Shown here: one piece after another, positions 1 to 64,000 of the stretch
Position numbering within the stretch: position 1 is the stretch's first letter
How the letters are laid out: each line of letters begins with the position of its first letter
Virus record (IMG/VR): IMGVR_UViG_3300034095_001584
Source: a virus
Lineage: Duplodnaviria > Heunggongvirae > Uroviricota > Caudoviricetes
Length of the DNA stretch: 64,000 bases
Direction: 5' to 3' (one strand)
Program-made: the position numbers and the translations under genes
Notes under the pieces: model-generated
Seen by the model: the letters and a program-made list of their open reading frames with translations, nothing else
What the model was told of the DNA's origin: nothing
Database searches by the model: none

Positions 1-436
1 GTAGTTATTCCGCTACCTGAATAATTATCATAACAATGACCATTTAATCTTAATCCTCCAAAAAAACTATCAACAACCCAAGCTCCACCACTTTCGTCCC
101 ACACCCACAAATGTAATGCTCTACTTGCATCATAAGTTTTAGTTCCTGACCTAACATTTAATCCCGGTGTTATACCCTGTCTATTCGCTGCGTCTCCACC
201 ATAAGAGCCTTCTGGATAATCAATAGCAAATGCAGTATAATAAGTTTTATTTTTATTATATATTTTATTTGTAAATGGATAATTCACGCCTGAAATTAAA
301 TCAACAACCCCATCAGTGCTTCCGTTATATAATCCACATCCTAACTGTGTCATTTTTCTGCGACTAGTAGCAAACGGATCAAAGCTTAAAATAAGTCCTG
401 ATTTAACTATTAACGGCCCATTATTTACTGTACTCA
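1..436 (-). CDS. hypothetical protein, 3' end (C-terminus) cut by window edge
   Basis: ATG at 436..434; hand translation (MSTVNNGPLIVKSGL...WVWDESGGAW...) stays open to position 1; 4-nt gap to upstream gene stop. Confidence 0.45.
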
Positions 437-440
437 TATT

Positions 441-1763
441 TTATATTCCATAAGTTTTACGGGTTGCATTGAAATTTTGCAATACTTCTGCGGCAGTTAA
501 TAGCCTTCCATAAACCAGTACTTGACCTATTTCTCCTGTAAAATATTCCCCTCCAGCACCATAAGTTCTTCTTCCTATATTAAAATAAGAAGTACTGGTT
601 GAAACATTCAAAAATGGCGCTCCGGAAGAACTACCATTATTTGAAGTGGTTTCTAGAACTCCATTTATATAAATCTTTAAATTCAAATAATTATCATCAA
701 AAACAGCGGTGATATTAGTCCAAACTCCATTTGCATAGTAATTACTACCTTTTCTTATTACTGCCCTTTGACTTGCTGAAGCGGTATAAGATTCTGCAAT
801 TAAAGATTCATCTGCGTAACCACCTGTCCAATCTGCTGTTATTTCTATACTACCAAAATTTGTATTTCCATCATCTCCCCAACCAACCAGAACTCCATTT
901 TGATTTGTTGAAGTTTTAAACCAAATTGAAATAGATCCTAAATTAAGCCAAAACGGATCTGTCGCAGTATAAGTTTTTGCTATAATTCTATTACTAGAAG
1001 CACCATTAAAAAAATATCCAGTATTATTAAAAGATACATTTGTCAAATCTGCATTAACATTATTTCCACTTATATCTAATAAACCACCACCTGCAGCAAC
1101 AGTATTAGCAGATCTATTAGAGCCAACAACAAATGGCGTACAATATGTTTTAGATTCATACTGCATACCTGTAACATACATTGATTTATAAGGTAAAGAT
1201 GGAGTATAAGATGTTTGCACATCCAAACCAACTGCTCCAACCCAACCGCCTGTTCTGCCGCCTATATTAGCCCCAACACGATACCATCCTAGCCAACCAG
1301 ATACTTTTGTTATAAACGCATTTGATACTCTTGCTCCTGTAGACACAACCGTGCCAGTTACTAAGTTAAATATAGCTGTGCTACCGCCATCTCCTAACAT
1401 TCCAATCGCAAAATTAGTAATGCTTCCATTAACTGAATATACATAACAAGAAATACTATTCCCTCCTTCACCACTTCCACCAAAACGACTTAAATGATGA
1501 TATCCATCAGTTCCAGATTCTGTTAATAATGTCGCTCCAGTTCCTATTGGAGTTTGTAATGTAGAATTATATGATTTAGTAAATCTGGTAGGATTGCTTG
1601 TCCATTCATTTTCATAGCCAGCGTATGAAAGTCCAGAAAAATCAGTAGTATTTGAAACTATATTTGTAGTAGCTTCTCCTCTAAAGCTTTTTGAAAATTC
1701 ACGGTTATAATATAACTGTAAATCTTTTTTTACTATACCTCTATTTGCGTGTTGAATTGACAT
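441..1763 (-). CDS. fibre/spike-like structural protein with C-terminal LamG/concanavalin-like jelly-roll domain
   Basis: 440 aa; Gly/Ser/Thr/Asn-rich; C-terminal region (ISIWFKTST...LKIYINGVL...GRLLTAAEV) fits Laminin_G_3-type pattern. Confidence 0.6.
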   Translation of the reverse strand: MSIQHANRGIVKKDLQLYYNREFSKSFRGEATTNIVSNTTDFSGLSYAGYENEWTSNPTRFTKSYNSTLQTPIGTGATLLTESGTDGYHHLSRFGGSGEGGNSISCYVYSVNGSITNFAIGMLGDGGSTAIFNLVTGTVVSTGARVSNAFITKVSGWLGWYRVGANIGGRTGGWVGAVGLDVQTSYTPSLPYKSMYVTGMQYESKTYCTPFVVGSNRSANTVAAGGGLLDISGNNVNADLTNVSFNNTGYFFNGASSNRIIAKTYTATDPFWLNLGSISIWFKTSTNQNGVLVGWGDDGNTNFGSIEITADWTGGYADESLIAESYTASASQRAVIRKGSNYYANGVWTNITAVFDDNYLNLKIYINGVLETTSNNGSSSGAPFLNVSTSTSYFNIGRRTYGAGGEYFTGEIGQVLVYGRLLTAAEVLQNFNATRKTYGI

Positions 1764-1767
1764 ATTA

Positions 1768-4700
1768 TTATACTTCAGTAATTAATTCTGGTACATCACT
1801 TCTGATTGCGGTAAAATCCCAGAAGAATTCATAAGTTTTATTAGATTCAAGCAGTGATTTATCATAAGCAACAACAAAGTAATTTTCAGCCACATTAATA
1901 TCATCTATATATAGTGTTTTACCGCACTTTATTCCAGTCAATTGTACATTTACACTTTCATGTCTTGCCAATTTACAAATATAATCTGGTAATTGTACTA
2001 TACATCTACCATTAACTAGTTTATCTTTACCAGTTAATCTTATACCATGATATGGACTTTCCAAACTACCATATACCAACTTCTTGCCTGTTTTAGTAGG
2101 ATGATCAATTTTGAAACTCTTGGTTGAAGCAGCAAAACTACCATTTACTTCTAATTTATAAGCCGGTGCGGTTGTGCCAATACCAATGTTACCATTATCT
2201 TGTATTACCATGTGCCATGTACTACCGGCATTATTTCCGATGTACATTTTTGTAGCATAATAATCAAATTGGAAACCATCACCTCCTGATTCTGCTGCAA
2301 ATAACAAATCACCACCACTTATTGTTATGTTATTGTTTGTAAATCCAGTTGCTAAAATTGTACCATTAACCTCTAATTTTTGACTAGGACTACTTGTGCC
2401 TATACCAACATTACCATTAATATCTATACGCATTCTTTCACTTACAAGCGCAGTAGCTTGTTGACCAACATAAAATGCCATACCATTAGTTCTATCAGTT
2501 GCAATAGTACCTACAAAATAGTTAAGATCAGTAAATTGTAATTGTGTACCTTGTGCATTATTTCCACTATTAGCAATTCTCAATATAGATTTACCCGTAC
2601 CAGAAGTATCTGTATTCCATGTACGCACCAATTGGTCACCGGTATTACTAGATTGTATATCCAATACACCACTGGGCCCTGCTGTACCTATACCAACATT
2701 ACCAGATTTATTTATGACCATGTTCAAGTCCCAACCAGAACCATTATAATCATAAAAAGCTATTCTACCAGCGTCAGCAGAAGCATTGTCAGATCTACCA
2801 ATTATGTGCACCTGACCTGGATAACTAACGTGATCTTTACCCCACAAATAAATACTTGGTTGCGTACTATCAGTGACATGAGTGAATGCTGTTACACCAG
2901 TTGTGGTACCTTCGCCAAAAACACTATTTAGTTTAATATTACCGGCAACATGTAGTAGCTGTGAAGGACTACTTGTGCCTATACCAAGATTGCCATTTGC
3001 ATCTATAATTACAGACTGAGTTGTTCCTCTATAAAATGCTATTTTACCAGCGGCCCAAGTGTTTACTTCCATTTGTCCACTTGAAACACTCATTCCTCCA
3101 ATTGCACCACTAGCTTCATCATAAACTCTTAATTTGACATTTGAACCAGCAGAATTACTATAAGTACCACCCAAACTAATTACTTCAGTAGCTGACGTTT
3201 GTACACCTGTTGTGTTACCTAATTGAAGTCTATAAACAGCATTTGTAGTGCCAATACCAACATTGCCTTCTACAATTAAACCATTGGTTGGTGCTGCGGT
3301 TGAACCATATGTACTACCTATACTTGTATTACCAAATACACTCAATTTACTACCTGTAGCACTTAGATTTCCTATAGATACAAAGTTTGTAGTTAAATGT
3401 GTAGCATTATCATATATCACTCTAAATCTAGCTACTCCTGAAGCATTTTTTAGATCAAAATAATCACCGTTATTTGAATTTTGAACATAAACACCATTGC
3501 TATCTATACCAAAAGAACCTGATCTTCCAAGTGAAGTATTATTTACTGATACTATTGCAGTGCCAGCAGATCCAGCAATTTCTAATTTACTATTTGGTGT
3601 TGTAGTACCTATACCAATATTACCAGCACTTGTAATACGCATTCTTTCATTTGATCCATTTGTATAGAATTTGTATGAACCTCCACCACTTCCTAAATAA
3701 AAATTAAAATCCGGCCTTGTTGATGCAGAATTTCTATTAATATATTCTATATATCCGCCATTCAAACTTGATTCAGCAGGTCCAAATTCAAAATTTTCAT
3801 TTGATCCATTTGATATGACTAACTTTGTTAATGGACTACTTGTTCCTATACCAATGTTACCATTATCAAATATTGATCCAGTAGCCACCGTAGAAGATGA
3901 TGCAAACTTAACAACATAATTTGTTACACCAGATACACTAACGCTAGTACCACTTGATCCTGAAGTGCCTGAACTGCCGCTGGTTCCACTAGATCCGCTT
4001 GATCCGCTTGTTCCACTACTACCAGAACTTCCACTAGTGCCTGAACTTCCTGAGGTACCAGATGATCCGCTACTTCCACTAGTTCCAGATGATCCACTTG
4101 AACCGGATGTACCGGAACTTCCGCTTGTACCAGAACTGCCTGATGATCCACTTGTTCCACTACTACCAGAACTTCCACTAGTTCCGCTTGATCCACTTGA
4201 ACCGGATGTACCAGAGCTTCCACTTGTACCAGAACTGCCTGATGATCCACTTGTGCCTGAACTACCACTGGTTCCGCTTGTTCCACTAGAACCGCTTGTA
4301 CCAGAACTTCCACTGGTTCCTGATGTGCCTGAACTACCAGATGTACCACTAGATCCAGAACTGCCTGATGTACCAGATGATCCACTTGTTCCACTAGAAC
4401 CAGATGTTCCTGAACTACCACTTGTTCCTGAACTGCCTGAAGAGCCACTAGTACCAGATGAACCGCTTGTGCCGGAAGATCCACTTGTTCCTGAAGATCC
4501 TGATGTGCCTGAACTTCCAGAAGATCCTGAAGTACCACTTGAACCACTACTACCACTAGTGCCTGAACTGCCTGATGAACCGGAAGTACCGCTTGAACCG
4601 GATGTTCCTGAACTGCCACTTGTTCCTGAAGATCCAGATGATCCGCTTGTTCCACTTGAACCAGATGTACCACTTGAACCACTACTTCCACTGGTTCCTG

Positions 4701-5748
4701 AAGATCCGGATGACCCACTCGTTCCACTACTACCAGAACTTCCAGACGTACCACTTGAACCGCTTGTTCCAGAACTGCCTGATGTACCTGAACTTCCACT
4801 TGAACCGCTTGTTCCACTACTACCAGAACTTCCACTTGTACCAGAGGTACCTGAACTTCCACTTGTACCAGATGAACCAGAGGTACCTGAACTTCCACTG
4901 GTTCCTGAACTACCTGATGATCCGCTTGTGCCGGAAGATCCACTTGATCCGGATGTTCCAGAACTACCTGAACTTCCACTGGTTCCTGAACTACCTGATG
5001 ATCCACTAGTACCAGATGAACCGCTTGTGCCTGAACTACCACTTGTTCCTGAACTGCCTGAAGTGCCTGACGAACCGGAACTTCCAGATGTACCGCTACT
5101 TCCACTAGTACCAGAGGAACCAGATGTACCACTTGGTGTTATTGCATAACTTGCTGATAATGCTTGAACAGCGTAACTAGATGTACCTTCAAATCCAATT
5201 CCATTTGTTATATTAGATGTATATTGACTTGCACTGACATTGCCATATACTACAAATGTAGATCCACTTTGAAATGCTATACTTGAAGTAATACTGTTGC
5301 TGCTACTTATTAAAGGTATAAATCCTGCGGTTAATGATTGTTCTAAATCAGGACCTAATATTACTTGTCTTGAATATCCTGAATCACTGCTACTAACAAA
5401 GAAATAATTATTTTGACTGTCCCATAGTAGTGAGCTTAATGTATTTGAACCACTATCATACATTTCAATACCAGCATATCTTACATGTGGACTTAATGCA
5501 TTTAATGTAATAATGTTATCAGTTACAATAAAATGACTGGAAGTGATATAAATGTTACTTGCACTATAATTTGTAGCATATAAAGTATCTGTTACTAGTA
5601 AGTTACTAGCAGTAAGTCTAGTTAAATTATAAATGCCACTTGGATTTAGATAACTACTAGTTAATGCATTACTTGAAGTTAAATCGGAAACTTGAGTAGC
5701 AATTAAACTACCTTCCAAAAGTAAAGATCCTGATAATAATAATGGCAT
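1768..5748 (-). CDS. giant fibre protein with ~390-aa (SGT/SGS)n linker and seven GN(I/V/L)GIGTxxP beta-repeat motifs
   Basis: 1326-aa ORF, 4 nt after next gene; low-complexity Ser/Gly/Thr block residues ~206-598; recurrent GNIGIGTSSP/GNVGIGTTNA/GNLGIGTSSP motifs. Confidence 0.75.
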   Translation of the reverse strand: MPLLLSGSLLLEGSLIATQVSDLTSSNALTSSYLNPSGIYNLTRLTASNLLVTDTLYATNYSASNIYITSSHFIVTDNIITLNALSPHVRYAGIEMYDSGSNTLSSLLWDSQNNYFFVSSSDSGYSRQVILGPDLEQSLTAGFIPLISSSNSITSSIAFQSGSTFVVYGNVSASQYTSNITNGIGFEGTSSYAVQALSASYAITPSGTSGSSGTSGSSGTSGSSGSSGTSGSSGTSGSSGTSGSSGTSGSSGSSGTSGSSGSSGTSGSSGSSGTSGSSGSSGTSGSSGTSGSSGTSGSSGTSGTSGSSGSSGTSGSSGSSGTSGSSGTSGSSGTSGSSGSSGTSGSSGSSGTSGSSGSSGTSGSSGTSGSSGSSGTSGSSGTSGSSGTSGSSGSSGTSGSSGSSGTSGSSGSSGTSGSSGTSGSSGTSGSSGTSGSSGSSGTSGSSGTSGSSGTSGSSGTSGSSGSSGTSGSSGTSGTSGSSGTSGSSGTSGTSGSSGTSGSSGSSGTSGSSGTSGSSGSSGTSGSSGSSGTSGSSGSSGTSGSSGTSGSSGSSGTSGSSGSSGTSGSSGTSGSSGSSGTSGSSGSSGTSGSSGTSGSSGTSVSVSGVTNYVVKFASSSTVATGSIFDNGNIGIGTSSPLTKLVISNGSNENFEFGPAESSLNGGYIEYINRNSASTRPDFNFYLGSGGGSYKFYTNGSNERMRITSAGNIGIGTTTPNSKLEIAGSAGTAIVSVNNTSLGRSGSFGIDSNGVYVQNSNNGDYFDLKNASGVARFRVIYDNATHLTTNFVSIGNLSATGSKLSVFGNTSIGSTYGSTAAPTNGLIVEGNVGIGTTNAVYRLQLGNTTGVQTSATEVISLGGTYSNSAGSNVKLRVYDEASGAIGGMSVSSGQMEVNTWAAGKIAFYRGTTQSVIIDANGNLGIGTSSPSQLLHVAGNIKLNSVFGEGTTTGVTAFTHVTDSTQPSIYLWGKDHVSYPGQVHIIGRSDNASADAGRIAFYDYNGSGWDLNMVINKSGNVGIGTAGPSGVLDIQSSNTGDQLVRTWNTDTSGTGKSILRIANSGNNAQGTQLQFTDLNYFVGTIATDRTNGMAFYVGQQATALVSERMRIDINGNVGIGTSSPSQKLEVNGTILATGFTNNNITISGGDLLFAAESGGDGFQFDYYATKMYIGNNAGSTWHMVIQDNGNIGIGTTAPAYKLEVNGSFAASTKSFKIDHPTKTGKKLVYGSLESPYHGIRLTGKDKLVNGRCIVQLPDYICKLARHESVNVQLTGIKCGKTLYIDDINVAENYFVVAYDKSLLESNKTYEFFWDFTAIRSDVPELITEV
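3954..5135. repeat. tandem coding DNA repeat (9-nt unit, 24-nt higher-order unit) encoding (SGT/SGS)n
   Basis: visible periodic ccacttgaacc/gcttgtacc/agaacttcc units; all frames stay open, creating artefact ORFs on both strands. Confidence 0.9.
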
Positions 5749-5751
5749 AAG

Positions 5752-7194
5752 TTATGTTATTCTTATAAGTATAAAGTTTCCGTTTCTATATAACCCGCCA
5801 AGTGGTACTCCACCAAGAGCTGCTGCAGCATCATCAATAAATTCAAGAGAAGATGATACTTGTGTTAATATAACTATTTGATTTAATGGATTAACATAAC
5901 TAGAAGTATCAGCATTTAATGCCCAACTGCTTGTTATTGGATATGTACTACCTGTTATTAAATCATTATTAACTGATGAACTTATTACTTGTAATCCGCT
6001 TCTGGATGCAATTGCATATCCACTCGCAGAAATAGGAAAATTAATTCTAGTTACGTTAGGATTTACAAGTGAAATGTTCTGTGGAATTATTTGATTAAAA
6101 TTTATGTCATATGTTTGTATTAATATTGGTTTTATATTAAGGCTATGAGTAAATTCCCAAATTGAACTACTATAAAAAGATGAACTAACCGCATTAGTAA
6201 TATTTATACCAACTGCATTTAAACTGTAACTGGCAGTTATTGCCCAACTGCTTGTTATTGGATATGTACTTCCAGTCGTTAAATTTGCACCTCCAGTTGT
6301 TACTAATCCTGTTGTAGATGACAACAAATATCTAAATTGACCCTCAGATCCTGACGGCGGAGCTGATGTAAAGTTTAAAATTGATCCTGTAGTGGTGTAA
6401 TCAGTTGATGGTTTTTTTACTAAACCATTAATTGTTACTAAAATATCATAATCTTGTAATACACTTTGAGTTAATGCATATTGAGTAGTACTACCATCAC
6501 CTGTAAAATATTGAGCATTAAGTGAAGATGTTAATATACTAATATTAGCAGAGCTATAAAATCTTCTAACTTCTAATTCTAATGCTGCTGGTGGTATTGA
6601 GGTGAGTGTCAGTGTGGTACCAAAAACACTATAATCAGTTGATGGTTCTTGTTCAAGACCATCTAAAAATACCAATAATTGAGTGGGATCATAAGTAGAA
6701 AAACTTAGTGTATATGTGTTGGATACGCCATCTGTTACAAAATTATCTACTGATGATGAAAAATTGATGTCAATTATACTAGAAGTTGATACAAATATAT
6801 TACCCCCACCTGCAGAAGCAGCATTTAATGCATATGAAGCAGTTAATGCATATGATGAACTATTAGAATTAACTGAATAACTACTTGAATATGCAAATGC
6901 ACTACTTAATGCATATGATGCACTTATAGAATTGAATGCCCAACTACTAGTAATTGGATATGTAGATCCTGTAATTATAGATGACCCAGCATTTAATGCA
7001 TATGAAGCAGTTAATGCATATGATGAACTATCAATATAACCAATAAATTTACTTGCACTTATTGTAGATGCTGTTATTGCACCAAGGAAATTGCTACTAC
7101 TAACAACAGTAAATTTGTTGCTAGCAGTCACTTCACCCCTAAATACATAAGGTTCACATGCTATTTTTTTGCCTATGAAAGTAAAATCAGACAT
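5752..7194 (-). CDS. Ser/Thr-rich fibre-like protein with internal repeats
   Basis: 480 aa; three copies of TGSTYPITSSWA(F/I/L)N and two of SSSYALTASYALNA; packed 3 nt from neighbours. Confidence 0.6.
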   Translation of the reverse strand: MSDFTFIGKKIACEPYVFRGEVTASNKFTVVSSSNFLGAITASTISASKFIGYIDSSSYALTASYALNAGSSIITGSTYPITSSWAFNSISASYALSSAFAYSSSYSVNSNSSSYALTASYALNAASAGGGNIFVSTSSIIDINFSSSVDNFVTDGVSNTYTLSFSTYDPTQLLVFLDGLEQEPSTDYSVFGTTLTLTSIPPAALELEVRRFYSSANISILTSSLNAQYFTGDGSTTQYALTQSVLQDYDILVTINGLVKKPSTDYTTTGSILNFTSAPPSGSEGQFRYLLSSTTGLVTTGGANLTTGSTYPITSSWAITASYSLNAVGINITNAVSSSFYSSSIWEFTHSLNIKPILIQTYDINFNQIIPQNISLVNPNVTRINFPISASGYAIASRSGLQVISSSVNNDLITGSTYPITSSWALNADTSSYVNPLNQIVILTQVSSSLEFIDDAAAALGGVPLGGLYRNGNFILIRIT

Positions 7195-7196
7195 GA

Positions 7197-7511
7197 TTAT
7201 CTTGTTTCAGTTATGCTTGCAAATACATCAACATTACCAGAAAGTGTTTTTACTTTTAATATATTTCTTGACAACATATTAACTGGCTTATCAATAATTA
7301 TTGTACATTGAGCAGGTAAAGTTGAATGTCTTGACAAAAAAAAGTCTAAATCATTCACTGTAATCACCAAATCAAACTGCAAATCAAAATCTGATTTGTT
7401 TGAGAAATAAATAGATTGTACCACTGAAGTGCTATTTACAGGACAAGTATAAATTGTTACATAATTGGTACCAATGTCACTTCTGGCTGTATTTATATTT
7501 AAAGTTGCCAT
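7197..7511 (-). CDS. hypothetical protein (first gene of the fibre operon)
   Basis: 104-aa ORF, ATG start, 2-nt spacing to next gene. Confidence 0.5.
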   Translation of the reverse strand: MATLNINTARSDIGTNYVTIYTCPVNSTSVVQSIYFSNKSDFDLQFDLVITVNDLDFFLSRHSTLPAQCTIIIDKPVNMLSRNILKVKTLSGNVDVFASITETR

Positions 7512-7570
7512 AATTTTCTTTCAAATAAATATTAAAATATATTATAATTCCATTATATTTATATTTGAAT

Positions 7571-8185
7571 ATGAACAGACCACAGGAAATTATAGAAGAT
7601 CAAATGATACATTTGATTGATGAAGTTTATGCTGACAGTGGATTGGGTAGATGGTTTGGTAAAGGTGGTGTAGGCAGTTCATCCGGCGGTGGATGGGATA
7701 GATACAATAGTAGCGGTAAAAAAGTAGGTAAATGCGGTGACGCAAAAAAAGGAAGCAGTTACAGTGCTTGTTTGGGTAAAAAATATGTGGCTAGATTAAG
7801 ATCCAAAGGTGGACGTAAAGCTATTGCCAATTGGGTAAAAAGAAAAAAATCCGCTCAAAATAAAGCTGGTAGAGGTAAAAAAGGTGATGGTGGTAAAGGT
7901 AAAACTCCTGTTAAAGTAAGTTACAAAGAAGAATTGTGTGAAATTTTCACTATTAATCACAGACAACAATTAAAACAAGATTTAATAAAATTCATACAAC
8001 AAGAATTTCAAAAAGATAATTTAAAATCTCTACATGCTGGATTGAGTATCACTGATTATAAATCAGAAGATTGGTATGAAAAAATAGCAGATAACATATT
8101 AAATAGACTATTACAGTATTTTGATATCATCCGTGGACAAACTGAAAGAAATTTAGTATCTTCTATTCCCCTTTCCAAAAATTAA
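7571..8185 (+). CDS. basic Gly/Lys-rich protein (possible nucleic-acid-binding or internal virion protein)
   Basis: ORF track starts at TTG 7565; first ATG at 7571; N-terminal half rich in G/K/R/S. Confidence 0.5.
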   Translation: MNRPQEIIEDQMIHLIDEVYADSGLGRWFGKGGVGSSSGGGWDRYNSSGKKVGKCGDAKKGSSYSACLGKKYVARLRSKGGRKAIANWVKRKKSAQNKAGRGKKGDGGKGKTPVKVSYKEELCEIFTINHRQQLKQDLIKFIQQEFQKDNLKSLHAGLSITDYKSEDWYEKIADNILNRLLQYFDIIRGQTERNLVSSIPLSKN

Positions 8186-8228
8186 ATTTATAATTGTTTA
8201 ATTATAAAAAGTAATATTTATAATTAAC

Positions 8229-9185
8229 ATGAAAAAGTTTTTCACTCTAACCATATTTGCATTATTGTTGGCTGGTTGTACTACCAAAATTGTACCTGGT
8301 CAACAAGTAAGCACTGCACAAGATGCAGTTGCCAAACAAGAAAAGAAAATTGACCAAACATATGATGATTTGGTCAAGAATGACAAGAGTAAAAGAGTAC
8401 AAACATCTGTATTGGCTCAGGGTATTCAATATTCATTACAACAAGTAACCAATGCTCCAATTCAAGTAGAAACTGCCAAGAATCTTAATGAAAGAGTTAT
8501 TAGTATAGTTGGTTCACCACATTTGGATGAAATCAAAAGAATCAAAGCCACAATTGATTTATTGAATTCATCATTGGCTGAAGAAAGAAAGAAGGGTGAA
8601 GAACTTTTGGGTCAAAGAGATACTGTAATTGATAAGTTACAGAAGGAAAAAAGTGAATTAAAAGACAAATATGATGACCAACTTTGGCAAATGACTGATA
8701 AAGCCAAAGAAGTTGCAAAAGAATCTGATGCAAAACAAGCTACTATTGATAGTATGAGTGGTATGTTTGGTCTTAATGCAGTTTTCTGGGGTCTTAAAAA
8801 GTTTTTCTTTAGTTGTTTAACCGCAATTATTATATTTGTTGTAGTATTTGCTTTGTTAAGAATACTAGCAAGTGTACATCCAGCAGCTGGTGCAGCATTT
8901 AGTATATTCAATATGCTTGGTTCTGGAATTTTGAGTTTGGTTAAAGGATTAACACCAAAAGCATTTGAAATGGCTAACTTTGCATCAAAAGATAAGGTTG
9001 ATGAATATAAGTCACCACTTACTAAGATAGTTGACGTAATTCAAGAACTTAAAGAAAAACAAAAAGAATCTCCTGACAAGATATATCCATTGAATGAAGT
9101 ATTGAAAAGATTTGATAAAGAAATGGATAGCACTGAAAAAGATTTGATTGATGATATCTTAAAAGAACAAAAGTGGATAAAATAA
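8229..9185 (+). CDS. lipoprotein with coiled-coil region and C-terminal membrane segments
   Basis: N-terminus MKKFFTLTIFALLLAGCTT (lipobox LAGC); heptad-like central region; hydrophobic stretch FFFSCLTAIIIFVVVFALL. Confidence 0.6.
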   Translation: MKKFFTLTIFALLLAGCTTKIVPGQQVSTAQDAVAKQEKKIDQTYDDLVKNDKSKRVQTSVLAQGIQYSLQQVTNAPIQVETAKNLNERVISIVGSPHLDEIKRIKATIDLLNSSLAEERKKGEELLGQRDTVIDKLQKEKSELKDKYDDQLWQMTDKAKEVAKESDAKQATIDSMSGMFGLNAVFWGLKKFFFSCLTAIIIFVVVFALLRILASVHPAAGAAFSIFNMLGSGILSLVKGLTPKAFEMANFASKDKVDEYKSPLTKIVDVIQELKEKQKESPDKIYPLNEVLKRFDKEMDSTEKDLIDDILKEQKWIK

Positions 9186-9248
9186 CGGAATAAATTATAA
9201 ATAATTGAATATAATTTGTAACGTGGTATAGTTCATATATATAAACGT

Positions 9249-9551
9249 ATGAGATACTATATTATAGATAATACTATTAGAAGAGAACCATTTATTTACA
9301 ATTCAGTTAATGAAGTGGTAAAACATTTGGAAACTACTGTTCAACGCAAGTTTCGTCAAACCAGACAACAATATATGCAAAACCTAATTGATTTAGGTCA
9401 TGGTTATGATGATGCAGAAGGTAAAGTATTTACACAATCACTAAGTGAATATTTTAATATTGGCACCGTAAGAAAAGATGGTAGTCTTGTAAAAGGTAAT
9501 ATCCATGAAGTAGCACAGTACAGCAAATATCGTACTGAAATGGGTGATTAA
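9249..9551 (+). CDS. hypothetical protein
   Basis: 100-aa ORF, ATG start, 2 nt before helicase gene. Confidence 0.5.
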   Translation: MRYYIIDNTIRREPFIYNSVNEVVKHLETTVQRKFRQTRQQYMQNLIDLGHGYDDAEGKVFTQSLSEYFNIGTVRKDGSLVKGNIHEVAQYSKYRTEMGD

Positions 9552-9553
9552 AC

Positions 9554-11167
9554 ATGATTAATTTGGACGTAAAGTGGAGTGATCCATATCAACTTGAAAC
9601 AAAAGGCGGTTATCCAGTATGGACCCGTCATTGGTTAATTCCAGTAAACTATAGAAATGAATTTTTTATTTATTGGAAGGGTAACAGTTTCAAATTAAAA
9701 GACAAAGGATATGGAGTCAAAAAAGTTGACAATGACTGGTTTTTAACTGAAACCAAGTTGAAAAAAGAAGAGTTAACTAACACAAAAACTGTTGAAACCG
9801 CAAAGGTTGAAACTCCATTAAAACCAATTGAACTCAAAGACAATAGTGGATTACGTCCATGGCAAGTTACTGCTGTAGGTACATTATGTGCAGCCATCAA
9901 AAAATGGGGATGCGCAATTGATGGTAGTGACGTAGGCGTTGGTAAAACCTACAATGCATGTGGTACTGCAAGAGAATTGGATATGGATATTCTTGTAGTA
10001 TGTCCAAAAGCAGTTATGGAATCTTGGAAAAGAGTTATCAAAAACCATTTTAAGATGAATCATAGATTGGTTGGCATTATCAATTATGAAATGCTTAGAA
10101 TGGGTAAAAAAGACAGTATGATTGCGTCTTATGTCAAAAGAAGAGACACTAGACGTAATGAATTTGTATGGAAGATTCCTAAATCTACTCTTATTATTTG
10201 GGATGAAAGTCAAAAATTAAAGGGTGCAAATACAAAAAACAGTGAAACTTGTTTGGAAGCATTAAAACAAGGTTATAAGATGTTGTTTTGTAGTGCTACT
10301 AACGCAACCAATCCATTAGAATTAAAGACTGTAGGAATGGCCATTAAATTGTTTGAGAACAACAAACAATATTATACTTGGTTATATGCACATGGTGTAA
10401 CTAAAGGTAGATTTGGATTACAATTTAATGGTAACAAAGAAGTATTGAAAAAACTTCATGAAGATATATTTGTTAACAGAGGAGTAAGACTCACAAGAGA
10501 TACAATTCCAAACTTTCCAGAAAGTCAAATTGATGCTGAATGTTATGACATGGAAGAAGATGCTCAAAAGAAGATCAATAACATTTATGCGGAGATGGAA
10601 GCTGAATTGGCTAAGTTACAAAAGAAGATAAAGAAGGAAAGTAAAGAAAATACTAGTGAATTGACCGCAATTCTCAGAGCTAGACAAAAAGTAGAATTGG
10701 TCAAAGTTCCACTTTTCATTGAAATGATTGAAGAGGCAATTGAAAATGGAATGAGTGTGGTAGTATTTTGTAATTTTACTGAAACTATTGATGCTTTATC
10801 AGAAAGATTAAACACAAAATGTATTGTTAATGGTGAAGCTAAGTATGCAAAAGCCAGACAACAAAACATTGATGATTTTCAAGCGGACAAAGAACGGATA
10901 ATATTAGTAAACATTCAAGCTGGTGGTGCTGGATTAAGTTTACATGATTTGAATGGTAAACATCCACGTATGGCATTGATTAGTCCTAGTTATTCCGCAG
11001 TATTAATGCGTCAAGCTACTGGTCGAGTTTGGCGTGATAGTGCTAAAAGTAAAAGCATACAAAAGATTGTGTTTGTTGCAAAGACAGTAGAAGAAAAAGT
11101 TTGTGATAGTGTAAAACGTAAGCTTGAAAATATGGATCTATTAAATGACGGAGATTTAACAACATGA
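9554..11167 (+). CDS. SNF2/DEAD-like superfamily 2 helicase
   Basis: motif I GVGKTYNA, motif II IIWDESQKL, motif III FCSAT, C-terminal QATGRVWRD (motif VI). Confidence 0.8.
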   Translation: MINLDVKWSDPYQLETKGGYPVWTRHWLIPVNYRNEFFIYWKGNSFKLKDKGYGVKKVDNDWFLTETKLKKEELTNTKTVETAKVETPLKPIELKDNSGLRPWQVTAVGTLCAAIKKWGCAIDGSDVGVGKTYNACGTARELDMDILVVCPKAVMESWKRVIKNHFKMNHRLVGIINYEMLRMGKKDSMIASYVKRRDTRRNEFVWKIPKSTLIIWDESQKLKGANTKNSETCLEALKQGYKMLFCSATNATNPLELKTVGMAIKLFENNKQYYTWLYAHGVTKGRFGLQFNGNKEVLKKLHEDIFVNRGVRLTRDTIPNFPESQIDAECYDMEEDAQKKINNIYAEMEAELAKLQKKIKKESKENTSELTAILRARQKVELVKVPLFIEMIEEAIENGMSVVVFCNFTETIDALSERLNTKCIVNGEAKYAKARQQNIDDFQADKERIILVNIQAGGAGLSLHDLNGKHPRMALISPSYSAVLMRQATGRVWRDSAKSKSIQKIVFVAKTVEEKVCDSVKRKLENMDLLNDGDLTT

Positions 11168-11472
11168 AAAAAGTAATTGTTAAGGGACATGATTGGATTG
11201 AGACAATAAACGTAGACAATAATATATTTGAGGATTATATAATTGAAGCGTGTACTCAAGCGTTAGAGAAAAAAATAAATGAAGGTATGTTAAAAGTGAC
11301 ACCCGTTATTCAAGCGTGGGAAGTGAATAAAAATAAAAAGATTAAACCAACCGTATACAACACATACAAATTGTTAACCAATGCTGGATTTTATTCAAAA
11401 GCAGAATTACTCAGATCATTCTTTTTACATGAAACAAAGATTGATTTAGCAAAAGAACCAATTAGAGCTTAG
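11164..11472 (+). CDS. hypothetical protein
   Basis: 102-aa ORF overlapping helicase stop by 4 nt (ATGA). Confidence 0.5.
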   Translation: MKKVIVKGHDWIETINVDNNIFEDYIIEACTQALEKKINEGMLKVTPVIQAWEVNKNKKIKPTVYNTYKLLTNAGFYSKAELLRSFFLHETKIDLAKEPIRA

Positions 11473-11475
11473 TAT

Positions 11476-12240
11476 ATGAATACTCCTGATATTAATGTTA
11501 TATTATCTCAGATGGCTGAAATGCAAAAACAGTTGTCTGAATTACAAAGTCTCAAACAAGAAGTAAAAGAAATTAAACAGATCAATAGTCTTGGTGAAGA
11601 CGTTGCAAAAGAAATTGCTGAAGAAGTAAAACAGTTACATGAAAATGGTGTTAGTATTCCACATTTGGAAAAACAAGCAGAACCATTTTTGTTTCCAAAA
11701 AGAGGTAGAAGAGGTAAAAGTGCTAGACCTTTATTAGAATCTGAAATCAGAGAGGCAAGAGAAAAATCAAGAAGTGCAAAAGAAACTGCAATACGATTAG
11801 GAGTTACATATGTTACATATAAAAAATATGCAAAGATGTATGGTTGTCATGACATATGTAAAACACATCTAAGAAGAAAAGTTCAAAATGCAATTAATCC
11901 TAGCAAAGGTAAATATCCATTGCATAAGATACTTGCCGGTCAATTTCCTAACTTTCCTATTCACAGATTAAAAGATAAATTGATACGTTCTGATACAAAG
12001 AAGGCTGAATGTGAACAATGTGGATTTAATGAACGTAGAGTAACTGATGGTAAAATTCCATTGTTATTATGGTTTGAAGATGGTGATAGACACAATCACA
12101 AATTAGAAAATCTAAAGATTGTGTGTTATAACTGTATGTTTTTGTCTGGCAGAGGATATATCAGAAGAGGAACCATTCATTATAGTATGGATCCTGATGT
12201 GATGCAAGGTGCAAAGAAACCAATCAAGGCTAGATTTTAA
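11476..12240 (+). CDS. HNH-like endonuclease with N-terminal coiled coil
   Basis: C-terminal CEQCGF...DGDRHNHKLENLKIVCYNC resembles HNH/zinc-ribbon core. Confidence 0.45.
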   Translation: MNTPDINVILSQMAEMQKQLSELQSLKQEVKEIKQINSLGEDVAKEIAEEVKQLHENGVSIPHLEKQAEPFLFPKRGRRGKSARPLLESEIREAREKSRSAKETAIRLGVTYVTYKKYAKMYGCHDICKTHLRRKVQNAINPSKGKYPLHKILAGQFPNFPIHRLKDKLIRSDTKKAECEQCGFNERRVTDGKIPLLLWFEDGDRHNHKLENLKIVCYNCMFLSGRGYIRRGTIHYSMDPDVMQGAKKPIKARF

Positions 12241-12277
12241 AATAAAATTTAAAATGTTATTATGATATTTATATATC

Positions 12278-12766
12278 ATGAACAACTTAGATCATTTAAT
12301 TGCAAAACATGGTGTGATGTCATCTTTTAGCATTGCACGTAAAATTTCTAAAAATGAATTTAAGTCGTTGACGCAAAAAATTAAAAAAAATTGTAAAACA
12401 AAAAAAGAATTTGACTTGTTACTTAAAAAAGAGATAATCAAGAAAACAAATGAAAGTATTAGTTTAGGTAAAATACCCGGATTAGTAGTTCCTTATCAAG
12501 AAAAAAAGAGTGTTGGTAAAAAACCTACAAAATTCTTTTTGGATGATACTAAAAGAACTGCATTGTTAAGTATTTTTGGTGCTTCTATTGTAGAAAAAGT
12601 AATTCAAAAAAAACTTAACAAAGATGAAATGTGTTTTTTGATACTTACAATAGTTAATTTGTTAAAATTATCTGATCATGATTTTAAAATGTTTCATCAG
12701 AAAAATGAAGACTCTATAGATGATGAAGATTTTGACGATGAAGATGATGATGGTTACGATGAATAA
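12278..12766 (+). CDS. hypothetical protein with polyacidic C-terminal tail
   Basis: 162 aa ending DSIDDEDFDDEDDDGYDE. Confidence 0.5.
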   Translation: MNNLDHLIAKHGVMSSFSIARKISKNEFKSLTQKIKKNCKTKKEFDLLLKKEIIKKTNESISLGKIPGLVVPYQEKKSVGKKPTKFFLDDTKRTALLSIFGASIVEKVIQKKLNKDEMCFLILTIVNLLKLSDHDFKMFHQKNEDSIDDEDFDDEDDDGYDE

Positions 12767-12774
12767 TCACGGTT

Positions 12775-13899
12775 ATGAACCCAAAAGATGTTATTATGAA
12801 TATATACAATATAAATGATGTTGTCGGAGAAAATAAAACTGAAAAATTAGTGTTTGTAACAGGTGTTACTGGTCAAGATGGTAGTCATATGGTTGATTAT
12901 CTACTTGAAAACACTGATTACACCATAATTGGTGGTGCAAGACGTTTAAGTATTAAAAACCATGAGAATATTGCGCATTTAGACAATAATCCACGTTTTA
13001 AATTGGTTAACTTTGATTTGAGTGATGCGCATAGTATCAGTAAAATTGTTGAAAAATTAAAACCAGACTATTTTATCAATTTAGCCGCTCAAACATTTGT
13101 AGGATCATCATGGGATTTTCCAGCCCAAACATGGGAATGTAATACCACTGCGGTAATTCATATACTTGAAGCTATTAGACAACACAAACCTTCATGTAGA
13201 TTTTATAACGCTGGTAGTAGTGAAGAATATGGAAATGTTGAGTATATTCCTCAAGATGAAAAACACCCAGCTAAACCACGTAGTCCATATGGTGCAAGTA
13301 AATCAGCTGCAAGACAATTAGTTAAAGTGTACAGAGAGAGTTACAATCTATATGCAGTTCAAGGTTTGTTGTTTAACCATGAAGGTACTCGTAGAGGAGA
13401 AGAATTTGTAACTCGTAAAATTACAAAAGGGGTAGCTAGAATCAAAAAAGCTATTCTTGAAAATAAATCATTTGAACCAATTGAATTGGGTAATGTAAAA
13501 GCCAAAAGAGATTGGAGTGACGCTGAAGATTTTGTCAAAGGTATTTGGTTAATGTTAAACCAAAACACTCCAAATGAATATGTTCTTTCCAGTAATGAAA
13601 CACACACTATTGCAGAATTTGTATGGTATGCGTTTAAATCAGCCAACATTGAAGGTGCATGGCATGGACAAGCAGAATCAGCGGAATTTAGTATTAGTAC
13701 CAAAGATGCAATGAAATATGAACCTATATCATCAGTTTTGGTTAAAATTAATCCTAAATTTTATAGACCCGCAGAAGTGGATTTGTTACTAGGGGATAGT
13801 ACCAAAGCCAGAAATGAATTGGAATGGAAACCAGAAACATCATTTGAACAACTCGTTGAAAAGATGGTGACTAATGATTTAAAACAAATCGGACTATAA
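12775..13899 (+). CDS. gmd: GDP-mannose 4,6-dehydratase
   Basis: N-terminal VTGVTGQDGSHMVDYLL Rossmann motif typical of GMD; 374 aa; YGASK catalytic motif. Confidence 0.9.
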   Translation: MNPKDVIMNIYNINDVVGENKTEKLVFVTGVTGQDGSHMVDYLLENTDYTIIGGARRLSIKNHENIAHLDNNPRFKLVNFDLSDAHSISKIVEKLKPDYFINLAAQTFVGSSWDFPAQTWECNTTAVIHILEAIRQHKPSCRFYNAGSSEEYGNVEYIPQDEKHPAKPRSPYGASKSAARQLVKVYRESYNLYAVQGLLFNHEGTRRGEEFVTRKITKGVARIKKAILENKSFEPIELGNVKAKRDWSDAEDFVKGIWLMLNQNTPNEYVLSSNETHTIAEFVWYAFKSANIEGAWHGQAESAEFSISTKDAMKYEPISSVLVKINPKFYRPAEVDLLLGDSTKARNELEWKPETSFEQLVEKMVTNDLKQIGL

Positions 13900-13903
13900 A
13901 TAT

Positions 13904-14152
13904 ATGAATCAAAATATGATGAATCAACAACCAAACTTTGGTATTGAAGATACAAGCGCAATTGAATGTGAAAAATGCAACAATAATGTGTTTGACAACG
14001 CATTTATGTTTAGAAGAGTAAGTAAAATATTGGCGGGAACAGATAAAGACGCATTGGTGCCAATTCAAATTCCAGTGTGTTCAAAATGCACCTATCCAAT
14101 TCAAGAACTATTACCAAAAGAATTGAGAGAAAAAAGAATTAGTCTGGAGTAG
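13904..14152 (+). CDS. small zinc-ribbon protein
   Basis: 82 aa with CEKC...CSKC pairs. Confidence 0.5.
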   Translation: MNQNMMNQQPNFGIEDTSAIECEKCNNNVFDNAFMFRRVSKILAGTDKDALVPIQIPVCSKCTYPIQELLPKELREKRISLE

Positions 14153-14181
14153 TTAAACTAACTCACGGCTTTGCATCAAAA

Positions 14182-14219
14182 GGATTAGATTGTTGAAATA
14201 CTTTTCTAATCCTTTTTTT
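14182..14219 (+). terminator. rho-independent terminator
   Basis: ggattaga...tctaatcc 8-bp stem followed by TTTTTTT. Confidence 0.6.
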
Positions 14220-14330
14220 GTTACTCTCTTTTTGGTATTACTTCTATAAGAATTGAGCATATCTGAAGTTACATCCACTTCATTTTCTTCATTTAACAAC
14301 TTAATTTTATCAACTCTTGATTTACGCATA

Positions 14331-14369
14331 AAAAACTTCTGATGAATAAGTATTTCACCAGAAGTTTTT
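14331..14369. terminator. bidirectional stem-loop terminator at convergent junction
   Basis: A-run, cttctg...cagaag stem, T-run. Confidence 0.5.
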
Positions 14370-14381
14370 GTGTAATTATTT

Positions 14382-15026
14382 TTAACTATTAATTAAAAAA
14401 TGTTTCCAAGTATGATGTTTTGCTTCTCTGATCAAAGCAGACACTGGAGTTGGACTTGGTTCCACTGGTTCTTTCTTTAACTTCAAACCAAGTTCACTGT
14501 TCATTTTATTGCCTTTTTTACTATTAAGACTTTTGTCACAAACAACCATGTTGGTCCAAGTATCTAAACCACCTTTACTACGTGGAATTACGTGGTCAAT
14601 AGTAGATTGATCCTTTGATAACTTCTTACCAGTATACTGACAAATACCTTGATCTCTATTCCAAATACCATCTTTGCTAGGTTTTCCTTTAAATGTCTTA
14701 ATAGGCATTTTGTTGAAATTTGTAGCAATGATGACAGTTGGCACCCTAATGCTTCTAGTAGGACTATTTATGGCCAAATCCCATGGTCTAATAGGCAACA
14801 ACATCCATTCTTCCCATGAAACTGGATTCATACTCTTAGCTTCATCAAAAATGGGTTGTCCATTATCATCTAGTTCATATTCAATATCCAATGCCATTGT
14901 AGATGGTTTACCATGAGATTCAGCACCACAAAGATCCACAATAGCATCTTTGACGGTTTTAAACCCAACTGGTTGCCAGTTAGCATTCAGATTTAAACAT
15001 ATTAGTTTATTTGCAACATTATTCAT
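14382..15026 (-). CDS. HNH endonuclease
   Basis: CQYTGKKL...DHVIPRSKGGLDTWTNMVVCDKSLNSKKGNK. Confidence 0.75.
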   Translation of the reverse strand: MNNVANKLICLNLNANWQPVGFKTVKDAIVDLCGAESHGKPSTMALDIEYELDDNGQPIFDEAKSMNPVSWEEWMLLPIRPWDLAINSPTRSIRVPTVIIATNFNKMPIKTFKGKPSKDGIWNRDQGICQYTGKKLSKDQSTIDHVIPRSKGGLDTWTNMVVCDKSLNSKKGNKMNSELGLKLKKEPVEPSPTPVSALIREAKHHTWKHFLINS

Positions 15027-15052
15027 AACTCACCTTACATCATAAGTATAGT

Positions 15053-15406
15053 CTACTTTTTATAAAGGTCAAGAGAAATTTTTTCTTTTGGTTGTAGACT
15101 TTCATCCAATCTATCAATTACCATCTGTAAACTGCCAATTTCAAACCATTCATTTTTCTGATTCCTAGCAAAATGCTTCATCTGTTCATGAATATCTTTT
15201 TCTGCAGTATAACAGTCTGGATGATGTATATAATACTCTATTTTGTAGTTTCTTAACGGACTACTTGTTTGATATGTACGTAGTCTGGATTTGATATCTT
15301 CAGTAACACCTATTTTGTAATAATTAGGGAAATTAATGTTACTAATTACGTAAATATAACCCTCTTTTTGTCTTTTTTCACCCATTTGTCCAATAAATAT
15401 AGACAA
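15053..15406 (-). CDS. GIY-YIG-like (T5orf172/MUG113-type) domain protein
   Basis: GYIYVISNINFPNYYKIGVTEDIKSRLRTY. Confidence 0.55.
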   Translation of the reverse strand: MSIFIGQMGEKRQKEGYIYVISNINFPNYYKIGVTEDIKSRLRTYQTSSPLRNYKIEYYIHHPDCYTAEKDIHEQMKHFARNQKNEWFEIGSLQMVIDRLDESLQPKEKISLDLYKK

Positions 15407-15430
15407 ATTTTAATTTTCTTTTTATTTATT

Positions 15431-15458
15431 TTAGGGGTACCCCCTCCCCCTTTATTTT
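15431..15458. terminator. GC-rich palindrome (aGGGGTACCCCt) plus T-run, possible terminator
   Basis: only G+C-rich island for kilobases; 10-bp perfect palindrome followed by cccccTTTATTTT. Confidence 0.3.
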
Positions 15459-15739
15459 ACGTTAACATACTCATAATCATCATTAAACATACTATATACA
15501 TGTTGATGATGTCTACCATCAATATGTTCATTTAAATCAATCATTCTTACATCATCATCACATATACAAGTCATCTTAATTTTACCGTTTTTAATAACTG
15601 CTTGTGAATCACAATGGGTACAATGAATGTTTAAATGTTTCATATGTACTAATATATCATTATTAACGCAAAAGAAAAGGGTTGTCACGGTAATGTAACA
15701 ACCCTTAACACAAGTGTAACTAAACCTATTATAGGTCAC
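15452..15739 (-). CDS. small Cys/His-rich (zinc-finger-like) protein; true start probably an internal Met
   Basis: CTHCDS...CICDD...HHQH. Confidence 0.4.
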   Translation of the reverse strand: MTYNRFSYTCVKGCYITVTTLFFCVNNDILVHMKHLNIHCTHCDSQAVIKNGKIKMTCICDDDVRMIDLNEHIDGRHHQHVYSMFNDDYEYVNVK

Positions 15740-16508
15740 TATAGTTTTTTAACTCCATCTTACCATTTGCAATAGTAATGTATTGATCTAAATTACAATC
15801 AATACAAATATTATCTGCATCTGTAATATTCATATATCCTTCTTTATGATACTGAGCAGCTCTGCCAGTTTCCCATTGATTTGTGTGTCCTACAATTTGT
15901 CTTAAACCATCAATAGGACTAAATTCATGATCAAAATCACACCATACAATACCACCAGCTCTAAATCTACCTCCTCTACTATATCCAACTTGATAAAACC
16001 AATGTAAATCATCACTCTTTAACTTGGTTGTAGCTTCATCACTACATTGATCAAGATATTTGAAAATATCTTCATTTGTAGAACAATTGGGAGACACCAA
16101 TCGTTGATCTAAACCAGCGTGGGTCAATAGAATGCCATCTACAACACAAGCCCAGTTAAATTTCTTTTGAAAATAACCTCTGTGTTTTTCAATTACATCA
16201 TTGATTCTATCAAACTTCCATTGTTCATAACCACTACACCAAACATTAGGTGCGTCAAACAAATAATGTAGATCATGATTGCCAAACAAAGTATAATTGT
16301 TATTGTTAGGTAAGAACTTTTCTAGTAGATACTTTGCGGTATCTGCATAGTGTTGTGGTTCATCATATATGAAACTATCAAACCAATCACCAAGACAGAT
16401 ATTAATGTCACCGTCTTCTTTTTTGATGATAGTATCAAGCTTTTGATGATTGTTGTGTGGATCAGCAACAATTACAATTTTCTTTTTATCTGAACTGAAA
16501 TTTAACAT
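15729..16508 (-). CDS. calcineurin-like metallophosphoesterase (Ser/Thr phosphatase-like)
   Basis: VADPHNNH, GDWFD, GNHD motifs. Confidence 0.75.
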   Translation of the reverse strand: MLNFSSDKKKIVIVADPHNNHQKLDTIIKKEDGDINICLGDWFDSFIYDEPQHYADTAKYLLEKFLPNNNNYTLFGNHDLHYLFDAPNVWCSGYEQWKFDRINDVIEKHRGYFQKKFNWACVVDGILLTHAGLDQRLVSPNCSTNEDIFKYLDQCSDEATTKLKSDDLHWFYQVGYSRGGRFRAGGIVWCDFDHEFSPIDGLRQIVGHTNQWETGRAAQYHKEGYMNITDADNICIDCNLDQYITIANGKMELKNYSDL

Positions 16509-16531
16509 AACCTATGTTACCATTGAACAAG

Positions 16532-16777
16532 TCAAAGGTCAAGACTTTTATTTTTTATTTTTGCGAGCAACCATTTGATCATTTCTTTTTTGGTTGGAGT
16601 TTGACCGTCATTTCTAATGTTATAGAACTCCAATTCCAAGTCAAATAGTTTTTTAGTTGGTTCCAACTTTGATAACCACTTATCTGATATTGTTTCATCT
16701 GATGATAGTGTATATAACTCTTCTAATGAGAAAATTATAAATTCATATTCAACTTTTGAAACAATGACTTTTTTCAT
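16532..16777 (-). CDS. hypothetical protein
   Basis: 81-aa ORF. Confidence 0.45.
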   Translation of the reverse strand: MKKVIVSKVEYEFIIFSLEELYTLSSDETISDKWLSKLEPTKKLFDLELEFYNIRNDGQTPTKKEMIKWLLAKIKNKSLDL

Positions 16778-16900
16778 TTGATAACTAGTTGTATTTGATT
16801 GGTTATTACCTCATTTTTGAAATGACCATATCCTAAATTTTTGTCATTCATACATCCAACATTGATTAAAAGTAATATTACTGATAATTTTGTTCTTAGA

Positions 16901-17638
16901 TTACAATTCATATATATCCAATAAGGTGTTTATTGTATTTTTATTTTTATCTTCTATATATCCATTAAAAGATCGATTATTTCCATGAATAAAACATGGT
17001 TTAGTATTATCAATAAAATTTACCAATCTATCTTCTACTATACCATAGCCAGAAATGTCCATGTCGTTAAGAGATAATGCAATATTACTTTTAGTATCAA
17101 CTTCAACCTTTATACCATCTCGTATTAATCTTGTCAATAATGCCCATGCATGTTGATCATCATAAAATTGAATAGTGTCAAACGTAAAACTATAATCCAT
17201 GATTTTTCTAATCTGGGAATTTATTCCCATATAAATTCCAGCATTGATATAATCTTTTTTTGGATAAAATCGATTCATATTGCCTAAATTAGGCCAACAG
17301 TTTTTTTCATAACTAAATACGATGTCAGCATTAAATGATTTATACTTTTGGTAAACTTCATCTGGACCTGCTAATGGCAATACATCAAATGAATCCAAAT
17401 ACAAAATTACTTCATTTTCATCATAATTTTCCAGAATTTTATAAAATTGTTTCATTTTAAAATCAAAAAAAGATCCTGGTGCTGGAAGTGGTCCATAACG
17501 ATCTGATTTGTATTCGACTTCTATCAAATCGTAATCATAGTTAAAATATTTTAATTTTTCAACAAATTTATTAAATATTGCATTGTTGAATGACGGATTC
17601 TCTGATGATTTTTTGTCTATTAAAGATATTGTTTTCAT
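16901..17638 (-). CDS. putative nucleotide-sugar (GT-A-like) transferase
   Basis: LYLDSFDV DxD-like motif; weak. Confidence 0.4.
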   Translation of the reverse strand: MKTISLIDKKSSENPSFNNAIFNKFVEKLKYFNYDYDLIEVEYKSDRYGPLPAPGSFFDFKMKQFYKILENYDENEVILYLDSFDVLPLAGPDEVYQKYKSFNADIVFSYEKNCWPNLGNMNRFYPKKDYINAGIYMGINSQIRKIMDYSFTFDTIQFYDDQHAWALLTRLIRDGIKVEVDTKSNIALSLNDMDISGYGIVEDRLVNFIDNTKPCFIHGNNRSFNGYIEDKNKNTINTLLDIYEL

Positions 17639-17641
17639 TTA

Positions 17642-17980
17642 TTATTTCCACAAAATTTGTAACACTACAATTAGTCCACTCAACCCAATCAATGTAAGCG
17701 TTTTTAAACTTAATCTTTCATTGAAATATATTTGAGTCAATATTGTGAACATTATGATACCAATACTGAATGTAAATATTCTGTTAGGCCACATCTTACC
17801 TTCAAAAACTTCTGTTAGAATTTTTGCTGCATAAATTGACAAAATAGTATTTGGCACACTCAAAAATACCAAATACCACTGATATTTTTTGTAAAAGTCA
17901 CTAATAAATTGTCCATATAACTGGTGCCACCCAATTATATAGACAAATATCAATATACCTAATGCAATTAATAACTTCAC
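17642..17980 (-). CDS. small multi-pass membrane protein
   Basis: 112 aa, 3-4 hydrophobic segments. Confidence 0.5.
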   Translation of the reverse strand: MKLLIALGILIFVYIIGWHQLYGQFISDFYKKYQWYLVFLSVPNTILSIYAAKILTEVFEGKMWPNRIFTFSIGIIMFTILTQIYFNERLSLKTLTLIGLSGLIVVLQILWK

Positions 17981-18183
17981 AAATTGAAACTATAACCTGG
18001 CACAATTACTTGATCATATACCATAGTTTTTGTGGAAATAGTTGTACCGATAACATCTTTCACAAATTCTTCATAATCAATTGGATGTGATGTGACTACA
18101 CCATATTTTAAAAATACATCCAGTAATAGTTGTGTATTTACTTCAAGATCAACTGTTTGAATATTAATTGGTTGGTTCATCAT
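17977..18183 (-). CDS. hypothetical protein
   Basis: 68-aa ORF, 4-nt overlap with next gene. Confidence 0.4.
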   Translation of the reverse strand: MMNQPINIQTVDLEVNTQLLLDVFLKYGVVTSHPIDYEEFVKDVIGTTISTKTMVYDQVIVPGYSFNL

Positions 18184-18661
18184 AACGTTCCTCTAGTCTT
18201 TCCAATTGTTGTTCTAGTTGTTTTACATAAGTTTGTAAATTACCTAGTTGATTTTTGAGTTCACGTAGTTGATCATTACTTTCAGTTTTATTAGTTTTCT
18301 TTAACTCTTCTTTTGCAAGACAAGACAAATGATCTATACCAGCTAGATAGTCACAATCAACGTTATAAGTGTTTTCACCGCAAACACAACATACCCATTT
18401 ATCTTTGTATTCTTTTTCAAGAATTTGTTCAACTCTATCAAGAGTTTCAATTACTTCTGCATTTGAAGATGCATTAATAATGTCACATGTCCAATTTTCA
18501 ACACCATCATCTCTATCTACTAATGATGGATACAATTCAGCAAGATTTTTTTCAATTAACTCCATATATGGACTTACTTGTTCTTGTTGAATGTCACGGA
18601 TTTTCTTTGCGTACATCACAATGTTTTTCTTTACCAATACTTCACTATTTGATTCATTCAT
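18164..18661 (-). CDS. Cys-cluster protein with C-terminal coiled coil
   Basis: WVCCVCGEN...CDY...DHLSC; C-terminal LRELKNQLGNLQTYVKQLEQQLERLEE. Confidence 0.5.
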   Translation of the reverse strand: MNESNSEVLVKKNIVMYAKKIRDIQQEQVSPYMELIEKNLAELYPSLVDRDDGVENWTCDIINASSNAEVIETLDRVEQILEKEYKDKWVCCVCGENTYNVDCDYLAGIDHLSCLAKEELKKTNKTESNDQLRELKNQLGNLQTYVKQLEQQLERLEERYDEPTN

Positions 18662-18826
18662 ATTATTTGATTACGATTAATTGTTTAATTACTTGTCTTG
18701 TGGTGAGATAAAATAGAAATGGAATTAATACTATAAAAAAAATTGATAATATCAACAATATTCCCATTGAAAATAGAATACCAAAAACTAATCCAACAGT
18801 CAAGTTTATAACTTTATATAACGTGT

Positions 18827-19093
18827 TCATTGTTTTAAAAATCTATTGTAGATTAACTTGCCAAGATTAGCAGCAAATTTACGTGCTTTCTTTTCTGGTA
18901 AATCATATAAATGTGCATGAAATGCTTCTTCAATTAACACATTAAGTTGTCTACGTGTTTGTAGTGTAGGATCAACAATAATTGAAGGATGTTTAACGTT
19001 TGGATTATCACATAAACCAGACGCATGATATCTACCGTGAGGTTTTGCATAAATAACCTCATATTCCACTCCTTCAAAATTTTTGAATTTCAT
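18827..19093 (-). CDS. hypothetical small protein (early-gene array)
   Basis: 88-aa ORF. Confidence 0.45.
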   Translation of the reverse strand: MKFKNFEGVEYEVIYAKPHGRYHASGLCDNPNVKHPSIIVDPTLQTRRQLNVLIEEAFHAHLYDLPEKKARKFAANLGKLIYNRFLKQ

Positions 19094-19305
19094 TATTCAC
19101 CTTTCACAAAACTTTTCTTTGTTTCTTTAAGAAGAATACTAATATCATCAAGACTACGCACTCTGTCTCTGTATAAAATTTCTGTCTTTACCCGTTCTTC
19201 ATCAATAAGCTTAATCAAATCATTGATTTTTTGCATAGTGATTACAGGCTTTGTACGCTCAAATTCATTTACATTCATTTTAACAACAATGTCCCTTCTT
19301 ATCAT
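19093..19305 (-). CDS. hypothetical small protein (early-gene array)
   Basis: 70-aa ORF abutting neighbours. Confidence 0.4.
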   Translation of the reverse strand: MIRRDIVVKMNVNEFERTKPVITMQKINDLIKLIDEERVKTEILYRDRVRSLDDISILLKETKKSFVKGE

Positions 19306-19489
19306 CTGCGGTAAAACTATTCAAATAGTAATTATCTGAACGTATATCACGCAATCCATATAGTTCTCTGTACATAGTATAAACAATACCATCCAATTGT
19401 TTTACTATCATAGGAATACTTTTGGTCTTGTCTACTTCTTGCATTTCCAAACAATGTTTTTTGATAATACTATCAATTTTATCTTGCAT
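19280..19489 (-). CDS. hypothetical small protein (early-gene array)
   Basis: 69-aa ORF. Confidence 0.4.
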   Translation of the reverse strand: MQDKIDSIIKKHCLEMQEVDKTKSIPMIVKQLDGIVYTMYRELYGLRDIRSDNYYLNSFTADDKKGHCC

Positions 19490-19737
19490 TAGTTATTTTG
19501 TGTGGTTTTAATAATTTTACCGTCACAATTATAATAAGCCCTATAATAATTTGTGTGTACTACATATACACTATTTGTGGAGTTTTCAATCATACTGTAA
19601 GTAATATACCTGTTATTAATAGCATGTACTCTACTGCAAGGTGGTAGTGTCTCTAATGCTCTATTATAACTATATCTCAATAACATTCCACTGGTACATC
19701 CAGTAGACAATAATGCAATAATTAATAGTTTCTTCAT
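19489..19737 (-). CDS. small lipoprotein
   Basis: MKKLLIIALLSTGCTSG lipobox. Confidence 0.5.
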   Translation of the reverse strand: MKKLLIIALLSTGCTSGMLLRYSYNRALETLPPCSRVHAINNRYITYSMIENSTNSVYVVHTNYYRAYYNCDGKIIKTTQNN

Positions 19738-19958
19738 TCTGTTAACTCACGTTCTTCTACTGAATAATTATGACTGTCTTTGTACATATCACAATATTTC
19801 TGTGCGTTTTCTTTTTTTAAATATACCTTCTCAATAGCCAAATCATTGCCTCTATATGACATAATTAGATATACCTTAATCTTAGGTGGTTCTACTGTCA
19901 TAGCAGTCAATAGAATTGCAGCAAGACTACCCAACACAATTTTATTAAAACGATTCAT
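19734..19958 (-). CDS. small secreted/membrane-anchored protein
   Basis: N-terminal hydrophobic LGSLAAILLTAMTV; ATGA overlap with neighbour. Confidence 0.45.
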   Translation of the reverse strand: MNRFNKIVLGSLAAILLTAMTVEPPKIKVYLIMSYRGNDLAIEKVYLKKENAQKYCDMYKDSHNYSVEERELTE

Positions 19959-20163
19959 ATTTGCTTAGTTTATTTTTATATCTTTGAATTGTAATATAGT
20001 CTTCATCCATATGATCATTAGCCTTTACAATTTCACGGCTAAATCTTTCTACTTCATCACACAGATAACGAATGTCTTCACACAACTTGGGATCAAGTGT
20101 GGTGTTACAATTATTGTTAGTAAACTCTTTTAGTCTAGCAACTACTTCTTTGTTAGTCTTCAT
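19945..20163 (-). CDS. hypothetical small protein
   Basis: 72-aa ORF. Confidence 0.4.
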   Translation of the reverse strand: MKTNKEVVARLKEFTNNNCNTTLDPKLCEDIRYLCDEVERFSREIVKANDHMDEDYITIQRYKNKLSKYESF

Positions 20164-20344
20164 TGGTTCTGTAAATTACCTTTTCAACAGTAATTCCCTT
20201 TTTATGTGACTTGGGACCATACATAGCCCCGTACTGATTCTTGCTATTAATATAAGCCATTAGATCAGTTTTAATGGCTTCTGCATCTACATCATCAAAA
20301 TTTGGTGGTAGATTGACTGTTAAATAATACTTTGGTTTGTTCAT
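20153..20344 (-). CDS. hypothetical small protein
   Basis: 63-aa ORF. Confidence 0.4.
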   Translation of the reverse strand: MNKPKYYLTVNLPPNFDDVDAEAIKTDLMAYINSKNQYGAMYGPKSHKKGITVEKVIYRTNED

Positions 20345-20350
20345 AAATTT

Positions 20351-20548
20351 TTACCAGTGGTGAATAATATTTGTTATAATAAATCCACATGTAATAAAGT
20401 TTACCAGAACAATGATAAACCTCAAGAGAAAACTAGCAAGAGCATAATTTACAGGCAATACAGGCACATCTGGCTTACATTCATCTGTATGACCTACACG
20501 GTGGTCAATAGTTCTTGCTAATGTCAAAAAAAACTTATTGGTTGTCAT
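20351..20548 (-). CDS. small membrane protein
   Basis: C-terminal hydrophobic FLLRFIIVLVNFITCGFIIT. Confidence 0.4.
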   Translation of the reverse strand: MTTNKFFLTLARTIDHRVGHTDECKPDVPVLPVNYALASFLLRFIIVLVNFITCGFIITNIIHHW

Positions 20549-20754
20549 ATGACCAGAAACCGTACAATTTGTAGATCACCATCAGCATTCTTGGTTTCAA
20601 GAATTACATCAGGATGTGGACGGTCACAACTAAGATATACCTTAGCATTAGGAATATCTAGCTCCTTAACCATTTTCTTTTCCACTACATTTTTAAGCCA
20701 ATCAACAATATCTGATTTCTTTACATTAGTCATATATTTTAATTTCCCATCCAA
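20545..20754 (-). CDS. hypothetical small protein
   Basis: 69-aa ORF, ATGA overlap. Confidence 0.4.
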   Translation of the reverse strand: MDGKLKYMTNVKKSDIVDWLKNVVEKKMVKELDIPNAKVYLSCDRPHPDVILETKNADGDLQIVRFLVI

Positions 20755-20939
20755 TTAGTTACATTTTCCGGTCCATTTGATTGTTGGATACCAACATACT
20801 TTACCTTGGTCAAATCCATAGGTAACTTGATGCGTTTCCAATCCCACAATGAAGGAAGATCACTATCATCCACGCATTCCCATTCAATGTCCAGTACAAT
20901 TCTAGCTGATTTTGTTTTATTCATAACTTTCACGATCAA
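20739..20939 (-). CDS. hypothetical small protein
   Basis: 66-aa ORF. Confidence 0.4.
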   Translation of the reverse strand: MIVKVMNKTKSARIVLDIEWECVDDSDLPSLWDWKRIKLPMDLTKVKYVGIQQSNGPENVTNWMGN

Positions 20940-22014
20940 TGTTAATCACATAAGGAAAACGAGGGATTTCATCATCTGGTGTAAGATTGAAATACTTCAC
21001 CGTAGCACTCTTTCCAATATATTTCTTCTTGTTCTTTAACAATTCCTTCAAATATTCACGGTCACCCTTAATATTGCTATGGAACTCAATTCCCTTATGG
21101 TTCTTGAATACCATATGTCCAGCCATACCACTCTTGTTGCCTACACCTTCAACAATGTCAATAATCTTGTACTCACTATCTTGAAACTCTTTACGTTTGA
21201 GCAGATGTTTGCTACGTTTGTTTTCATAAGGTCCATCAGTACGAACCATCTGACCTTCATAACCTTCATCAACATACTTTTCATACAACTCGTTCAAATG
21301 TGTAATCGTGTCCACAAGGTGAGTCGGAACACGACGAACCACATTGTTATTAACAATATAAGTAGTAATGTCACTATTGCGGTCACTAAAAGTCTTCTGT
21401 ACAATCCAGTCATAAACCCAGTATTGAATATTTTTTGCACTCTCAGTCAAATCTTCAGTTGTAGGCTTGGTCTTCTTTACCAAACTACAAATAGCATTAA
21501 AGTCATTGGCAAACTTGTCAGCATACAATTCACCATCAAGAATTGCATTGGGGAACCTATCAAAGAATGGTTTCAAAGCAACCAATACATGAGGAGCTGA
21601 AACAATAGTTTTACCATTACGACTCCACATACCATCCCGTTTAACAACACAACGAATACCATCCAACTTAGGTTGACTATAAACTGGATACTTCAAATCA
21701 TCCTTATAATCATCATAGTTTTTTGCCAACATTGGTTCAGTAAAACTAATACCATCAATGTCTGTAATATTTTCAAAGTAACCACTTTCTTTCTTTTTCT
21801 TCCAAGTGGCTTTAGCTTCTTTTACGGCTTGATCTTCAGAGGAAGTAGCATTCTTCTTGCCTGAATTTTTACCCTCACAAAGGGTCCATTCAGTAATTTG
21901 AATTGCTCCGTCAATTTGACCGTAGTGAGTACGATACTTGTTAGCATCAACTTCAATGGTCCAAGTTTGGATAGCACCCGTATTTGTACGGGCAAACAAC
22001 ATAGGTAGTTTCAT
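20917..22014 (-). CDS. ATP-dependent DNA ligase
   Basis: motif I PKLDGIRC (KxDG); 365 aa, size like T7/chlorella-virus ligases. Confidence 0.85.
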   Translation of the reverse strand: MKLPMLFARTNTGAIQTWTIEVDANKYRTHYGQIDGAIQITEWTLCEGKNSGKKNATSSEDQAVKEAKATWKKKKESGYFENITDIDGISFTEPMLAKNYDDYKDDLKYPVYSQPKLDGIRCVVKRDGMWSRNGKTIVSAPHVLVALKPFFDRFPNAILDGELYADKFANDFNAICSLVKKTKPTTEDLTESAKNIQYWVYDWIVQKTFSDRNSDITTYIVNNNVVRRVPTHLVDTITHLNELYEKYVDEGYEGQMVRTDGPYENKRSKHLLKRKEFQDSEYKIIDIVEGVGNKSGMAGHMVFKNHKGIEFHSNIKGDREYLKELLKNKKKYIGKSATVKYFNLTPDDEIPRFPYVINIDRESYE

Positions 22015-22062
22015 ATCTTATAAACAGATTACCACAGATTCAGCAGAAGTCAACACCAAAGA

Positions 22063-22593
22063 TTAAAAAAACTTGGAATAATAACCCAACACAATTCCAC
22101 TTGCGGTGCCTACGTTCAGACTACGAACGGTACCCTTTCCAGAAATGGTCAGAATATGTTCACTATTGTCAAGAATATAGTCTGAAAGACCCTTTTGTTC
22201 CTCACCAAAGATAAAAATGGGCTTAATATCCTTCACGTTAACGTTATCCATGAACTGAAACAAATTAGAACATTCATAATTAACGTTATTTTCAATAGAA
22301 ATGAGGGTATAACCTTGATCCTTGATGGTCTTTACAAATTCTTCTTCAGTCTTGATGAAAGTGACATCAATGTAGTTATGAGTGCCAACAGTGCCTCGAC
22401 GGTCATAATGCTTCTTACCACCCACATAAAACACCTTTTCATAGCCAAAGAAGTTACTGTTACGGATCAACGTGGACAGATTGAAGTCTCCGGTCACATG
22501 CATCATGGCGGATGCAGCAGGAATGGTGTTATTAATGTAATATTCCTTGATTTCAGGCACGGTCTTGGTCTTGAGGTGGTCCAGAACGTTCAT
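22063..22593 (-). CDS. SpoU/TrmH-family RNA 2'-O-methyltransferase
   Basis: IFGEEQKGL and TVRSLNVGTASGIVL match SpoU motifs 2 and 3. Confidence 0.6.
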   Translation of the reverse strand: MNVLDHLKTKTVPEIKEYYINNTIPAASAMMHVTGDFNLSTLIRNSNFFGYEKVFYVGGKKHYDRRGTVGTHNYIDVTFIKTEEEFVKTIKDQGYTLISIENNVNYECSNLFQFMDNVNVKDIKPIFIFGEEQKGLSDYILDNSEHILTISGKGTVRSLNVGTASGIVLGYYSKFF

Positions 22594-22597
22594 ATCT

Positions 22598-23173
22598 TTA
22601 TATAGAATTATTTATTAGAATTCCTAACCCATGAGAATCAGGGTAGTTGTAAAACTCCAATCCGTATTTTGTAGACAGATCATAACAGACTTTTTTTACT
22701 TCGTCAAAGGAAATCGTGTCATGAAAAATCACCACCTTTGAATGGTTCACTGCCCATTCACCACATTCATATGTTTCATTGTATGTATGAACAATATCAA
22801 TGTGAATCAAATCATAGATGTTGTTATTGTTTTTAATAAAATCTTGATAGTTTGATTTTACTAGTTCAATGTTTGTATAATCTTTCAATACAAACAGAGT
22901 CATCTTTGAATGATCTCTTTTTATATATGAATGTATATCTCCTGTAAATGTATCTACACCAATTACTTTGGTAAAATAATTGGCTAGTGCAGACGTTGAA
23001 TATCCATATTCTACACCAAATTCCAATGCAATTTGTGGGTTCACATTAAAAGTTGTTATAATGTCTTTTAATATTGTAGGAATATCACCCCAAGCACTAA
23101 TTACTTTTACCAATTTTGGCGTATCTCTTACTTTTGGTACGTATTCAATCATGTTGTGCATATTCCAGGCCAC
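22598..23173 (-). CDS. class I SAM-dependent (O-)methyltransferase
   Basis: ALEFGVEYGYST (motif I) and VIGVD (motif II). Confidence 0.6.
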   Translation of the reverse strand: MAWNMHNMIEYVPKVRDTPKLVKVISAWGDIPTILKDIITTFNVNPQIALEFGVEYGYSTSALANYFTKVIGVDTFTGDIHSYIKRDHSKMTLFVLKDYTNIELVKSNYQDFIKNNNNIYDLIHIDIVHTYNETYECGEWAVNHSKVVIFHDTISFDEVKKVCYDLSTKYGLEFYNYPDSHGLGILINNSI

Positions 23174-23799
23174 TTTTGTGATAGTTTCTGTCTATATTCA
23201 ATATATCTGCCCCAACATGGACCTCTTTTTGCAAATGTATATGAATGGTGGTTTAAAAATGACTTTGAATTTTTATATACTTCATTATATCCAAGTGTTA
23301 TTGGTGTTTCCTTTGAATCAATTAATATTGTATGTACGCTTTTTTTGCGTATACGTTGAATATTTGCGCAATAATCTTCTACATACAAATGATAGTCATC
23401 AAATGTAACATTATCAAACAATAATTTGTCATCTGGACGTATTACAATAAAACAACAATCTAATGTATCAAGTGGATAAATTTGATGTGAATCTGACCAA
23501 AAGTAGTTGTTTTGTTTATCTACACCAACCATTCCAATTGCGCCAAAGTCTGGTAATGCGCAAATGGTCATTTTTAGTCTGTCTAGTAAATTTGGTGAAA
23601 ATGTAACATCTTGATGGGTAAGAATCAGATATGGTGTGTTACACTTGGAAATCAACTCATTATAATTAGCTGCTGGTTTGTTTTCATCAGATGTACTGAG
23701 TACGTCAAAGTCTCCTTCCAAGTTATCAATACTTGGTCCTAGATAAGTTTCATAAACGTACTTATTTTGTCTGATATAACCTATTGTAAATTGTTTCAC
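23149..23799 (-). CDS. GT-A-type glycosyltransferase
   Basis: YLILTHQDVTF DxD-like region. Confidence 0.5.
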   Translation of the reverse strand: MKQFTIGYIRQNKYVYETYLGPSIDNLEGDFDVLSTSDENKPAANYNELISKCNTPYLILTHQDVTFSPNLLDRLKMTICALPDFGAIGMVGVDKQNNYFWSDSHQIYPLDTLDCCFIVIRPDDKLLFDNVTFDDYHLYVEDYCANIQRIRKKSVHTILIDSKETPITLGYNEVYKNSKSFLNHHSYTFAKRGPCWGRYIEYRQKLSQKWPGICTT

Positions 23800-24092
23800 T
23801 TTTCTTTGTTTTTGAGTTTTGTTGGTGGTGTCTTCTTTACTGTTTCAGTTGATTTGTTGAATGTCTTTTTGTCAACAATACCCTTACTCTCCATCTTTTT
23901 CAACTGTTCATTCATTAGTGAATGATCTTCATATTCTTTTTCCGCAGTTTCAATTACTTTAGCAAGAAATTCAGTTAAAATTCCGCTCATATTATTACGT
24001 TCTGTGTCCTCTTTGATAGCTAACTGCTTCCACTTAGGCATTTGATTTAGAATGTTATTATATGCGGTTTTGTAGTGTAGAGAGTTCATCAT
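23796..24092 (-). CDS. hypothetical protein
   Basis: 98-aa ORF, ATGA overlap. Confidence 0.45.
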   Translation of the reverse strand: MMNSLHYKTAYNNILNQMPKWKQLAIKEDTERNNMSGILTEFLAKVIETAEKEYEDHSLMNEQLKKMESKGIVDKKTFNKSTETVKKTPPTKLKNKEK

Positions 24093-24132
24093 ACTGTATT
24101 ATAAATATCACATCAGTTTATGAATGTCAACC

Positions 24133-24780
24133 CTACAGTAAAATTTTCTTTTCATGGTTTACTATCACTTCTGGGTGAACATGAACTTTATATCCTAAAT
24201 CTTTTACCATATGACAAAAACTTACGTCTTCCATGGTAAATTCAGTCACATTTCCAAATTTTTTCCATAATGGTCTAAACCAAGGATATTTAAGTGATTC
24301 AAACACTCCTTTTTTAACCAAAATAAAACCAAATCCAGTATAATCTACTGTGAATGGATTTTTTCTACCATTAATTAATTCAGTTGTTAAAAATTCAAAT
24401 GAACCATACTTTACAAAGTGATTTTCATCCCAATTTTCAACAGTTGCATAATGTTTACCATCTTGCATTAGATATAAACCAGACGCAATATCTGTTTGCA
24501 TGTTATATAACTTAATGAAGTCATCAATCTGAAATACAATATCACTGTCTATCCATAACATATAATCATATTCTACTTTTCCTTGCCATGGTTTTTGATC
24601 TTCACCGGCAGTAGATGATCCTCCTAAACACATGTTACGTACATAGTAGATATTGCATGATTCTCTACGACATACCATTATGTGTATGTTGTTACGTATA
24701 CACCAATTATAAAAGGCAATAAAGTGGTCTAAAAATTGACCTGAGAAGTTATTGCCTGGTAAACAAACTATTAATTTCAT
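24133..24780 (-). CDS. glycosyltransferase (GT-A, DxD), tandem paralog A
   Basis: YMLWIDSDIVFQIDDFIKL; start moved to MKLIVCLPG Met, which overlaps upstream stop as ATGA. Confidence 0.6.
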   Translation of the reverse strand: MKLIVCLPGNNFSGQFLDHFIAFYNWCIRNNIHIMVCRRESCNIYYVRNMCLGGSSTAGEDQKPWQGKVEYDYMLWIDSDIVFQIDDFIKLYNMQTDIASGLYLMQDGKHYATVENWDENHFVKYGSFEFLTTELINGRKNPFTVDYTGFGFILVKKGVFESLKYPWFRPLWKKFGNVTEFTMEDVSFCHMVKDLGYKVHVHPEVIVNHEKKILL

Positions 24781-25529
24781 GACCACCAAACCTTGTTTTG
24801 ATTGTAAAAATTGCCTTGATATCCTTTCCATCCATAATGTGTTAAATTACAGGTGGTATTGACATATATCTTTCCACCAATACTTCTATATAAATTACAA
24901 AAACCATAATCTTCACTTTCATATTTTTTTGTTTCTGGATTTACTTTACACGGAAAAAAGTCATAGAAATTATCACCATATGATGAATAACCGTCAATAT
25001 CATTATCATATTTAATATTTGGGACTGATCTGATTATTTGATTAAATACACGTTTTTTAAACAACATGAATCCAGTTGCTGCGTATTTTACTTCTTCAAT
25101 TTCTTTTACTTGTTCTGAATATGAAATTTCCGTAGCAAAATCTGTACATAATGATTCATATTTATCATTAAAGAGTTCTGGACCTTTATCTGCCAACATT
25201 TTTACTTTGGATGAATTGATGTACTTTTTTGGATATAAACCTGAAACAAGATCTTTGTCAGTTTTAATTAACTTAAATACATCTTCTGGTTCAAATGATA
25301 TGTCACTGTCAATAAACAACATATAATCACACTCAGGCTGATTAAGAAAATTAGCCGCAGCTGCATTTCTTGCTCTAGCAATCAGACTTTCAAAGTATAT
25401 ACAATCCATTGCAAATGATATACCTCTACGTTGACCTTCAAATACCAACTTCATAACACTAAACATGAAGTGGGACAATACCGTGTGATTATAACATATA
25501 ACTGGCAGATAAATTTTGGTCATATTCAA
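24777..25529 (-). CDS. glycosyltransferase (GT-A, DxD), tandem paralog B
   Basis: YMLFIDSDISFEPEDVFKL; clear paralogy with 24133..24780. Confidence 0.6.
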   Translation of the reverse strand: MNMTKIYLPVICYNHTVLSHFMFSVMKLVFEGQRRGISFAMDCIYFESLIARARNAAAANFLNQPECDYMLFIDSDISFEPEDVFKLIKTDKDLVSGLYPKKYINSSKVKMLADKGPELFNDKYESLCTDFATEISYSEQVKEIEEVKYAATGFMLFKKRVFNQIIRSVPNIKYDNDIDGYSSYGDNFYDFFPCKVNPETKKYESEDYGFCNLYRSIGGKIYVNTTCNLTHYGWKGYQGNFYNQNKVWWS

Positions 25530-25912
25530 CTGTATTTTTGATAACTCTTTTCTTCAACAAATTTAGAGTTGGTAACTTCATTCAAATTCTTTTTGATTCT
25601 TGCTCTTTCATCATTGGTAAAATATACCCCTCTTGCCAATTGAATAAATTCATCATCAAACTCTTTTGACTTTTCTTTGTCTCTCAACTTATCTTCAATT
25701 ACCCACAATTTTTCATTTATTGCTTGTAATTCTTTAACCAAAGAATTTACAGTAACATTTGATTCATAACCAACTACATCAAGAAATGGTTTCAATTCAT
25801 CCAATTCATTATTGATGTTTTTTAATTTGATTGGATCAGCAATCATTTTTGATTTAATCACTAATATTGTGATTTTGTCCAATATTTCACCATTAGAAAC
25901 TTCTATTTTCAT
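25526..25912 (-). CDS. coiled-coil protein
   Basis: 128 aa, heptad-rich. Confidence 0.5.
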   Translation of the reverse strand: MKIEVSNGEILDKITILVIKSKMIADPIKLKNINNELDELKPFLDVVGYESNVTVNSLVKELQAINEKLWVIEDKLRDKEKSKEFDDEFIQLARGVYFTNDERARIKKNLNEVTNSKFVEEKSYQKYS

Positions 25913-26204
25913 AATTTTTAATCAGATATAACTTTTGTTGACGGGTCAATTGTTTGATTTGATACTCACGTTTCATTGCCTCACTTTTGGTATCAAAACA
26001 TTCAGTATACACCAATTTAACTGGCAGTCTAGTTTTTGTATATTTAGCTCCACACCCTTTATTATGATTACTAACTCGTTTTGTAACATCATTAGAATAA
26101 CCACAATAAAGGGTATTGTCTCTACATAACACTATATAACAACAATGATTTTTACCAACCACGAATATCAAGTTTTGCTCTAGGAAAAGCCGTTCCCATT
26201 CCAA
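25893..26204 (-). CDS. GIY-YIG nuclease-family protein
   Basis: FVVGKNHCCYIVLCRDNTLYCGYSNDVTKRVSNHN. Confidence 0.65.
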   Translation of the reverse strand: MEWERLFLEQNLIFVVGKNHCCYIVLCRDNTLYCGYSNDVTKRVSNHNKGCGAKYTKTRLPVKLVYTECFDTKSEAMKREYQIKQLTRQQKLYLIKNYENRSF

Positions 26205-26511
26205 TATTACCGTTATAACTAAATGTTAAGTCACTTGGATTTGATGTGACTGGTTCTGGTTTTTTGAGTGGGGAATGAATATTGATTGAAATATTTTCAC
26301 TATTATTAACTCTGATTGCAAAGTTATCACTATCAACAAATGACATTACACAACTAGCACCACTACTATGTGTAAATACCAACTTGTCACAATATACAAC
26401 TGTTTCTACAACTGGTGTTGGTTCAGATGCTTTAACTGTTGAACCAGCAACAACACCTGCAATTCCTCCAAATAGGGTGGAGAAAAACCCTTTACGATTT
26501 AGTTTTTCCAT
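26152..26511 (-). CDS. small secreted protein carrying the fibre motif NGNIGMGTAFPRAKLDI at its C-terminus
   Basis: signal-like N-terminus; shares the GNxGxGTxxPxxKL motif with the 1326-aa fibre. Confidence 0.45.
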   Translation of the reverse strand: MEKLNRKGFFSTLFGGIAGVVAGSTVKASEPTPVVETVVYCDKLVFTHSSGASCVMSFVDSDNFAIRVNNSENISINIHSPLKKPEPVTSNPSDLTFSYNGNIGMGTAFPRAKLDIRGW

Positions 26512-26552
26512 ATACTAATAACATATCAATATACAACAACTAAACCAATATT

Positions 26553-27032
26553 TTAATTTGATTGTATATCAGATTCTTTCTTTTCTATAATATCATTGGT
26601 GTAACCTTCATATTTTACTTGACCAATAACATTGATGATAAATTTGTTGGTTATAGTTCCTTCTAAATTGCTTGTAACAATATAACTTTCTTGTACACTA
26701 CCATCAAGAAAAAATACAATCTTTGTAGCACTAGTTTCTAGTATCTTCAAGTCATTTGTAACCGCATCCAACAAATAAAAGTCTTCAAATGAACTATACA
26801 TATTATAATCCGGATCAAATGTAAGTTCAAACTCTTTTTGTTGAAACGCTGATTGATACTTTAAATTAATCAAATAAGTCTTTAAATTCTCCCTTGCTTC
26901 ATAGTATCTGGTATTTCCCACCAAACTATCATAGTTAATAACAATTACACTAATAAGTGTTATCAGTATTGTCATAGCTAATAACAATTCAATTAACGTA
27001 AATGCTTTTCTTTTCATATGATTATATATCAC
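26553..27032 (-). CDS. prepilin-type N-terminal cleavage/methylation-domain protein (type IV pilin/pseudopilin-like)
   Basis: MKRKAFTLIELLLAMTILITLISVIV class-III leader and hydrophobic helix. Confidence 0.65.
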   Translation of the reverse strand: MIYNHMKRKAFTLIELLLAMTILITLISVIVINYDSLVGNTRYYEARENLKTYLINLKYQSAFQQKEFELTFDPDYNMYSSFEDFYLLDAVTNDLKILETSATKIVFFLDGSVQESYIVTSNLEGTITNKFIINVIGQVKYEGYTNDIIEKKESDIQSN

Positions 27033-27415
27033 TCACATACAATTTTCTTATCCTTATTACTGTAAAAAACCTCATCAATTCCAAACTGTTTGATCACACT
27101 AGCACATCCTTTACAAGGCTTGCTCATCATCAATTCTTTAGTCTCTTTACTCACCCTCAACACAACAATTTTATATCCACTCAAATCTTCCCTTTGAGAC
27201 TTGAAAATTACATCCACCTCAGCATGACGACCAACCATACCATCATGATAAGGATGTTTGGTGGTAATAGGAACGGTTTTGTTTTTATTCCAACCAATGT
27301 TAAGAATTTTGTTCTTCTTAACCAAAAAAGCAATGTGACTACAACGGTGTTCCACGTTGTTAGGACACATAGCCTTGGCAATCTCAACCATTCTGTTCAG
27401 TATCTTGACGTTCAC
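27029..27415 (-). CDS. CDA-fold zinc deaminase (CMP/dCMP or TadA-like)
   Basis: HAEVDVI ... PCKGCASVI. Confidence 0.6.
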   Translation of the reverse strand: MNVKILNRMVEIAKAMCPNNVEHRCSHIAFLVKKNKILNIGWNKNKTVPITTKHPYHDGMVGRHAEVDVIFKSQREDLSGYKIVVLRVSKETKELMMSKPCKGCASVIKQFGIDEVFYSNKDKKIVCE

Positions 27416-27462
27416 TATGAAGTCAAGATATCACAACTTTTTTTAAAAATCAATTACTTTTT

Positions 27463-28077
27463 TTAATTATTTGGTGGTGTGTATGACAACCATGAAATTA
27501 AAATGTGTTTATCATCTGATATTGGCATATTACCTTTATGGAAATAAGGATATCCAGCGGGATGAACTAATAGAGTACCTTTTTTAGGTTGAACCTTTAA
27601 ATTTGCATATAAGAATTCAGTTTCTCCACCCTCTTTAACGTCATTCAAATATACTAAGAATGCAAAGATTCTACGACTCATTGCAAAATTTCCTGATTCA
27701 CAATGCCATGAATTATAATGACCTTCTTTTGCTTTATATCTTTGCAATTGATATACTTCAAAATAATTATCAGCATTAAACATATAGTGTCTGTTTATTT
27801 TATCTTGGTGTGGAAATGATCCACAGTAAATTCCTATATAATTTATAAATGTTCTTTGGATTTCTGCTACACATTCAGCTTCACCATCCAATCCACATCC
27901 TATTAATTGCCAATCTTTTGAATTTTTAATATCATGATTCAATCCTAATCCTGTTAATCCATCATATAATTGATCTTTTAACATTCCTTTATAATATAAA
28001 TTTAATAATTTATCACACAACTCATTGCTAAATGCGTTGGGAAATACACCAATTGTATCTCTAAATAATAAGTCCAT
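27463..28077 (-). CDS. 2OG-Fe(II) oxygenase-family protein
   Basis: WHCESG (HxE) ... LLVHPAGYPYFHKG ... KHILISW, P4H-like arrangement. Confidence 0.5.
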   Translation of the reverse strand: MDLLFRDTIGVFPNAFSNELCDKLLNLYYKGMLKDQLYDGLTGLGLNHDIKNSKDWQLIGCGLDGEAECVAEIQRTFINYIGIYCGSFPHQDKINRHYMFNADNYFEVYQLQRYKAKEGHYNSWHCESGNFAMSRRIFAFLVYLNDVKEGGETEFLYANLKVQPKKGTLLVHPAGYPYFHKGNMPISDDKHILISWLSYTPPNN

Positions 28078-28080
28078 ATA

Positions 28081-28590
28081 TTATACTTTAAACTCTTTTC
28101 CGTCAAAAAATGCCTTACAACCCAACACTCTATCAATCAGATGTACTTCTACACCTGATTCATTAAACATGGTAAATGTAACATCATCATGCCCTTTCCA
28201 TTGTTCTCTCTGATGCATGTCACAGATATCATTAAATTGCTTGTGTATATATACTTTACTAATACCACTTTGAATTATACCCCTAGCACAATCCGCACAT
28301 GGCAAAGCATTTGTATACAATACAGATCCCTCTGTAGAAATACCATGTTTAGCAGCTGAATAAATAGCATTACGTTCACCGTGTTCAAACCACTTATATT
28401 TTTCTGGTCTTTCATTTCTATGAGACAATACATCATTTACACCAATTGGAATGCCGTTATACCCAGTTGAAATGATTCTATGATCTTTTACCAATATAGC
28501 ACCAATCTTGGTTTTTGGATCTTTGCTTTTGCTAGCAACCCAATAAACACCCTCCATAAACCAATTTATAAAACTTGTATTATCCTTCAT
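28081..28590 (-). CDS. dCMP deaminase
   Basis: HGERNAIYSA ... PCADCARGIIQSGISKV. Confidence 0.8.
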   Translation of the reverse strand: MKDNTSFINWFMEGVYWVASKSKDPKTKIGAILVKDHRIISTGYNGIPIGVNDVLSHRNERPEKYKWFEHGERNAIYSAAKHGISTEGSVLYTNALPCADCARGIIQSGISKVYIHKQFNDICDMHQREQWKGHDDVTFTMFNESGVEVHLIDRVLGCKAFFDGKEFKV

Positions 28591-28615
28591 TTATAACAAC
28601 TTTACATTATAAATA

Positions 28616-29386
28616 TTATACCGTCAATTTATATCTATCAACCAAAGTATTTATATTATTCTCTATCATCACAATATAATTACTGGAAGTATATTCATAC
28701 AACGCATAAAACTTATTATCAAGCAATGGTTTAACCAACTTATACCAAAATCCAGGTGTCTTTCTTATTAAGTCTTCTAATCCATTGTACATATTTAAAT
28801 TATGATATTTCTGAAACTCATCAAATTCTTGATACAGTTTATCTAGTTTTTGTACATACTGTTCATCTCCCATCTGACTCAACCAATCACCCAAAGCAAC
28901 ACAAGCACCTATATGATCTATCTCCAAATTTTCTACCTTTTTAAAATAATCCGTCACCATTATTAAATTACAAATTCTACTCTTTTCTTCTTCAGTCAAT
29001 ATATCATCAAAATTGTTACCCATAAAATGACACCCTCTTTCTACATGAGTATTGATATATTGTGCTCCCGTTCCATCTTCATCTTCTTTTAACTTTAAGA
29101 ACCCTATATCATGATACATTACCGCAACAACACCACAAAAGAAATCTTGTTCATTTAACTTAATTATACCTTTATTCACTATACTGGCATATACATCAAG
29201 AAATACAGATGTACTTGTCAAAAAGTGATATAAATCATGATATTTTGTTTCTAATTTATGATATCTGTCATCACCATAATTACAAATATTAATCAAGTAA
29301 TCATAAAGTACTAATAATCTTTCATCATGTTTGTTGAATAGTTGTAAGGATACATTTTTAATACTTCTTGGTGTTGCGAATTTCAT
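28616..29386 (-). CDS. HD-domain phosphohydrolase (candidate cNMP phosphodiesterase)
   Basis: VAVMYHDIGF HD motif plus upstream His. Confidence 0.45.
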   Translation of the reverse strand: MKFATPRSIKNVSLQLFNKHDERLLVLYDYLINICNYGDDRYHKLETKYHDLYHFLTSTSVFLDVYASIVNKGIIKLNEQDFFCGVVAVMYHDIGFLKLKEDEDGTGAQYINTHVERGCHFMGNNFDDILTEEEKSRICNLIMVTDYFKKVENLEIDHIGACVALGDWLSQMGDEQYVQKLDKLYQEFDEFQKYHNLNMYNGLEDLIRKTPGFWYKLVKPLLDNKFYALYEYTSSNYIVMIENNINTLVDRYKLTV

Positions 29387-29395
29387 AAGACATTG

Positions 29396-30835
29396 TTACT
29401 TAATTTTAAGAGGTTGATATACTTTTACATACACTTCTTTTCCTTTTACCTTCACTGTATCTATATAATAGTAATCAATTAGATTGTTTGTTTTATTATA
29501 TATACTTTCACTTACTAAAATTTTGGTATTATATTGTTTATTTGATGCTTCTAATCTGGAGGCTAAATTAACTGGATCTCCAGTAACAGTATAATTGATA
29601 CGGTTGGTTGAACCAATATTACCCACAATAACTTCACCAGAATTGATACCTATTCTGGTTTTGAATGTAAATTTCTTACCTTCACTTTTCCATTTTTGAT
29701 TCAACGCATCAATCTCATTAACAATTTTGATTGCAGTTTTGACTGAGACAAATTCATGGTTTTCAACTTTACTTGGTGCATTCCAAAATGCCATCACAGC
29801 ATCACCAATGAATTTATCAACAGTTGCTCCACTTTCTTCTAAACATTTTACATAGATATCAAAATATTCATTTAATGATGTAACAACTTCATGTACATCA
29901 TTATTTTCTGATATGGATGTAAATCCTTCAATGTCACTGAATAATATTGTTACATATTCTTTTTCCCCACCAATTTTTGCATCTTTACCTTGTGTAATCA
30001 GTTGTTTTACAACTTTATCTGGTACATACTTAGCAAATGATCTTAAACCCGTTTTAACTTTATCAGTTGCTTCAATCATATCATTCACCTCAGTAATATT
30101 ACTCTTGAAGTCAATGTGTTCATTTACATCCAAATCTTTTAACTTGAGAATTTCATCTCTTACTTTATATAATGGTTTTCTAATTGCATTGGTTACCCAA
30201 AATACAATGGGCAATATCACAGAAAACATACCAATGAATACAAATGTAAATTTGATTTTATAAACTCTTATATAATAATCAGCATCAACAGACTTAATAT
30301 CACTACATACAGCATAAATTAACTTACCATTCTTAAATACAGGCTTATAAGCAGATAAAAATGTACCCCATTTATCTGTATAATAATCACTTTCAAAATG
30401 TATTTCATCCTTTAGATTTTTAAACAACTCTTTTAATCCATCACCAGCATCATCATATACTTCTCCCAACTTAGCCTGTTCTGATACATCATCACCACAA
30501 TCCATTATATAAGTAATATTTGTGCCTGTTTGTCTTACTATATAAACAAACTTAATATTTTCTATTTGATTTTTAATACTTACTATTTGTTTTCTATAGT
30601 TAATAAATATTTCACTTTGTTCTTGTTCATACTTAGTAAGACTATCAATTTCATCTGGGTCAAGAATACTACTGCAAACATTTACAGATGTATGTAGACT
30701 TCTTTTTAAACTACTTTTTGCAATATCTTCAATAGCAAATATTAACAGAAAGAAATATACTACACTTACCAATGCCAAAATGAATATGGTACTGGTAGAT
30801 AATGCAAATCTTAAATTGAATTTAAGTCTTTTCAT
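29396..30835 (-). CDS. membrane-bound class III adenylate/guanylate cyclase with periplasmic sensor domain
   Basis: two TM helices flanking a ~170-aa extracytoplasmic domain, HAMP-like linker, CHD with ILFSDIEGFT, DKFIGDAVMAFW, TGDPVNLASRLE (Lys/Asp pair suggests ATP). Confidence 0.8.
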   Translation of the reverse strand: MKRLKFNLRFALSTSTIFILALVSVVYFFLLIFAIEDIAKSSLKRSLHTSVNVCSSILDPDEIDSLTKYEQEQSEIFINYRKQIVSIKNQIENIKFVYIVRQTGTNITYIMDCGDDVSEQAKLGEVYDDAGDGLKELFKNLKDEIHFESDYYTDKWGTFLSAYKPVFKNGKLIYAVCSDIKSVDADYYIRVYKIKFTFVFIGMFSVILPIVFWVTNAIRKPLYKVRDEILKLKDLDVNEHIDFKSNITEVNDMIEATDKVKTGLRSFAKYVPDKVVKQLITQGKDAKIGGEKEYVTILFSDIEGFTSISENNDVHEVVTSLNEYFDIYVKCLEESGATVDKFIGDAVMAFWNAPSKVENHEFVSVKTAIKIVNEIDALNQKWKSEGKKFTFKTRIGINSGEVIVGNIGSTNRINYTVTGDPVNLASRLEASNKQYNTKILVSESIYNKTNNLIDYYYIDTVKVKGKEVYVKVYQPLKIK

Positions 30836-31479
30836 AGTGATATCCTTAATCCAAATGAATAAGTGTATACAATACTATTGTCTGGAGAACTAAATGGTTT
30901 ATCTATTTCTCCTACGGTAAATATTCCTAAAAACTTATTTACATCGTAATCAAATCTAATCACACTACCATAATAACCATATCTATTATCATAATCAGCT
31001 GTTCCTACTACTGGTCTAAAATTAAAGTGTAGTTTTTCAGTAATATCCTTATTATAATCAAAGCTTAATACTGCTCTTGGAGTATTATTATAGGTTATCA
31101 TACTGAAATATATGGTTGGAGATACTATCCAATCATAACTTAGTGATGTATATGGTTCAAAGTAATGATCACCTACACTATAATAATAGTAATACCAACT
31201 ACCAGCGTCTAATGTTAGTTTATCTGTTAGTTTGTATTCACTACCCAATCCAAAGTCACTTTCTTTATATTGGTCCAAACCTTGGTATTGTATATAGTTA
31301 AGATGTGGCGTAAAATCACCTAGTTGATGGCTAAAAGTGTTCTCAGATACAAAAGTATTAACTGAGTATATTTGACCGTCAAATAAATAATTCTTTGTAT
31401 AATAATTTGAAGTTTCAAAGTCTAATGCAAATATCCTCCATGACATAAGCATAAAACTCATCAGCATTAATTTTTTCAT
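30832..31479 (-). CDS. signal-peptide protein, outer-membrane beta-barrel-like
   Basis: MKKLMLMSFMLMSWRIFA leader; alternating aromatic/hydrophilic strands; ATGA overlaps both neighbours. Confidence 0.4.
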   Translation of the reverse strand: MKKLMLMSFMLMSWRIFALDFETSNYYTKNYLFDGQIYSVNTFVSENTFSHQLGDFTPHLNYIQYQGLDQYKESDFGLGSEYKLTDKLTLDAGSWYYYYYSVGDHYFEPYTSLSYDWIVSPTIYFSMITYNNTPRAVLSFDYNKDITEKLHFNFRPVVGTADYDNRYGYYGSVIRFDYDVNKFLGIFTVGEIDKPFSSPDNSIVYTYSFGLRISL

Positions 31480-33251
31480 GTTTTTGTTGGTTGATTAGGC
31501 TCCGCCTTTTTAACTCTACTAGATGGAAATGCTTTGTTACCAAAATCACTGCCGTGTAAACTATACAAATGCATAATTACACCGTGTTTTACAACTACAT
31601 CTCCCAAATCATTTACTAATACATATGGTGGACGGTCATATTTTAACATTACAGCTGAACTAACCAATAAATGATTAGTTTCACCCGCATCCATTACTCT
31701 TTGAGCATAATTGATACCATCACCACTAATATTTAAATTACCGTTGATGTCCTCCATTGGAATCACTGATCCACAATGTACACCCATTCTCATTTGTAAA
31801 TCTGGTCTATCCTTTACTGCCTTAGCTATAGCAATAGCACAATTCATGGCATCTTCCAAATAGGTAAAGAATCCCAATACCATACCGTCACCAGTAGGTA
31901 ATATAATTAACTTTTCAAGAGCATTAGCTGTTTTGTATTGCATTGTAGACTTGACCAATGCACCCAAGTCTTTACAAGCCTTCTTTTGTTCATCTGTTGT
32001 TTTCTTACTGTAAGCAACAATGTCCATAAAGAATATGTAACCTTCTTGTTCCACATCCAATTGTAGTCTACTGGATTTGACTTCTATATCAACTTGTTCA
32101 ACTTTCTTGACAATTTGTTTGACTGGTTTAACAACTTCTACCTTCTTTTCTTCTTTCTTTTCTACAACTGGTATATCTTTAAGTTTCAAGAAATCTTTCC
32201 AGTTAATCTTCTTTGCTGGTGCATCTTTCTTTTTTGGTTCTTTTGCAGCTTGTTCTTGTTCATGTTTCTTTATTACAGCTTCTTCTTTTTCACGTTTTTC
32301 AATAAACATTGCAATTTGTTTCTTGACTTCATCTGTAATATAGATGGTTACATCTTTGCCGCCACCGCCTGTATCATGTTTCTTCTTTCTTTGAGCACCT
32401 TTGGATTGTAGATATGTTTGCATTTCTATATTTCCAGTCTTGAATGCAATGTCTAAAGGAGCAATTTCACCTTTAAAGTCTGCACCGTTAACATTTGCTC
32501 CCAAATGTACCAAAAACTCCACCATGTCAACGTCGTTAGCGTTAACGGCGTAGTGTAATGGCATCCAACCGTTCTTTTCATCTCTACCATTAACTTTACC
32601 GTCTTTATCAAAGAATGATTGTACACCTTCAAAATCACCAGTTTCTGCACAGAAATGAATACTAACACCACCTGCGGATTTAGCACCGTACTTATTCAAT
32701 AATTTAACTATTTCACCTCTATTGGTGTTGGATAATACATCAATAGGATTGTTTTTACCCAAGAAATCTTTCTTGTTGACATCTGCGCCCTTGATAATTA
32801 GATATTCAACCAAGTGTTTTTGACCGTAATTTACGGCATAATGTAGTGCAGTCCAACCTTTACCAGCGTCAACTTCATTGATATCACAACCTTTACTCAA
32901 CATTTCTTCAATAGAAACAATATCACCATTCTTTGCAGCTAAGTGAAAACTACTACCACTACTGTATTTTGCACCTCTTTGTTGTAATACTTCCGCAATA
33001 GGTTTGAAACCTTTTTGTTCAGCTACATCTAGTGCGGTATTTTTACTGGTCCAATCTTTGCAATTGGCATCTGCACCGTGATTTAATAGTAATCTGACAA
33101 TTTCTATTTGATTTTCTTCTACAGCAACAACCAATGGTGGATTACCAGTGTCATCATCTCTTTGATTAACATCAATCTTTTCTTTTTCTATACAGTTATA
33201 GACATTATCATATAACCCTCTACGTATATGTGTAAAAATATTAATTGCCAT
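31476..33251 (-). CDS. ankyrin-repeat protein fused to C-terminal class III nucleotidyl cyclase domain
   Basis: about 7 ANK repeats (GNPPLVVAV...LLNHGADAN...), Lys-rich linker, then FFMDIVAYSK, PTGDGMVLGF, SGDGINYAQR cyclase motifs. Confidence 0.8.
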   Translation of the reverse strand: MAINIFTHIRRGLYDNVYNCIEKEKIDVNQRDDDTGNPPLVVAVEENQIEIVRLLLNHGADANCKDWTSKNTALDVAEQKGFKPIAEVLQQRGAKYSSGSSFHLAAKNGDIVSIEEMLSKGCDINEVDAGKGWTALHYAVNYGQKHLVEYLIIKGADVNKKDFLGKNNPIDVLSNTNRGEIVKLLNKYGAKSAGGVSIHFCAETGDFEGVQSFFDKDGKVNGRDEKNGWMPLHYAVNANDVDMVEFLVHLGANVNGADFKGEIAPLDIAFKTGNIEMQTYLQSKGAQRKKKHDTGGGGKDVTIYITDEVKKQIAMFIEKREKEEAVIKKHEQEQAAKEPKKKDAPAKKINWKDFLKLKDIPVVEKKEEKKVEVVKPVKQIVKKVEQVDIEVKSSRLQLDVEQEGYIFFMDIVAYSKKTTDEQKKACKDLGALVKSTMQYKTANALEKLIILPTGDGMVLGFFTYLEDAMNCAIAIAKAVKDRPDLQMRMGVHCGSVIPMEDINGNLNISGDGINYAQRVMDAGETNHLLVSSAVMLKYDRPPYVLVNDLGDVVVKHGVIMHLYSLHGSDFGNKAFPSSRVKKAEPNQPTKT

Positions 33252-33359
33252 AATTTATTTTGCGTTATTATTATCATTGACACTATGAATTAATAACAAA
33301 TTATGGAAACAAAACCCGTCAATTAAGTTAGTATAAGTATGTTAAATAAACGTGATTAG

Positions 33360-33791
33360 TTAATCATTTTTTTTAAATCTACTTAGATCCAAGTTTGGAA
33401 GTGGTTTTTCTATATTAAGACCTGCTAATCTTTCATTTTGTACTACCAATTTGTTGCCACTTACAACTTTTCCATCTACTACGTCATAAATAAAGAATAC
33501 TGTTTTGGTAAGTCCTACACGAACAATTCTGCCTGGTTTACCATCAACATATACTACGTCATCTTCTTTATAATCTGACCCAATAAACATAAACAATGCG
33601 GCAGCTAACTTTTCAATGCTTGATTTGAACATCAATACAACTAAACCAGCCAAGAACATCCAGACATATTTGCCTGTCATATCTTGAGCAGTGTTTTCCA
33701 ATACTTGTTGAGAAATTACATGAGTTACGTTGGTGTCTATCATAAGTTTATAATAAATATTATAATAAATAGCATAACGTTCAAGAAACAA
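33360..33791 (-). CDS. small membrane protein (weak MscS-beta-domain-like region)
   Basis: TM segment KYVWMFLAGLVVLMF; VDGKPGRIVRVGLTKTVF. Confidence 0.4.
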   Translation of the reverse strand: MFLERYAIYYNIYYKLMIDTNVTHVISQQVLENTAQDMTGKYVWMFLAGLVVLMFKSSIEKLAAALFMFIGSDYKEDDVVYVDGKPGRIVRVGLTKTVFFIYDVVDGKVVSGNKLVVQNERLAGLNIEKPLPNLDLSRFKKND

Positions 33792-33813
33792 AAAAACCGT
33801 GTTTTATCACGGT
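33786..33813 (-). terminator. rho-independent terminator
   Basis: aaccgtg/cacggtt stem with T-run on minus strand. Confidence 0.5.
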
Positions 33814-33934
33814 TTTGTACTACATTTATGATGATTTTTTCTTATCTTTTTTTGGCCCCCAATTAATATTGTCATAATTGGAGTTGTATATTTTTTTATT
33901 CACTGGGCGTGGTTTATCGCCTTTTCCTGCACCA

Positions 33935-34918
33935 TTACTTTTCATATTGTATATGTTCCTTTACTTTTACAACGTCATTAAATAAAATTGTGCCGTCTAT
34001 CACTATTTTTAGATTATATTCCTTTTTATTAATATCTAATTTTATTGATTGTCTTAATTCATTTACTTTAATTTGTTTAACACTATCATCTATTATCATA
34101 TAACATTCATATTCAAAAGATTTTTTATTATCAATTATGATGTGATTGTTAAAATTTAAATCTGGTATAATTATAAAATAAAAATGATCAATTTGATTAA
34201 ATAAATCATGACTTTCATGGCTGTTCTTTAACTCGGAATTTCCATTCAAATAAACTGTTTTTTTGTAAAGATCTTCACCTGGAAATTGATGAAAATTAAT
34301 ATTATGTTTTACTAACAATTGATGAATTCTATTTTCAAATAAAAAATCTAATTTTTCATGAATAAAATAATCATCTATAGTATTATATAATGAAAATATC
34401 TTATCTGCCGTTTCGATTGACATACTAAATATATTAAGAACATGATACGAAAAATATATTACACAGTCTTTTTCATCTAATATTTTATTATGTTCATCTA
34501 ATATATCTGATTGGCCAATCAAAACGTCATAATCTATAATATGGAGTTTCTTATATTTTTTATTTTTTATTAAAGCAACTGAGTTTTGTATCAATGTCCA
34601 TATTGCATATGCATGTACTATGACATCTGGATCTAAGTATGTATAATTATACGAAATTTTATGATTATTTATACAGTCCCATTGCCAAATGCCTATATTG
34701 TATTTTGTAAATCCACCATTCTTATTCGTCAGTACATCATTGTTATGATCGTAACAATAGTAGTCTACCATTTTTTGTATATCAAATGGTAAAGGATAAT
34801 GTGATGTAATAAGAATATCCTTGTTTTTTTCTTTTAAATCAATAATACATTTTTTTAATAAATCAACCTTTTTTTCATTATTACAATATGCCATTACGAT
34901 ACACAAATCATTGTTCAT
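33935..34918 (-). CDS. hypothetical protein (possibly glycosyltransferase-like)
   Basis: 327-aa ORF. Confidence 0.45.
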   Translation of the reverse strand: MNNDLCIVMAYCNNEKKVDLLKKCIIDLKEKNKDILITSHYPLPFDIQKMVDYYCYDHNNDVLTNKNGGFTKYNIGIWQWDCINNHKISYNYTYLDPDVIVHAYAIWTLIQNSVALIKNKKYKKLHIIDYDVLIGQSDILDEHNKILDEKDCVIYFSYHVLNIFSMSIETADKIFSLYNTIDDYFIHEKLDFLFENRIHQLLVKHNINFHQFPGEDLYKKTVYLNGNSELKNSHESHDLFNQIDHFYFIIIPDLNFNNHIIIDNKKSFEYECYMIIDDSVKQIKVNELRQSIKLDINKKEYNLKIVIDGTILFNDVVKVKEHIQYEK

Positions 34919-35291
34919 AAAATGACTGATATCCTTTCTCTACTGTGTTAAAAAACTCTCCACTCTTAACCAAATCTTCAGTTAAAATAGTGTCACTCTT
35001 CATAAAGTATGAATTTTGATGTTTAATCCAAAATCCTCCAGATTCATCTTTTTCATATCCTATGAAAACAATATTAAACAATTGTTCATCAATATATGGA
35101 CTCAATTCAGGATGTCCTTCTGGAATATAAAAAATACTCTCCGTTGACCATTGATTGTTTTCACGGATACAAATACATAGTTGAATGTCTTGTGTATCAC
35201 TTACTTTGGCTTTAAACGCAAATGCGTTTGGTTTTTCAATTGTATTACTCATATTTTTCAGCACATTTGCTACAAAGTTGACCGGCACCAT
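34908..35291 (-). CDS. hypothetical protein
   Basis: 127-aa ORF. Confidence 0.45.
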   Translation of the reverse strand: MVPVNFVANVLKNMSNTIEKPNAFAFKAKVSDTQDIQLCICIRENNQWSTESIFYIPEGHPELSPYIDEQLFNIVFIGYEKDESGGFWIKHQNSYFMKSDTILTEDLVKSGEFFNTVEKGYQSFYEQ

Positions 35292-35459
35292 CTACATAGT
35301 TGTATCTATAATCTACGTGTTTGTCTTTGGTTTCATTTGTTTCAACTCCACATACAACACATTCATCCATTTCAGTTAATACTTTAAAGTCATTATTATC
35401 TAACTTTTTAATTGTTTTATTCATAGTTAATCACCTTTCTTTAGTCTATAACTATATTT

Positions 35460-36023
35460 TCAATCCCACAATTGTTGATAATACTCCGCAAACAATTTCA
35501 TTCCTTTTTTACGGCGTTTTTCTAATTCTTTAGATTTTTTCAAATACTCAGCCCAAGCTTGTTTTTGTTCTGGTGTTTTTTCACGGTTAATATTTTTAAA
35601 GTAATCATCCATATTAACACGCACATACATAACTGGAGGAATTGGATTGAACTTTTCTTCATCATGCATATATTCAAATGTCCAAATCAATTCATCCAAA
35701 ATTTCATGCCACCGTTCAGGTGTAATATCTGGTGGATGTGTATGAACATTGATCTTCTTGAAATGCTTTAGTCTAGGAAGAATAAAATTTGTAAGTGTCC
35801 AGTCCAAACTCCAACATTCACTATCACTTACACCATAACGCATGCGTTGATAGGTACTAATAATCCAACGTTTTACATCATAATACTTGTAATAGATACG
35901 CCAACCATAGGCAAGGTGGTCTAATATCCAATCACCATATTTATTGGTTCTATACCATGGTTCCAATGAAGTAGCTTCAGCTTTCTCCAAACTTTCATTG
36001 ATTTTTTTGACGTTAAGATCCAT
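35460..36023 (-). CDS. hypothetical protein
   Basis: 187-aa ORF. Confidence 0.5.
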   Translation of the reverse strand: MDLNVKKINESLEKAEATSLEPWYRTNKYGDWILDHLAYGWRIYYKYYDVKRWIISTYQRMRYGVSDSECWSLDWTLTNFILPRLKHFKKINVHTHPPDITPERWHEILDELIWTFEYMHDEEKFNPIPPVMYVRVNMDDYFKNINREKTPEQKQAWAEYLKKSKELEKRRKKGMKLFAEYYQQLWD

Positions 36024-36103
36024 ATTTTTTACTTTACTCTAGATTTTTAAATTGTCAAACAAAAAAACTAAAGATACACTTATTGAATTGATTATAGATA
36101 TTT

Positions 36104-36319
36104 ATGAATATGAACAAAATTGCATCTACAATTAAAGGAGAGTTTTATGGTATGGATGTAACAATTATTAGTAAAAAAACAATAAGGGTTATGAATTATG
36201 ATAATGTTCCAATCAAAGAGTTTAAACCATACGTTGATAAAATTGCTCAATACCTAATTGATGAAGGATTTGTAACTGAACTAATTCCTAGAGTTGAAGT
36301 AGTAGTTCCTAAAGGTTAA
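36104..36319 (+). CDS. hypothetical small protein
   Basis: 71-aa ORF. Confidence 0.4.
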   Translation: MNMNKIASTIKGEFYGMDVTIISKKTIRVMNYDNVPIKEFKPYVDKIAQYLIDEGFVTELIPRVEVVVPKG

Positions 36320-36668
36320 ATACATCAAGTTTTGGATGCGCATATCCAAACTTTTTAATTAACTGACCAGCAACCGCATTTGCTTCATCTTCAATTGGTC
36401 CACCAATATCTTTGACGTTTTGGTTTAACTTTTTATTCTGATTTTGTTGATGATGTACCAATTCATGAGCCGCACTTCTCATAATATCAATTAAAGCTCT
36501 ACCTTTCTTATAAACTGCCAATTCTCCTGTATGTGGATTGTAATAAGCAGTTGTCTTAAACTTACTACGGTCATTTGATAATACAACCTTATATGGATTA
36601 GTAATACCCAATTCACTGGCAACAAATTTAGTAAACAATAAAAATGCGTATTTTTGTTTCTTAGTCAT
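36309..36668 (-). CDS. small HExxH-motif protein (putative zinc metallopeptidase-like)
   Basis: AAHELVHHQQ. Confidence 0.4.
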   Translation of the reverse strand: MTKKQKYAFLLFTKFVASELGITNPYKVVLSNDRSKFKTTAYYNPHTGELAVYKKGRALIDIMRSAAHELVHHQQNQNKKLNQNVKDIGGPIEDEANAVAGQLIKKFGYAHPKLDVFNL

Positions 36669-36683
36669 TTACTATAAATATAA

Positions 36684-36716
36684 ACAAAAAACTCCACAGA
36701 TTATTAATTCTGTGGA
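36684..36716 (-). terminator. rho-independent terminator
   Basis: ctccacag...ctgtggag 8-bp stem, T-run on minus strand. Confidence 0.55.
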
Positions 36717-36745
36717 GTGTCATTTAAATAACTTTATTGATTAAA

Positions 36746-37063
36746 TCACTTGGCTTCAGTAGCTGGATCATTATCACTAGCAGCTTCCAAACGAGCAGCT
36801 TGTGAATTTACCAAATCAGCAGCAGCTTGTAGTGCTTCTTCAGTTGGATGTGGTGTATTCAATACTGTTACTGCATTATCAGTTGCGGCAGTCAAACGAT
36901 TCAATGCTTCTTGTAGATTAGTTAGTGCTGACATAATATTATTTAACCTTTCAATTTGTTGTTTATTACTCTCCAAAACAGCCATCAATAATTCTTTATT
37001 ATGACACTCATCACAACCAAATTTATCAACAACTGCTTTAAAAAACTGTTTTATCATACTCAT
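36746..37063 (-). CDS. Ala-rich coiled-coil protein
   Basis: 105-aa ORF. Confidence 0.5.
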   Translation of the reverse strand: MSMIKQFFKAVVDKFGCDECHNKELLMAVLESNKQQIERLNNIMSALTNLQEALNRLTAATDNAVTVLNTPHPTEEALQAAADLVNSQAARLEAASDNDPATEAK

Positions 37064-37074
37064 ATAAGTATCAT

Positions 37075-37314
37075 TTAGCCATTCAAAACTTTATTACATC
37101 CCTGTGACAAAGCTAGAATTTCATCCAAACTCTCCTTGACTCTAATTGGATGCGTTGAATTATTTTTGGTAAAAATTAAACAGTGAACTACAGACTGTTC
37201 TACATTAATTACCATATCCAAGTTAATTAACTGTGGATAATATTTTCTATTGTTCTGATTCTCCAGATCATCATGTCCAGGATCCAATACTGATAGTTTT
37301 ACAAAGTGTGCCAT
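37075..37314 (-). CDS. hypothetical small protein
   Basis: 79-aa ORF. Confidence 0.45.
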   Translation of the reverse strand: MAHFVKLSVLDPGHDDLENQNNRKYYPQLINLDMVINVEQSVVHCLIFTKNNSTHPIRVKESLDEILALSQGCNKVLNG

Positions 37315-37399
37315 ATAGTTTTTTATTTAGTGTTGATAAAATACTCTCACGATTTCAAATTTTGTCAATATTTATATTCAAATAACAATTTTATAAATT

Positions 37400-38032
37400 A
37401 TGAGCGCAACAATTACATGGAGAGTTGGGGTAATGGAATGTTATCCTACATACGACCAAAACATCGACGTAGTATTTACTGTACACTGGGACTGTTTAGG
37501 AGAGGAAACCGTAAGCGGAAGTACCTACAACGGTAGAGTTTATGGTTCAACTGGCGTAACCTTCCACTCTGGATCAGACTTTACACCATATGAAGATTTA
37601 ACACAACCACAAGTGCTTGGTTGGGTATGGGACGCAATGGGCTCCGGTTCAAAAGAAAATTATGAAGCCGCCGTTCAAGGCCAAATCAATAATCTAATAA
37701 ATCCTCCTGTTGTAACTCCTCCTCTACCTTGGAGCGCACCAACAATTGTTAATCAACCACAAAGTCTAACAGTTGATACAGGATCTACAGCAACCTTCAC
37801 TGTATCCGCAAGCGGTAAACCTACCCCAACATATCAATGGAGATTTAATGGTAATGAGTTAACAAGTGAAACTACCAATACTCTTGTAATCAATGACGTA
37901 CAAGATGTAAACACTGGATCATATGACGTTGTTGTTACTAATGACATCAGTTCAGTAACAAGTAATACCGCAACTCTAAGTGTTTATTACTATCCACCAC
38001 AACCAGAACCAACTGGTTCAATTGGTAACTAA
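37400..38032 (+). CDS. Ig-like (I-set/Hoc-like) domain protein, probable virion decoration or adhesin
   Basis: PTIVNQPQSLTVDTGSTATFTVSASGKPTPTYQWRFNGNEL...GSYDVVVTND...ATLSVY. Confidence 0.7.
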   Translation: MSATITWRVGVMECYPTYDQNIDVVFTVHWDCLGEETVSGSTYNGRVYGSTGVTFHSGSDFTPYEDLTQPQVLGWVWDAMGSGSKENYEAAVQGQINNLINPPVVTPPLPWSAPTIVNQPQSLTVDTGSTATFTVSASGKPTPTYQWRFNGNELTSETTNTLVINDVQDVNTGSYDVVVTNDISSVTSNTATLSVYYYPPQPEPTGSIGN

Positions 38033-38053
38033 TTTATAACCAAAAACAATAAA

Positions 38054-38081
38054 CCCCGTCAAATTAATGACGGGGTTTTTA
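38054..38081. terminator. bidirectional rho-independent terminator at convergent junction
   Basis: ccccgtc-aaattaat-gacgggg followed by TTTTTT, A-run before. Confidence 0.7.
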
Positions 38082-38086
38082 TTATC

Positions 38087-38518
38087 TTAATTATTATTTT
38101 CAACCACTCCATATCCAGAACCATATGGAGATGATTTACCAGATTCTGGATTGGATGTTTCTTTATTTAGTTGTATTGTTTTTGCTTTTGATGCCTCTTT
38201 ACGTTGTATAGCATAGTCTAAAGCAGTTTTTAACCTACTTTTAACATCTGGATCTTTTGCATTTTGATAAGCAGATCTAACTCTCTGATGTATAAGATTT
38301 ATAATTTGAGATTGTCTTTTGTGACTTTTTGATTTAAAAGCACTACTAGATAGTGTATCTTTAATGTCTTGTGATGTTCTAAATTTTACCCGAACCGTAT
38401 CCTTTGGATTTTCATCAGTATACAATCTTCTATCAGATCCTTTTGGCTTTTTACCAGTTCCAACTTTTGGATCTGATTCAGCTAAAATTTCATTTAAAAT
38501 GTCAATTAAACTAATCAT
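38087..38518 (-). CDS. basic protein with propeptide-like N-terminus MISLIDILNEILAE
   Basis: 143 aa, Lys/Arg-rich. Confidence 0.55.
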   Translation of the reverse strand: MISLIDILNEILAESDPKVGTGKKPKGSDRRLYTDENPKDTVRVKFRTSQDIKDTLSSSAFKSKSHKRQSQIINLIHQRVRSAYQNAKDPDVKSRLKTALDYAIQRKEASKAKTIQLNKETSNPESGKSSPYGSGYGVVENNN

Positions 38519-38805
38519 TTTGCTAACTCATCCAGTTTAGATTGCATCTTCATACCACGCTTAACTTCAGGAGTACCACCACTATCTCTATTAAAATAAC
38601 GCTTATAATTACTTAATGCTACATCCAATTTAGCTTTATCAATAGTCCCTTCAGATAACATTTTTTTTACCATTTCCAAATTATTAACCACTAATACATT
38701 GGTGTCATCAATAACTTCATCCATCAATTTTAAAAGAGATGGATCAACCACTTCTTTAACTTTTGCATTGTTTAAATCCTCAACAATTTTCTTTAACTTA
38801 ATCAT
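38515..38805 (-). CDS. hypothetical protein (N-terminus MIKLKKIVEDL)
   Basis: 96-aa ORF, ATGA overlap. Confidence 0.5.
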   Translation of the reverse strand: MIKLKKIVEDLNNAKVKEVVDPSLLKLMDEVIDDTNVLVVNNLEMVKKMLSEGTIDKAKLDVALSNYKRYFNRDSGGTPEVKRGMKMQSKLDELAK

Positions 38806-38850
38806 GATTATAAATAGTATACAAATTTATATATACTCTTTTTTTTAAAA

Positions 38851-38926
38851 TGGTGGACCGTGCTGGACTTGAACCAGCAACCGAAGAATTATGAGTTCTC
38901 TGCACAAACCATTATGCTAACGGTCC
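38851..38926 (-). tRNA. tRNA-Met/Ile2 (anticodon CAT), 76 nt, CCA encoded
   Basis: hand fold: GGACCGT/ACGGTCC acceptor, D stem GCAT/GTGC, anticodon loop CTCATAA, T arm GCTGG-TTCAAGT-CCAGC. Confidence 0.75.
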
Positions 38927-38949
38927 ATTAAAATTACTATTACTAAAAC

Positions 38950-39025
38950 TGGAGCGATATCTCGGACTTGCACCGGCCTTGTGGACTGGAAGGTCTACCG
39001 TGCTCCTCATAGACACTAATATCGC
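38950..39025 (-). tRNA. irregular tRNA-like gene, anticodon unresolved
   Basis: perfect 7-bp acceptor GCGATAT/ATATCGC plus CCA; D arm GTG-N10-CAC like its neighbour; weak T stem; no clean anticodon stem. Confidence 0.3.
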
Positions 39026-39033
39026 ATTAAAAA

Positions 39034-39106
39034 TGGAGCGGGTCCGAACTTTGCATTTCGCCTTTTAGTCTGGTAGACTAACGTGCTCTCTTTACACCTG
39101 ACCCGC
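39034..39106 (-). tRNA. tRNA-like gene, 73 nt, anticodon read as ACC (Gly?) - uncertain
   Basis: acceptor GCGGGTC/GACCCGC, T70, CCA; anticodon stem TTAGT/ACTAA with loop CTACCAG; 4-bp T stem with 8-nt loop ATGCAAAG. Confidence 0.4.
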
Positions 39107-39443
39107 ATATTAAATCAAAATAGGAAGGACTAATGATTACCTCCAAGTTTCAGAATCACGACTGGTTATTCATCCACAGTCCACACGGGTAATTACTCCT
39201 TGTGTTAATGACTGATGGGATTTTGTTTTCCCCACAACGGGCTACGATTTATCATATATTTTAGCTACGGTCCCGTTACGCTCAAATTTGGGGTTGAACG
39301 ACCTCAAATTCTCCATAGACTTACCCCCCATGATTCCTACTCCAACCAATATACAACGTTTTTCAACGCCATATATTGTGCGTTACAACTAAACTAATCG
39401 TTGTTCCGCCACTATCTTAAATTGTTAAAGAACTATCAAAAAA

Positions 39444-39721
39444 TGGTAGGCGTGAGTGGATTCGAACCACCGCTTTACAGATTTTCGTACCACTATAATT
39501 TTCATTACACATTTCTGTTTTGTGGTCTGGACTTTCTCTTCATCATAACATTTCTGTTTTAGATGTTTGCCGTTAAGTCTCTACACCTTCTCATTTCTGA
39601 GCTTGGCTCGGGATTGGCAGTTAAGCTTTCCCCGAATTTGACAAATTCTACTTTAGAGATTTCTCTCTAAGCACTCAATTTACGCTAAAGTCTGTTGACT
39701 CTTCCGCTGGTCTACACGCCC
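39444..39721 (-). tRNA. split tRNA gene (anticodon UAA, class I) interrupted by ~202-nt intron after U34
   Basis: 5' exon 39721..39688 holds acceptor GGGCGTG, D arm with GG, anticodon 5' stem ACAGA and CUU; 3' exon 39485..39444 holds AAAA, TCTGT, AAAGC, GGTGG-TTCGAAT-CCACT, CACGCCT, A, CCA. Confidence 0.6.
39486..39687 (-). ncRNA. putative group I intron in tRNA anticodon loop
   Basis: exon ends in U, intron ends in G; intron GAGU can pair with exon ACUU giving a U.G P1 helix; no ORF inside. Confidence 0.4.
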
Positions 39722-39806
39722 ATTTAAATTACTTACAAAGAACTATTACTTACTACTCTTTCATCTTATCACATCATCCTCTGATGTCAACTGGTTTTTC
39801 AAAAAA

Positions 39807-39890
39807 TGGTGGCTATGGAGGGACTTGCACCCCCACGGTTTTACCCACGGCTTTTTGAGAACCGCATGTCTTCTATTCCATCACATAGCC
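39807..39890 (-). tRNA. tRNA-Leu (anticodon CAA), class II with long variable arm, CCA encoded
   Basis: acceptor GGCTATG/CATAGCC, anticodon stem CGGTT/AGCCG with loop CTCAAAA, 14-nt variable arm, T arm GGGGG-TGCAAGT-CCCTC. Confidence 0.65.
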
Positions 39891-39898
39891 ATTAAATT

Positions 39899-39975
39899 TG
39901 GTAGTCCAGGTGGGGATTGCACCCACGACCTCACCCTTATAAGGAGTGTGCTCTGACAAACTGAGCTACTGGACC
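39899..39975 (-). tRNA. tRNA-Ile (anticodon UAU), 77 nt, CCA encoded
   Basis: acceptor GGTCCAG/CTGGACT (G1.U72), D arm GCTC-AGTTTGTCA-GAGC, anticodon loop CTTATAA, T arm GTGGG-TGCAATC-CCCAC. Confidence 0.65.
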
Positions 39976-40075
39976 ACTAAAGTTTTTTAAAGAACTAAAT
40001 TGTTGAATTCTTAGTTACAGAGTTTATTCTGTATGCAATAGTCACTACGTGCAAGTGATTCAACTTTGACTATCT

Positions 40076-40147
40076 AGCGGGGGAGGGAATCGAACCCCCT
40101 ACCTTCCGGTTATGAGCCGGACGATCTATTCCGTTGATCTACCCCGC
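40076..40147 (-). tRNA. tRNA (anticodon CAT), no encoded CCA
   Basis: acceptor GCGGGGT, D arm GATC-AACGGAATA-GATC, anticodon stem TCCGG/CCGGA with loop CTCATAA, T arm GGGGG-TTCGATT-CCCTC; one acceptor/T junction irregularity. Confidence 0.6.
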
Positions 40148-40439
40148 AAATTGTTTTGTTAAAGAACTAACTAAAATCGGTGTGGTTTATTTAAAGTCCA
40201 AACCACAAAATTACTAATGTTCACTTCAACATTAACGAGTTTCTTCTACCTTTGAAACTTCATTTTGAATGAGATTTTTAATCTAAGGTAACCAATCTCA
40301 ATTAACCTAAAATCATCTTATCACACATTGATGTTTTGTCAACATCTAAAATTGTCGCCGGTCTTTTAATTGGCGCTTTAATCCTCTGGTGGGGAACCAA
40401 CTCAAGTGTCCTATTAATCGGATATTCTCCGGGCGTAAA

Positions 40440-40515
40440 TGGTAGCTATGACAGGAATCAAACCTGTATATTCCATCTTATGAGGATGGCGCATCAATCA
40501 TTCTGCCACATAGCC
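40440..40515 (-). tRNA. tRNA (anticodon CAT), 76 nt, CCA encoded
   Basis: acceptor GGCTATG/CATAGCT (G1.U72), anticodon stem CCATC/GATGG with loop CTCATAA, T arm ACAGG-TTTGATT-CCTGT. Confidence 0.7.
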
Positions 40516-40522
40516 ACTGAAA

Positions 40523-40573
40523 TGGTCGCTCGCCTAAGAATCTCACTTAGTTACCAATGGTTATGAGCCATCG
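40523..40573 (-). pseudogene. truncated tRNA, 3' half only (CAT anticodon arm, T arm, acceptor 3' strand and CCA; no 5' half)
   Basis: GATGG-CTCATAA-CCATT, CTAAG-TGAGATT-CTTAG, GCGAGCG-A-CCA present; no complementary 5' acceptor or D arm within 60 nt. Confidence 0.4.
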
Positions 40574-40799
40574 TCAAATAATAACCTGCCGCCAGCTGTT
40601 TAAATTTAAAGAACAAATTAAAAATTGTGTTGGATGTGTTTATTGAATACTTTATCCACCCAACAAACAAAGTATACCATGACTCATCCCCGCAACCAAG
40701 AAGTTTTTTCAGAGACTTCCAACTCTAGGGGTGTTTTGGTTATTTACCCTCCACCAATCAGTTTTGTCTTCTGGACAACTGATCAACCAGAAATATATA

Positions 40800-41522
40800 T
40801 TACTCTATATTTAGTTTAGAGTCAACAAAATCTTTCAATTTTCTTACTCCTTTGCCTGAACAAACTCTTGAACAATATTGAAATTTAGCTGGCTTTCCAC
40901 AACATAAACATTTATTGTTTTTAACATTATGTGGATTTCCTTCATAAAGTTCAATGAAATTTTTCCCATATTTGGACTCTACATATTTAATTATAGGTTT
41001 AATTTCGTTTTTGTCAACCACTAAAATTTTTTCTGTAAAGTATTTTTGTTTATTTTCAAATTCTTTTTCTTTGTACCCTTTTATTTCAACATAAGTTTCT
41101 GACTCAATCAAATAAAAATCTGGATAATATTTAGAAACTTTTCCTTTTGTGTTTATATAATCAAATGATTTAGTATTGCGATTAAATCTTATATTAAGAT
41201 CAATTGAATAAATTACCCATGCTAATTCATAACTGCTATTACAGAATATACCTTTATACCATCCAGACTTTGATCTACCCGATCCCAGTCTAGCTCCACC
41301 GGATTTTCCTTTGAAAAATCCTTTATCTCTAGCTAACTCTTTACATTGCAAAGAACAGAATTTTCTTTTGTCAGACGGCCTAAGATACATTTTTTTATTA
41401 CATTCTACACAATGCAGAATTTTCTTTTCTTTTTTAGAAAGAATAAATTTATCTGGGTTTAATCTGACCAACTCTTTTAGTTTGTTTTTTATTTTTAATT
41501 TAGTTTCTTCAGAGTGTTTCAT
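40800..41522 (-). CDS. free-standing homing-endonuclease-like protein (NUMOD3-type motif, terminal zinc ribbons, possible PD-(D/E)xK core)
   Basis: HSEETKLKIKNKL resembles NUMOD3; CVEC...CSLQC and CLCCG...CSRVC; DFYLIESETYVEIKG; sits inside tRNA cluster. Confidence 0.45.
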   Translation of the reverse strand: MKHSEETKLKIKNKLKELVRLNPDKFILSKKEKKILHCVECNKKMYLRPSDKRKFCSLQCKELARDKGFFKGKSGGARLGSGRSKSGWYKGIFCNSSYELAWVIYSIDLNIRFNRNTKSFDYINTKGKVSKYYPDFYLIESETYVEIKGYKEKEFENKQKYFTEKILVVDKNEIKPIIKYVESKYGKNFIELYEGNPHNVKNNKCLCCGKPAKFQYCSRVCSGKGVRKLKDFVDSKLNIE

Positions 41523-42023
41523 ATCAATAAATAGTATGAACCCCTCTCAAACTATTGATTATTTTTGTCTTAAAAATGGTATCCCATAGCGGTGCTGCCC
41601 CGCTTTCTCCGGAGTGAAAGTCCAGTGATCTAGCTGATAATCTAATGGGACAATAAATTGGTAGGGCCTGACGGTAACGATCCGTCTTCCAGGGATTAAA
41701 AGTCCCTTGCTTCACCATTAAAGCTTAGACCCCATTAAAATTTGTTAAAGAACTTACTACAAAGTCATCTTACTACACATTCTTCTTTTGTCAACTATTT
41801 CTTTGTTCTTTGTTGGTGACTCCCTTTGATTAAAGGTCAAGGCAGTTCCGCCATACGTAGATGTTCTAGAGGAGTGCTTCTCCCACCATGCTGAAAGAAC
41901 AAAGAATCGTTTACTTACTACTTCTTTATCTTACCACTAAGTTTTCAAAGATCAACTTCTTTTTTCAAGAAGTTTTGAGGTAAATTATAAATATAATGAA
42001 ATATTCAAATTTTACCAGAAATT

Positions 42024-42099
42024 TGGTGTCCCCACCAGAAATCGAATCTGGATCATTCGCTTAGAAGGCGAATGCTCTAACCATTTGAGCTATAGGGAC
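42024..42099 (-). tRNA. tRNA-Arg (anticodon UCU), 76 nt, CCA encoded
   Basis: acceptor GTCCCTA/TGGGGAC, D arm GCTC-AAATGGTTA-GAGC, anticodon stem TTCGC/GCGAA with loop CTTCTAA, T arm CCAGA-TTCGATT-TCTGG. Confidence 0.8.
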
Positions 42100-42109
42100 A
42101 TTCAATTAT

Positions 42110-42439
42110 TTAGTTTTCAAGTTCTTTCTGAATTTGTTTTCCAAGTTCAGTAAGACCAAACAATGGTTCATTATCATCATTGTAACCTACAATTTCCATA
42201 ATACCATCTGCAACCATCTTGTCAACTGTTTGTTTGACTTCATTCAGAGCAAGTTCATTGTAAATTTCCTCTGCTTCTTGTTCAGAACATTCAAATTCTG
42301 ACATAAGAAACTGAATTGACAAGACTTTTTCTGACTCAACAATATTTTTTTGATTTTCTTTAACGTCAAGGTTAACGCAGTGTTCTAGTAGATCATCTAC
42401 GCTACCCTTGAATGTTCCTGGCAAGTTGGATTTATCCAT
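42110..42439 (-). CDS. hypothetical acidic protein
   Basis: 109-aa ORF. Confidence 0.5.
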   Translation of the reverse strand: MDKSNLPGTFKGSVDDLLEHCVNLDVKENQKNIVESEKVLSIQFLMSEFECSEQEAEEIYNELALNEVKQTVDKMVADGIMEIVGYNDDNEPLFGLTELGKQIQKELEN

Positions 42440-42450
42440 GTATGTATTGT

Positions 42451-42753
42451 TTACTTTAGATTTGTTACAAATGGAACGCCCTTGTAATAACGTACAGAGC
42501 GGTCAGCAATTTGATTCAGTGCCTTAGAAACACGGTGTGGAGTCTTTACCTTTGTACCCCATCCCTTTTCAGCACGGCCAGTTGCAATAACAATAGCCTT
42601 TTGCTTATTGAAGCGGTCACCGGCCTTGGTATTGGTGTAACTCCATCCAAACCGGACAGATCCGTCAATTACGGTTGCAACAACCATGCCACGGGGTTGG
42701 TCATCACGGTCACGTACAAACTGCATCAACATGGGCTTATCAATAGTGTTCAT
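42451..42753 (-). CDS. hypothetical protein
   Basis: 100-aa ORF. Confidence 0.5.
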   Translation of the reverse strand: MNTIDKPMLMQFVRDRDDQPRGMVVATVIDGSVRFGWSYTNTKAGDRFNKQKAIVIATGRAEKGWGTKVKTPHRVSKALNQIADRSVRYYKGVPFVTNLK

Positions 42754-42816
42754 TTTTATTTTTTATTTTGTGTTAATTCAGACTACATATTTAGAATACC
42801 ACGGATTTTCTCAAAG

Positions 42817-43032
42817 TCAACGGTTTTTTCCTGCCAAGGGAACAAACGCATTTTTTGGGACTTCCAGTAGGATATCACCGTCAGAGAGCACCAAGTTGAC
42901 GGTCATGTCATTGAGGGATTCAATCTTTTCAATATCAAAAATGTCATTCTTGGACAGATATTTTGGCCAGACTTCTTGCAAACGAGTCTTGTCAATATCA
43001 ATATCAATGTTTTTTAGAATTTTGATTTTCAT
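42817..43032 (-). CDS. hypothetical small protein
   Basis: 71-aa ORF. Confidence 0.45.
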   Translation of the reverse strand: MKIKILKNIDIDIDKTRLQEVWPKYLSKNDIFDIEKIESLNDMTVNLVLSDGDILLEVPKNAFVPLAGKNR

Positions 43033-43072
43033 ATGTTCTTTATTGTATCTGGTTTATGTTTGTTGTCAAAAT

Positions 43073-43110
43073 AAAAAAATCTGAATAAGTTTCCCTATTC
43101 AGACTTTTCT
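43073..43110 (-). terminator. stem-loop terminator (A-run, tctgaata...tattcaga, T-rich tail)
   Basis: 8-bp stem with flanking A/T runs downstream of 43130..43492. Confidence 0.5.
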
Positions 43111-43129
43111 AACTTTATTTTATTTAAAA

Positions 43130-43492
43130 TTAATCTAGTGTGAGTAGGTACTTGAGTTTTTGTAATTCACCCAACATTTCATCTCTTATGTTTAATAAGT
43201 TTGTATCTTCTGGTTTGAGTTGTTTAGGCAATTCAGTTACTAAGAATGTTATAAACTCTTCAATGAATTTTTCTGGATCTTTATCTGAAATGTTACTGGA
43301 TTCAACTTTGAATCCACCTTTTGCCATAATTCTAGCATTCTTACCCATGAATTCTTCAATGAATTGATCAATGTATCCAGTGAATGCATCATAAGCACCA
43401 CCAAAAGCTTGATGTTGAGCATAACTTTCAGTTTGCCAATGATAAACCTTCAATTGGTTATGTAGAGTTAAAAATTTTGTAATTAAGTCCAT
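43130..43492 (-). CDS. hypothetical protein
   Basis: 120-aa ORF. Confidence 0.5.
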   Translation of the reverse strand: MDLITKFLTLHNQLKVYHWQTESYAQHQAFGGAYDAFTGYIDQFIEEFMGKNARIMAKGGFKVESSNISDKDPEKFIEEFITFLVTELPKQLKPEDTNLLNIRDEMLGELQKLKYLLTLD

Positions 43493-43507
43493 ATGATATA
43501 AGTATAG

Positions 43508-43981
43508 TTATCTGTGATAAAGTAACTCTTTTTGTTTTAGTTCTTGTATTTTGTTATTATAAAATTCTATTGTTGTTATGTTTTGGATAGATTTATATAA
43601 TTGTATTTGTTCTAATTGATCTAATATCATGAGCCTACGTTCATTTCTCATTTGTGACAATATTTTATATAAATCATCATCTTCTACATTTATATCTGAT
43701 TCTAATTTTGACAGTTTGTATCTTAGATCCGTCTCAACTTTATTCAATGGATCTATTTGATCAATTTGTTGTTCTAATTTACTGATTTTGTGTTTATATG
43801 TTATTTGCGTAGGCAAAAATCCAAGAGTTACTAAAAATAGTACAACACCAACTAGTGTATAAATTTCTTTTTTAGTAAATTTTCTCAATGAAGATGGTTT
43901 AGGTGTCTCAACAACTTGTTCAGTTGTAGGACTAATAGGAGGAGGAGTAAATTCCTTATTACCAACCATGATTTTTCCCAT
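43508..43981 (-). CDS. N-terminal TM helix plus coiled-coil protein (spanin/holin-associated-like topology)
   Basis: IYTLVGVVLFLVTLGFL then long heptad region. Confidence 0.45.
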   Translation of the reverse strand: MGKIMVGNKEFTPPPISPTTEQVVETPKPSSLRKFTKKEIYTLVGVVLFLVTLGFLPTQITYKHKISKLEQQIDQIDPLNKVETDLRYKLSKLESDINVEDDDLYKILSQMRNERRLMILDQLEQIQLYKSIQNITTIEFYNNKIQELKQKELLYHR

Positions 43982-43999
43982 AACAGATTTACTTATAAC

Positions 44000-44233
44000 T
44001 TAGTATTTAACAGACCATCTTTTTGGCGCATTAGGATCTACTGGAGTTGGTTTGTTGGCTTGATGTTGTTGTGCCAATTTATTGACTAAATCATCTACTC
44101 TTGCTTGTTGTGCTGCTTTTTTAGCTTCAACTGCGGCTTGTTGAGCGTCATATTGAGCTTGAGTCATACCAGGGTTGTTTGTGTGTAAACCTCCTACTGG
44201 TCTTAATGTTGTAATTCCACCTGCTACCATCAT
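44000..44233 (-). CDS. hypothetical small protein (Gln/Ala-rich)
   Basis: 77-aa ORF. Confidence 0.45.
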   Translation of the reverse strand: MMVAGGITTLRPVGGLHTNNPGMTQAQYDAQQAAVEAKKAAQQARVDDLVNKLAQQHQANKPTPVDPNAPKRWSVKY

Positions 44234-44292
44234 AATATTCCTTTTGTTAGATTGTTACCTATAAATATTAATTTTATAGTTAATTAGTTATT

Positions 44293-44520
44293 TTATTTGA
44301 GATAACTATCTATGACCAAGGATTCTTGTACCGCATCCAAATAACCCTCATTGATCATATAAGTTAATATTTTATCTCTACACGCATCTCCAGCAGCGTC
44401 TAAATAACAACCTGCGGGATGTTCTAGTATCAATACTGCGCCTTCAGAACATATTCTAACGTCATGGTTATATACACAAACATGTTTACTAGTATCTTCA
44501 ATCATGATTATATATATCAA
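44293..44520 (-). CDS. hypothetical small protein
   Basis: 75-aa ORF, ATGA overlap with next. Confidence 0.45.
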   Translation of the reverse strand: MIYIIMIEDTSKHVCVYNHDVRICSEGAVLILEHPAGCYLDAAGDACRDKILTYMINEGYLDAVQESLVIDSYLK

Positions 44521-44783
44521 ATACTATAATCTAAAAACTCTTCTTGATTATCAAAATGCGCTTTTATATTTTCAGGTTTGCGCCTAAACCTTCCTACTTT
44601 TGGATGATCACTTGAATATACTGTTAATCTTTGACAGCTAAGCGCATAACCACACAAATCTTTAGATAATCCTTTGCGCTCATGCGTTACAACCACATAA
44701 CTTTCATCAGGCACATCCAATTCAAAATCCACTATAATTCTATAATGTTTCTTAATGCTTTTTGCTTGAAGCGCTTCATCCAT
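44517..44783 (-). CDS. hypothetical small protein
   Basis: 88-aa ORF. Confidence 0.45.
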   Translation of the reverse strand: MDEALQAKSIKKHYRIIVDFELDVPDESYVVVTHERKGLSKDLCGYALSCQRLTVYSSDHPKVGRFRRKPENIKAHFDNQEEFLDYSI

Positions 44784-44903
44784 ATTATATTTAATGTGCT
44801 TGCTATTATAATAATTTCAGGAGATTTGTCAATATTATATTTTGATATAAAAAATCCTGTATATAAATACATCATATACAGGTTGCTTAATTTATTTTAA
44901 TTG

Positions 44904-45425
44904 TTACAGATTAATATATAATTTCTTGCCATCCTGACCACTATACTTGAATCTGGTAACAGGCACAGATAGGCTTAATCCTTCTTTGATATGAGGAAAC
45001 TTGCCTTTTTGTACATAAGCCACCGTCATGTGTGGTTTATAATCTGGATATTTATCCTCATTCTTATAACAATCACATCTACGTCTTATTTCAGATAGTA
45101 TCTCATTCTTTTCCACATCAAACTTGACCACATCATACTTTTCATTTTGAAATTGGGTTAAACCAGTAAGTTTAACAACAAATGGTTTGATACCTTGTAG
45201 GATAGTGGCTAAATTAGCCCTTGTTAAGTCAGGAGAATAACCATACTTAGCTGTAATGTGTGGTTCATCATCATAACCATAGGTACTGTCATTTGGATCT
45301 GTATAAAGAATTTGTGGTGGTATTACTGTTTTACCAAATTTAATGATGTGTGGTCCTCTGGTTGGTTCAACTATAGCCATTAAACAACCAAATTCATTGT
45401 GTCTATTTTCTGTAATCAAGTTCAT
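44904..45425 (-). CDS. 2H phosphoesterase (LigT/2',3'-cyclic phosphodiesterase-like)
   Basis: two HxTx motifs (PHITAKYG and PHMTVAYV) ~75 aa apart in a 173-aa protein. Confidence 0.6.
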   Translation of the reverse strand: MNLITENRHNEFGCLMAIVEPTRGPHIIKFGKTVIPPQILYTDPNDSTYGYDDEPHITAKYGYSPDLTRANLATILQGIKPFVVKLTGLTQFQNEKYDVVKFDVEKNEILSEIRRRCDCYKNEDKYPDYKPHMTVAYVQKGKFPHIKEGLSLSVPVTRFKYSGQDGKKLYINL

Positions 45426-46474
45426 ATCTTTTTTAAATATTTGCTGTAATCAGGTATATTTTCATTACTCCATCTACTTAGAGTGAGTCTGTGTGTAATG
45501 TTTTTATCATTATTTTTTCTATTACGGCTGATTAATTTACCGTCAACATAAAAATCAAACATTATGGTTTCATATTTACCAGCTTTAATATTATACGCAC
45601 TTCTACCACCTCTAATATTACTTGCCAAGCTAATAATCTTTAATTTAGCACCTTTTTTAAGATTACCAAGAAAATCATAGGAATTTTCTGTATACTTACT
45701 TGGTTCAGCTTTAACGCCGTCAAATATGTTATTGCCAATGTAATTCAATAAAGAAGATATTTCTTCTGGAGTATAATCAGGTTTAACTTCCTCACCTTTA
45801 GCCAATGATTTACTATTAAGATATAAAGTCAACTGTGCTCTTAACTTATCACTTTCAGTAACAACTACATCATCACCAATAACAAATGGTGTAGACTTTT
45901 CACTTTCACTTACTACTTCAGTTACAATAGCACCATCACTCAATACTTCTATATCTCTCAAAGCGGATTTACCAAATGCAGCAATATTTGGTTTTTCACC
46001 CATCCAATATTCATAAGCTTCACGGGGTAAATATTCCATTAATCTTTTTGGATTTTGTAGTAAATCTTTTTCAATTTCCGCTCTTTCTGGTTGATCATAT
46101 CTACTAATATACTCATAGTATTCATTATCAAATCTTTCCATAATAGCATCTATCAATGTACTATCAGCTACAAAGATTCTACCCGTTGGTTTTATTCTGT
46201 ACAAATATCCTTTATCAATAAATCTACTACGGGGAATTAAACTACTATATACGCAATTTAATCTACTAGGAGCATCTGGAGCAGTTTCTTTTCTTTCTTC
46301 TTCCAATGCTAATTCACCCATCTTATAAGTTAAATAATGTTTATTGGCAGTATCTCTAGGTATTTCTACTGCATCACCAACATTCATTTTACGCAAACTA
46401 CGATGATACAATGGAGTGTTTGTGCTTATTTCACTAAGCAATTGTTCTAAAAGAAGATGGGTTAGTTTAATCAT
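45422..46474 (-). CDS. hypothetical protein with propeptide-like N-terminus MIKLTHLLLEQLLSE
   Basis: 350-aa ORF, ATGA overlap. Confidence 0.55.
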   Translation of the reverse strand: MIKLTHLLLEQLLSEISTNTPLYHRSLRKMNVGDAVEIPRDTANKHYLTYKMGELALEEERKETAPDAPSRLNCVYSSLIPRSRFIDKGYLYRIKPTGRIFVADSTLIDAIMERFDNEYYEYISRYDQPERAEIEKDLLQNPKRLMEYLPREAYEYWMGEKPNIAAFGKSALRDIEVLSDGAIVTEVVSESEKSTPFVIGDDVVVTESDKLRAQLTLYLNSKSLAKGEEVKPDYTPEEISSLLNYIGNNIFDGVKAEPSKYTENSYDFLGNLKKGAKLKIISLASNIRGGRSAYNIKAGKYETIMFDFYVDGKLISRNRKNNDKNITHRLTLSRWSNENIPDYSKYLKKI

Positions 46475-46478
46475 AAAA

Positions 46479-47327
46479 TTACATTACAAATATATCACCA
46501 GTGTTTGATCTCAATACATCTTCAACATAATATGGTATTGTATTTGCAATCATATTCAAATGTTCTTGTGCGTCAGCTAAGTTTTGTGTACTTGCAATAG
46601 TTTTGCTACCATATGGTCCATAACCAACCAAAATGTTTTTGGTCAATGGATTAAATTTAATCTCACCGTCTTTCAAATATTGTACAAACAATTCATAGTA
46701 AAATTCATATGGTCTAAGATGTATTCTACCTTCTCTAGCACTACGCATTGTACCTATATGATTGAATAATCTACCCTTAGCTAAATCATAAGCTCTGGAT
46801 CTTTTATAATCATTATCATTAAAACTATATCTGGTGTTTACTTTTTGTTTACCATACAAAGCAAGTAATTCATCAAATTGTTTATCCAACCAGTTTGTAT
46901 ATTCTTGAAACTGTGGTGTTCTATTCATTGCGTGACCAACTCTATGAACAATTGTCCACGCAGTCATAGGAATTTTATCCGCAGCGGTATTACCTACAAA
47001 GAATACAGTGATATTATCACTATTTATAGTTCTATCACCCAATTCTTCATGTGTCAATCCTAAACCATCTGGTTGTGGTTTGAAGATAAATTCATATGGT
47101 ACTCTACCTTTTTCCGCAAATTTTCTCAATCCAGGCTTGTTAACAAAGTAAAAGTCAAAGTCAACAATTGTATTTTTCAACATATCCTTGACTTTTTGTA
47201 CTGTTACTGGATGGCTAACAGAAGCTCTGTCTCTTGGATCTTTATATGATGCACCCTTTTCAAAGTCACCTATGGTTGTATATGTACCTATAGGCGCTTC
47301 ATTTAGTAAGTCAATAAGTTTAATCAT
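46479..47327 (-). CDS. hypothetical protein with propeptide-like N-terminus MIKLIDLLNEAP
   Basis: 282-aa ORF. Confidence 0.55.
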   Translation of the reverse strand: MIKLIDLLNEAPIGTYTTIGDFEKGASYKDPRDRASVSHPVTVQKVKDMLKNTIVDFDFYFVNKPGLRKFAEKGRVPYEFIFKPQPDGLGLTHEELGDRTINSDNITVFFVGNTAADKIPMTAWTIVHRVGHAMNRTPQFQEYTNWLDKQFDELLALYGKQKVNTRYSFNDNDYKRSRAYDLAKGRLFNHIGTMRSAREGRIHLRPYEFYYELFVQYLKDGEIKFNPLTKNILVGYGPYGSKTIASTQNLADAQEHLNMIANTIPYYVEDVLRSNTGDIFVM

Positions 47328-47331
47328 ATAA

Positions 47332-48348
47332 TTAGACTTCTACAATTCTCTTTGCAATGTCAGCAATAGCTTTTTGTTGTTTAGGGAATATTTCAGTTGG
47401 AAAGATTTTATCTACCCAAGTTCTAAATATTTCTTTGTTTCTGAATTTTTCTGGTAATACATTCAAGTCATCAAAGTGATATTCACTGTTATGTTTAATC
47501 ATACCAATATTTTCACCGTCACCTTGTACTTTGAATCCTTGCAACATTGCATTAGCAATAAATTCAACACAAGCTGGTTGATATTTTTCAACTGGTTCTC
47601 TATTTTGTTTACCCTTGATTTGTTGAATAGTCTTTCTGTTATCATCTGCTTCAATAGTCACATGAGATCTATCTCTGTTATCCCATAGTGAATAAATGTC
47701 TTTGTTTTCATAACCTTCACCACCTACACAATGTCCCATTACATCACCTTCAACATCTTTTGCTTTTGGTGTAAGTAGTTTTACCCACTTTAATCCAGAA
47801 ATTTCCTTGATAATCTTATAATCAGTACCTTTGGTAAGTGTTTTCTTTAAAGTATCTTCCTTCTTGGTATCATTTGATGTTGATGCCAATTCTCTGTCCC
47901 ATTCTTGTACCTTTTGTTTGATGACTCTATATGGTTCTTTGTAGATTTTTCTCAAGTCATTTGCGTCAAGTGTAGCAAAATAGTCTACTGTGTGACTGAT
48001 TTCATCAACTACATCTTCTGGCAAGTCACCACTAAAGTCCATGATGTCAGGCTTATTCATCCATTCTGGTTCACCTTCACTATATTTATGTGGTGTGATA
48101 GATGATTGCAAGTCAACTTCATCTTCTTTGATGGCTTTTACATATTGTTTTAAGAACCAATCTCTTACTTTATTGGTTTCACTACCAGCAAATTGTGGAA
48201 TGTCTTTGTTGTCCAATACTTTGTTTATGGCAGTTAGTAATTCTGAAAAATTTGTTAGATTGGCTTCTGTCAATAGTTGTTTCATATGTTTATAAATATT
48301 AGTTTGAATTTTATTATTATACTGAAATGACAATTTCTTCTGCTTCAC
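47332..48348 (-). CDS. hypothetical protein
   Basis: 338-aa ORF. Confidence 0.5.
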   Translation of the reverse strand: MKQKKLSFQYNNKIQTNIYKHMKQLLTEANLTNFSELLTAINKVLDNKDIPQFAGSETNKVRDWFLKQYVKAIKEDEVDLQSSITPHKYSEGEPEWMNKPDIMDFSGDLPEDVVDEISHTVDYFATLDANDLRKIYKEPYRVIKQKVQEWDRELASTSNDTKKEDTLKKTLTKGTDYKIIKEISGLKWVKLLTPKAKDVEGDVMGHCVGGEGYENKDIYSLWDNRDRSHVTIEADDNRKTIQQIKGKQNREPVEKYQPACVEFIANAMLQGFKVQGDGENIGMIKHNSEYHFDDLNVLPEKFRNKEIFRTWVDKIFPTEIFPKQQKAIADIAKRIVEV

Positions 48349-48997
48349 ACACTCTTGCTACATCTCTTCTTGTAAGTTCTCTGTCTTTCATAAAATTATT
48401 AATAAGCACTCTTTTTGCATATTTTGGAAATCCTTCCAATGATAGTATTGGATTATGATAACATTGAAAATCTCCAAGTACAACTTCAGGAGCACCAATA
48501 AAATTTTCTAATTGGTTGAATCCTATTTTTAGTTCCCTACATTGTTTTGGCATTCCAACCAAAGATTTTAGTGTATTAAATTCAAGATGATATGTACCAT
48601 GGATATTTTGATTACAATATTCCATTGTTTGCAATGGTGTACCCATAATTTTTAAAGTTATTAGATGATGTGCAAGACCCTTTAGACTTTTTAAATTGTT
48701 ATTACCAATTATCTCTAATTTATTAATGTGTGACGGACATCCTTCCAAATCACTAAATTTACTAGCATGGATAGATAATGTTGATACTGCGGTTTGTTTT
48801 ATACCTTTTAAACTAACCAATGGATTTGAACCAAATTGTATATTTCCCGTAACAAGTTCTGGAAAATTTTCTAATGTAGTGAGACGATTATCATTCAAAA
48901 ATAAATTGCCTTCAATTGTTAAATCTTTAAATATTTCAGGCAACTTCTTTAAATGAAGACCTGCTAATGTTACATCTCCTTTTATATATTTTCCCAT
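48317..48997 (-). CDS. LRR-type repeat protein, paralog 1 of 4
   Basis: ~21-23-aa repeats of NxL(T/K)SLxGxP type. Confidence 0.6.
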   Translation of the reverse strand: MGKYIKGDVTLAGLHLKKLPEIFKDLTIEGNLFLNDNRLTTLENFPELVTGNIQFGSNPLVSLKGIKQTAVSTLSIHASKFSDLEGCPSHINKLEIIGNNNLKSLKGLAHHLITLKIMGTPLQTMEYCNQNIHGTYHLEFNTLKSLVGMPKQCRELKIGFNQLENFIGAPEVVLGDFQCYHNPILSLEGFPKYAKRVLINNFMKDRELTRRDVARVCEAEEIVISV

Positions 48998-49008
48998 ATT
49001 ATTAATTG

Positions 49009-49743
49009 TTAAATTTGTATATTTCTTGGGTCAGAAAGTCGTACTGCACCAGATATTCTGCATCTTTTGCGGAGTTCTCTTTCAAAGTAACTACGTTGCA
49101 TCATTAATTGATTGTTAAATATAGGTGAAAGTGTCATGATACAATCACCGTCAATTACTGTAGGAAATCCGTCTAAATCCTCTAAGTTATTGTATTTACA
49201 CCGAAAATTGCCAGTAATATGTGTAGGACATCCAATCAATGTTTTTAACCTATTATTATTAATATTTAAATGATGACACTTTGTTGGCATACCAAGCAAT
49301 GAAGTAATTTTATTATCTCCTAAATTTATAAGAACTCCTTGTTCTGTACTAGGGAAATTATCTAAAGATGATAATGAACACTCTTGTATAATCAAATGAC
49401 CATTTGTATTAATTTTCTTTAAATTGCCTTTTAAACTATTAAATTCATCCACATATTTTATAGTCAATGATGTTACTATTTCTGGACATCCTTCTAAGTT
49501 TTTAATCTTTGTGTTACTAACATCAAGATAAGCTGCTTTTTTTTGTTTAATTCCAACTAAACTTGCAATTGGATTATTACTTAAATAAATTGTATTACAA
49601 CTAACAGGAAAATTATTTAGATTTTTTATACTATTACCATCAATATTAAACCGTCCATCTTCAATTACCACATCATTTAATATTGACGGTATTTCTCTCA
49701 AATAAAGATTGTTTAAATTTACATCTCCAGTTATTTTTTTCAT
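49009..49743 (-). CDS. LRR-type repeat protein, paralog 2 of 4
   Basis: same repeat family; shared N-terminal GDVNLxxLxLREIP. Confidence 0.6.
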   Translation of the reverse strand: MKKITGDVNLNNLYLREIPSILNDVVIEDGRFNIDGNSIKNLNNFPVSCNTIYLSNNPIASLVGIKQKKAAYLDVSNTKIKNLEGCPEIVTSLTIKYVDEFNSLKGNLKKINTNGHLIIQECSLSSLDNFPSTEQGVLINLGDNKITSLLGMPTKCHHLNINNNRLKTLIGCPTHITGNFRCKYNNLEDLDGFPTVIDGDCIMTLSPIFNNQLMMQRSYFERELRKRCRISGAVRLSDPRNIQI

Positions 49744-49747
49744 AATG

Positions 49748-50473
49748 TTATATTGTAGCTATACCACCAATAATGTTGCTGATGGATCTAATTTCCTTAA
49801 ATATGTTTCCGTCAGTAAGACCAGGAAATATTCTACGCATATCAATCATACCGATATACAATTTACCTTCAATTACATGCGGTAATCCTTCAATTGATCT
49901 TAAACTTCGTAAACTTGTTGCATAAAAATTTCTTCCAACAAATTTAGGACCACCCACAAAGTTTTCAATTGGATTAGCATCACATTCATAATTTGCATTC
50001 ACTCTATATGGACTACCTGCCAATGATGTTAATTTATTTGAGGTTACATCAAATGAACTAAATTCAATTGACTCAAATCCATATCCAATCAAACTTGTAA
50101 TTTTATTATCAGTTACCTTTAATGATCTATTAGATTTTAGTGTTGGAAGACCTTGTAATGATGTCAATTGATTAGATGATACATCTACACCTCCTCCAAT
50201 AATTTTTGCAATACCATCCAATGATGTTATTTTATTAAAATTACAATAATAACTTCCTTGAACTTCTTGTGGACCATCTCTTAATGATGTTAAGTTGTTA
50301 TGACTACAATCAAAATTGCCTTTTACAAATGACGGACAATTTTTTAATGAGGCAAGTTTATTATTAGATATATCATATGAACCATGACACGCATACATTG
50401 CAATATTATCTGGTATTTCTCTTAGAAACATATCATCCAACTCTACATTGTCATAAAAATGTTTGCGTCTCAT
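49748..50473 (-). CDS. LRR-type repeat protein, paralog 3 of 4
   Basis: SHNNLTSLRDGPQEVQGSYYC / NFNKITSLDGIAK... periodic repeats. Confidence 0.65.
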   Translation of the reverse strand: MRRKHFYDNVELDDMFLREIPDNIAMYACHGSYDISNNKLASLKNCPSFVKGNFDCSHNNLTSLRDGPQEVQGSYYCNFNKITSLDGIAKIIGGGVDVSSNQLTSLQGLPTLKSNRSLKVTDNKITSLIGYGFESIEFSSFDVTSNKLTSLAGSPYRVNANYECDANPIENFVGGPKFVGRNFYATSLRSLRSIEGLPHVIEGKLYIGMIDMRRIFPGLTDGNIFKEIRSISNIIGGIATI

Positions 50474-51237
50474 ACTCTACGAAATCCTCCAAAATCATCT
50501 GGTTCATAATCATCCATTTCTATTTCTGGATTTTCTTCTTCAATGTCATCTGCAGTTTTGTATATACCCCCTCCAATGTCACATATACTGTGTATTTTAT
50601 TTATTAATTCCTGAGATTTTTTCTTTGTTTCTGGAGTGTTTCTAGTTGGAAATAATATACTACCAAGTGGTGTATTGCCTAGAAAAATGTTGCCACCAAC
50701 TTCTTTTGGAAATCCTTCCAAGGAATTTATTTCTGTATCATACAACAACAAATCATCATATATTACAGTTGGACCACCAATCATATTGGTAATTGGTAAC
50801 CACAATGCTTCAAAACTGCCATGAATAATTTTAGGACACCCCTGCAATGTTTTAAGACCTGGATTATTGTATATAACTAACTCTGACAATTCTTGAGGTA
50901 AACCAACCAATGAAGTCAATTTGTTACCACTAACATCTACACGACCACCTAAAAAATTGCCAGATTTAACTATCTTTGGAAATCCTTCTAAACTTGTTAG
51001 ATTACAATTATGTACATCAATAGCACCTACTTCTTCTGGTCCACCAACCAATGAACGCAAACTTCTATTATTAGCCACATTTAAATGGCGTATAATTTTT
51101 TTAGGACAATTTTTAAGACTGCGCAAATTGTTACTATATAAACTTAATGATCCTTCAATTGAAACATCCTTTAGAATTTCCGGTATTTCTCTTAAATTTA
51201 AACCTTCTAAGTTTACATCTCCTTTAATGACTTTCAT
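50470..51237 (-). CDS. LRR-type repeat protein, paralog 4 of 4, with acidic C-terminal tail
   Basis: MKVIKGDVNLEGLNLREIP...; repeats LTSLEGFPK, LTSLVGLPQ. Confidence 0.65.
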   Translation of the reverse strand: MKVIKGDVNLEGLNLREIPEILKDVSIEGSLSLYSNNLRSLKNCPKKIIRHLNVANNRSLRSLVGGPEEVGAIDVHNCNLTSLEGFPKIVKSGNFLGGRVDVSGNKLTSLVGLPQELSELVIYNNPGLKTLQGCPKIIHGSFEALWLPITNMIGGPTVIYDDLLLYDTEINSLEGFPKEVGGNIFLGNTPLGSILFPTRNTPETKKKSQELINKIHSICDIGGGIYKTADDIEEENPEIEMDDYEPDDFGGFRRV

Positions 51238-51249
51238 GTAGTATAAATA

Positions 51250-51549
51250 TTATACTATTTGTCTTTCCATCAATGAATTATACCACTTCCTACCGTCTGT
51301 ACTTAATCTACCGTCCCATTTCAAATAATACATTCGTTGAAGTTCTTTAACCATTGCGGTTGCATGACCTCTTCTACGGTGTTCATAATGTATATTAATG
51401 AATTCAATATAAACCGTTTCAAACTCTAACAACGGTTTATAATACTTACAATATCCCAACGGTGTTCCATAATCATCTATAATATTACAACTAAATACAT
51501 CTCTTTGATCCTCAGACTCATAACCTAAGTATTGATGATTAAATTTCAT
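51250..51549 (-). CDS. GNAT-family N-acetyltransferase
   Basis: HRRRGHATAMVKEL (R/QxxGxA acetyl-CoA motif); 99 aa. Confidence 0.6.
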   Translation of the reverse strand: MKFNHQYLGYESEDQRDVFSCNIIDDYGTPLGYCKYYKPLLEFETVYIEFINIHYEHRRRGHATAMVKELQRMYYLKWDGRLSTDGRKWYNSLMERQIV

Positions 51550-51557
51550 TCAGTATT

Positions 51558-52889
51558 TTAATCTACATCCTGCGTACTTTCTTCAGCTTGTTGTACCAAA
51601 TCCTTCATATGGGACTGAGCTTTCATTCCTCCTAACAGTATCTCCTTGATTGTTTCAATTGGCAACTTATAAAATAGTTTTTTAATTATAGGTAAGTATT
51701 CAAGTTTATCTGTTGGCACCAATTTTCTCAATTTCATTTCCAATGCTGGACCTGCCATGATTTGTTTGATTTCATCATCCATGGTTTCAGTGTCCAATTC
51801 TTCTTGAGAAGCAACGTCCATACTGATATAATCACCAATTCCTTTAACCAATTCATGTACTAGATAAGGAAAGGTCATTGCTCTGGCTTTGATTGTATAT
51901 TTGTCACCAGTTGGAACTACTTGTTCACTACCTACCGCAGCCATATTTACAATGTCACTGGTAATTGGAAAGTCTGGTGTCAAATAATATCCAATTTGTG
52001 TAATTGCGGATAATACACCATATTTTTTTGATAGATTTGGACTAAGTGCATCTAGTTTATCAGAAACTATGTTAAACAAGAATAGTTTGTTTACCGCATC
52101 ACCTTGTGTCATGTAGTTTGCCAAGGTTCTTCTTAACTTACCGTCAGTATCACCACTCAACATAGTGTTTAGTTGCATATTAAGATTTTCTGCAACTGTT
52201 AGACCATTATCCATTTCTTCATCCATTTTGTCAGCGGTAACTGCACCAGTCAAATCTGCATTACCCAACTTAGCATCAATGATAATATCTCCTTCTTCTA
52301 CCAATTTTTTAATAAACTTGTTTTCTTCCAAGTCTAATACTACATCTACTGCAATTTTTTCCAATTGTTTCTTTAAATTAGATTCTGCTTTTTTAATGTC
52401 AGTCAAAGCTTTAAATGCCAACATAATCATTGTTGGATAGTTAGGAAACTTAGATTGAATTTCATTTACATTAACACCCAGATAATATGCAACTCTTTTT
52501 ATATTTTGTTGATAACTTTCACTGGTAATAATTTCTAAGTATCTATCTGCATCTGGACCTAAATCTGGTAATATTTGTTCAACATAGTCCTTTTCATTTT
52601 CAATCTTGGCTCTTTTGCTTGGATCAATGAAATCAGGCATTTCACCAGTATCAATTGCTTCTGATACTCCTTTTCTTTGATTCAAAAATGCTTGTACATC
52701 ATGACTCAAAGCCTTTGGTCTTGGTGCAATACCAGGTCTAGTTGGTCTTAATGGATTAGGTCTTGTAGTTGGTTTAGTAGGTGCAGGAGGAGCAGTTGGT
52801 TTAGTTGGTGGTTCAATTGTAGGAGCTGGTGCTTCTGCCAATACTTCTTTGATTAGTTTTACCAAACTACTTTTTAAATTTTTAGCCAT
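51558..52889 (-). CDS. protein with propeptide-like N-terminus (LVKLIKEVLAEAP) and Pro-rich linker
   Basis: PTKPTAPPAPTKPTTRPNPLRPTRPGIAPRP; 443 aa. Confidence 0.55.
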   Translation of the reverse strand: MAKNLKSSLVKLIKEVLAEAPAPTIEPPTKPTAPPAPTKPTTRPNPLRPTRPGIAPRPKALSHDVQAFLNQRKGVSEAIDTGEMPDFIDPSKRAKIENEKDYVEQILPDLGPDADRYLEIITSESYQQNIKRVAYYLGVNVNEIQSKFPNYPTMIMLAFKALTDIKKAESNLKKQLEKIAVDVVLDLEENKFIKKLVEEGDIIIDAKLGNADLTGAVTADKMDEEMDNGLTVAENLNMQLNTMLSGDTDGKLRRTLANYMTQGDAVNKLFLFNIVSDKLDALSPNLSKKYGVLSAITQIGYYLTPDFPITSDIVNMAAVGSEQVVPTGDKYTIKARAMTFPYLVHELVKGIGDYISMDVASQEELDTETMDDEIKQIMAGPALEMKLRKLVPTDKLEYLPIIKKLFYKLPIETIKEILLGGMKAQSHMKDLVQQAEESTQDVD

Positions 52890-52922
52890 ATCTGTATAAA
52901 TATTTGATCCACACAGAAAAAT

Positions 52923-53339
52923 TTAAAATATATCAGTATCATCTACACTCACCACAAGTAATTGTAATCCTAATGAACGTGATTCACCTTGTACTTGATG
53001 TTCATTTTCACACAAACAATTCAATACTGACACTGTTTTTAGTCTTTCCAGTACAATATTAATAGGAACATGCGGTAATATATCAAATTTAAGCGTATTA
53101 TTAATTATAAGATTGTTGTTTATAGGACTTAATATACGTAAATTGACTTTATTAACGTTGTTGATACTCATACCAAACCATTTGTGTGTCCATATCCACT
53201 TTTTAAATGGTTCACCGTATTCAATATCATGCAGACCAAAACCAAAGTCTGCATATTTACTGTTACCTTCAAAGTCTTTGCTTACGTATTGTAATCTCAT
53301 ATTATTTACTAATGTAATACTTTTCCAGAATAACACCAT
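52923..53339 (-). CDS. hypothetical protein
   Basis: 138-aa ORF overlapping next gene start by 38 nt; true start may be internal. Confidence 0.4.
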   Translation of the reverse strand: MVLFWKSITLVNNMRLQYVSKDFEGNSKYADFGFGLHDIEYGEPFKKWIWTHKWFGMSINNVNKVNLRILSPINNNLIINNTLKFDILPHVPINIVLERLKTVSVLNCLCENEHQVQGESRSLGLQLLVVSVDDTDIF

Positions 53340-54948
53340 CTAATTGTGTACTATCTAAATTCTGCAAAGCAGCTTGATAGTGCGTCAATATAGACTTACC
53401 TCTTACATTAAAAGAAGTGTTAACCAATATTGGATATCCACTTAATTTTTCAAATTCTCTCAAAATCTCATATAAATATGGATTTTGTTCTGATTTTAAT
53501 GTTTGCAATCTGGAGCTACCATCCACATGAGTAATTGCAGGTAACATCTTTCTATATTCCTCTCTAACTTTAGGACTGTAAGACATATAACTGTAATTAA
53601 CATTGTTAGATGTTTCAAAATACTTATGCGCATCTTCTTCACAACAAACAGGAGCAAATGGTCTAAACCATTCTCTGAATTTTACTTTCTTGTTTATATC
53701 ATCTTTAATGTTAAAGAGGCCAGGATGAGCAAGTATTGATCTATTTCCTAATGCTCTTGGTCCTACCTCACTATTACCTTGACACAATCCAATAATTTTA
53801 CCGTTGAATAGTTCTTTTGCAATTAAACTTGGATCTGCATGTTGCCATGGTCTATAAGTTAGAATGTGTGGTAGTGTTTCTTTATCAAGAATTTGACATC
53901 CACTATACATTGGTTCTTTTATCAATTTCTTTTTAAGATGTAAACACATAATACCGTATGATATTCCACTATCATTTGGACTACATGGCACATAAAAATT
54001 TGTATTTGGATACATCTTTGAAAGTTTATCATTCAAAAGTACATTTAAAGCACCACCCCCGGTCAAACAAACATTTTTATATATAATCGAATTGAAATGT
54101 TTTTTAAACTTCTCAAGAAATAAATTTTCAAATGCAAATTGAATGTTAAATGCTAAGTCATACGCACTTTTTCCATTAAAACTGTTGGTTGACTTACCAT
54201 CGTCAATAATATTGAAAAAAGTAGTATAATCAGGAAAGCTCTTTGTTGTCAAAAACTTATAACACTTATCATACAGTTCTTTGTTATATGATCCATATGC
54301 ACTTAATCCCATTAATTTACCTGCACCAGTCAAAATATTTAATGTTCTATCAGAAGATTTACTAATTTCTTTTATATAAATAGATGCCAAACTATAATTG
54401 GTGGTAAAATCTAAAAAGTCATGATCATTAAGTCTCTTTAAACCATCATTTTTATTAGCTTCATATAAACTATACATTCCATCATTACCACCACCATCAT
54501 AACTTACAACAAATGCGGAATCATATTCACTATCATAAAATGCAGAAGCCGCATGACAATCATGATGGTTATATCTATATACATTAACAATACCAAATTC
54601 TTTTTGTACTCTTGTATAGTAATCTAAACAAATTTCATTTGAACCTGGAGATGGTATAGTAAACAATCCAGTTTTAAATACATCATCAAATCCAAAGTCT
54701 TCAGCAATTTTCTTTACATATTTAAAAAAATAATCTTTTTCTGATTCAGATAACCTACCATATATAAAATATCTTTGACCCCACACTCTTTCTAATTCTA
54801 GAGATAATAGTTTGTTATCGGATGGTCTATAAAAACAAATATTACTATCATGACCATCAATATGAAATGAAATATACTGATCTGTATTGTTACTCATAAA
54901 ATTCAAATTTAAACTCATTATCAAATTGATATTGTATCCATGATTCAA
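53302..54948 (-). CDS. NodU/CmcH-family carbamoyltransferase
   Basis: N-terminal ISFHIDGHDSNICFY...LSLELERV pattern and 548-aa length fit the family. Confidence 0.7.
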   Translation of the reverse strand: MNHGYNINLIMSLNLNFMSNNTDQYISFHIDGHDSNICFYRPSDNKLLSLELERVWGQRYFIYGRLSESEKDYFFKYVKKIAEDFGFDDVFKTGLFTIPSPGSNEICLDYYTRVQKEFGIVNVYRYNHHDCHAASAFYDSEYDSAFVVSYDGGGNDGMYSLYEANKNDGLKRLNDHDFLDFTTNYSLASIYIKEISKSSDRTLNILTGAGKLMGLSAYGSYNKELYDKCYKFLTTKSFPDYTTFFNIIDDGKSTNSFNGKSAYDLAFNIQFAFENLFLEKFKKHFNSIIYKNVCLTGGGALNVLLNDKLSKMYPNTNFYVPCSPNDSGISYGIMCLHLKKKLIKEPMYSGCQILDKETLPHILTYRPWQHADPSLIAKELFNGKIIGLCQGNSEVGPRALGNRSILAHPGLFNIKDDINKKVKFREWFRPFAPVCCEEDAHKYFETSNNVNYSYMSYSPKVREEYRKMLPAITHVDGSSRLQTLKSEQNPYLYEILREFEKLSGYPILVNTSFNVRGKSILTHYQAALQNLDSTQLDGVILEKYYISK

Positions 54949-55234
54949 ATCCGTAATTTGCAGTTATATACATTGTACCTGTTAAAATATCATTCTTTAA
55001 ATAATAATTAACCTTTAAACAAGGTATATTTTCTTTTACTAAAAAATATATACGTGCAGGCCCTTCATGACTACTATATTTTATTGATATAATCTTTGAA
55101 CTATCATCATGACACTTAGCAATCTCATTGTCAACCTTCTTGTGATATGTCCACGTTAACTTTTTAAACTTATTATTATTGATAACTCTATTCATTACAC
55201 AAGAGTTATTGACAATATCACTTGAAACATTCAT
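54890..55234 (-). CDS. hypothetical protein
   Basis: 114-aa ORF. Confidence 0.4.
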   Translation of the reverse strand: MNVSSDIVNNSCVMNRVINNNKFKKLTWTYHKKVDNEIAKCHDDSSKIISIKYSSHEGPARIYFLVKENIPCLKVNYYLKNDILTGTMYITANYGFESWIQYQFDNEFKFEFYE

Positions 55235-55270
55235 ATTATATATAATATATAAAATACTATACTTAACCTT

Positions 55271-55993
55271 TTATTTTAATCCGTCATATGTGTTAATAAC
55301 AGTACGTTTTGTAAGTAGATCCTGATCAAGAATATCAATAGCTTTCTTTTTAGACTTATAAAAAGCATGCGTCAATGTCTTAAGATCCACATCTTCAACA
55401 TCATATCCCATTTTAACATACTTCACCAACCTCTTTAACGTTACACTAGGATAATAGATACTACCCTCATTAAACTTCAATTTGTTACTGTTGATTTCAT
55501 TTAAAACGTTTTCTCCACAAACAACATTAGTACCATCATAAGCAATACGACACACATTAATATCAAATGACTTAAATAGTTCTTCAATATTATCAAAATA
55601 CTTGAATGTTACACACTGAATCTTCCAGTCAACATCCATATACTTAATTGTAAGTGTACAATGCCATTCACTGTATATGGTAGATTCAATCGTATAATTG
55701 GAAAAAAGACTGCTTAAACTCATTGTTGAGACAAATATTTCAAATTGTTCTTTGTTTTTAAAGAACACATCTACATCAGCATTTGTTAATGGTAACTTAC
55801 GATAGGTTCTATGCAAACAACCACCTGCAATCCATGGACCATTTTCAGTACATTTAGGCAATAACTCAATCAAATATTCCAACGGAGAAATATTTGTCAA
55901 ATGACTTAAGAATTTAGTTAAAGGGATTTTTTCTAGTTTCATCGTAGGTACTTGTTGAAGTTCTACAAATTTAACATCAAGATTGATACTCAT
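55271..55993 (-). CDS. minimal nucleotidyltransferase-fold protein (Pol-beta superfamily-like)
   Basis: WIAGGCLHRTYRKLPLTNADVDVFF fits [GS]-x9-13-DxD signature. Confidence 0.4.
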   Translation of the reverse strand: MSINLDVKFVELQQVPTMKLEKIPLTKFLSHLTNISPLEYLIELLPKCTENGPWIAGGCLHRTYRKLPLTNADVDVFFKNKEQFEIFVSTMSLSSLFSNYTIESTIYSEWHCTLTIKYMDVDWKIQCVTFKYFDNIEELFKSFDINVCRIAYDGTNVVCGENVLNEINSNKLKFNEGSIYYPSVTLKRLVKYVKMGYDVEDVDLKTLTHAFYKSKKKAIDILDQDLLTKRTVINTYDGLK

Positions 55994-56213
55994 AAATTTT
56001 CTTTAATACGTTGGGATAACAATTGTCTGGGTAGTCTTTACTATTCTTTCCACTACTATAACTCAAACATACGGTTTCGTCAATCATCGGTTCAAACTTT
56101 CGCTTGGTTTTGTAAAACATATTTACACTATTATGACTGCAAGTTTGATAAAAATCACAACCTACACTCATACACATACCAATGTCATTTGTCTTGATAC
56201 TATACTTTTTCAT
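55977..56213 (-). CDS. hypothetical small Cys-containing protein
   Basis: 78-aa ORF. Confidence 0.35.
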   Translation of the reverse strand: MKKYSIKTNDIGMCMSVGCDFYQTCSHNSVNMFYKTKRKFEPMIDETVCLSYSSGKNSKDYPDNCYPNVLKKIYEYQS

Positions 56214-56251
56214 AAAAATAAGGGAGGTACTGTTACATACCTCCCTTTTAA

Positions 56252-57271
56252 TTAATCATTACTTCCAAGAAGATACGTATTGCTAATAGCCTTGAAACTA
56301 AACTCTCTTTCAAGACCACGTACAACCACACCTTCCCTATCAACTTCCATGTTCAATACACTCTTACCTTCAGCATACTTCAACATATAGTCAACAATAT
56401 TACTTTCATTTGGAATCACAAATCCATACTTCTCAAGCAATGGTACCATTTGCAATTGCAAACCAAACAATACCCACTCAAGTTCATCAAAGAACATACG
56501 GCGACCCTTATCAATGTCATAACCAGTAAAGAAAAACAACTTGTGGTCGCTCAATCCATACAAATTACCATTGATACCAGCACCAATAAGTTCTCCCTGC
56601 AAAGCAATGTTCTTGCCGTGTTTAGTCATCTTTTCCTTCAATTGAAGAACATTAGCCATACGCCATAGACTATTGTCACTAGTCTCACTCAATTCCCAAT
56701 TACGACCACAAACACCAAATACACCATTGTTGAAGTAACAAGTGAAACTAGTACCATCCAACTTTTCAGTCACATAAGCACGTTCACCAATTGGACTAAA
56801 TCCAACTTCACTCTCAAAGTTCTGAATACGAATTTCATCAGTCTTTGGGATAAAACTAGGAAATGTTCCTTTGATCTTACCAGCCAATTGAGCAGGAATA
56901 GGAGGTTCATACTTGACAATATCAAGAGCTTCAGTCAAATCATCACCTTCCCTTGGATTACTAATACCCTCTGGAATTGGAGTCAATAGACCTTGACTAA
57001 TTTGTCCACGCAACCTAATGGTCTTGAGACGAAATCCCTCACTAGAACCCATACGCTTGTAACTACTCTTGCGCAGAAATTCAAATTGAGGACGAATAGG
57101 CAAAAAGCTGTCAATCTCATAATAAACAGCCAAATCCCCCACCTTGTATTCATTAACCTTTACTACAACCTTCCAACCCTTAACGGTAGCCACTACAATA
57201 GCATCAGCACCCGGAATAGGTTGAATGTCAACAATCTTAACAACACTAGCCAATTTACGTTCAGTAGTCAT
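56252..57271 (-). CDS. ATP-dependent RNA ligase (Rnl5/DraRnl-like: N-terminal OB fold plus nucleotidyltransferase)
   Basis: N-terminus KLASVVKIVDIQPIPGADAIVVATVKGWKVVVK...; motif I EKLDGTS. Confidence 0.65.
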   Translation of the reverse strand: MTTERKLASVVKIVDIQPIPGADAIVVATVKGWKVVVKVNEYKVGDLAVYYEIDSFLPIRPQFEFLRKSSYKRMGSSEGFRLKTIRLRGQISQGLLTPIPEGISNPREGDDLTEALDIVKYEPPIPAQLAGKIKGTFPSFIPKTDEIRIQNFESEVGFSPIGERAYVTEKLDGTSFTCYFNNGVFGVCGRNWELSETSDNSLWRMANVLQLKEKMTKHGKNIALQGELIGAGINGNLYGLSDHKLFFFTGYDIDKGRRMFFDELEWVLFGLQLQMVPLLEKYGFVIPNESNIVDYMLKYAEGKSVLNMEVDREGVVVRGLEREFSFKAISNTYLLGSND

Positions 57272-57324
57272 TTACATCCTTTCAATTACTCCTTAACTCT
57301 ACCATGCGATTTAAACAAAGTCAA

Positions 57325-57353
57325 CAAAAAACCCGCCAGATTTCTCTGACGGG
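57325..57353 (-). terminator. rho-independent terminator
   Basis: cccgccag...ctgacggg stem (one G.U), T-run on minus strand. Confidence 0.5.
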
Positions 57354-57374
57354 TTTCTCCACTTTTCCTACCAC

Positions 57375-58280
57375 TTATCGGTTGGTGTTTCCAATGTTAA
57401 CGAACGGTACAACACCACCTCCATTATATACCGGCAACTTACCATCCCACCTCTGAAGCGCTTCATATTGAACCAGTGCCGGAGTTAGAGACTGAGCCAA
57501 CACCAAGTTAGCCTTGGACTGTGCCTCTGCCTTAAGGGCAATACTCTTTGCCTCACCTTCCGCCTTGGCAATGTTACTTTCCTTCTCACCACGAGCCTTT
57601 TCAATCACTTGATCCGCCTCAGCCTTACTTTGACGAACCTTGGTTTCAGCCTCAATAGCCTTTTGACTAGCTTCTAGGACTGCGTTAATACGAGTTTGAA
57701 CACTTTGATCAACACGAAGACCACCATGGAAACTGATCAATTCAAACTTAAATCCCTTGGGTCCAAGTTGTACATTAAGATTACTCTTAACATTGTCAAG
57801 AAGGTACTGTTTCCGTTCACCAAAGATATCACTAGCCTTCATGGTACTAGCAACACGGTTGAATGCGTTATTCACTTCATTCCTCATAAATCCGTGAGTA
57901 ATAACATCAGGTGACTGACGGAATTCAACAAAGATTTGAGGAACCTTCTCTGCCACAAATGTATAAGCAAGAGCAATGTCAGCATTAACAACAGCACCTT
58001 CAATACTATTAAAGGTCACACTGTCATCACCAGGACTTTCCTTACTACCACGTTCACGGTCCCACACAGCATTCTGCATGAAGGTAGGGAACTTATAGAT
58101 ATCCTCAGTGAGTGGATTGTAGAACACACCACCAGTAACCAACGGAAAATCATTGACTCCCTTTTGGTTACCCCACTGATTTACCTTGATACCAACATAA
58201 CCAGGCTCAACCCTATCACAACCAGTAAAGGTTGAAATGGCGACGATACCAGCGATTACACTAACGAGCTTCTTATTCAT
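57375..58280 (-). CDS. SPFH/band-7 (prohibitin/HflK-like) lipoprotein
   Basis: lipobox AISTFTGCD; SPFH core; Ala/Glu/Lys-rich coiled-coil tail. Confidence 0.75.
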   Translation of the reverse strand: MNKKLVSVIAGIVAISTFTGCDRVEPGYVGIKVNQWGNQKGVNDFPLVTGGVFYNPLTEDIYKFPTFMQNAVWDRERGSKESPGDDSVTFNSIEGAVVNADIALAYTFVAEKVPQIFVEFRQSPDVITHGFMRNEVNNAFNRVASTMKASDIFGERKQYLLDNVKSNLNVQLGPKGFKFELISFHGGLRVDQSVQTRINAVLEASQKAIEAETKVRQSKAEADQVIEKARGEKESNIAKAEGEAKSIALKAEAQSKANLVLAQSLTPALVQYEALQRWDGKLPVYNGGGVVPFVNIGNTNR

Positions 58281-58509
58281 TTTCTTTGTTTTCAGTTTTG
58301 TTGATGTTTTTTACCAACTTGGTCACATCACTTTTTAAGATTACCATCGTACCAACGAAAAGTCCAGCGAAAAGTGCGGACCCGATAAGATTTGCAACAT
58401 CGCTCTTTTGATTAATCAATGTGACGGATGCGTTAAAAATGTACGCACCCACCGCCATCAACACAAAATACTTTGCACTATACTTTACAATATTTTTATT
58501 ACTAAACAT
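58273..58509 (-). CDS. small two-TM membrane protein (candidate partner of the SPFH protein)
   Basis: 78 aa, two hydrophobic helices; 8-nt overlap with SPFH gene. Confidence 0.5.
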   Translation of the reverse strand: MFSNKNIVKYSAKYFVLMAVGAYIFNASVTLINQKSDVANLIGSALFAGLFVGTMVILKSDVTKLVKNINKTENKENE

Positions 58510-58512
58510 ATA

Positions 58513-58902
58513 TTAATTTTCCTTGATATAAAGTTCTGGAACCTCAGAGGTCAATGGAATAACCACATCTTCCAAAGGTTCATCTGATTCAGACGCACCA
58601 TAATTGCCGTCTCTTGTGTTTGGAATAGGCAGATACTCAGTAGTCCAATGTTCACGACATTCCTTGGCAGTCTTCTTCAATGGAGGAAGTTCATCACCAT
58701 CCATGTCATACACAATGATATACTGAAAACTATTATTATATGTACAATCATTGTATTCACTATGAACTACAATAACCATTGTGGTTGCTTCAGGAGGATA
58801 ATACTTCTTGGCAAACGCAATGTGTTCTTTATACTTTTGTGTATTAGGAACATAACCAAGTTTGGCTAGATCCTGTAATGTTGCTCTACGATATGTACTC
58901 AT
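58513..58902 (-). CDS. hypothetical protein
   Basis: 129-aa ORF. Confidence 0.45.
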   Translation of the reverse strand: MSTYRRATLQDLAKLGYVPNTQKYKEHIAFAKKYYPPEATTMVIVVHSEYNDCTYNNSFQYIIVYDMDGDELPPLKKTAKECREHWTTEYLPIPNTRDGNYGASESDEPLEDVVIPLTSEVPELYIKEN

Positions 58903-58905
58903 ATA

Positions 58906-59292
58906 TTAATAGTTTAGAACGTCCTCACGGGTAATAGATAGATGTTCATATTCATCACCATATAGGTCTTCATGGATACAATGAACATCACCAAAAAGTT
59001 CAATTAGTGATTCAAGCACAGGATTTGGTTTATATTCCTTCGTTGCATTATCCCACTCCCGTTCAACTTCTTCACCTTCTACTACAATCTTGAGATCTTC
59101 ATATCCAATATAGAATGAGGTTGCGCCACCATCATTAAATTCGTGGTTATTAATATACATCTCAACGCTGTCCAATGTAGGATTATCCACAAAGATCTTC
59201 TTTAGACCAGTCTTAAACTCATTCTGGAGTTCTGACTTAACTGTGTTGAGTTGATTCTTTAGCTCTTCAATTTTCTTAAGTGATTCCTTCAT
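58906..59292 (-). CDS. hypothetical protein with N-terminal coiled coil
   Basis: 128-aa ORF. Confidence 0.45.
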   Translation of the reverse strand: MKESLKKIEELKNQLNTVKSELQNEFKTGLKKIFVDNPTLDSVEMYINNHEFNDGGATSFYIGYEDLKIVVEGEEVEREWDNATKEYKPNPVLESLIELFGDVHCIHEDLYGDEYEHLSITREDVLNY

Positions 59293-59305
59293 ATGTTTTG
59301 TTTTA

Positions 59306-59782
59306 TTAGTCTCCGATTACGTTCTTGATACTACCACTGAAAGTTTTAGAAGTCAAACCATTTTTAGCACGGGATTTACGACCTTCATCAATCTTCACAA
59401 AGCTGGGAGGATGTGAAATGCCATTCTGCATCCAACTCTTGAACTCCATTTCAGCCAGATAGTCTTGGGCTGAAGGAATAAACTTATTAGCAAAGTCTTC
59501 CAAACAATGTTGTTCACCAATATCCCGCACACTTACACTACGTCCATCACTATTAATAATAGTAGGAAAACGATGATCACTGGTTTCTGGACCACTATTG
59601 GCAAACTTTACCCGTTCCAGAATATTACTAAGAAACCAACTATTGTGTGTTAAAGCACGATGTCGGTTATCCGCAATTGCGCCTTTACTACAATCCATGA
59701 ACGAGTGTATAGGTTCATAATCTTCTGGCTTACCGCCGAATTTACGGACGGAACTTTGAGCGTGAATGTATGGTTTTGACAT
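59306..59782 (-). CDS. hypothetical protein
   Basis: 158-aa ORF. Confidence 0.45.
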   Translation of the reverse strand: MSKPYIHAQSSVRKFGGKPEDYEPIHSFMDCSKGAIADNRHRALTHNSWFLSNILERVKFANSGPETSDHRFPTIINSDGRSVSVRDIGEQHCLEDFANKFIPSAQDYLAEMEFKSWMQNGISHPPSFVKIDEGRKSRAKNGLTSKTFSGSIKNVIGD

Positions 59783-59820
59783 AACAAATTCAATCTACCA
59801 CGGGTTTTATAACAAGTCAA

Positions 59821-59852
59821 CAAAAAATCCCCTCTTTTTACGGAGGGGATTT
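59821..59852 (-). terminator. rho-independent terminator
   Basis: atcccctc...gaggggat stem, T-run on minus strand. Confidence 0.6.
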
Positions 59853-59858
59853 GTATAC

Positions 59859-60533
59859 TTAATGATGTTTATCATGCTTGACATGATTTTTATTCATCAT
59901 AATCTTCTGAATTTCTGGAAAAGACAATGGTTTGCCATGACCATCCCAACCAACATCCAGAATTTTATTGTCTGGATATTCTACTTGAGTGGTTGGATTG
60001 GTGTAGTGGCTATGTCCACTCAACTGCCAAGCACCCTTTTGCATTTGGTTAAAGATTTGATGTGGGTAATGATGAATAACAATCATATGACCGTTTACAA
60101 TCAATTCCTTATAATAACCCAGATAAGTTAGTTTACCAATTGCATATGGATACACTTCAATGCCATCATTAGGACTGTTACCAGTGAATCTAACCATATT
60201 CAAATGGCCAGCAACAGCATCTTCATAATGCTTACGAATACAGCTGTTATGATTACCCCAAATATAAGCAATATTTTGACAGTTGATTCTATCTAGAATT
60301 TGCACAAACTCTGGAGGAGTAATATTTAGACAAAAATCACCCAAATGAATTAGTGTATCTTGTGGACGCACCACTTCATTGATCTTTGCAATCAAAGCAT
60401 CATCGTGTTCATAACGATCTTTATAACCTCTAGCTTCAAATATGAAGCTTTGATTATGCCGGAAATGAGTATCACTGGTAAAGAATACCTTGTGATCATC
60501 ATTATGAATTAGTTTTAGCGGTCTTTCAAACAT
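59859..60533 (-). CDS. calcineurin-like metallophosphoesterase (candidate RNA 3'-phosphatase, Pnkp-type)
   Basis: SDTHF, GDF, GNHN, GHSH motifs; 8-nt overlap with kinase gene. Confidence 0.7.
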   Translation of the reverse strand: MFERPLKLIHNDDHKVFFTSDTHFRHNQSFIFEARGYKDRYEHDDALIAKINEVVRPQDTLIHLGDFCLNITPPEFVQILDRINCQNIAYIWGNHNSCIRKHYEDAVAGHLNMVRFTGNSPNDGIEVYPYAIGKLTYLGYYKELIVNGHMIVIHHYPHQIFNQMQKGAWQLSGHSHYTNPTTQVEYPDNKILDVGWDGHGKPLSFPEIQKIMMNKNHVKHDKHH

Positions 60534-60981
60534 AAATTACCTCATCAATACCTTCACTATGTGAAGGTTCTTCAAACTTAGCAAGCATTTTGTCAATAAC
60601 CCAATCAGGTACAACTCTACCACCTTCTTGGCCTCTCTTTTTATTTCTATCAATTAGACCTTGACGATCCATCTTGAAGACAAGAGCAACTACTTTTGCG
60701 CCATATTTCTTTGCGGTGGTAATGTAATCAGCTCTTTCCTTACGGTTTACACTGGTTGCATCAACCAATACATTTTTACCATCTTTTAGAAATTCGTCAA
60801 CCTTTCTTTTGATGTGACCAAAAACAAGTGGGGTAACGGTTTGATCATCTTCACCTTTACCAAATACAGCACGTAGTTCATCACTACTTAGGTATTCAAT
60901 ATCTTTATCTTTAATAAAGTTCTTTGCGTAAGTGGATTTACCGCTTCCAGGCAATCCAACAGCGATATAAATTGTACTCAT
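60526..60981 (-). CDS. P-loop polynucleotide 5'-kinase (T4 Pnk kinase-domain-like)
   Basis: GLPGSGKSTYA Walker A; NKKRGQEGGRVVPDWVIDKM parallels T4 Pnk NSKRG..VP. Confidence 0.7.
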   Translation of the reverse strand: MSTIYIAVGLPGSGKSTYAKNFIKDKDIEYLSSDELRAVFGKGEDDQTVTPLVFGHIKRKVDEFLKDGKNVLVDATSVNRKERADYITTAKKYGAKVVALVFKMDRQGLIDRNKKRGQEGGRVVPDWVIDKMLAKFEEPSHSEGIDEVIYV

Positions 60982-61042
60982 GTTGTTACTGTAACATAAC
61001 TTTTTCTAAGGTCAACCATTTTTGTTTTTATATGTATGTGAT

Positions 61043-61672
61043 ATGTTGACTGAAATGGATCTAAATCGTCTTAAACGTAAATACAATTTAAATTTAAAAG
61101 GTATAATAAACGTAGGCAGTTATTTAGCTAGTGAATATGATTTATATAAAAAGTTAAATGTAAACAATATAATTTTTATAGAAGCCAATCCAAATATAAT
61201 TGATAAATTAAAAATGCGTGTAGGACTTGAATGTATTATATTGAACCATTTAGTTTATGATAAAGATGATGTAGAATTGGATTTTAAGATATCCAATCAT
61301 TTACAATCTTCTTCCTTGTTGGATTTTAAACAACACAAAATCTATTATCCTGAATTATCTAATGTAATTGATACTATTAGATTAAAAACAAAAAAGCTTG
61401 ATACGTTAATAGAAGAAAACCATATTGATATGAATAAATTCAATATGTTAATGATGGATGTTCAAGGAACAGAAAAATTAGTATTGGATGGATTTGTAAA
61501 ATATATAAAACACATAGAATACATTTATACTGAAATTAATTTTGAGGAAATGTATAAAGACTGTGTATTGTTTGATACACTTAATGAATGTTTAAAGACT
61601 CACGGATTTAAACTTATTGAATATTTTGATACTAACAAAGGATGGGGAGATGCTTTATATGGAAAAGTATAA
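61043..61672 (+). CDS. FkbM-family methyltransferase (putative)
   Basis: IINVGSYLASEY and C-terminal LMMDVQGTEKLVLDG; track ORF starts at TTG 61022, first ATG 61043. Confidence 0.45.
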   Translation: MLTEMDLNRLKRKYNLNLKGIINVGSYLASEYDLYKKLNVNNIIFIEANPNIIDKLKMRVGLECIILNHLVYDKDDVELDFKISNHLQSSSLLDFKQHKIYYPELSNVIDTIRLKTKKLDTLIEENHIDMNKFNMLMMDVQGTEKLVLDGFVKYIKHIEYIYTEINFEEMYKDCVLFDTLNECLKTHGFKLIEYFDTNKGWGDALYGKV

Positions 61673-62408
61673 AAATAAAATATGTATAGTGATAAGTAGT
61701 TGTGACAAATATCTAAGATTGGCAGATGTACAATTACATTTTTTCAAGAAATACTGGCCAAATTGTCCCCTTGATATTTTTTATATTACAGAGACAAAAC
61801 CAATTCCTAATATTGATTCTAATTTAAAAATTATAAATTTTATTACTCATATTGATCCTGTAGGACCATCAGACTGGGGTAAAAATTTAAAGATGTTATT
61901 TGATTCAACCAAATATGATTATATTTTATACACCCAAGACGATTATATATTTACTGATTTTGTTGATGAAGGTAAATTGTCACAATTGTTTAAATATGTA
62001 ATTGAAAATGATATTAATTATTTAAGATTTTATGGAAGTCCTGGTATGTGCACACACAAACTTATAACAATATCTGACGATGTAAAGATAAGAGAGATAC
62101 CAAAAGATTGTTTATTCAGAGCCAGTTTAATGATTGCAATATGGAATAAAAACACATTCAATAATTTAATTCATACAAATTATGGTATTACTCCATGGAA
62201 ATTTGAATTGAATAATATTGACCGTGAATATGATAAATTTTATTGTGTAGATCTAAAAAGAGAAGATGACAGTGATGTAATAAAATTTACAGGAATTTAT
62301 GGATCAGGAGATAATTTACAAATTTATCCACATGTAAAACAAATGATTAAAAATGAAAATATAAAAACATCTACGGGAGAAAACTTTGATGTTGACTTAA
62401 AATTGTAA
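61650..62408 (+). CDS. hypothetical protein (possible glycan-modifying enzyme)
   Basis: track ORF starts at TTG 61617; ATG candidates at 61650 and 61659. Confidence 0.4.
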   Translation: MLYMEKYKNKICIVISSCDKYLRLADVQLHFFKKYWPNCPLDIFYITETKPIPNIDSNLKIINFITHIDPVGPSDWGKNLKMLFDSTKYDYILYTQDDYIFTDFVDEGKLSQLFKYVIENDINYLRFYGSPGMCTHKLITISDDVKIREIPKDCLFRASLMIAIWNKNTFNNLIHTNYGITPWKFELNNIDREYDKFYCVDLKREDDSDVIKFTGIYGSGDNLQIYPHVKQMIKNENIKTSTGENFDVDLKL

Positions 62409-62496
62409 AGTTAGTGTAAAAGATGTTTATTTAGGGTATGTGATATGGTATGTATAGAATGTAATCTATGGTGGTTACTAAACAAAAGGAAAATAT

Positions 62497-62817
62497 ATGT
62501 ATAAGTATCTATTAGTGTTAGCCGCAGCATTTACCTTAAATGCTCAAGAAGGTCCAAAAGGTCCACCTCCAGGTGAAGGCCGTACACCCCGTCCAAAGTT
62601 GACTGAGGAACAAAAGAAGCAACGTAGTGAATTGATTGCTAAATATGACGCAAACAAAGACGGTAAGTTGGACAAGGAAGAACGTACCAAGGTCAGTGAT
62701 GATGATCGTAAACTATTGAGAAGTTTTGGGCCACCAGCAGGCGGTCCAAGAGGTCCAAAACATGACGGTCCACCAAAAGATGGTGAAAGACTAGGTAAAC
62801 CAAAGAAGAAAGACTAA
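62497..62817 (+). CDS. secreted EF-hand calcium-binding, Pro/Gly-rich protein
   Basis: signal-like N-terminus; DANKDGKLDKEE canonical 12-residue EF loop. Confidence 0.55.
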   Translation: MYKYLLVLAAAFTLNAQEGPKGPPPGEGRTPRPKLTEEQKKQRSELIAKYDANKDGKLDKEERTKVSDDDRKLLRSFGPPAGGPRGPKHDGPPKDGERLGKPKKKD

Positions 62818-62828
62818 TAAACAAATAA

Positions 62829-62853
62829 CCCCACTTTTAACGGTGGGGTTTTT
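62829..62853. terminator. bidirectional rho-independent terminator at convergent junction
   Basis: ccccac-ttttaacg-gtgggg followed by TTTTT, A-rich before. Confidence 0.7.
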
Positions 62854-62859
62854 CATTAT

Positions 62860-63357
62860 TTATGATGTTGGTAAACTATTTTTAAAGGCATCATATTGAT
62901 TATGATTTCCTACAAATATCCATACAATTTTGAATCCATTTGGTATGTCAGTTTTAATTCCAACTGATCTGTAATTTGCGTTTATAGCAATACTCCAATA
63001 ATTACCTTTTCTATGTTTTAAAGGTTTGAAATGTAATGATGGTTCTTTTGAATCTTTTAAAAATAACTTATATCTTTCTATAGCAGTTCTTTTTATTGGT
63101 TCTGGTAAATTGTTATACAATTCCCACCAATCACCTGTAGGAACACTTACTATAGTAAGAGATGGTGGTGTTGTAGGCGTAACAGATTGTGGATTTTTAG
63201 CTTCTGATATACCCAATAACTTTTCAAATGCTCCAGAATTATCTTCTGTAGTATCAAATACACTCCAGTCTACTTTTTCTTCCCAGTTGTAATCATTTAA
63301 TGATTCAAGAAGCAGTTTCTTATGTTTTTCAAATGTTGTTGTGAATATATCATTCAT
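62860..63357 (-). CDS. hypothetical protein
   Basis: 165-aa ORF. Confidence 0.5.
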   Translation of the reverse strand: MNDIFTTTFEKHKKLLLESLNDYNWEEKVDWSVFDTTEDNSGAFEKLLGISEAKNPQSVTPTTPPSLTIVSVPTGDWWELYNNLPEPIKRTAIERYKLFLKDSKEPSLHFKPLKHRKGNYWSIAINANYRSVGIKTDIPNGFKIVWIFVGNHNQYDAFKNSLPTS

Positions 63358-63358
63358 A

Positions 63359-63745
63359 TTATTTTTTAATCTTGAAAGTAAAATCTATTACTAAATCTTG
63401 ATTTATTGACCACATTGTTAATTGTTCATGTATATCTTGTAGATTTTCTCTTACTGTTTTTGACATTAACTCATCAATTATATCAATAATGGTGAATGTG
63501 GTTTCAATTTGTTTGTCTTTATTTGGTAATATAGACATTTTTAATTTTTCTTCAAACTGTACATCATTACCAAAATTAGCCGTTAAAACTCTATGTAATT
63601 CTAGTACATATTTTTTTAAATGATCTACATCACTACCAGTTACAGTTGAAACTATGGTTAAATCTTGTGTTGGTCTAAAACCAGGTGCAAAATCTATTTC
63701 ACATAAACATTCTTTTATCAATTGTTTCAATTGTGCTTGAGTCAT
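63359..63745 (-). CDS. hypothetical protein
   Basis: 128-aa ORF, 1-nt spacing. Confidence 0.5.
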   Translation of the reverse strand: MTQAQLKQLIKECLCEIDFAPGFRPTQDLTIVSTVTGSDVDHLKKYVLELHRVLTANFGNDVQFEEKLKMSILPNKDKQIETTFTIIDIIDELMSKTVRENLQDIHEQLTMWSINQDLVIDFTFKIKK

Positions 63746-63770
63746 ATCAATATAAATATTGACTTAAAAT

Positions 63771-63800
63771 AAAAAAACCCCACTAAATTAATAGTGGGGG
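63771..63800 (-). terminator. rho-independent terminator
   Basis: ccccac...gtgggg stem, A-run on plus = T-run on minus. Confidence 0.55.
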
Positions 63801-63807
63801 TATCGTT

Positions 63808-63987
63808 TTAGTTCTTCAATACTTGAAATAGTAACTTCTTATATTCTTCCTTGCCTAACGACTTACCATCAAGCAACTTGAACAAAAATGAAGCTCTATT
63901 AGTATTACCATAAGCTGAAATTACTTGTTCAGCCTGTAACTTACGAGTAGGTAGAGTCTTGAGTCTGTTATTCACAAAATCATTCAT
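63808..63987 (-). CDS. hypothetical small protein; possibly 5'-partial extending beyond window end
   Basis: track start 63996 is GTG; first ATG 63987; frame still open at 64000. Confidence 0.35.
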   Translation of the reverse strand: MNDFVNNRLKTLPTRKLQAEQVISAYGNTNRASFLFKLLDGKSLGKEEYKKLLFQVLKN

Positions 63988-64000
63988 ACCACTCACAATC

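Follow-up and report, generated by a model that had tools for sequence, protein, structure and literature searches.

Gene content and organization of the region

The DNA analysed here (the window) is a stretch of 64,000 nucleotides from a virus, IMGVR_UViG_3300034095_001584. Judging from its gene content, which includes proteins of the virion and tail fibres, ligases for DNA and RNA, and 7 tRNAs, the window is phage DNA. IMG/VR contigs carrying relatives of the region reach 296 kb, and one relative (L143) has a T4 Gp23-type capsid gene near its ankyrin-cyclase. The source is a large, freshwater-type, T4-like jumbo phage, of a group widespread across metagenome samples, and the region is an accessory island in its genome, with the following features:

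28616..29386, minus strand: HD-superfamily class I PDE-like protein (HD), 256 aa, Pfam PF28239 (Npun_R2479)
29396..30835, minus strand: two-TM cyclase, class IIIb adenylate type by signature (TMcyc), 479 aa (Guanylate_cyc, CyaB alignment, TM helices)
29399..29965, minus strand: TMcyc catalytic domain, residues 291-479 (Pfam stretch 292-468; PDB alignment 291-475)
30251..30730, minus strand: TMcyc extracytoplasmic domain, residues 36-195, between the two TM helices
30832..31479, minus strand: signal-peptide, 12-stranded outer-membrane beta-barrel (OMP), 215 aa
31476..33251, minus strand: ankyrin-cyclase fusion (AnkCyc), 591 aa (ORF; Ank families and Guanylate_cyc)
31476..32066, minus strand: AnkCyc catalytic domain (class III cyclase), residues 396-591 (homologs, conserved catalytic residues)
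32067..32381, minus strand: Lys/Glu-rich linker of the fusion, residues 291-395 (composition)
32382..33251, minus strand: ankyrin array, residues 1-290, nine repeats (three Ank_2 stretches)
33360..33791, minus strand: g143, small conserved gene, possibly a mini MscS-like membrane protein (weak MS_channel_2nd match)
33793..33816, minus strand: terminator-like hairpin upstream of g143 (9-bp stem, 4 G-C pairs, T run; consensus match only)

The four main ORFs were recovered on the minus strand exactly where an initial annotation of this DNA had placed them. The AnkCyc stop overlaps the OMP start by 4 nt, as does the OMP stop the TMcyc start, and TMcyc and HD are separated by a gap of 9 nt. Purifying selection on all four is strong (dN/dS 0.04-0.22), and they are therefore real genes rather than chance ORFs. 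Values were 0.05-0.08 for the whole AnkCyc protein, 0.04-0.06 for its ankyrin array and 0.09-0.22 for its linker, the least constrained part of the protein, and about 0.1 for TMcyc.

Gene order among related phages

The comparison set comprised about 100 related viral contigs, with AnkCyc present in 77 IMG/VR loci. The full four-gene arrangement was found in about 8 of these 77 loci, AnkCyc adjoins unrelated genes in 50, and contigs of 83-134 kb carrying AnkCyc had no detected HD or TM cyclase. Conversely, the barrel gene is followed by TMcyc, with the 4-nt overlap, in all contigs having this cassette (17/17), and wherever such a contig continues far enough the next gene downstream is HD, the order being kept while HD identity varies from 54 to 96%. 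Only 22 viral contigs had a detected HD, which is missing from most of those with AnkCyc; in three (L042, L045 and L046) it has no adjacent cyclase. The only constant arrangement is barrel, TM cyclase and HD, with AnkCyc usually located elsewhere. Given that the full adjacency occurs in a minority of loci, and that AnkCyc contigs exist without HD or TMcyc, these units need not work together; the proposal that the four genes form one module gives way to three separable units.

The usual upstream neighbour of AnkCyc is g143, which precedes it in 66 of the 77 loci, displays a weak match to MS_channel_2nd (E 0.046) and has a dN/dS of 0.11-0.12. Since its relatives align from residue 13-17, the g143 start is probably an internal ATG. 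The terminator-like hairpin beyond it may bound the transcription unit on its 5' side. At the other end, HD lies directly upstream of a nucleotide cluster encoding a dCMP-deaminase, a 2OG-oxygenase and a deaminase. A pilin-like gene is also found near the cyclase region.

The outer-membrane barrel and the two-TM cyclase

OMP is a 12-stranded outer-membrane beta-barrel with a signal peptide, as had been supposed for this middle gene. Its best structural matches are the small porins KdgM/NanC, of similar size and strand number; no Pfam or PDB match was obtained by sequence, and no relatives were detectable outside the phage lineage.

TMcyc scored 90.6 bits against Pfam PF00211 (Guanylate_cyc; gathering score 21.9), and its best match among solved structures was Pseudomonas aeruginosa CyaB (3r5g, 7.6e-29), with which its FSDIEGFT, DKFIGD and YTVTGDPVNLASRLE motifs align. 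All six canonical class III residues are kept in this alignment: the two metal-binding Asp and the transition-state Asn and Arg (FSDIEGFT, FIGDAV, VNLASRLE), together with a specificity pair formed by the Lys of DKFIGD and the Thr of YTVTGDPVN, seven residues ahead of the Asn (cf. CyaB YTIIGREVN). The specificity positions were placed by the established class III numbering (mammalian K938/D1018). By this signature, TMcyc is a class IIIb (Lys/Thr) adenylate cyclase. The initial annotation had recognized a two-TM cyclase with an adenylate-cyclase-type active site, and was right on the Lys of the active site; the Asp that it paired with this Lys is a Thr, as in CyaB.

The TM helices of TMcyc span residues 17-35 and 196-214, which leaves an extracytoplasmic domain of about 160 aa, somewhat shorter than the ~170 aa first estimated, with no sequence match in Pfam or the PDB. 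The HAMP-like linker proposed to follow TM2 did not hold, as Pfam returned no HAMP match even at E<=10, and the segment is HAMP-like by position only.

Rather than acting on signalling at large, barrel and sensor cyclase might together remodel the envelope in the manner of the pelagiphage curli/CHASE2-cyclase cluster. They would change the surface or permeability of the infected cell, affecting for instance aggregation, superinfection exclusion or the import of nutrients or cofactors, and cAMP would then regulate locally. Published phage cyclases located within an outer-membrane secretion cluster (PMC9599517), the same arrangement in L026, the KdgM/NanC-size porin fold of the barrel and the nearby pilin-like gene would agree with such a role. 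However, curli or secretion components are absent here, TMcyc is devoid of CHASE2, the barrel is restricted to its lineage as far as can be detected, and AnkCyc and the PDE-like gene would be left unexplained; we hold this alternative to be rather improbable.

The ankyrin-cyclase fusion

Ank families of Pfam matched AnkCyc with E values of 1e-27 to 1e-38, over nine repeats rather than the approximately seven counted earlier; these constitute three Ank_2 stretches, formed by a three-repeat unit present three times, with units 29-36% identical to each other. The linker is rich in Lys and Glu (K26 E14 V13 in 105 residues). No signal peptide, TM helix or hydrophobic segment was found in the protein.

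The cyclase domain scored 21.6 bits against PF00211, just under the gathering cutoff of 21.9, whereas the scanned members among its homologs at E of about 1e-40 scored above it (27.6-35 bits). Overall, 267 homologs of the domain were identified, the bacterial ones displaying 40-45% identity and carrying PF00211; matches in the PDB were 3mr7 and Rv1900c (weak). In the subfamily alignment (A1), which also takes in the TM cyclase, D30, D75, N134, R138 and K175 (numbering of the 211-aa segment) are invariant, so that the full catalytic set of a class III cyclase (two Asp, Asn, Arg and Lys) is kept. The base-specifying positions are non-canonical, which bears out the earlier remark on a PTGDG motif devoid of the Lys: a Leu occupies the Lys position and an Asn the Asp/Thr position, a pair that fits neither the Lys/Asp(Thr) signature for ATP nor the Glu/Cys-type signature for GTP. 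Leu and Asn hardly vary within the subfamily, and are a hallmark of these bacterial enzymes. Of two bacterial members whose genomic context was inspected, one has a Crp-type cNMP-binding regulator two genes away, and the other is surrounded by Ser/Thr kinases.

No ankyrin domain was found among 120 listed relatives of the cyclase subfamily, and the searches made, PHROGs among them, were consistent with the suggestion that such a fusion has not been described in phages.

Ankyrin repeats are typical of effectors, and ankyrin genes are documented in phage WO of Wolbachia, an intracellular symbiont; AnkCyc might, like such symbiont-phage proteins, target a eukaryotic cell as an effector, delivered from a eukaryote-associated host bacterium. 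NCBIfam models of Legionella Dot/Icm ankyrin effectors do match AnkCyc, through the repeats only. Conversely, these matches reflect the repeats in general and fall far short of the family cutoffs. AnkCyc also lacks a signal peptide or any other secretion signal, the relatives of its cyclase domain are ordinary signalling cyclases of bacteria, and the phage, which is T4-like, occurs widely in metagenome samples; taken together, this renders the explanation very improbable.

The HD protein

In precomputed annotation of this very protein sequence, HD is assigned to PF28239 (Npun_R2479), as are its homologs, a family with about 620 representatives concentrated in Verrucomicrobiota. Further, HD matched NCBIfam NF045583 with 43 bits (E 2.7e-11), and since this score is far below the equivalog cutoff of 400, HD is a divergent member. 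Among 44 diverse members of the family, residues H50, H54, H92, D93, H114 and D167 are invariant.

The predicted model of HD has an all-helical HD fold, for which class I cNMP phosphodiesterases are the best matches, with ~215 residues aligned; other HD enzymes, including SAMHD1, YfbR, PPX/GppA and alarmone hydrolases, align over ~125-180 residues with lower scores. The family profile searched against the PDB placed PDE5 and PDE10A on top, though at E values of no better than 0.008-0.05, with the YHxxH...HD segment aligned and the HxxxH...HD pattern corresponding to the PDE metal site. Pfam PDEase_I matched 8 of the 44 family members, one of them (P0305) above the cutoff, and the generic HD model matched 11, about as often; the phage protein itself matched neither of the two. 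HD (HDIGF) lacks the second His of HDxxH, which we take to be the PROSITE-type PDE signature.

Domain associations in the family involve cyclic-nucleotide signalling. GAF fusions were found in 5 of 10 long forms scanned, a bacterial relative (P0327) is fused to HisKA-REC-class III cyclase in one chain, and a class III cyclase is the immediate neighbour in 8 of 80 bacterial loci of the family. Furthermore, one relative has an MshEN-like c-di-GMP-binding motif (37 bits; cutoff 38), and the HD substrate could therefore be a cyclic dinucleotide. Of the initial assignment, membership in the HD superfamily stands, and the guess of a cNMP phosphodiesterase gains support from the modelled fold, the metal ligands and the GAF and cyclase fusions, which make it a plausible activity.

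Alternatively, HD could act on nucleotide pools rather than in signalling, as a dNTPase, a nucleotidase or an alarmone hydrolase belonging with the downstream deaminase/2OG-oxygenase cluster, its proximity to a cyclase being incidental. As a backbone gene adjoining nucleotide-metabolism genes, whose sole PHROG match is 'phosphohydrolase' (1e-4) and whose relatives include members with the generic HD model, it would suit this role, and enzymes of these kinds are among its fold matches. Nevertheless, those matches are the shorter and lower-scoring ones, and the family profile puts the conserved motif on the metal site of PDEs. Fusions to GAF and class III cyclase domains and the cyclase neighbours in bacteria point to cyclic-nucleotide metabolism, and wherever the OMP-cyclase cassette occurs, its insertion site is immediately upstream of HD. 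We regard this role as unlikely, while granting it an appreciable probability.

Phage cyclases and cNMP-based immunity

The statement that phages rarely carry nucleotidyl cyclases proved too strong: several cyclase families exist in PHROGs, cyclases are annotated in GenBank phages HTVC008M, Melnitz and an Acinetobacter phage, and pelagiphages have CHASE2 cyclases inside curli clusters (PMC9599517). The latter arrangement was confirmed here in L026, where CsgF, CsgG, FecR and a CHASE2 cyclase are found together; among the genes of the window, neither CHASE2 nor CsgG/CsgF/FecR was found.

A link to Pycsar defence had also been raised. TMcyc matched the PADLOC PycC model PDLC00734 (3.5e-35), as generic class III cyclases do, and AnkCyc had no PycC match. 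PADLOC returned no CNBD effector (PycTM or PycTIR) among the neighbours, and no CNBD or other cNMP receptor was found in the window, although this is a weak test. Pyrimidine-selecting residues of Pycsar cyclases differ by clade (PMC11224242). Taking together the lack of a CNBD effector, the adenylate signature of TMcyc and the odd residues of AnkCyc being a bacterial subfamily hallmark, the link is not upheld.

A related alternative is immune evasion, in which HD would act as a functional analogue of Apyc1 and destroy cNMP alarm signals of Pycsar or related cGMP systems, the cyclases being separate accessories, or serving to flood or desensitise those pathways. Phage degradation of cNMPs is an established strategy (Apyc1, PMC9117128), the HD model has a PDE-like fold, and in L045 and L046 HD has no adjacent cyclase, so it can act on host-made nucleotides; the PycC match of TMcyc would also be expected, as of any class III cyclase. 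Against this, nothing points to a cNMP-based defence in the host, PADLOC showed no CNBD effector or anti-defence neighbour, and HD occurs in few viral contigs and is absent from most AnkCyc contigs. Moreover, the tight linkage of HD to TMcyc wherever TMcyc exists is better explained by a synthesis/degradation pair, and the bacterial relatives, with their GAF and cyclase fusions, resemble housekeeping signalling proteins. Immune evasion as the main role is, in our judgement, improbable.

Proposed role during infection

We lean towards the view that this accessory island comprises three separable cyclic-nucleotide units, whose role is most likely to take control of host cNMP signalling, chiefly cAMP, during infection. 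The first unit is the outer-membrane barrel translationally coupled to the inner-membrane class IIIb-type adenylate cyclase; the barrel may admit or present an external or periplasmic cue, which the ~160-aa periplasmic domain of TMcyc would sense, leading the cytoplasmic domain to make cAMP. The second is the cytoplasmic AnkCyc, whose intact catalytic domain, with Leu/Asn for Lys/Asp(Thr), stands behind nine ankyrin repeats; these could serve to bind a protein, of the host or of the phage, by which the enzyme is gated or localised. The third is HD, always found after TMcyc and of class I PDE type by its modelled fold, conserved metal ligands and domain fusions, which would hydrolyse a cyclic nucleotide and thereby make the phage signal transient, or clear host-made cNMP. 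Since no receptor was found in the window, the downstream one is presumably host-encoded, a Crp-type or other cNMP-binding protein.

A more elaborate scheme, which we consider quite doubtful, gives the phage its own trans-envelope circuit, running from a private outer-membrane channel through a periplasm-sensing adenylate cyclase to a prokaryotic/viral class I PDE relative, with an ankyrin-gated AnkCyc whose Leu/Asn pocket would yield a non-canonical cyclic nucleotide and the PDE also disarming cNMP-based host immunity.

Should the enzymes work as proposed for the three units, widespread large environmental phages would write and erase a host second messenger and supply the outer-membrane entry of the cue; host takeover by phages would then reach beyond metabolism into sensory signalling. 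Potential reagents would then include an ankyrin-gated cyclase, a cyclase with the Leu/Asn pocket common to many soil-bacterial enzymes, and a compact 256-aa class I-type PDE. Further, the modelled fold, the metal-site motif, the GAF fusions and the cyclase fusion tie the family of Npun_R2479 (PF28239) to the catalytic domains of class I PDEs, an enzyme class that, to our knowledge, is regarded as essentially eukaryotic. Whether eukaryotic PDEs have prokaryotic origins or counterparts is thus a directly testable question, independent of the phage.

Comparison with known systems

TMcyc shares the Lys/Thr pair, the metal-binding Asp and the Asn/Arg with P. aeruginosa CyaB and other class IIIb cyclases, and differs from CyaB in its N-terminal membrane/sensor module and in being a phage gene paired with a barrel. 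The barrel has the fold and signal peptide of the small 12-stranded KdgM/NanC porins, at 8-14% identity, i.e., no sequence similarity. AnkCyc has every conserved motif, Leu/Asn included, in common with the bacterial 'LPTGDG' class III cyclases (Acidobacteria-type cyclase-TM-TPR/TolB-like); in the aligned bacterial members the cyclase occupies the N-terminus or a place close to it, with TM and other segments on its C-terminal side, whereas in AnkCyc it is placed C-terminal to nine ankyrin repeats.

Among phages, the CHASE2 cyclases of pelagiphages (HTVC008M-type myophages and HTVC023P-type podophages; PMC9599517) are likewise membrane class III cyclases with an extracytoplasmic sensor and an adjoining outer-membrane component, their catalytic domains being about 40% identical to that of TMcyc. 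Their sensor is CHASE2 and their neighbours are CsgG, CsgF, curlin and FecR, whereas TMcyc has a different ~160-aa sensor, a lineage-specific 12-stranded barrel as partner, and then a PDE-like gene. Apyc1, the phage anti-Pycsar nuclease, degrades 3',5'-cNMPs (PMC9117128), and HD is a possible functional analogue; Apyc1 has a class II MBL fold with an HxHxDH motif, whereas HD has an all-helical, HD/class I-type model devoid of this motif, and given the different folds the two are unrelated.

The HD model has its fold in common with the catalytic domain of the eukaryotic class I PDEs (PDE1-11, PDEase_I), and the protein is shorter, at 256 aa, than these catalytic domains of about 320 aa. Finally, CAPE of streptophytes (PMC8115329) is a single eukaryotic polypeptide that unites a class III cyclase and a class I-type PDE, and has neither a barrel nor an ankyrin array; the bacterial P0327 is likewise one chain, whereas the phage uses adjacent genes.

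Gene organization and phage origin of the region

Four consecutive minus-strand open reading frames were recovered exactly where the initial annotation had placed them:

31476-33251, minus strand: ankyrin-cyclase, 591 aa
30832-31479, minus strand: outer-membrane-protein-like barrel, 215 aa
29396-30835, minus strand: transmembrane (TM) cyclase, 479 aa
28616-29386, minus strand: HD-domain protein, 256 aa

The first three genes are joined by 4-nt stop/start overlaps, and 9 nt separate the TM cyclase from the HD gene. Pairwise dN/dS against diverged relatives (ankyrin-cyclase 0.05-0.08, barrel 0.12-0.22, TM cyclase approximately 0.1, HD gene 0.07) shows that all four are functional.

The window is phage DNA, encoding a virion structural protein, collagen-like tail fibres, a helicase, DNA and RNA ligases and seven tRNAs. 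A bacterial or eukaryotic giant virus origin was rejected on the basis of the tail fibres, virion proteins and tRNA cluster. It is further countered by the relatives, which are found on viral contigs in IMG/VR, the longest of them (IMGVR_UViG_3300023179_004209) measuring 296 kb; one relative has a T4 Gp23-type major capsid gene about 2 kb from its ankyrin-cyclase. The closest deposited records, uncultured huge phages (LR7565xx, 595-735 kb) and T4-like cyanophages, likewise speak against it. Searched as DNA, the 6-kb region had no match among GenBank phages. Other features of the window include the following:

1768-5748, minus strand: 1326-aa collagen-like tail-fibre gene, coinciding with a local rise in G+C (0.41 vs about 0.31) and containing spurious long ORFs on both strands
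12775-13899, plus strand: nucleotide-sugar epimerase, an auxiliary sugar/modification gene
38851-42099, minus strand: seven-tRNA cluster, including three tRNA-Met(CAT) and a tRNA-Ile with anticodon TAT
53302-54948, minus strand: Nol-like carbamoyltransferase, also an auxiliary sugar/modification gene

The transmembrane cyclase and the barrel protein

The TM cyclase matches the Pfam model Guanylate_cyc with 90.6 bits, its closest solved structure being Pseudomonas aeruginosa CyaB (3r5g, 7.6e-29). Alignment with CyaB placed both metal-binding Asp residues (FSDIEGFT, FIGDAV), the Asn and Arg (VNLASRLE) and the Lys (DKFIGD). A Lys/Asp active site had been proposed; the Lys stands, and the Asp is replaced by a Thr seven residues ahead of the Asn (YTVTGDPVN), as in CyaB (YTIIGREVN). 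By established class III numbering this position is the specificity site, and on that basis the protein is predicted to be a class IIIb Lys/Thr adenylate cyclase. Hydropathy places the two membrane helices previously described at residues 17-35 and 196-214, with an extracytoplasmic segment of about 160 rather than about 170 aa between them; the HAMP-like linker proposed after the second helix is not recognized as HAMP by Pfam. The extracytoplasmic segment, which would act as a ligand sensor, has no Pfam match at E<=10 and no PDB sequence match.

The barrel protein gave no match in Pfam, NCBIfam, PADLOC or PHROG, and PDB searches with the single sequence and with a close-family profile were uninformative. 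Its homologs comprise only 42 clusters, 51-92% identical and all unannotated, and no relative emerged when 185,579 bacterial genomes were scanned by pattern.

The ankyrin-cyclase fusion

The proposed architecture of ankyrin repeats joined by a Lys-rich linker to a class III cyclase domain was confirmed, with nine repeats instead of about seven. These occupy the N-terminal 290 residues as a three-repeat unit present three times (units 29-36% identical), and are followed by a Lys/Glu-rich linker of 105 residues. Taken alone, the C-terminal domain scores 21.6 bits, just below the Pfam threshold of 21.9; it has 267 homologs, of which the bacterial ones are 40-45% identical (E about 1e-40) and annotated as class 3 adenylate cyclases. 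An alignment of this domain, its homologs and the TM cyclase shows no variation at the catalytic Asp, Asp, Asn, Arg and Lys, both metal-binding Asp residues included.

As the initial annotation had noted, the specificity Lys is missing at the PTGDG motif: Leu (LPTGDG) takes its place, and Asn that of the Asp/Thr, a pair that points to no particular product nucleotide. Since both residues are nearly invariant across the subfamily, the pocket is characteristic of a family of ordinary bacterial signalling cyclases, and not a phage-made novelty. Near one bacterial subfamily member, a Crp-type cNMP-binding regulator is encoded two genes away, and a second member lies among Ser/Thr kinases.

None of the 120 listed relatives of the cyclase domain carries ankyrin repeats, the domain has no match among GenBank phage proteins, and the whole protein matches only ankyrin families in PHROG. 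Within the databases searched, the fusion is confined to this phage lineage; the suggestion that it is undescribed in phages agrees with a literature search that found none, although its coverage was incomplete and is no proof of absence. That the protein is a eukaryote-directed ankyrin effector would fit its repeats, and seems highly improbable given the bacterial affinities of the catalytic domain.

The HD-domain protein and its family

The HD protein matched no model in the local Pfam library; it carries the newer PF28239 (Npun_R2479) assignment, and its NCBIfam match to NF045583 (2.7e-11) is far below the equivalog cutoff. It had no match among GenBank phage proteins, and we found no literature on the function of the Npun_R2479/PF28239 family. 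A full HMMER profile search retrieved 622 relatives; 44 diverse members, when aligned, all keep residues H50, H54, H92, D93, H114 and D167. PDB searches with the single sequence and a close-family profile were uninformative; with a broadened family profile, the top matches were PDE5 and PDE10A, across the YHxxH...HD segment and with marginal E-values (0.008-0.05). When scanned individually, 11 of the 44 members matched the generic HD model and 8 matched PDEase_I, the Pfam model of class I cNMP phosphodiesterases, one of them exceeding its cutoff.

Domain fusions and neighbourhoods point in the same direction. A C-terminal GAF domain is present in five of the ten long relatives, an 803-aa relative (P0327) has the domain order HisKA-REC-class III cyclase-HD, and another relative shows an MshEN-like c-di-GMP-binding motif just under the cutoff; the long forms P0226, P0281, P0297, P0305 and P0314 measure 540-572 aa. 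Almost all of the best 80 bacterial loci belong to Verrucomicrobiota, and 8 of them have a class III cyclase immediately adjacent and convergent, in genomes that are related and so do not amount to eight independent events. The phosphodiesterase (PDE) activity proposed initially is therefore favoured by the PDE5/PDE10A matches, the GAF and cyclase fusions and the cyclase neighbours, and the HD protein is probably a cyclic-nucleotide phosphodiesterase, whose substrate may be a mononucleotide or a dinucleotide. A role in nucleotide pools is unlikely.

Synteny of the four genes

A synteny map of the interval from g143 (a small gene usually upstream of the ankyrin-cyclase) to HD shows full, cyclase-less and partial versions. 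A scan with its cyclase domain located the ankyrin-cyclase in 77 viral loci. The HD gene was detected in only 22 viral contigs, and about 12 of the 77 contigs with the ankyrin-cyclase have both; on ankyrin-cyclase contigs of 83-134 kb, neither HD nor the TM cyclase was detected. These scans are pattern-based and may miss divergent copies. In three other contigs (L043, L045, L046) the ankyrin-cyclase lies 12-17 kb from HD.

Arrangements at the 77 viral ankyrin-cyclase loci
50: g143, ankyrin-cyclase, unrelated genes (Mom-family, GIY-YIG endonuclease, Gp23 capsid)
8: g143, ankyrin-cyclase, dCMP deaminase
about 8: full or truncated window-type order
1: g143, ankyrin-cyclase, HD
6: ankyrin-cyclase without g143

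The earlier view of the four genes as one module was not sustained, as the ankyrin-cyclase usually occurs elsewhere and few loci show the window-type order (about 8/77). Conversely, the barrel directly upstream and HD directly downstream flank the TM cyclase in 17 of 17 contigs, where the sequence reaches, and this order is kept despite HD identities ranging from 54 to 96%; barrel, TM cyclase and HD constitute the robust linkage. From the arrangement counts and these invariant flanks, the units are g143-ankyrin-cyclase, barrel-TM cyclase, and HD. At a locus without the barrel-cyclase cassette (L042), the only candidate deletion scar was a weak 32-nt match, probably due to chance.

Identity to the window differs from gene to gene: L003 and L007-L011 share 93-95% for the ankyrin-cyclase, 88-89% for the barrel, 82% for the TM cyclase and only 54-55% for HD, and L043 shares 93% for HD and 83% for the TM cyclase. 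This mosaic divergence suggests recombination between lineages inside the cluster.

Genes flanking the island

The genes on either side are, on the minus strand:

33935-34918: 327-aa gene without family match, just upstream of the island at a variable spot; present in some near-identical contigs, with a 319-aa variant instead in L052
33360-33791: g143, small conserved gene with weak MscS beta-domain likeness (E 0.046)
27029-28590: 2OG-Fe(II) oxygenase between two cytidine/dCMP-deaminase-like genes, directly downstream of HD
26553-27032: 159-aa protein with a prokaryotic N-terminal methylation motif (type IV pilin/pseudopilin; Pfam N_methyl, 1.9e-5)
26152-26511: 119-aa protein with a secretion-signal-like N-terminus and no family match
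25893-26204: stand-alone GIY-YIG domain protein (Pfam 3.6e-21)

Of the 77 viral loci, 66 have g143 upstream of the ankyrin-cyclase; in other genomes it lies upstream of the barrel or HD instead. A terminator-like hairpin (33793-33816) is found just upstream of it, and its annotated TTG start is probably wrong, since relatives align from residue 13-17. The deaminase/oxygenase genes look like a nucleotide or DNA-modification cluster, which varies among relatives (two oxygenase copies in L042; a split or replaced deaminase in L002). A GIY-YIG/NUMOD3 homing endonuclease adjoins the ankyrin-cyclase in one inspected relative of the majority class (L143, 5912-6655).

Proposed role in cyclic-nucleotide signalling

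The best-supported reading, to which we give moderate credence, is that of a trans-envelope cyclase input with PDE-like shaping and an independent ankyrin-cyclase. The barrel and sensor cyclase would constitute a phage-supplied trans-envelope input raising cAMP in the infected cell, and the PDE-like HD protein, always encoded beside the TM cyclase, would end or shape this signal, or clear host cNMP. The ankyrin-cyclase would be an independently mobile second cNMP source, with a protein partner as its gate. Domain identities, conservation of the catalytic residues, topology, fold, selection and synteny are observed, whereas ligand sensing, the products, PDE activity and the physiological target are inferred. 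Host cNMP receptors presumably read the output, since phmmer, a weak single-sequence test, found no Crp- or GAF-type receptor in the window.

Comparison with known systems

The statement that phages rarely carry cyclases overstates the case: several PHROGs families match the TM cyclase, class III cyclases are annotated in HTVC008M, Melnitz and an Acinetobacter phage, and published pelagiphage cyclases are embedded in curli clusters (PMC9599517). The published pelagiphage T8SS arrangement is also that of a second group of viral contigs (L020-L040), in which a CHASE2-class III cyclase, with a catalytic domain about 40% identical to that of the window's TM cyclase, directly follows CsgF, CsgG, a curlin-like repeat protein and FecR (e.g., L026, 3677-8864). 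Envelope remodelling, as in the pelagiphage curli clusters, would be a comparable role for the genes in the window, and one that we regard as improbable.

The suggested connection to Pycsar-type defence was not borne out, as membership fails on the defining effector. Immune evasion by the PDE-like HD protein has a precedent in Apyc1, a phage cNMP-degrading enzyme (PMC9117128); Apyc1 has a class II MBL fold, whereas the HD protein is class I-like. We consider this explanation improbable. Our literature search, incomplete in coverage and thus no proof of absence, found no described bacterial class I-type PDE, and the streptophyte CAPE joins a class III cyclase to a class I PDE (PMC8115329). Phage class III cyclases, phage cNMP-degrading enzymes and the joining of a class III cyclase to a class I PDE are therefore already known, and the new elements are the ankyrin-cyclase fusion, the coupling of a sensor cyclase to a private barrel, the presence in a phage of a PDE-like gene of class I type, and their combination.

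Follow-up and report, generated by a model that had tools for sequence, protein, structure and literature searches.

The window analyzed here is a 64-kb stretch of DNA from an uncultured T4-like large phage, in which several otherwise unrelated proteins share the N-terminal decapeptide MIKLxDILxE. The initial annotation reported a common propeptide-like N-terminus on five minus-strand ORFs of 96–443 aa, and the coordinates, N-termini and sizes of these ORFs were confirmed. The sharing itself stands for g282, g350 and g143, which open with the canonical form M-I-[KS]-L-x-x-[IL]-L-x-E, and for g443, in which the core follows a short N-terminal extension, but g96 is a weak and doubtful match. A gene outside the flagged range and absent from the original list, g128, shares with g443 the extended arrangement and the core [LI]-K-E-[VC]-L-x-E, bringing the carriers in the window to three canonical members plus g443 and g128. 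The features discussed below are as follows, with ↓ marking a cleavage or predicted cleavage position.

g282, 46479..47327, minus strand: tag MIKLIDLLNE at 47298-47327, predicted cut before Ala11-Pro12.
g350, 45422..46474, minus strand: tag MIKLTHLLLE at 46445-46474.
g143, 38087..38518, minus strand: tag MISLIDILNE at 38489-38518, with ILAE↓S as a second site after it.
g96, 38515..38805, minus strand: weak, degenerate tag MIKLKKIVED, whose last two residues are Glu9 and Asp10; low matrix score.
g443, 51558..52889, minus strand: extended tag MAKNLKSSLVKLIKEVLAE at 52833-52889.
g128, 63359..63745, minus strand: extended tag MTQAQLKQLIKECLCE at 63698-63745; 12.5 bits.
g317, 47332..48285, minus strand: PcfJ-like protein (PF14284, 4.3e-7) with a probable short-form tag, MKQLLTE↓A, at 48265-48285; 11.0 bits.
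g173, 44904..45425, minus strand: 2H/LigT-type phosphoesterase (2_5_RNA_ligase2, 2.9e-10), last in its array by synteny.

Four of these genes form an array in the order g317-g282-g350-g173. The start of g317 at ATG 48285 is backed by an upstream motif and its N-terminus is conserved in sister contigs, and the g282 family is conserved more widely than any other cargo of the clade. The protein g350 combines an N-terminal ADP-ribosyltransferase-fold (DUF2441-like) domain with a C-terminal half rich in beta structure, and a further L-S-E site lies five residues past its tag. Its position between g282 and g173 is a hypervariable cassette slot, filled by three different MIKL-tagged genes in sister contig L018 and by one in L002. 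The g173 start, MNLITE↓N, could be a minimal site and was excluded from the tagged count; a LigT protein with the canonical tag is present in L115. Elsewhere in the window, g143 is the second gene of a g96-g143 pair that adjoins a tRNA cluster. It has the top matrix score (19.9 bits) and is the very basic protein remarked upon earlier, with a pI of 10.0 in its predicted mature form without the tag; a g143-related cluster in other loci gives a DUF5872 match. The Pro-rich linker that had also been noticed belongs to g443, where it directly follows the core LIKEVLAE↓AP and the predicted cut before Ala20-Pro21; homologues of this protein read MDKNLKNVILKLVEEVMTE↓AP. This core matches a second, type-B form of the tag, MTKxELKxLIKEVLxE, found on many further families. 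The g128 core reads LIKECLCE↓I, and its homologues in L028, L029 and L030 begin MTK(E/Q)QLKSLI(K/R)ECVCE. The weakest match, g96, fits poorly and its membership is uncertain. Since in T4 an Asp at position 10 stops processing and leaves targeting intact (PMC9026906), g96 might be targeted without cleavage, or might be cut after IVE9.

Judged from these sequences, the tag core appears to be hydrophobic-K-[DE]-[IV]-L-x-E, most commonly spelled M-I-K-L-K-D-I-L-x-E and in some proteins preceded by a short extension. A strict pattern, ^M[ILVT][KSRNT][LFMI]xx[ILVM][ILVM]xE, was applied to 108 window ORFs and matched three, against 0.012 expected from the rate at internal positions and a mean of 0.02 after shuffling of residues 2–40. 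When every ATG in all six frames was considered, with Glu or Asp allowed at position 10, the 64 kb yielded only four matches, all of which head real ORFs (g282, g350, g143 and g96). A position matrix built on the 7-residue core reached at least 8 bits in 5/108 N-termini and in 0/493 internal 30-residue windows. Related loci are unbiased for the tag because they were fetched via capsid-protein homology; in these, 27 of 900 unique ORFs were tagged, against 0.1–0.2 expected. The window is ~31% GC and many of its ORFs start with MK or MN, but a chance likeness from AT-rich codon usage, which the initial annotation had envisaged as a compositional motif across most genes, is refuted by the window, locus and matrix counts and has a negligible probability. 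The motif is independent of base composition.

The same decapeptide heads at least 221 distinct ORFs in related viral contigs, which fall into 103 mutually unrelated cargo clusters. Per-position counts show that positions 2, 3, 4, 7, 8 and 10 are most conserved and that conservation drops off sharply past Glu10. An alignment of N-termini, as the earlier reading had proposed, gave the consensus MIKLKDILxE for cluster representatives with nothing conserved beyond it, so that conservation ends at the predicted cut. Exact MIKLKDILxE occurs in at least 120 stretches of IMG/VR contigs, with contigs up to 368 kb among the matches listed; 596 Gb of prokaryotic genomes returned 15 matches, ~9 of them on multi-tag, low-GC, phage-like contigs. 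One 484-kb genome carries ~42 tagged ORFs (6%). Within families the tag is kept down to 32–37% identity, and in a fused homologue the site survives internally as IAE↓AP. Among isolates, a gene of Flavobacterium phage immuto (NC_055915 24569-24994) starts MIKLIDLLTE; the searched literature held no virion mass spectrometry for the nearest isolates, this phage and Microcystis phage Mel-JY01.

Is it the peptide or the underlying DNA that is maintained? One hypothesis is that the shared start is a functionless relic of cassette shuffling or gene duplication, a DNA-level recombination handle, or else a translation-initiation optimum. Tagged genes do lie in tandem arrays of up to seven with a hypervariable slot, and a connection with modular shuffling has been drawn for the conserved 5' ends of internal-protein genes in T-even phages. 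However, synonymous codons differ at every tag position (Leu4, for example, is encoded by TTA, CTA, CTT, CTC or TTG), and a comparison of DNA across tagged genes revealed no consensus in the 30 nt upstream. DNA-level selection was thus tested through codons and upstream DNA and left no sign. Moreover, the peptide is kept despite capsid-protein divergence to ~50–65% identity and in genomes ranging from 31% to 40% GC, and an optimum for translation would leave Leu8 and Glu10 free to vary. We therefore regard this explanation as very improbable. The end of conservation at Glu10 together with free synonymous variation indicates selection on the peptide; the tag is real, N-terminal, selected as protein and common to ~103 unrelated families.

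The phages are distant T4 relatives, and tag-bearing loci also encode T4-like gp17, gp20, gp21, gp23 and gp18. A search for a prohead protease, suggested at the outset, found no head genes within the 64-kb window, and the protease link rests on sister contigs. One of these, IMGVR_UViG_3300023179_004209 (L206), is 95% identical to the window in g282, 96% in g317, 95% in g173 and 88% in g443, and holds a whole head module with a gp21-type prohead protease, scaffold and gp23-type capsid protein. In L161, protease, capsid protein and a g282 homologue lie inside 22 kb. The protease of the lineage retains the T4 gp21 blocks GELxHP and G[IV]SSRG. The T4 gp23 cleavage site, L-T-E65↓A66, aligns to QLLNE↓A in the L206 capsid protein, and across 76 unique capsid proteins the aligned site reads Q-L-[LIV]-x-E↓[AS]. 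The capsid Q-L-L-N-E↓A resembles the tag end L-L-N-E↓A, such that the tag ends in the motif of the capsid protein's aligned maturation site, and the (I/L)xE cut motif proposed earlier is supported. Directly after the predicted cut Ala is 3-fold enriched, as is Pro one residue further, in keeping with the earlier remark on a shared EAP, and a second [ILVM]xE site in residues 11–20 is ~2x commoner than in control windows. An upstream TATTTATA motif precedes 35% of tagged genes but is absent before protease, terminase and capsid genes, which leaves co-regulation with head genes without support.

[quoted passage not shown] In T4, the first 10 residues are enough for packaging, residues 4 and 7 govern targeting and residues 8 and 10 processing, and gp21 cleaves after L/I-x-E, a motif at which T4 core proteins are also cut (PMC9026906). 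Here too, a 10-residue N-terminal peptide stands on otherwise unrelated proteins, with hydrophobic residues at 4, 7 and 8, Glu at 10, and a terminal L/I-x-E motif mostly followed by Ala, in a lineage with gp21-type protease, gp22-type scaffold and gp23-type capsid protein; the likeness to T4 drawn in the initial annotation is thereby strengthened. ADP-ribosyltransferase folds, the activity of packaged T4 Alt (PMC9026906), and small basic proteins occur among the cargo, and in both systems the genes lie in variable regions, some beside a tRNA cluster. In contrast, the consensus MIKLKDILxE has no detectable homology to T4 tags (ipII/ipIII MKTYQEFIAE, alt MELITELFDE, gp24 MAKINELLRE, 10 residues each) beyond length and residue pattern, and here the tag also has an extended form. 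The nearest T4 sequence is the gp21-cleaved propeptide of the vertex protein gp24, MAKINELLRE↓S, which fits M-x-K-[IL]-x-[DE]-[IL]-L-x-E, although gp24 is a shell rather than an internal protein. T4 tags a handful of proteins, whereas the sampled loci hold ~103 cargo families, much of the cargo being sizeable enzymes, and the T4 system is known from experiment and the present one from sequence.

An alternative hypothesis is that the peptide serves non-capsid addressing or regulation, as a helix on which a shared chaperone or partner docks, a signal for localization to a membrane or compartment, or an N-terminal stability signal. An AF2 model of g350 predicts a helix at residues 3–14, and short helices have many uses. 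However, inspection of the tag found no hydrophobic core, signal-peptidase features or lipobox, and the tag is confined to T4-like phage contigs. Its length and key positions are those of the tested T4 tag, its end is exactly the motif at the aligned maturation site of the capsid protein, and an invariant Glu10 with a variable residue 9 is more in line with a protease site than with a docking helix. We consider this alternative improbable.

It is also conceivable, if unlikely, that the tag is recognized and cleaved by the prohead protease, or directs assembly of the prohead core, but that its bearers are structural or scaffolding components of head assembly that are degraded or expelled during maturation, like T4 gp67, gp68 and gp22, rather than injected as effectors. 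Some tagged genes are indeed conserved in the head module, where they immediately follow the gene for the protease or the capsid protein (L206 7336-7776 and 11755-12366; L161 7185-7649). In addition, [ILVM]xE sites abound in the scaffold proteins, which also have an internal motif resembling the tag, INLDELLAE↓LE, and cleavage of core proteins in T4 uses the same L/I-x-E motif. Most of the 103 families, however, are variable accessory genes in hypervariable arrays distant from the head module, many with enzyme domains (ART, NUDIX, GNAT, lysozyme, CCA-adding), and for this reason cargo is favored over scaffold.

Because every computational test run agrees with it, we hypothesize that the shared N-terminus is probably a T4-type capsid-targeting propeptide, with packaging, cleavage and ejection inferred from T4. 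How would such a tag act? The peptide, probably a short helix, would bind the scaffolding core while the prohead assembles, and any protein fused behind it would thereby be built into the head. The gp21-family protease would then cut after the invariant Glu, at the same L-[LIV]-x-E↓A site as in capsid maturation, releasing mature cargo within the capsid. At the next infection this cargo would exit together with the DNA and act ahead of any phage gene expression. If so, the tag would be a removable address label by which proteins are loaded into the virus head and delivered to the host, and the phages would deploy a T4-type capsid-targeting and propeptide system at unusually large scale.

The cargo types include ART folds, GNAT, NUDIX, 2H phosphoesterase, kinases, a CCA-adding enzyme and peptidoglycan hydrolases. 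By type these match known injected effectors, and anti-defense or host-takeover roles are plausible. For some cargo, such as the endolysin-like lysozymes and the CCA-adding enzyme, a use inside the capsid is not obvious.

Other phages deliver proteins in comparable ways. Loading of proteins into the phage P1 head is not known to depend on a short universal cleavable tag. As far as the available text of PMC9024508 and PMC12810830 describes it, P1 Dar and other head-packaged anti-restriction proteins resemble the proposed cargo in being loaded during morphogenesis and injected to shield incoming DNA; unlike here, P1 loading proceeds via protein-protein hierarchies (DarA, Hdf) in an unrelated head lineage. 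In phiKZ, 201phi2-1 and SPN3US, a protease related to gp21 cleaves many proteins of the head interior on the C-terminal side of Glu, redundant sites are frequent in the propeptides, and a large protein mass is packaged and ejected (PMC9026906). The earlier comparison to phiKZ propeptides holds only as an analogy, and second sites are likewise enriched here, but the phiKZ motif is S/A-x-E rather than L/I-x-E, its propeptides are long without a single shared decapeptide, no phiKZ-type genes came up in the analyses made here of this lineage, and nothing in them ties it to phiKZ. Finally, the polyvalent proteins of phages and conjugative elements share ART, GNAT, NUDIX, 2H phosphoesterase, peptidase and PcfJ-like domains with the cargo, ART and GNAT having been noted in polyvalent proteins co-injected with DNA (PMC7824862); there the domains belong to one giant polypeptide, whereas here each sits in a small gene of its own that carries its own tag.

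The initial annotation had proposed a T4-type capsid-targeting sequence on five proteins of the window, and all five open reading frames (ORFs) are present on the minus strand with the N-termini that it quoted. They are listed here under names taken from their length in amino acids, together with g128, which was absent from that list; a slash marks a predicted cut.

38087-38518, minus strand: g143, tag end …LNE/ILAE/S
38515-38805, minus strand: g96, start MIKLKKIVED
45422-46474, minus strand: g350, tag end …LLE/QLLSE/I
46479-47327, minus strand: g282, short tag
51558-52889, minus strand: g443, core …LIKEVLAE/AP
63359-63745, minus strand: g128, core …LIKECLCE/I

The shared decapeptide (the tag) reads MIKLKDILxE. 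Many other proteins begin with a longer form, MTKxELKxLIKEVLxE, whose final seven residues, [LI]-K-E-[VC]-L-x-E, correspond to the short-tag core L-K-D-I-L-x-E, so that the long form is taken to be this core with an extension in front; the core is commonly preceded by one to five additional residues (MANIKLKDLLNE, MSKRIKLKDILNE). The core of g443 places it with the tagged set, as the initial annotation had guessed, and g128 carries the long-form core. The original assignment holds for g282, g350, g143 and g443 and is doubtful for g96, which has a poor matrix score and Asp at position 10.

Back-translated, MIKLKDILxE occurs in at least 120 stretches of IMG/VR. Counting the tagged proteins and aligning their N-termini, as the initial annotation had suggested, gives 221 distinct tagged ORFs over all loci examined, falling into 103 clusters that are unconnected by BLAST after removal of the tag; when each cluster is represented by one member, the alignment gives the consensus MIKLKDILxE and then no conservation, with Met1 and Glu10 as the sole invariant columns. 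Per-position counts over 199 tagged proteins likewise drop sharply after Glu10. The best-conserved positions are 2, 3, 4, 7, 8 and 10, and position 9, the 'x' of the protease motif, varies. Leu4 is found in 188 of 199, Ile or Leu7 in 198 and Leu8 in 184, a test of key residues that is partly circular because the selection pattern already limited positions 4, 7 and 8 to hydrophobic residues; Glu10, present in 199/199, was demanded by that pattern. Among the matches listed, ~115 of 120 g282 homologues retain Glu10, the others having Asp10, a truncated start or a different N-terminus. The tag is kept in g282 homologues at 32-99% identity and in g350 homologues down to 37%, such that within single families it outlasts most of the protein. 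Beyond the predicted cut, Ala is 3-fold enriched at the first residue and Pro 3-fold at the next, and a second [ILVM]xE site lies within ten residues in 20% of tagged proteins as against 11% of control windows, with doubled sites in both g143 and g350. A separate case is a g282 homologue fused behind an unrelated ~130-aa domain (locus L025 of a related contig, 9617-10849), where the junction retains …AEAIAE/AP, which suggests that a two-domain precursor may be processed internally.

In which phages does this module occur? The window (~31% GC) comes from a large tailed phage and carries, among other genes, the following.

441-7194: collagen-like and T7-type tail-fibre genes
38851-42099: tRNA gene cluster

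Against 50,697 phage records, megablast of the region gave no DNA-level match and tblastn of g282 gave no match; tblastn of phage records with g143 gave a single match, to one pelagiphage ORF, and the SNF2 helicase gave distant tblastn matches only. Many IMG/VR contigs resemble the window at the DNA level, some as long as 295-350 kb, and the closest is IMGVR_UViG_3300023179_004209 (295 kb), with identities to the window of 95% for g282, 96% for g317, 95% for g173 and 88% for g443. In tag-bearing loci, phmmer searches of the ORFs recovered T4 head-protein homologues: gp17 terminase, gp20 portal, gp21 prohead protease, gp23 capsid and gp18 sheath. On the sister contig (locus L206) the gp21 homologue has E=1e-22 and the gp23 homologue E=2.5e-32 with T4 queries, and the genes follow in the order terminase, portal, two small proteins, gp21 homologue, a 555-aa protein, a tagged 146-aa protein, two reverse-strand ORFs, a gp22-like acidic scaffold, the gp23 homologue and another tagged protein. 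A further locus, L161, has protease and capsid genes together with a g282 homologue of 76% identity, all inside 22 kb. The gp21-type protease, scaffold and capsid genes were found on sister contigs, outside the window itself, and alignment shows that the proteases of the clade retain the T4 gp21 blocks GELxHP and G[IV]SSRG. Judged by the capsid protein, Flavobacterium phage immuto (52% identity) and Microcystis phage Mel-JY01 (50%) are the closest cultured phages; LR756508, an uncultured genome of 484 kb, stands at 51%, and Rhodothermus phage RM378 is more distant at 37%. In immuto (NC_055915) the protein encoded at 24569-24994 has the tag MIKLIDLLTE/S…, and a 104-aa protein at 112261-112575 has MRLLELLRE/. 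The literature searched yielded no virion mass spectrometry for the nearest isolates.

A scan of 596 Gb of prokaryotic genomes for MIKLKDILxE gave 15 matches, about nine of which are low-GC contigs with several tagged ORFs, one of them additionally encoding homologues of gp20 and gp21; such contigs probably belong to phages and were placed in MAGs or SAGs. The MAGs or SAGs in which multi-tag phage-like contigs (L243, L245, L253, L254 and L255) occur bear the labels Pelagibacter TMED166, Prochlorococcus AG-409-L21 (a single-cell genome), Flavobacteriales/Flavobacteriaceae and Nitrosopelagicus, and the contigs there are probably binning artefacts or signs of infected cells. A host assignment from these matches was dropped, since the contigs are phage-like and assigned to very different taxa, an inconsistent signal.

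The sequence in which the tag ends can be compared with the maturation site of the capsid protein. T4 gp23 is cut between Glu65 and Ala66, where its sequence reads L-T-E/A, and in a MAFFT alignment this site coincides with QLLNE/ATATG (L206), QLLDE/AS (L161) and QIVSE/AN (immuto). Across 76 unique capsid proteins the clade site is Q-L-[LIV]-x-E/[AS] with the Glu invariant. The tag of g282 ends in …D-L-L-N-E/A-P. The tag thus closes with the sequence where the protease of the clade is expected to mature its own capsid protein. T4 gp21 cleaves after L/I-x-E (PMC9026906). The T4-type reading of an (I/L)xE motif put forward in the initial annotation agrees with the presence of that motif in both tags and capsid site and of a T4-type protease on sister contigs; the phiKZ-like parallel that it also drew is not borne out, as the phiKZ motif is S/A/G-x-E, tags and capsid site here have [IL]-[LIV]-x-E, and the match of the head genes is directly to T4.

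As a module the tag is real and under selection; it occurs in the right phage lineage and closes with the right cleavage motif. From the analogy with T4 we infer docking, cleavage, packaging and ejection, and with them the function of the tagged proteins: the tag would dock the protein to the prohead core, the gp21-type protease would then remove it after Glu10, and the mature protein would stay in the head and enter the next host alongside the DNA. As a whole, a T4-type capsid-targeting propeptide of this kind is the probable explanation.

An alternative that we consider unlikely is that the tagged proteins are scaffold parts that serve in assembly only. 

Most of the 103 cluster representatives are unmatched in Pfam; the families matched, 43 in all and nearly all by one member, include phage lysozymes, peptidase M23 and cell-wall hydrolase, RimK/ATP-grasp, poly(A)/CCA polymerase, RNase T, NUDIX and HD, GNAT, phosphoribosyltransferase and an ADP-ribosyltransferase exoenzyme domain, 2'-5' RNA-ligase-type phosphoesterase, and Zeta-toxin/AAA_33 kinases. 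Searches of g282, g350, g143, g96 and g443 against Pfam, PHROGs and NCBIfam gave no significant match, those of g282, g350 and g443 against PDB sequences gave none, and for g282, g443 and g96 the searches run returned neither fold nor family. The AF2 model of g350 (pLDDT 85.9) has the tag as a low-confidence helix before the first domain. This protein is probably an ART-fold enzyme, as predicted from the listing of DUF2441 in the Pfam ART clan (PMC7955679), and the predicted fold recalls the packaged T4 Alt; g143 is small and basic (pI 10.0), as T4 internal proteins are, and g317 is PcfJ-like.

The scaffold proteins are dense in [ILVM]xE sites, as T4 gp22 is. The gp22-like scaffolds (L006, 373-1494; L161, 8828-9949; L206, 8885-9946) have a conserved internal segment, …(E/D)(I/V)(N/S)LDELLAE/LE…, that fits the tag pattern, as well as Pro/Ala-rich linkers like the linker after the g443 tag. 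This resemblance hints that the tag may imitate a scaffold segment.

The capsid-targeting reading can be set beside the T4 system itself. Read from the T4 genome, ipII and ipIII begin MKTYQEFIAE/A, alt begins MELITELFDE/D and gp24 begins MAKINELLRE/S, each a tag of 10 residues with Glu as the last. To package foreign proteins it is enough to have the first 10 residues of IPIII, of which residues 4 and 7 control targeting and 8 and 10 processing; a tag with Asp10 is blocked in processing and not in targeting, and the capsid-targeting sequence (CTS) has been suggested to let T4-like phages take in varied proteins (PMC9026906). The clade described here is similar in that a ~10-residue N-terminal peptide ending in (L/I)-x-E is common to otherwise unrelated proteins, that its lineage has a gp21-family protease, a gp22-like scaffold and a gp23-like capsid protein (sister contigs), and that positions 4, 7, 8 and 10 are among the most conserved, as they matter in IPIII. 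That the tag is instead an address unrelated to the capsid seems improbable to us. Comparison of the tag with T4 MKTYQEFIAE found only length and hydrophobic/acidic pattern in common. Ten residues cannot establish homology, which weakens the case for shared descent with the T4 tags but not that for the same mode of working.

A shared start could also be a by-product at the DNA level or of translation, which is very improbable here: several synonymous codons are used at every tag position and the upstream 30 nt are without consensus, so that selection acts on the peptide and not on DNA or RNA. Chance similarity can be dismissed from the counts. The strict pattern M-[ILVT]-[KSRNT]-[LFMI]-x-x-[ILVM]-[ILVM]-x-E stands at the start of 3 of the 108 window ORFs, where the internal-position rate predicts 0.012 and shuffling of residues 2-40 of every ORF predicts 0.02. 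When all ATGs in six frames were considered, with E or D at position 10, four matches occurred in 64 kb and 4/4 head real ORFs. Scored with a matrix of the seven-residue core, the five N-termini of g143, g282, g350, g128 and g317 reached 8 bits or more, and 0/493 internal windows did. Moreover, in 80 loci fetched through capsid-protein homology only, 27 of 900 unique ORFs are tagged. The possibility raised in the initial annotation, that the motif is merely compositional, is not upheld at either scale (3 versus 0.01-0.02 in the window, 27 versus 0.1-0.2 in the 80 loci).

What would such a tag mean for these phages? Without purified virions it is difficult to find out which proteins a phage injects with its DNA, and the phages described here are uncultured. 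Provided that the tag functions as it does in T4, the injected proteins of an entire environmental clade can be listed by a simple rule on sequence, and such a list would hold candidates that act before any phage gene is expressed, such as inhibitors of restriction, of CBASS-type signalling and of tRNA-cleaving defences, or modifiers of host RNA polymerase. The capsid-targeting principle would then be an old one, general to T4-like heads and able to serve dozens of cargo proteins in a single genome, and a second, naturally validated tag would be at hand to load foreign proteins into phage heads. We are evenly divided on the wider hypothesis that MIKLKDILxE and its extended form turn the capsid of widespread uncultured aquatic T4-like large and huge phages into a general delivery vehicle, with more than 100 unrelated families pre-loaded and co-injected; were it true, the injected proteome would be readable from sequence and would form a rich list of immediate-early factors for anti-defence and takeover, far beyond T4's handful. 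The principle is known from T4, and the tag, its extended form and the scale were not found reported in the literature searched. The tag strings were not found there, the phrase 'capsid targeting' is absent from the jumbo- and huge-phage papers among the top-ranked literature matches, and a jumbo-phage overview (PMC7824862) leaves prohead proteases and propeptides unmentioned.

The window and its sister contigs share the gene order g443, GNAT, four LRR-like paralogues, g317, g282, a variable slot and g173. In the window this slot is occupied by g350, in L018 by three different MIKL-tagged genes and in L002 by one tagged gene, and runs of four to seven tagged genes occur in other relatives (L020, L026). 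Two neighbours within this order are as follows.

44904-45425, minus strand: g173, a 2H/LigT-type phosphoesterase at the end of the tagged array
48317-51237, minus strand: four tandem LRR-like paralogues (226-255 aa) between g443 and g317, conserved in sister contigs

The LRR-like paralogues weakly resemble the LRR regions of SspH2 and SlrP and have no Pfam match. The T4 2H enzyme gene 57B adjoins ipI, and a canonically tagged LigT is present in L115; g173 cannot be called an Acb1 homologue, having only a short H-x-T motif in common with T4 57B (pairwise E=0.008).

In LR756508, a complete genome joined from ten pieces with 721 ORFs, 16 ORFs carry the strict long tag, 5 the short and 21 a minimal form, together ~6% of ORFs, and the long core has one internal occurrence in 142,132 residues. 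About 22-24 of the tagged ORFs form one expanded paralogue family of 240-285 aa with a conserved [LF]YRG motif. These paralogues (L258-L267; for example 177696-183575, 255042-264085, 297444-299862 and 329494-337233) nearly all open with the minimal tag M-x-[LF]-K-x-L-L-x-E. They have no significant Pfam match, and their assignment as g350-related ADP-ribosyltransferases was rejected on that ground and because a g350-family profile found nothing there.

Another feature of gene starts is a motif, (A)TATTTATA, that lies 3-5 nt ahead of the ATG of g96, g317, g443, g128 and several others and is always gene-oriented. Its occurrences include the following.

38809-38816, minus strand: (A)TATTTATA motif
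48291-48298, minus strand: (A)TATTTATA motif
52895-52902, minus strand: (A)TATTTATA motif
63751-63758, minus strand: (A)TATTTATA motif

No Shine-Dalgarno sequence is visible at these starts, and the motif looks like a promoter class that would yield nearly leaderless mRNAs. In related loci it stands before 35% of tagged genes and 18% of others, and before 0 protease, terminase or capsid genes; the idea that ATATTTATA, as an upstream motif, acts as a late promoter common with head genes, and is thus a sign of co-expression, was rejected on its absence before the protease, terminase and capsid genes.

Several features in the tRNA cluster, and one stretch elsewhere in the window, were also observed.

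39444-39721, minus strand: tRNA-Phe(GAA), anticodon loop split by a 202-nt intron (ARAGORN, introns allowed)
39505-39697: Rfam group I intron match (74.8 bits), coinciding with that intron
40800-41522, minus strand: 240-aa ORF with Cys-rich ends, inside the cluster
41580-41651, minus strand: tRNA-like Rfam match (39.4 bits) adjoining the 240-aa ORF, not called by ARAGORN
56252-60981, minus strand: presumably an RNA ligase-like gene, a metallophosphatase and a P-loop kinase, judged from N-terminal sequences only

The 240-aa ORF and the adjoining match may be a homing endonuclease beside a degenerate tRNA, and the putative genes at 56252-60981, along with g173 and the tRNA cluster, would point to a toolkit for tRNA repair.

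What the first reader, a model, noticed from the sequence alone, without database searches (positions are those of the whole stretch)
38851..42099. tRNA cluster with non-canonical T-loops (G at position 55), three CAT tRNAs and rare isoacceptors
Most hand-folded tRNAs here end in encoded CCA and have good acceptor and anticodon stems. Several carry T-loops UGCAAGU, UGCAAUC, UGAGAUU or AUGCAAAG instead of UUCRANY. That puts G rather than the near-universal U/Psi at position 55. Two genes (38950..39025 and 39034..39106) share a 3-bp D stem GUG...CAC and fold poorly. One reads as anticodon ACC. The set (3 x CAT, Ile-UAU for AUA, Arg-UCU for AGA, Leu-CAA) fits an AT-rich codon supplement. The irregular members could be decoys or substrates for host or phage anticodon nucleases rather than working tRNAs. 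39107..39443 and 40148..40439 are ORF-free, and I could not fold them. They may hide more split or odd tRNAs.
Basis: seen in the sequence. Interest (0 to 1): 0.55.

Follow-up and report, generated by a model that had tools for sequence, protein, structure and literature searches.

The report
Phage tRNA island with rewired elbows
A large phage carries about 13 tRNA genes for its own A/U-rich codons, and most have unusual T-loops matched by changes in the D-loop, so they look like working tRNAs built on an alternative elbow rather than decoys; one of them is split by a self-splicing intron.

Summary
All genes lie on the minus strand of 38851-42099. Rfam and ARAGORN confirm nine tRNAs. With normal fold boundaries, Leu-CAA and Ile-UAU have UGCAAGU and UGCAAUC T-loops, which puts G at position 55.

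The decoy reading is not supported. Every G55 tRNA has lost the D-loop GG and carries AG (or UG) in its place. Among 306 clean phage tRNAs, GG is absent in 45 of 47 G55 tRNAs and present in 232 of 238 UUC tRNAs (Fisher p = 3e-43). Position 56 covaries with position 19 as a Watson-Crick pair, and 54 covaries with 58. The same G55 plus AG combination occurs in tRNA-Cys of many Patescibacteria. The three irregular genes (two Gly-like, one CAU) keep their stems through compensatory changes in related phages. The anticodon set matches the phage's commonest codons.

- a tRNA-Glu at 41577-41651;
- a short-variable-arm tRNA(UAA) at 39444-39721, split by a 202-nt group I intron at the classical Leu site, with an intron-less allele in a sister phage;
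- a structured RNA of unknown family (about 316 nt) in the "unfoldable" stretch 39107-39443.

Expression, charging and splicing were not tested.

The parts
42024..42099 (-). tRNA-Arg(UCU), canonical elbow (D-loop GG, T-loop UUCGAUU), CCA encoded
   Evidence: ARAGORN; Rfam 69.8 bits
41928..41955 (-). Promoter-like site TTGATC-N16-TAAGAT, upstream of a conserved segment of about 95 nt (about 41800-41905) of unknown nature
41767..41794 (-). Sigma-70-type promoter TTGACA-N16-TAAGAT ahead of the Lys-Glu pair
   Evidence: 3 exact matches in the window, all in the island; 0.18 expected
41659..41733 (-). tRNA-Lys(UUU) with T-loop AUCGUUA (A54 and U58 in place of U54 and A58); D-loop keeps GG
   Evidence: 45.6 bits; the A54/U58 pattern recurs in 7 of 8 A54 tRNAs
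41577..41651 (-). tRNA-Glu(UUC), missed by ARAGORN; T-loop GGCAGCA (G54, G55, G58), D-loop AUCAGCUA (AG in place of GG)
   Evidence: Rfam 39.4 bits; the L373 orthologue has a 50:64 G-C to A-U double change and the same T-loop
40800..41522 (-). 240-aa free-standing endonuclease-like ORF, probably a homing endonuclease. Its homologues sit inside tRNA arrays of other phages.
   Evidence: PHROG endonuclease hits; 8 of 10 homologue loci carry tRNA arrays; PD...EIK motif and zinc-ribbon cysteines read by eye; no Pfam, NCBIfam or PDB hit
40523..40597 (-). Irregular tRNA-like gene D, anticodon CAU, T-loop UGAGAUU (G55, A56), A/U-only D-loop, A1.G72 and G5.G68 mismatches, CCA encoded
   Evidence: ARAGORN only at the 95% threshold; no Rfam hit at E<=10; 7:66 C-G to U-A double change in L369, and 98.8% identical in L372
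40440..40515 (-). tRNA(CAU) with T-loop UUUGAUU (U56) and D-loop AAUGAUUGA (A19): the 19:56 pair has changed from G-C to A-U
   Evidence: (58.6 bits); the L373 orthologue has compensatory changes in acceptor, anticodon and T stems and keeps UUUGAUU plus UGA
40315..40342 (-). Promoter TTGACA-N16-TAAGAT. About 140 nt of leader (40168-40308) follow, before the initiator-like tRNA.
40075..40148 (-). Initiator-like tRNA(CAU): U1.U72 mismatch, GCGGGG/CCCCGC acceptor stem, A11-U24, canonical elbow, no encoded CCA
   Evidence: Rfam 59 bits with the 1:72 mismatch flagged; the initiator features are my reading against E. coli tRNA-fMet from memory
39899..39975 (-). tRNA-Ile(UAU) with T-loop UGCAAUC (G55) and D-loop AGUUUGUCA (UG in place of GG)
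   Evidence: (62.5 bits)
39807..39890 (-). tRNA-Leu(CAA), long variable arm, T-loop UGCAAGU (G55), D-loop AAUAGAAGA (AG in place of GG)
   Evidence: (42.9 bits); orthologues in L001 and L002 keep both features
39763..39790 (-). Promoter TTGACA-N16-TAAGAT ahead of the split tRNA
39688..39721 (-). Exon 1 of tRNA(UAA), residues 1-34, ending ...ACAGACUU
   Evidence: ARAGORN with introns allowed; junction fixed by the intron-less allele in L369
39486..39687 (-). ORF-less group I intron, 202 nt, starting UAGCG and ending UACG. It is inserted between U34 and A35 (CUU/AAAA).
   Evidence: Rfam Intron_gpI 74.8 bits (gathering 50), full model; 78.8% identical to an intron in tRNA-Leu(UAA) of huge phage LR756501 and similar to one in Atu_ph07; identical copy in L383
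39444..39485 (-). Exon 2 of tRNA(UAA): AAAAUCUGU..., 5-nt variable loop, canonical UUCGAAU T-loop, A73, CCA
   Evidence: diverged orthologues in L382 and L386 have compensatory changes in all stems
39118..39433 (-). Structured RNA of unknown family, about 316 nt. It is an optional insertion flanked by TTTTGA. It is not a tRNA.
   Evidence: absent from L372, L374, L378 and L381, and short in L377; present in 15 viral loci; 79 pairs, 13 with compensatory changes, 99.6% of cells paired against about 40% in slid controls; no Rfam family reaches gathering
39034..39106 (-). Irregular tRNA-Gly-like gene C: G1-C2-G3 and U73-CCA, D arm GUGU/GCAC with AG-rich loop, anticodon loop CUACCAG (ACC), 4-bp T stem with UGCAA T-loop core
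   Evidence: not found by ARAGORN or Rfam; 29:41 A-U to G-C double change in L369 and L373 with the loop unchanged
38950..39025 (-). Irregular tRNA-Gly(UCC)-like gene B: same acceptor and discriminator set, T-loop UGCAAGU, weak T stem, 8-nt anticodon loop CCUUCCAG, A29.C41 mismatch in this copy
   Evidence: ARAGORN only at the 80% threshold; L377 has two compensatory acceptor pairs and a 7-nt loop CUUCCAG, and the copies in L001, L369 and L372 have G29-C41; related regular Gly-UCC genes in L131 and L149
38851..38926 (-). tRNA(CAU), canonical elbow, CCA encoded
   Evidence: 65 bits

Best explanation
This is the tRNA island of a large (jumbo) phage with about 31% G+C. It holds about 13 tRNA genes, transcribed from repeated sigma-70-type promoters. 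Together they supply the anticodons for the A/U-ending codons that the phage uses most.

The odd T-loops are not defects. Each is the T-loop half of a D-loop/T-loop contact in which both partners have changed:
- G18:U55 becomes A18:G55 (U18:G55 in Ile-UAU).
- The G19:C56 Watson-Crick pair becomes A19:U56 in one CAU tRNA, and probably U19:A56 in gene D.
- U54:A58 becomes A54:U58 in Lys and G54:G58 in Glu.

The G55 form reproduces the general T-loop motif, UGNRA with an intercalating adenosine, which riboswitches and other RNAs use. The elbow, and so the L-shape, should be kept, and the molecules should work in translation.

One member is a tRNA with anticodon UAA and a short variable arm. It sits in the slot where sister phages carry an ordinary long-arm tRNA-Leu(UAA). 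It has been invaded by a mobile ORF-less group I intron at the classical Leu(UAA) site and must self-splice to mature. A free-standing endonuclease gene and cassette-like replacement of single tRNAs between sister phages explain the mosaic make-up.

Shown: the genes, the covariation, the compensatory changes, the intron-less allele and the codon match. Inferred: expression, processing, charging, splicing and the three-dimensional geometry.
For: 1. Nine tRNAs are confirmed by Rfam or ARAGORN, and G55 holds with canonical boundaries.
2. 306 distinct tRNAs with clean arms were taken from the window and 133 viral loci. Of 47 with G55, 45 lack GG in the D-loop core (44 have AG, 1 has UG), and the other 2 read UAGG. 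Of 238 with UUC, 232 have GG. Fisher p = 3e-43. The loci were chosen for T-arm sequence or for an endonuclease homologue, never for D-loop content.
3. Position 56 covaries with 19 as a Watson-Crick pair: A56 with UGU (2 cases), U56 with UGA (2), G56 with GC (2). Of 8 tRNAs with A54, 7 have U58.
4. The G55 plus AG combination occurs in 84 tRNAs from cellular genomes. 56 are tRNA-Cys, mostly from Patescibacteria, and most of these lie alone or in small tRNA groups. That fits an ordinary working tRNA.
5. Outside tRNA, T-loops are 88.7% UGNRA and the intercalating base is almost always A (bioRxiv 10.1101/2022.12.26.521914).
6. Related phages show compensatory double changes while the odd loops are kept. 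Examples: Met-40440 in three stems, Glu at 50:64, C at 29:41, D at 7:66, B at 4:69 and 5:68, and tRNA(UAA) in all stems.
7. Codon usage matches the anticodon set.
8. The intron scores 74.8 bits on Rfam and has U at -1 and G at its 3' end. L369 carries the same tRNA uninterrupted, reading CUUAAAA.
9. The window context is phage: tail fibres, DNA ligase, SNF2 helicase. Related contigs reach 296 kb.
Against: - There are no expression, processing, aminoacylation or splicing data.
- B, C and D fail the Rfam tRNA model (no hit at E<=10), and C fails ARAGORN at every threshold.
- B has an 8-nt anticodon loop and a T stem of only 3 good pairs.
- C has a 4-bp T stem and lacks the G53-C61 pair.
- D has two acceptor mismatches.
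- Residues 18 and 19 were assigned by a simple rule (a dinucleotide inside the D-loop), not by a structural alignment.
- Many G55 tRNAs in the sample come from loci picked for a G55 T-arm, so the frequency of the variant is not measured. Only its association with the D-loop is.
- The host is unknown, so whether host synthetases accept these tRNAs cannot be judged.
Confidence: 0.75

Rival explanations
1. The irregular members (B, C, D, and perhaps all G55 tRNAs) are decoys or sacrificial substrates for host or phage anticodon nucleases and do not take part in translation.
For: B, C and D are not recognised by the Rfam tRNA model, and C is not recognised by ARAGORN either. B has an 8-nt anticodon loop and C has A34. 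Phage tRNAs that counter tRNA-targeting defences are known (eLife 2023, PMC10264068, listed).
Against: Their anticodons (UCC, ACC, CAU) match the phage's commonest Gly codons and Met, not the usual nuclease targets. They carry the Gly acceptor and discriminator set and an encoded CCA. The same elbow type occurs in cellular tRNA-Cys and in otherwise regular phage tRNAs of 15 or more anticodon classes. A decoy should copy the host tRNA, not depart from it.
Confidence: 0.07
2. The elbow variants are adaptive. They make the phage tRNAs invisible to a factor that reads the canonical G18/Psi55 elbow, such as a defence nuclease, a phage nuclease aimed at host tRNAs, or TruB/TrmA-linked quality control. 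The tRNAs remain usable by the ribosome. This adds to the main explanation and does not replace it.
For: Eight or nine of the 13 genes in one island carry a variant of one of three different tertiary pairs. Such tRNAs cluster in particular phage arrays: 11 of 22 in L004, against none among 44 in L006, L010 and L011. In cellular genomes, 17 of the 28 G55 tRNAs that are not tRNA-Cys lie in loci with 6 or more tRNAs per 8 kb.
Against: Four tRNAs of the same island keep the canonical elbow, so the phage is not free of it. No candidate factor was found in the window. Compensated neutral drift in fast-evolving, frequently exchanged genes would give the same pattern.
Confidence: 0.15
3. B, C and D are decaying pseudogenes left over from tRNA duplications. 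The ORF-free stretches are a graveyard of such remnants.
For: The window copy of B has an A.C mismatch where its relatives have G-C. T stems are weak in B and C. One relative (L385) has a truncated tRNA fused to the unknown RNA. A TGGCGGAACTG string typical of long-arm tRNA-Leu lies in a spacer.
Against: Compensatory double changes occur in the acceptor stems of B and D and in the anticodon stem of C. B and C are near-identical in 8 or more contigs whose flanks have diverged to 70-85%. D is preceded by the same upstream motif as regular tRNAs.
Confidence: 0.1
4. B and C are glycine donors for something other than ribosomal translation, like the staphylococcal non-proteogenic tRNA-Gly used for cell-wall cross-bridges. 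Those tRNAs also carry UGC or UGU in the T-loop.
For: The staphylococcal genes have TGC or TGT in place of TTC (PMC7826273). B and C are Gly-like with UGC T-loops, C32 and weak T stems.
Against: G55 is not specific to Gly here: Leu, Ile and Glu have it too. No Fem-type transferase was seen among the ORFs scanned. The anticodons match the two commonest Gly codons.
Confidence: 0.04

Closest known systems
tRNA gene islands of large phages (T4, T5, jumbo and huge phages) used as codon supplements
   Same: Clustered tRNA genes with encoded CCA, interspersed with free-standing endonuclease genes. The anticodons match codons favoured by the phage.
   Different: Two thirds of the members carry non-canonical but compensated elbow pairs. 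One member is interrupted by a group I intron. A structured RNA of unknown family is inserted between tRNAs.
Staphylococcal non-proteogenic tRNA-Gly (UGC/UGU T-loop, no pseudouridine 55)
   Same: G at position 55 in a Gly(UCC)-type tRNA with U73 (PMC7826273). This is the only G55 precedent I found in the papers searched.
   Different: Here G55 occurs in at least five genes of different specificity and is coupled to A18. I did not check whether the staphylococcal tRNAs show that coupling. No cell-wall transferase context was seen.
General T-loop motif UGNRA with an intercalating adenosine (FMN and cobalamin riboswitches, RNase P, rRNA)
   Same: U-G-N-R-A sequence, with an A from the partner loop stacking between T-loop positions 4 and 5. 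This matches UGCAA plus A18.
   Different: That motif is described as excluding tRNA, which has U at the second position. Here it appears inside tRNAs.
Group I intron of cyanobacterial and plastid tRNA-Leu(UAA), type Leu.3Ug of Williams 2020
   Same: Same insertion point, CUU/...g/AAAA, with U at -1 and G at the intron's 3' end. It is ORF-less, about 200 nt, and matches Rfam Intron_gpI.
   Different: The host gene is phage-encoded and has a 5-nt variable loop instead of the long arm of bacterial tRNA-Leu. A 2014 review states that all phage introns known then were in protein-coding genes (PMC3984707).
ROOL, GOLLD and manA RNAs (large structured RNAs of phages, often next to tRNA islands)
   Same: The 316-nt RNA at 39118-39433 is a well-supported structured RNA inside a phage tRNA island. 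It gives weak partial alignments to manA and, in one relative, to ROOL.
   Different: The scores are far below gathering: 14.5-17.2 against 55.2 for manA, and 14.5 against 99.1 for ROOL. It is about half the size of ROOL. Membership is not established.

Membership tests
tRNA (Rfam RF00005) | Score at or above the family gathering threshold (29 bits) | tested here: met
   Eight genes score 39.4-69.8 bits. The spliced tRNA(UAA) scores 59.4 bits as the intron-less allele in L369. B, C and D give no hit at E<=10, so for those three this feature is NOT met.
tRNA (Rfam RF00005) | 7-bp acceptor stem, discriminator and CCA, anticodon stem with a 7-nt loop | tested here: met
   Met for all regular genes and for C and D. 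B has an 8-nt loop in this lineage and a 7-nt loop in L377. D has two acceptor mismatches. Stems of B, C and D are supported by compensatory changes.
tRNA (Rfam RF00005) | D-loop/T-loop tertiary pairs G18:Psi55 and G19:C56 | tested here: not met
   The canonical residues are absent in Leu-CAA, Ile-UAU, Glu, B, C, D and Met-40440. Covarying residues replace them. The contact itself is inferred to persist.
tRNA (Rfam RF00005) | Expressed, processed and aminoacylated | not testable with these tools
   Needs tRNA-seq, Northern blots or charging assays.
Group I intron (Rfam RF00028), tRNA-Leu(UAA) type | Covariance-model score at or above gathering (50 bits) over the full model | tested here: met
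   74.8 bits, model positions 1-253.
Group I intron (Rfam RF00028), tRNA-Leu(UAA) type | U before the 5' splice site, G as the last intron base, insertion between anticodon residues 34 and 35 (CUU/AAAA) | tested here: met
   P1 alignment. The exon junction is fixed by the intron-less allele in L369. It matches the Leu.3Ug definition.
Group I intron (Rfam RF00028), tRNA-Leu(UAA) type | Host gene is a long-variable-arm tRNA-Leu | tested here: not met
   The exons give a 76-nt tRNA with a 5-nt variable loop. The homologous introns in LR756501 and Atu_ph07 do sit in long-arm tRNA-Leu.
Group I intron (Rfam RF00028), tRNA-Leu(UAA) type | Self-splicing activity | not testable with these tools
   Needs in vitro transcription and splicing.
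Staphylococcal-type non-proteogenic tRNA-Gly | UGY in place of UUC in the T-loop of a Gly(UCC) tRNA | tested here: met
   B has UGCAAGU with UCC. C has a UGCAA core but anticodon ACC. Family definition from PMC7826273.
Staphylococcal-type non-proteogenic tRNA-Gly | A partner aminoacyl-tRNA transferase (Fem type) and exclusion from EF-Tu | not tested
   No such domain was found among the 22 ORFs scanned. The whole phage genome is not available, and EF-Tu binding cannot be computed here.
ROOL / manA structured RNAs (for 39118-39433) | Rfam score at or above gathering (99.1 for ROOL, 55.2 for manA) | tested here: not met
   manA scores 14.5 bits in the window and 17.2 bits in L373. ROOL scores 14.5 bits in L373 only.
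ROOL / manA structured RNAs (for 39118-39433) | Phage-encoded, next to tRNA genes, extensive conserved secondary structure | tested here: met
   It lies between tRNA genes in 15 viral loci. 79 pairs, 13 of them compensatory.

The most novel reading that the evidence does not exclude
Phage tRNA islands use a second, self-consistent elbow code: A18:G55, swapped 19:56 pairs and swapped 54:58 pairs. This code would keep the tRNAs usable by the ribosome but make them orthogonal to some factor that reads the canonical G18/Psi55 elbow, such as a defence nuclease, a phage nuclease against host tRNAs, or modification-linked quality control. In the same island, a tRNA-Gly with a fixed 8-nt anticodon loop and a short-arm tRNA-Leu carrying a mobile ribozyme would mark a partly private phage decoding system.
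Probability: 0.15. Interest if true: 0.8.

Novelty: new variant of a known kind. Interest (0 to 1): 0.6.

Why it matters
Pseudouridine 55 and G18 are described in reviews as universally conserved (PMC7912444, PMC4810234). Here a clean two-site exchange, G18:U55 to A18:G55, turns up in many phage tRNAs of many specificities and in bacterial tRNA-Cys. It corresponds to the T-loop design that non-tRNA RNAs use.

If this holds, several things follow:
- It gives a natural experiment on what the elbow must provide to RNase P, the CCA-adding enzyme, EF-Tu and the ribosome.
- It shows that TruB and TrmA substrates can be bypassed.
- It explains why standard tRNA finders under-call phage tRNAs. In this island four of the 13 genes were missed by both default searches: the intron-split tRNA and genes B, C and D.

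The island also holds a group I intron in a phage tRNA gene, a location that a 2014 review said had not been seen. The intron-less allele is at hand, which makes intron mobility directly testable. In addition there is an uncharacterised structured RNA of about 316 nt in the tRNA-island setting where the ROOL and GOLLD RNAs are found.

Tried and rejected
- A first viral scan for G55 T-arms used the wrong spacing to CCA (8 N instead of 10). It returned 115 loci, about my rough expectation for chance matches, and none of the matches lay in a tRNA. It was discarded.
- ARAGORN's call of the split tRNA as Phe(GAA) was rejected. It needs an intron ending in C. Group I rules, the Rfam P1 alignment and the intron-less allele all give UAA.
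- ARAGORN run at 70-80% thresholds proposes further tRNAs in 39280-39424, 40250-40327 and on the plus strand. These were treated as noise: they overlap real genes or the structured RNA, and nothing else supports them.
- A small ORF inside 39118-39433 (29 codons with a GGAG upstream, found by eye) was rejected because L373 has a stop at the second codon.
- The idea that the 316-nt RNA is a second intron was rejected. Its boundaries cannot be placed with U at -1 and G at the 3' end. The apparent fusion to a tRNA half in L385 is a deletion variant with no 3' exon.
- No GenBank phage matches the island beyond single tRNAs and the intron.
- The endonuclease ORF has no Pfam, NCBIfam or PDB sequence match.
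- Literature searches for A18/G55, U55G/G18A and phage tRNA elbows found no description of the covariation. This covers open-access text only.

Full report
**What is in the window**

The window is phage DNA with about 31% G+C. It encodes collagen-like and T7-type tail fibre proteins, an SNF2 helicase and an ATP-dependent DNA ligase. The ligase's best match is a 595-kb uncultured huge phage, followed by phages of alphaproteobacteria. Contigs that share the island reach 296 kb. Megablast of 30000-54000 finds no match in GenBank phages.

**Checking the observation**

All genes of the finding are on the minus strand.
- ARAGORN finds seven tRNAs.
- Rfam confirms them at 43-70 bits. It adds a tRNA at 41580-41651 (39.4 bits, anticodon UUC) and a group I intron at 39505-39697 (74.8 bits against a gathering score of 50).
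- The Rfam alignments place the T arm at the canonical position. They read GGGGG-UGCAAGU-CCCUC in Leu-CAA and GUGGG-UGCAAUC-CCCAC in Ile-UAU.

The other members depart from the norm in other ways:

| Gene | T-loop |
|---|---|
| Lys-UUU | AUCGUUA |
| Glu-UUC | GGCAGCA |
| CAU tRNA at 40440-40515 | UUUGAUU |
| Fourth CAU gene (D, 40523-40597) | UGAGAUU |
| Gly-like gene B (38950-39025) | UGCAAGU |
| Gly-like gene C (39034-39106) | AUGCAAAG |

Only four genes have the textbook elbow: Arg, the initiator-like CAU, the CAU tRNA at 38851 and the spliced UAA tRNA.

**The T-loop changes are matched in the D-loop**

In the window and in 11 loci found through homologues of the island's endonuclease gene, every G55 tRNA lacked the D-loop GG and had AG, or UG in Ile-UAU, at that place.

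I then collected viral contigs with a G55 T-arm pattern. An earlier scan with the wrong spacing was useless. I parsed all ARAGORN tRNAs with clean acceptor, D and T arms, which gave 306 distinct sequences.
- Of 47 with G55, 44 have AG and 1 has UG in the D-loop core. The other 2 read UAGG.
- Of 238 with UUC, 232 have GG.
- Fisher p = 3e-43.

The loci were never selected on D-loop content. Other positions also covary.
- Position 56 follows position 19 as a Watson-Crick pair: A56 with UGU, U56 with UGA and G56 with GC, two cases each.
- The window's CAU tRNA at 40440 is one of the U56/A19 cases.
- Seven of eight A54 tRNAs have U58, including the window's Lys.
- G54 goes with G58, as in the window's Glu.

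These are the three contacts that build the tRNA elbow (reviews PMC7912444 and PMC4810234). Residue 18 intercalates between 57 and 58. Outside tRNA, T-loops are overwhelmingly UGNRA and the intercalating base is almost always adenosine (10.1101/2022.12.26.521914). The G55/A18 tRNAs have therefore adopted the general T-loop arrangement. That the geometry is preserved is an inference.

**Are such tRNAs functional?**

Of the first 120 loci, 84 matches lie in tRNAs.
- 56 are tRNA-Cys, mostly from Patescibacteria and also from cyanobacteria and Asgard archaea. Most of these lie alone or in small tRNA groups.
- Nearly all of the 84 have AG in the D-loop.
- Of the 28 that are not tRNA-Cys, 17 lie in loci with 6 or more tRNAs per 8 kb.

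Finding this elbow in tRNA-Cys genes that do not sit in tRNA arrays fits use in ordinary translation. I did not check that these are the only tRNA-Cys genes in their genomes.

Related phage arrays, diverged 70-98% in different segments, show compensatory double changes while the odd loops are retained:
- The CAU tRNA at 40440 differs from its L373 orthologue in the acceptor, anticodon and T stems. It keeps UUUGAUU and UGA.
- Glu has 50:64 G-C to A-U and keeps GGCAGCA.
- C has 29:41 A-U to G-C and keeps CUACCAG.
- D has 7:66 C-G to U-A.
- B has 4:69 and 5:68 exchanged in L377.
- The UAA tRNA is compensated in all stems in L382 and L386.

**The irregular genes**

B and C share G1-C2-G3, U73 and CCA. 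From memory, this is the glycine identity set of E. coli. They also share a GUGU/GCAC D stem and an AG-rich D-loop with regular phage tRNA-Gly(UCC) genes that ARAGORN does recognise (L131, L149).

B reads UCC, but in an 8-nt loop, CCUUCCAG, in at least eight contigs. L377 has the 7-nt form CUUCCAG. The window copy has an A.C mismatch at 38996 where relatives have G-C.

C reads ACC. It has a 4-bp T stem with a UGCAA core.

D has two acceptor mismatches and a D-loop made almost entirely of A and U. That would fit A18:G55 plus U19:A56.

None of the three reaches the Rfam tRNA model. ARAGORN finds D at the 95% threshold, B at 80% and C never. I rate them as probably functional but atypical. Decay, or a non-translational role such as that of the staphylococcal non-proteogenic tRNA-Gly with UGC/UGU T-loops (PMC7826273), stays possible.

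**Codon match**

Over 36 long ORFs, TTA and TTG make up 70% of Leu codons. ATA is 33% of Ile, AAA 70% of Lys, GAA 89% of Glu and AGA 68% of Arg. GGT and GGA make up 89% of Gly. These are exactly the codons read by the island's anticodons, including ACC and UCC.

**The split tRNA**

ARAGORN with introns allowed joins 39444-39721 into a tRNA and calls it Phe(GAA). That would need an intron ending in C. Two lines of evidence place the junction at CUU/AAAA instead:
- The Rfam P1 alignment puts the splice-site U after ACUU, and the intron ends in G.
- The sister contig L369 carries the same gene uninterrupted, with exons identical to the window's and the anticodon loop CUUAAAA.

So exon 1 is 39721-39688, the intron is 39687-39486 (202 nt, no ORF) and exon 2 is 39485-39444. 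This is the classical site of the cyanobacterial tRNA-Leu(UAA) intron (10.1101/2020.01.27.920355).

The intron is 78.8% identical to one in a long-arm tRNA-Leu(UAA) of the 735-kb phage LR756501. It also resembles one in Agrobacterium phage Atu_ph07. The LR756501 record has no annotation, and in Atu_ph07 no feature is annotated under the match. L383 has an identical copy.

The host tRNA here has a 5-nt variable loop. In the same slot, L372, L373 and L377 carry ordinary long-arm Leu(UAA) genes. Those of L372 and L373 share its acceptor top, GGGC/GCCU with A73. That points to leucine identity, which is an inference. Short tRNAs with Leu anticodons are common in the viral loci fetched: 30 of 75. 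A 2014 review says all phage introns known then were in protein-coding genes (PMC3984707).

**The ORF-free stretches**

39107-39443 is an optional insertion of about 316 nt flanked by TTTTGA. It is absent from L372, L374, L378 and L381, shortened in L377, and present in 15 viral loci.

Ten distinct copies support 79 pairs. Thirteen pairs have compensatory changes. 99.6% of cells are paired, against about 40% when partners are slid.

No Rfam family reaches threshold. The only hits are weak partial alignments to manA (14.5-17.2 bits) and, in L373 only, to ROOL (14.5 bits). ROOL and GOLLD are large phage RNAs found near tRNA islands. The setting is alike, but membership is not shown.

40150-40439 holds one of three identical-type promoters, TTGACA-N16-TAAGAT. 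All three lie in the island, where 0.18 would be expected by chance. About 140 nt of leader follow this promoter. A GTTCTTT(AAC) motif lies 17-22 nt upstream of seven RNA 5' ends.

**Mosaic structure**

Sister contigs keep the flanks at 86-99% identity but carry different tRNAs in the same slots. Homologues of the 240-aa endonuclease-like ORF sit inside tRNA arrays in 8 of 10 other loci.

**Verdict**

The codon-supplement reading is supported. The decoy reading is not supported.

The thing is a known kind, a phage tRNA island, in a new variant. It has compensated alternative elbows, a group I intron in a short-arm tRNA(UAA), atypical Gly-like and CAU genes, and an unclassified structured RNA.

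I found no description of the A18:G55 exchange in the papers I could search, but subscription literature was not covered. Nothing about expression, charging or splicing has been tested.

Noticed in passing
window 39118-39433 (-): An optional inserted RNA of about 316 nt with a well-supported multi-helix structure (13 compensatory pairs) and no Rfam family. It gives weak partial alignments to manA and ROOL. It sits between tRNA genes in 15 viral contigs.
   Followed up: partly
window 41800-41905 (-), behind promoter-like 41928-41955: A conserved segment of about 95 nt (also in L001 and L372). It contains TGGCGGAACTG, the D-arm string of long-arm tRNA-Leu, and ends in ..GAGTCACCA. It may be a tRNA remnant or a small RNA.
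   Followed up: partly
window 39427-39433, 39737-39743, 39989-39995, 40161-40167, 40608-40614, 41747-41753, 41894-41900 (-): The motif GTTCTTT(AAC) lies 17-22 nt upstream of seven RNA 5' ends. GTAGTAAGT follows three of the four TAAGAT -10 boxes. Together they form a repeated promoter-leader cassette, or a processing or binding signal.
   Followed up: partly
L010, L011, L146, L179, L182, L187, L210, L231, L234, L242, L369, L379, L380, L382, L383, L386: tRNAs of 75-77 nt with Leu anticodons and no long variable arm make up 30 of 75 Leu-anticodon tRNAs in 156 viral loci. All have A73, and many have a tRNA-Leu-like D-loop.
   Followed up: partly
L012 (LR756501 190288-190493) and L013 (Atu_ph07 MF403008 about 112890-113250): Both published phage genomes carry a group I intron inside a long-arm tRNA-Leu(UAA). 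The LR756501 record has no annotation at all, and no feature is annotated under the match in Atu_ph07.
   Followed up: partly
L249-L368 (genome contigs): tRNA-Cys(GCA) of many Patescibacteria, some cyanobacteria and Asgard archaea has a UGCAA T-loop with AG in the D-loop. Other isotypes with G55 lie mostly in dense tRNA arrays.
   Followed up: partly
L385 (IMGVR_UViG_3300008114_000008): A deletion variant in which the 5' half of the short-arm tRNA(UAA) is fused to the last two thirds of the 316-nt RNA.
   Followed up: no
window 44904-45425 (-): A 173-aa protein of the 2H phosphoesterase / 2'-5' RNA ligase (LigT) superfamily, with a faint Acb1 echo, 3 kb from the tRNA island. It could act in RNA repair or in cyclic-nucleotide degradation.
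   Followed up: no
window 29396-30835 and 31476-33251 (-): Two neighbouring proteins with adenylate/guanylate cyclase domains. The second also has a long ankyrin-repeat region, which is unusual cargo for a phage.
   Followed up: no
window 40168-40308 (-): A leader of about 140 nt between the promoter at 40315-40342 and the initiator-like tRNA. It contains hairpins (for example GTGGTTT...AAACCAC). It is conserved only in the closest relative (L369), and its function is unknown.
   Followed up: no
window 38950-39025 (-) and L369, L372-L374, L376, L378, L381: An 8-nt anticodon loop, CCUUCCAG, is fixed in a tRNA-Gly(UCC)-like gene across at least eight contigs. L377 has the 7-nt form. This may be a frameshift-reading tRNA or a 6-bp stem with a 6-nt loop.
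   Followed up: partly
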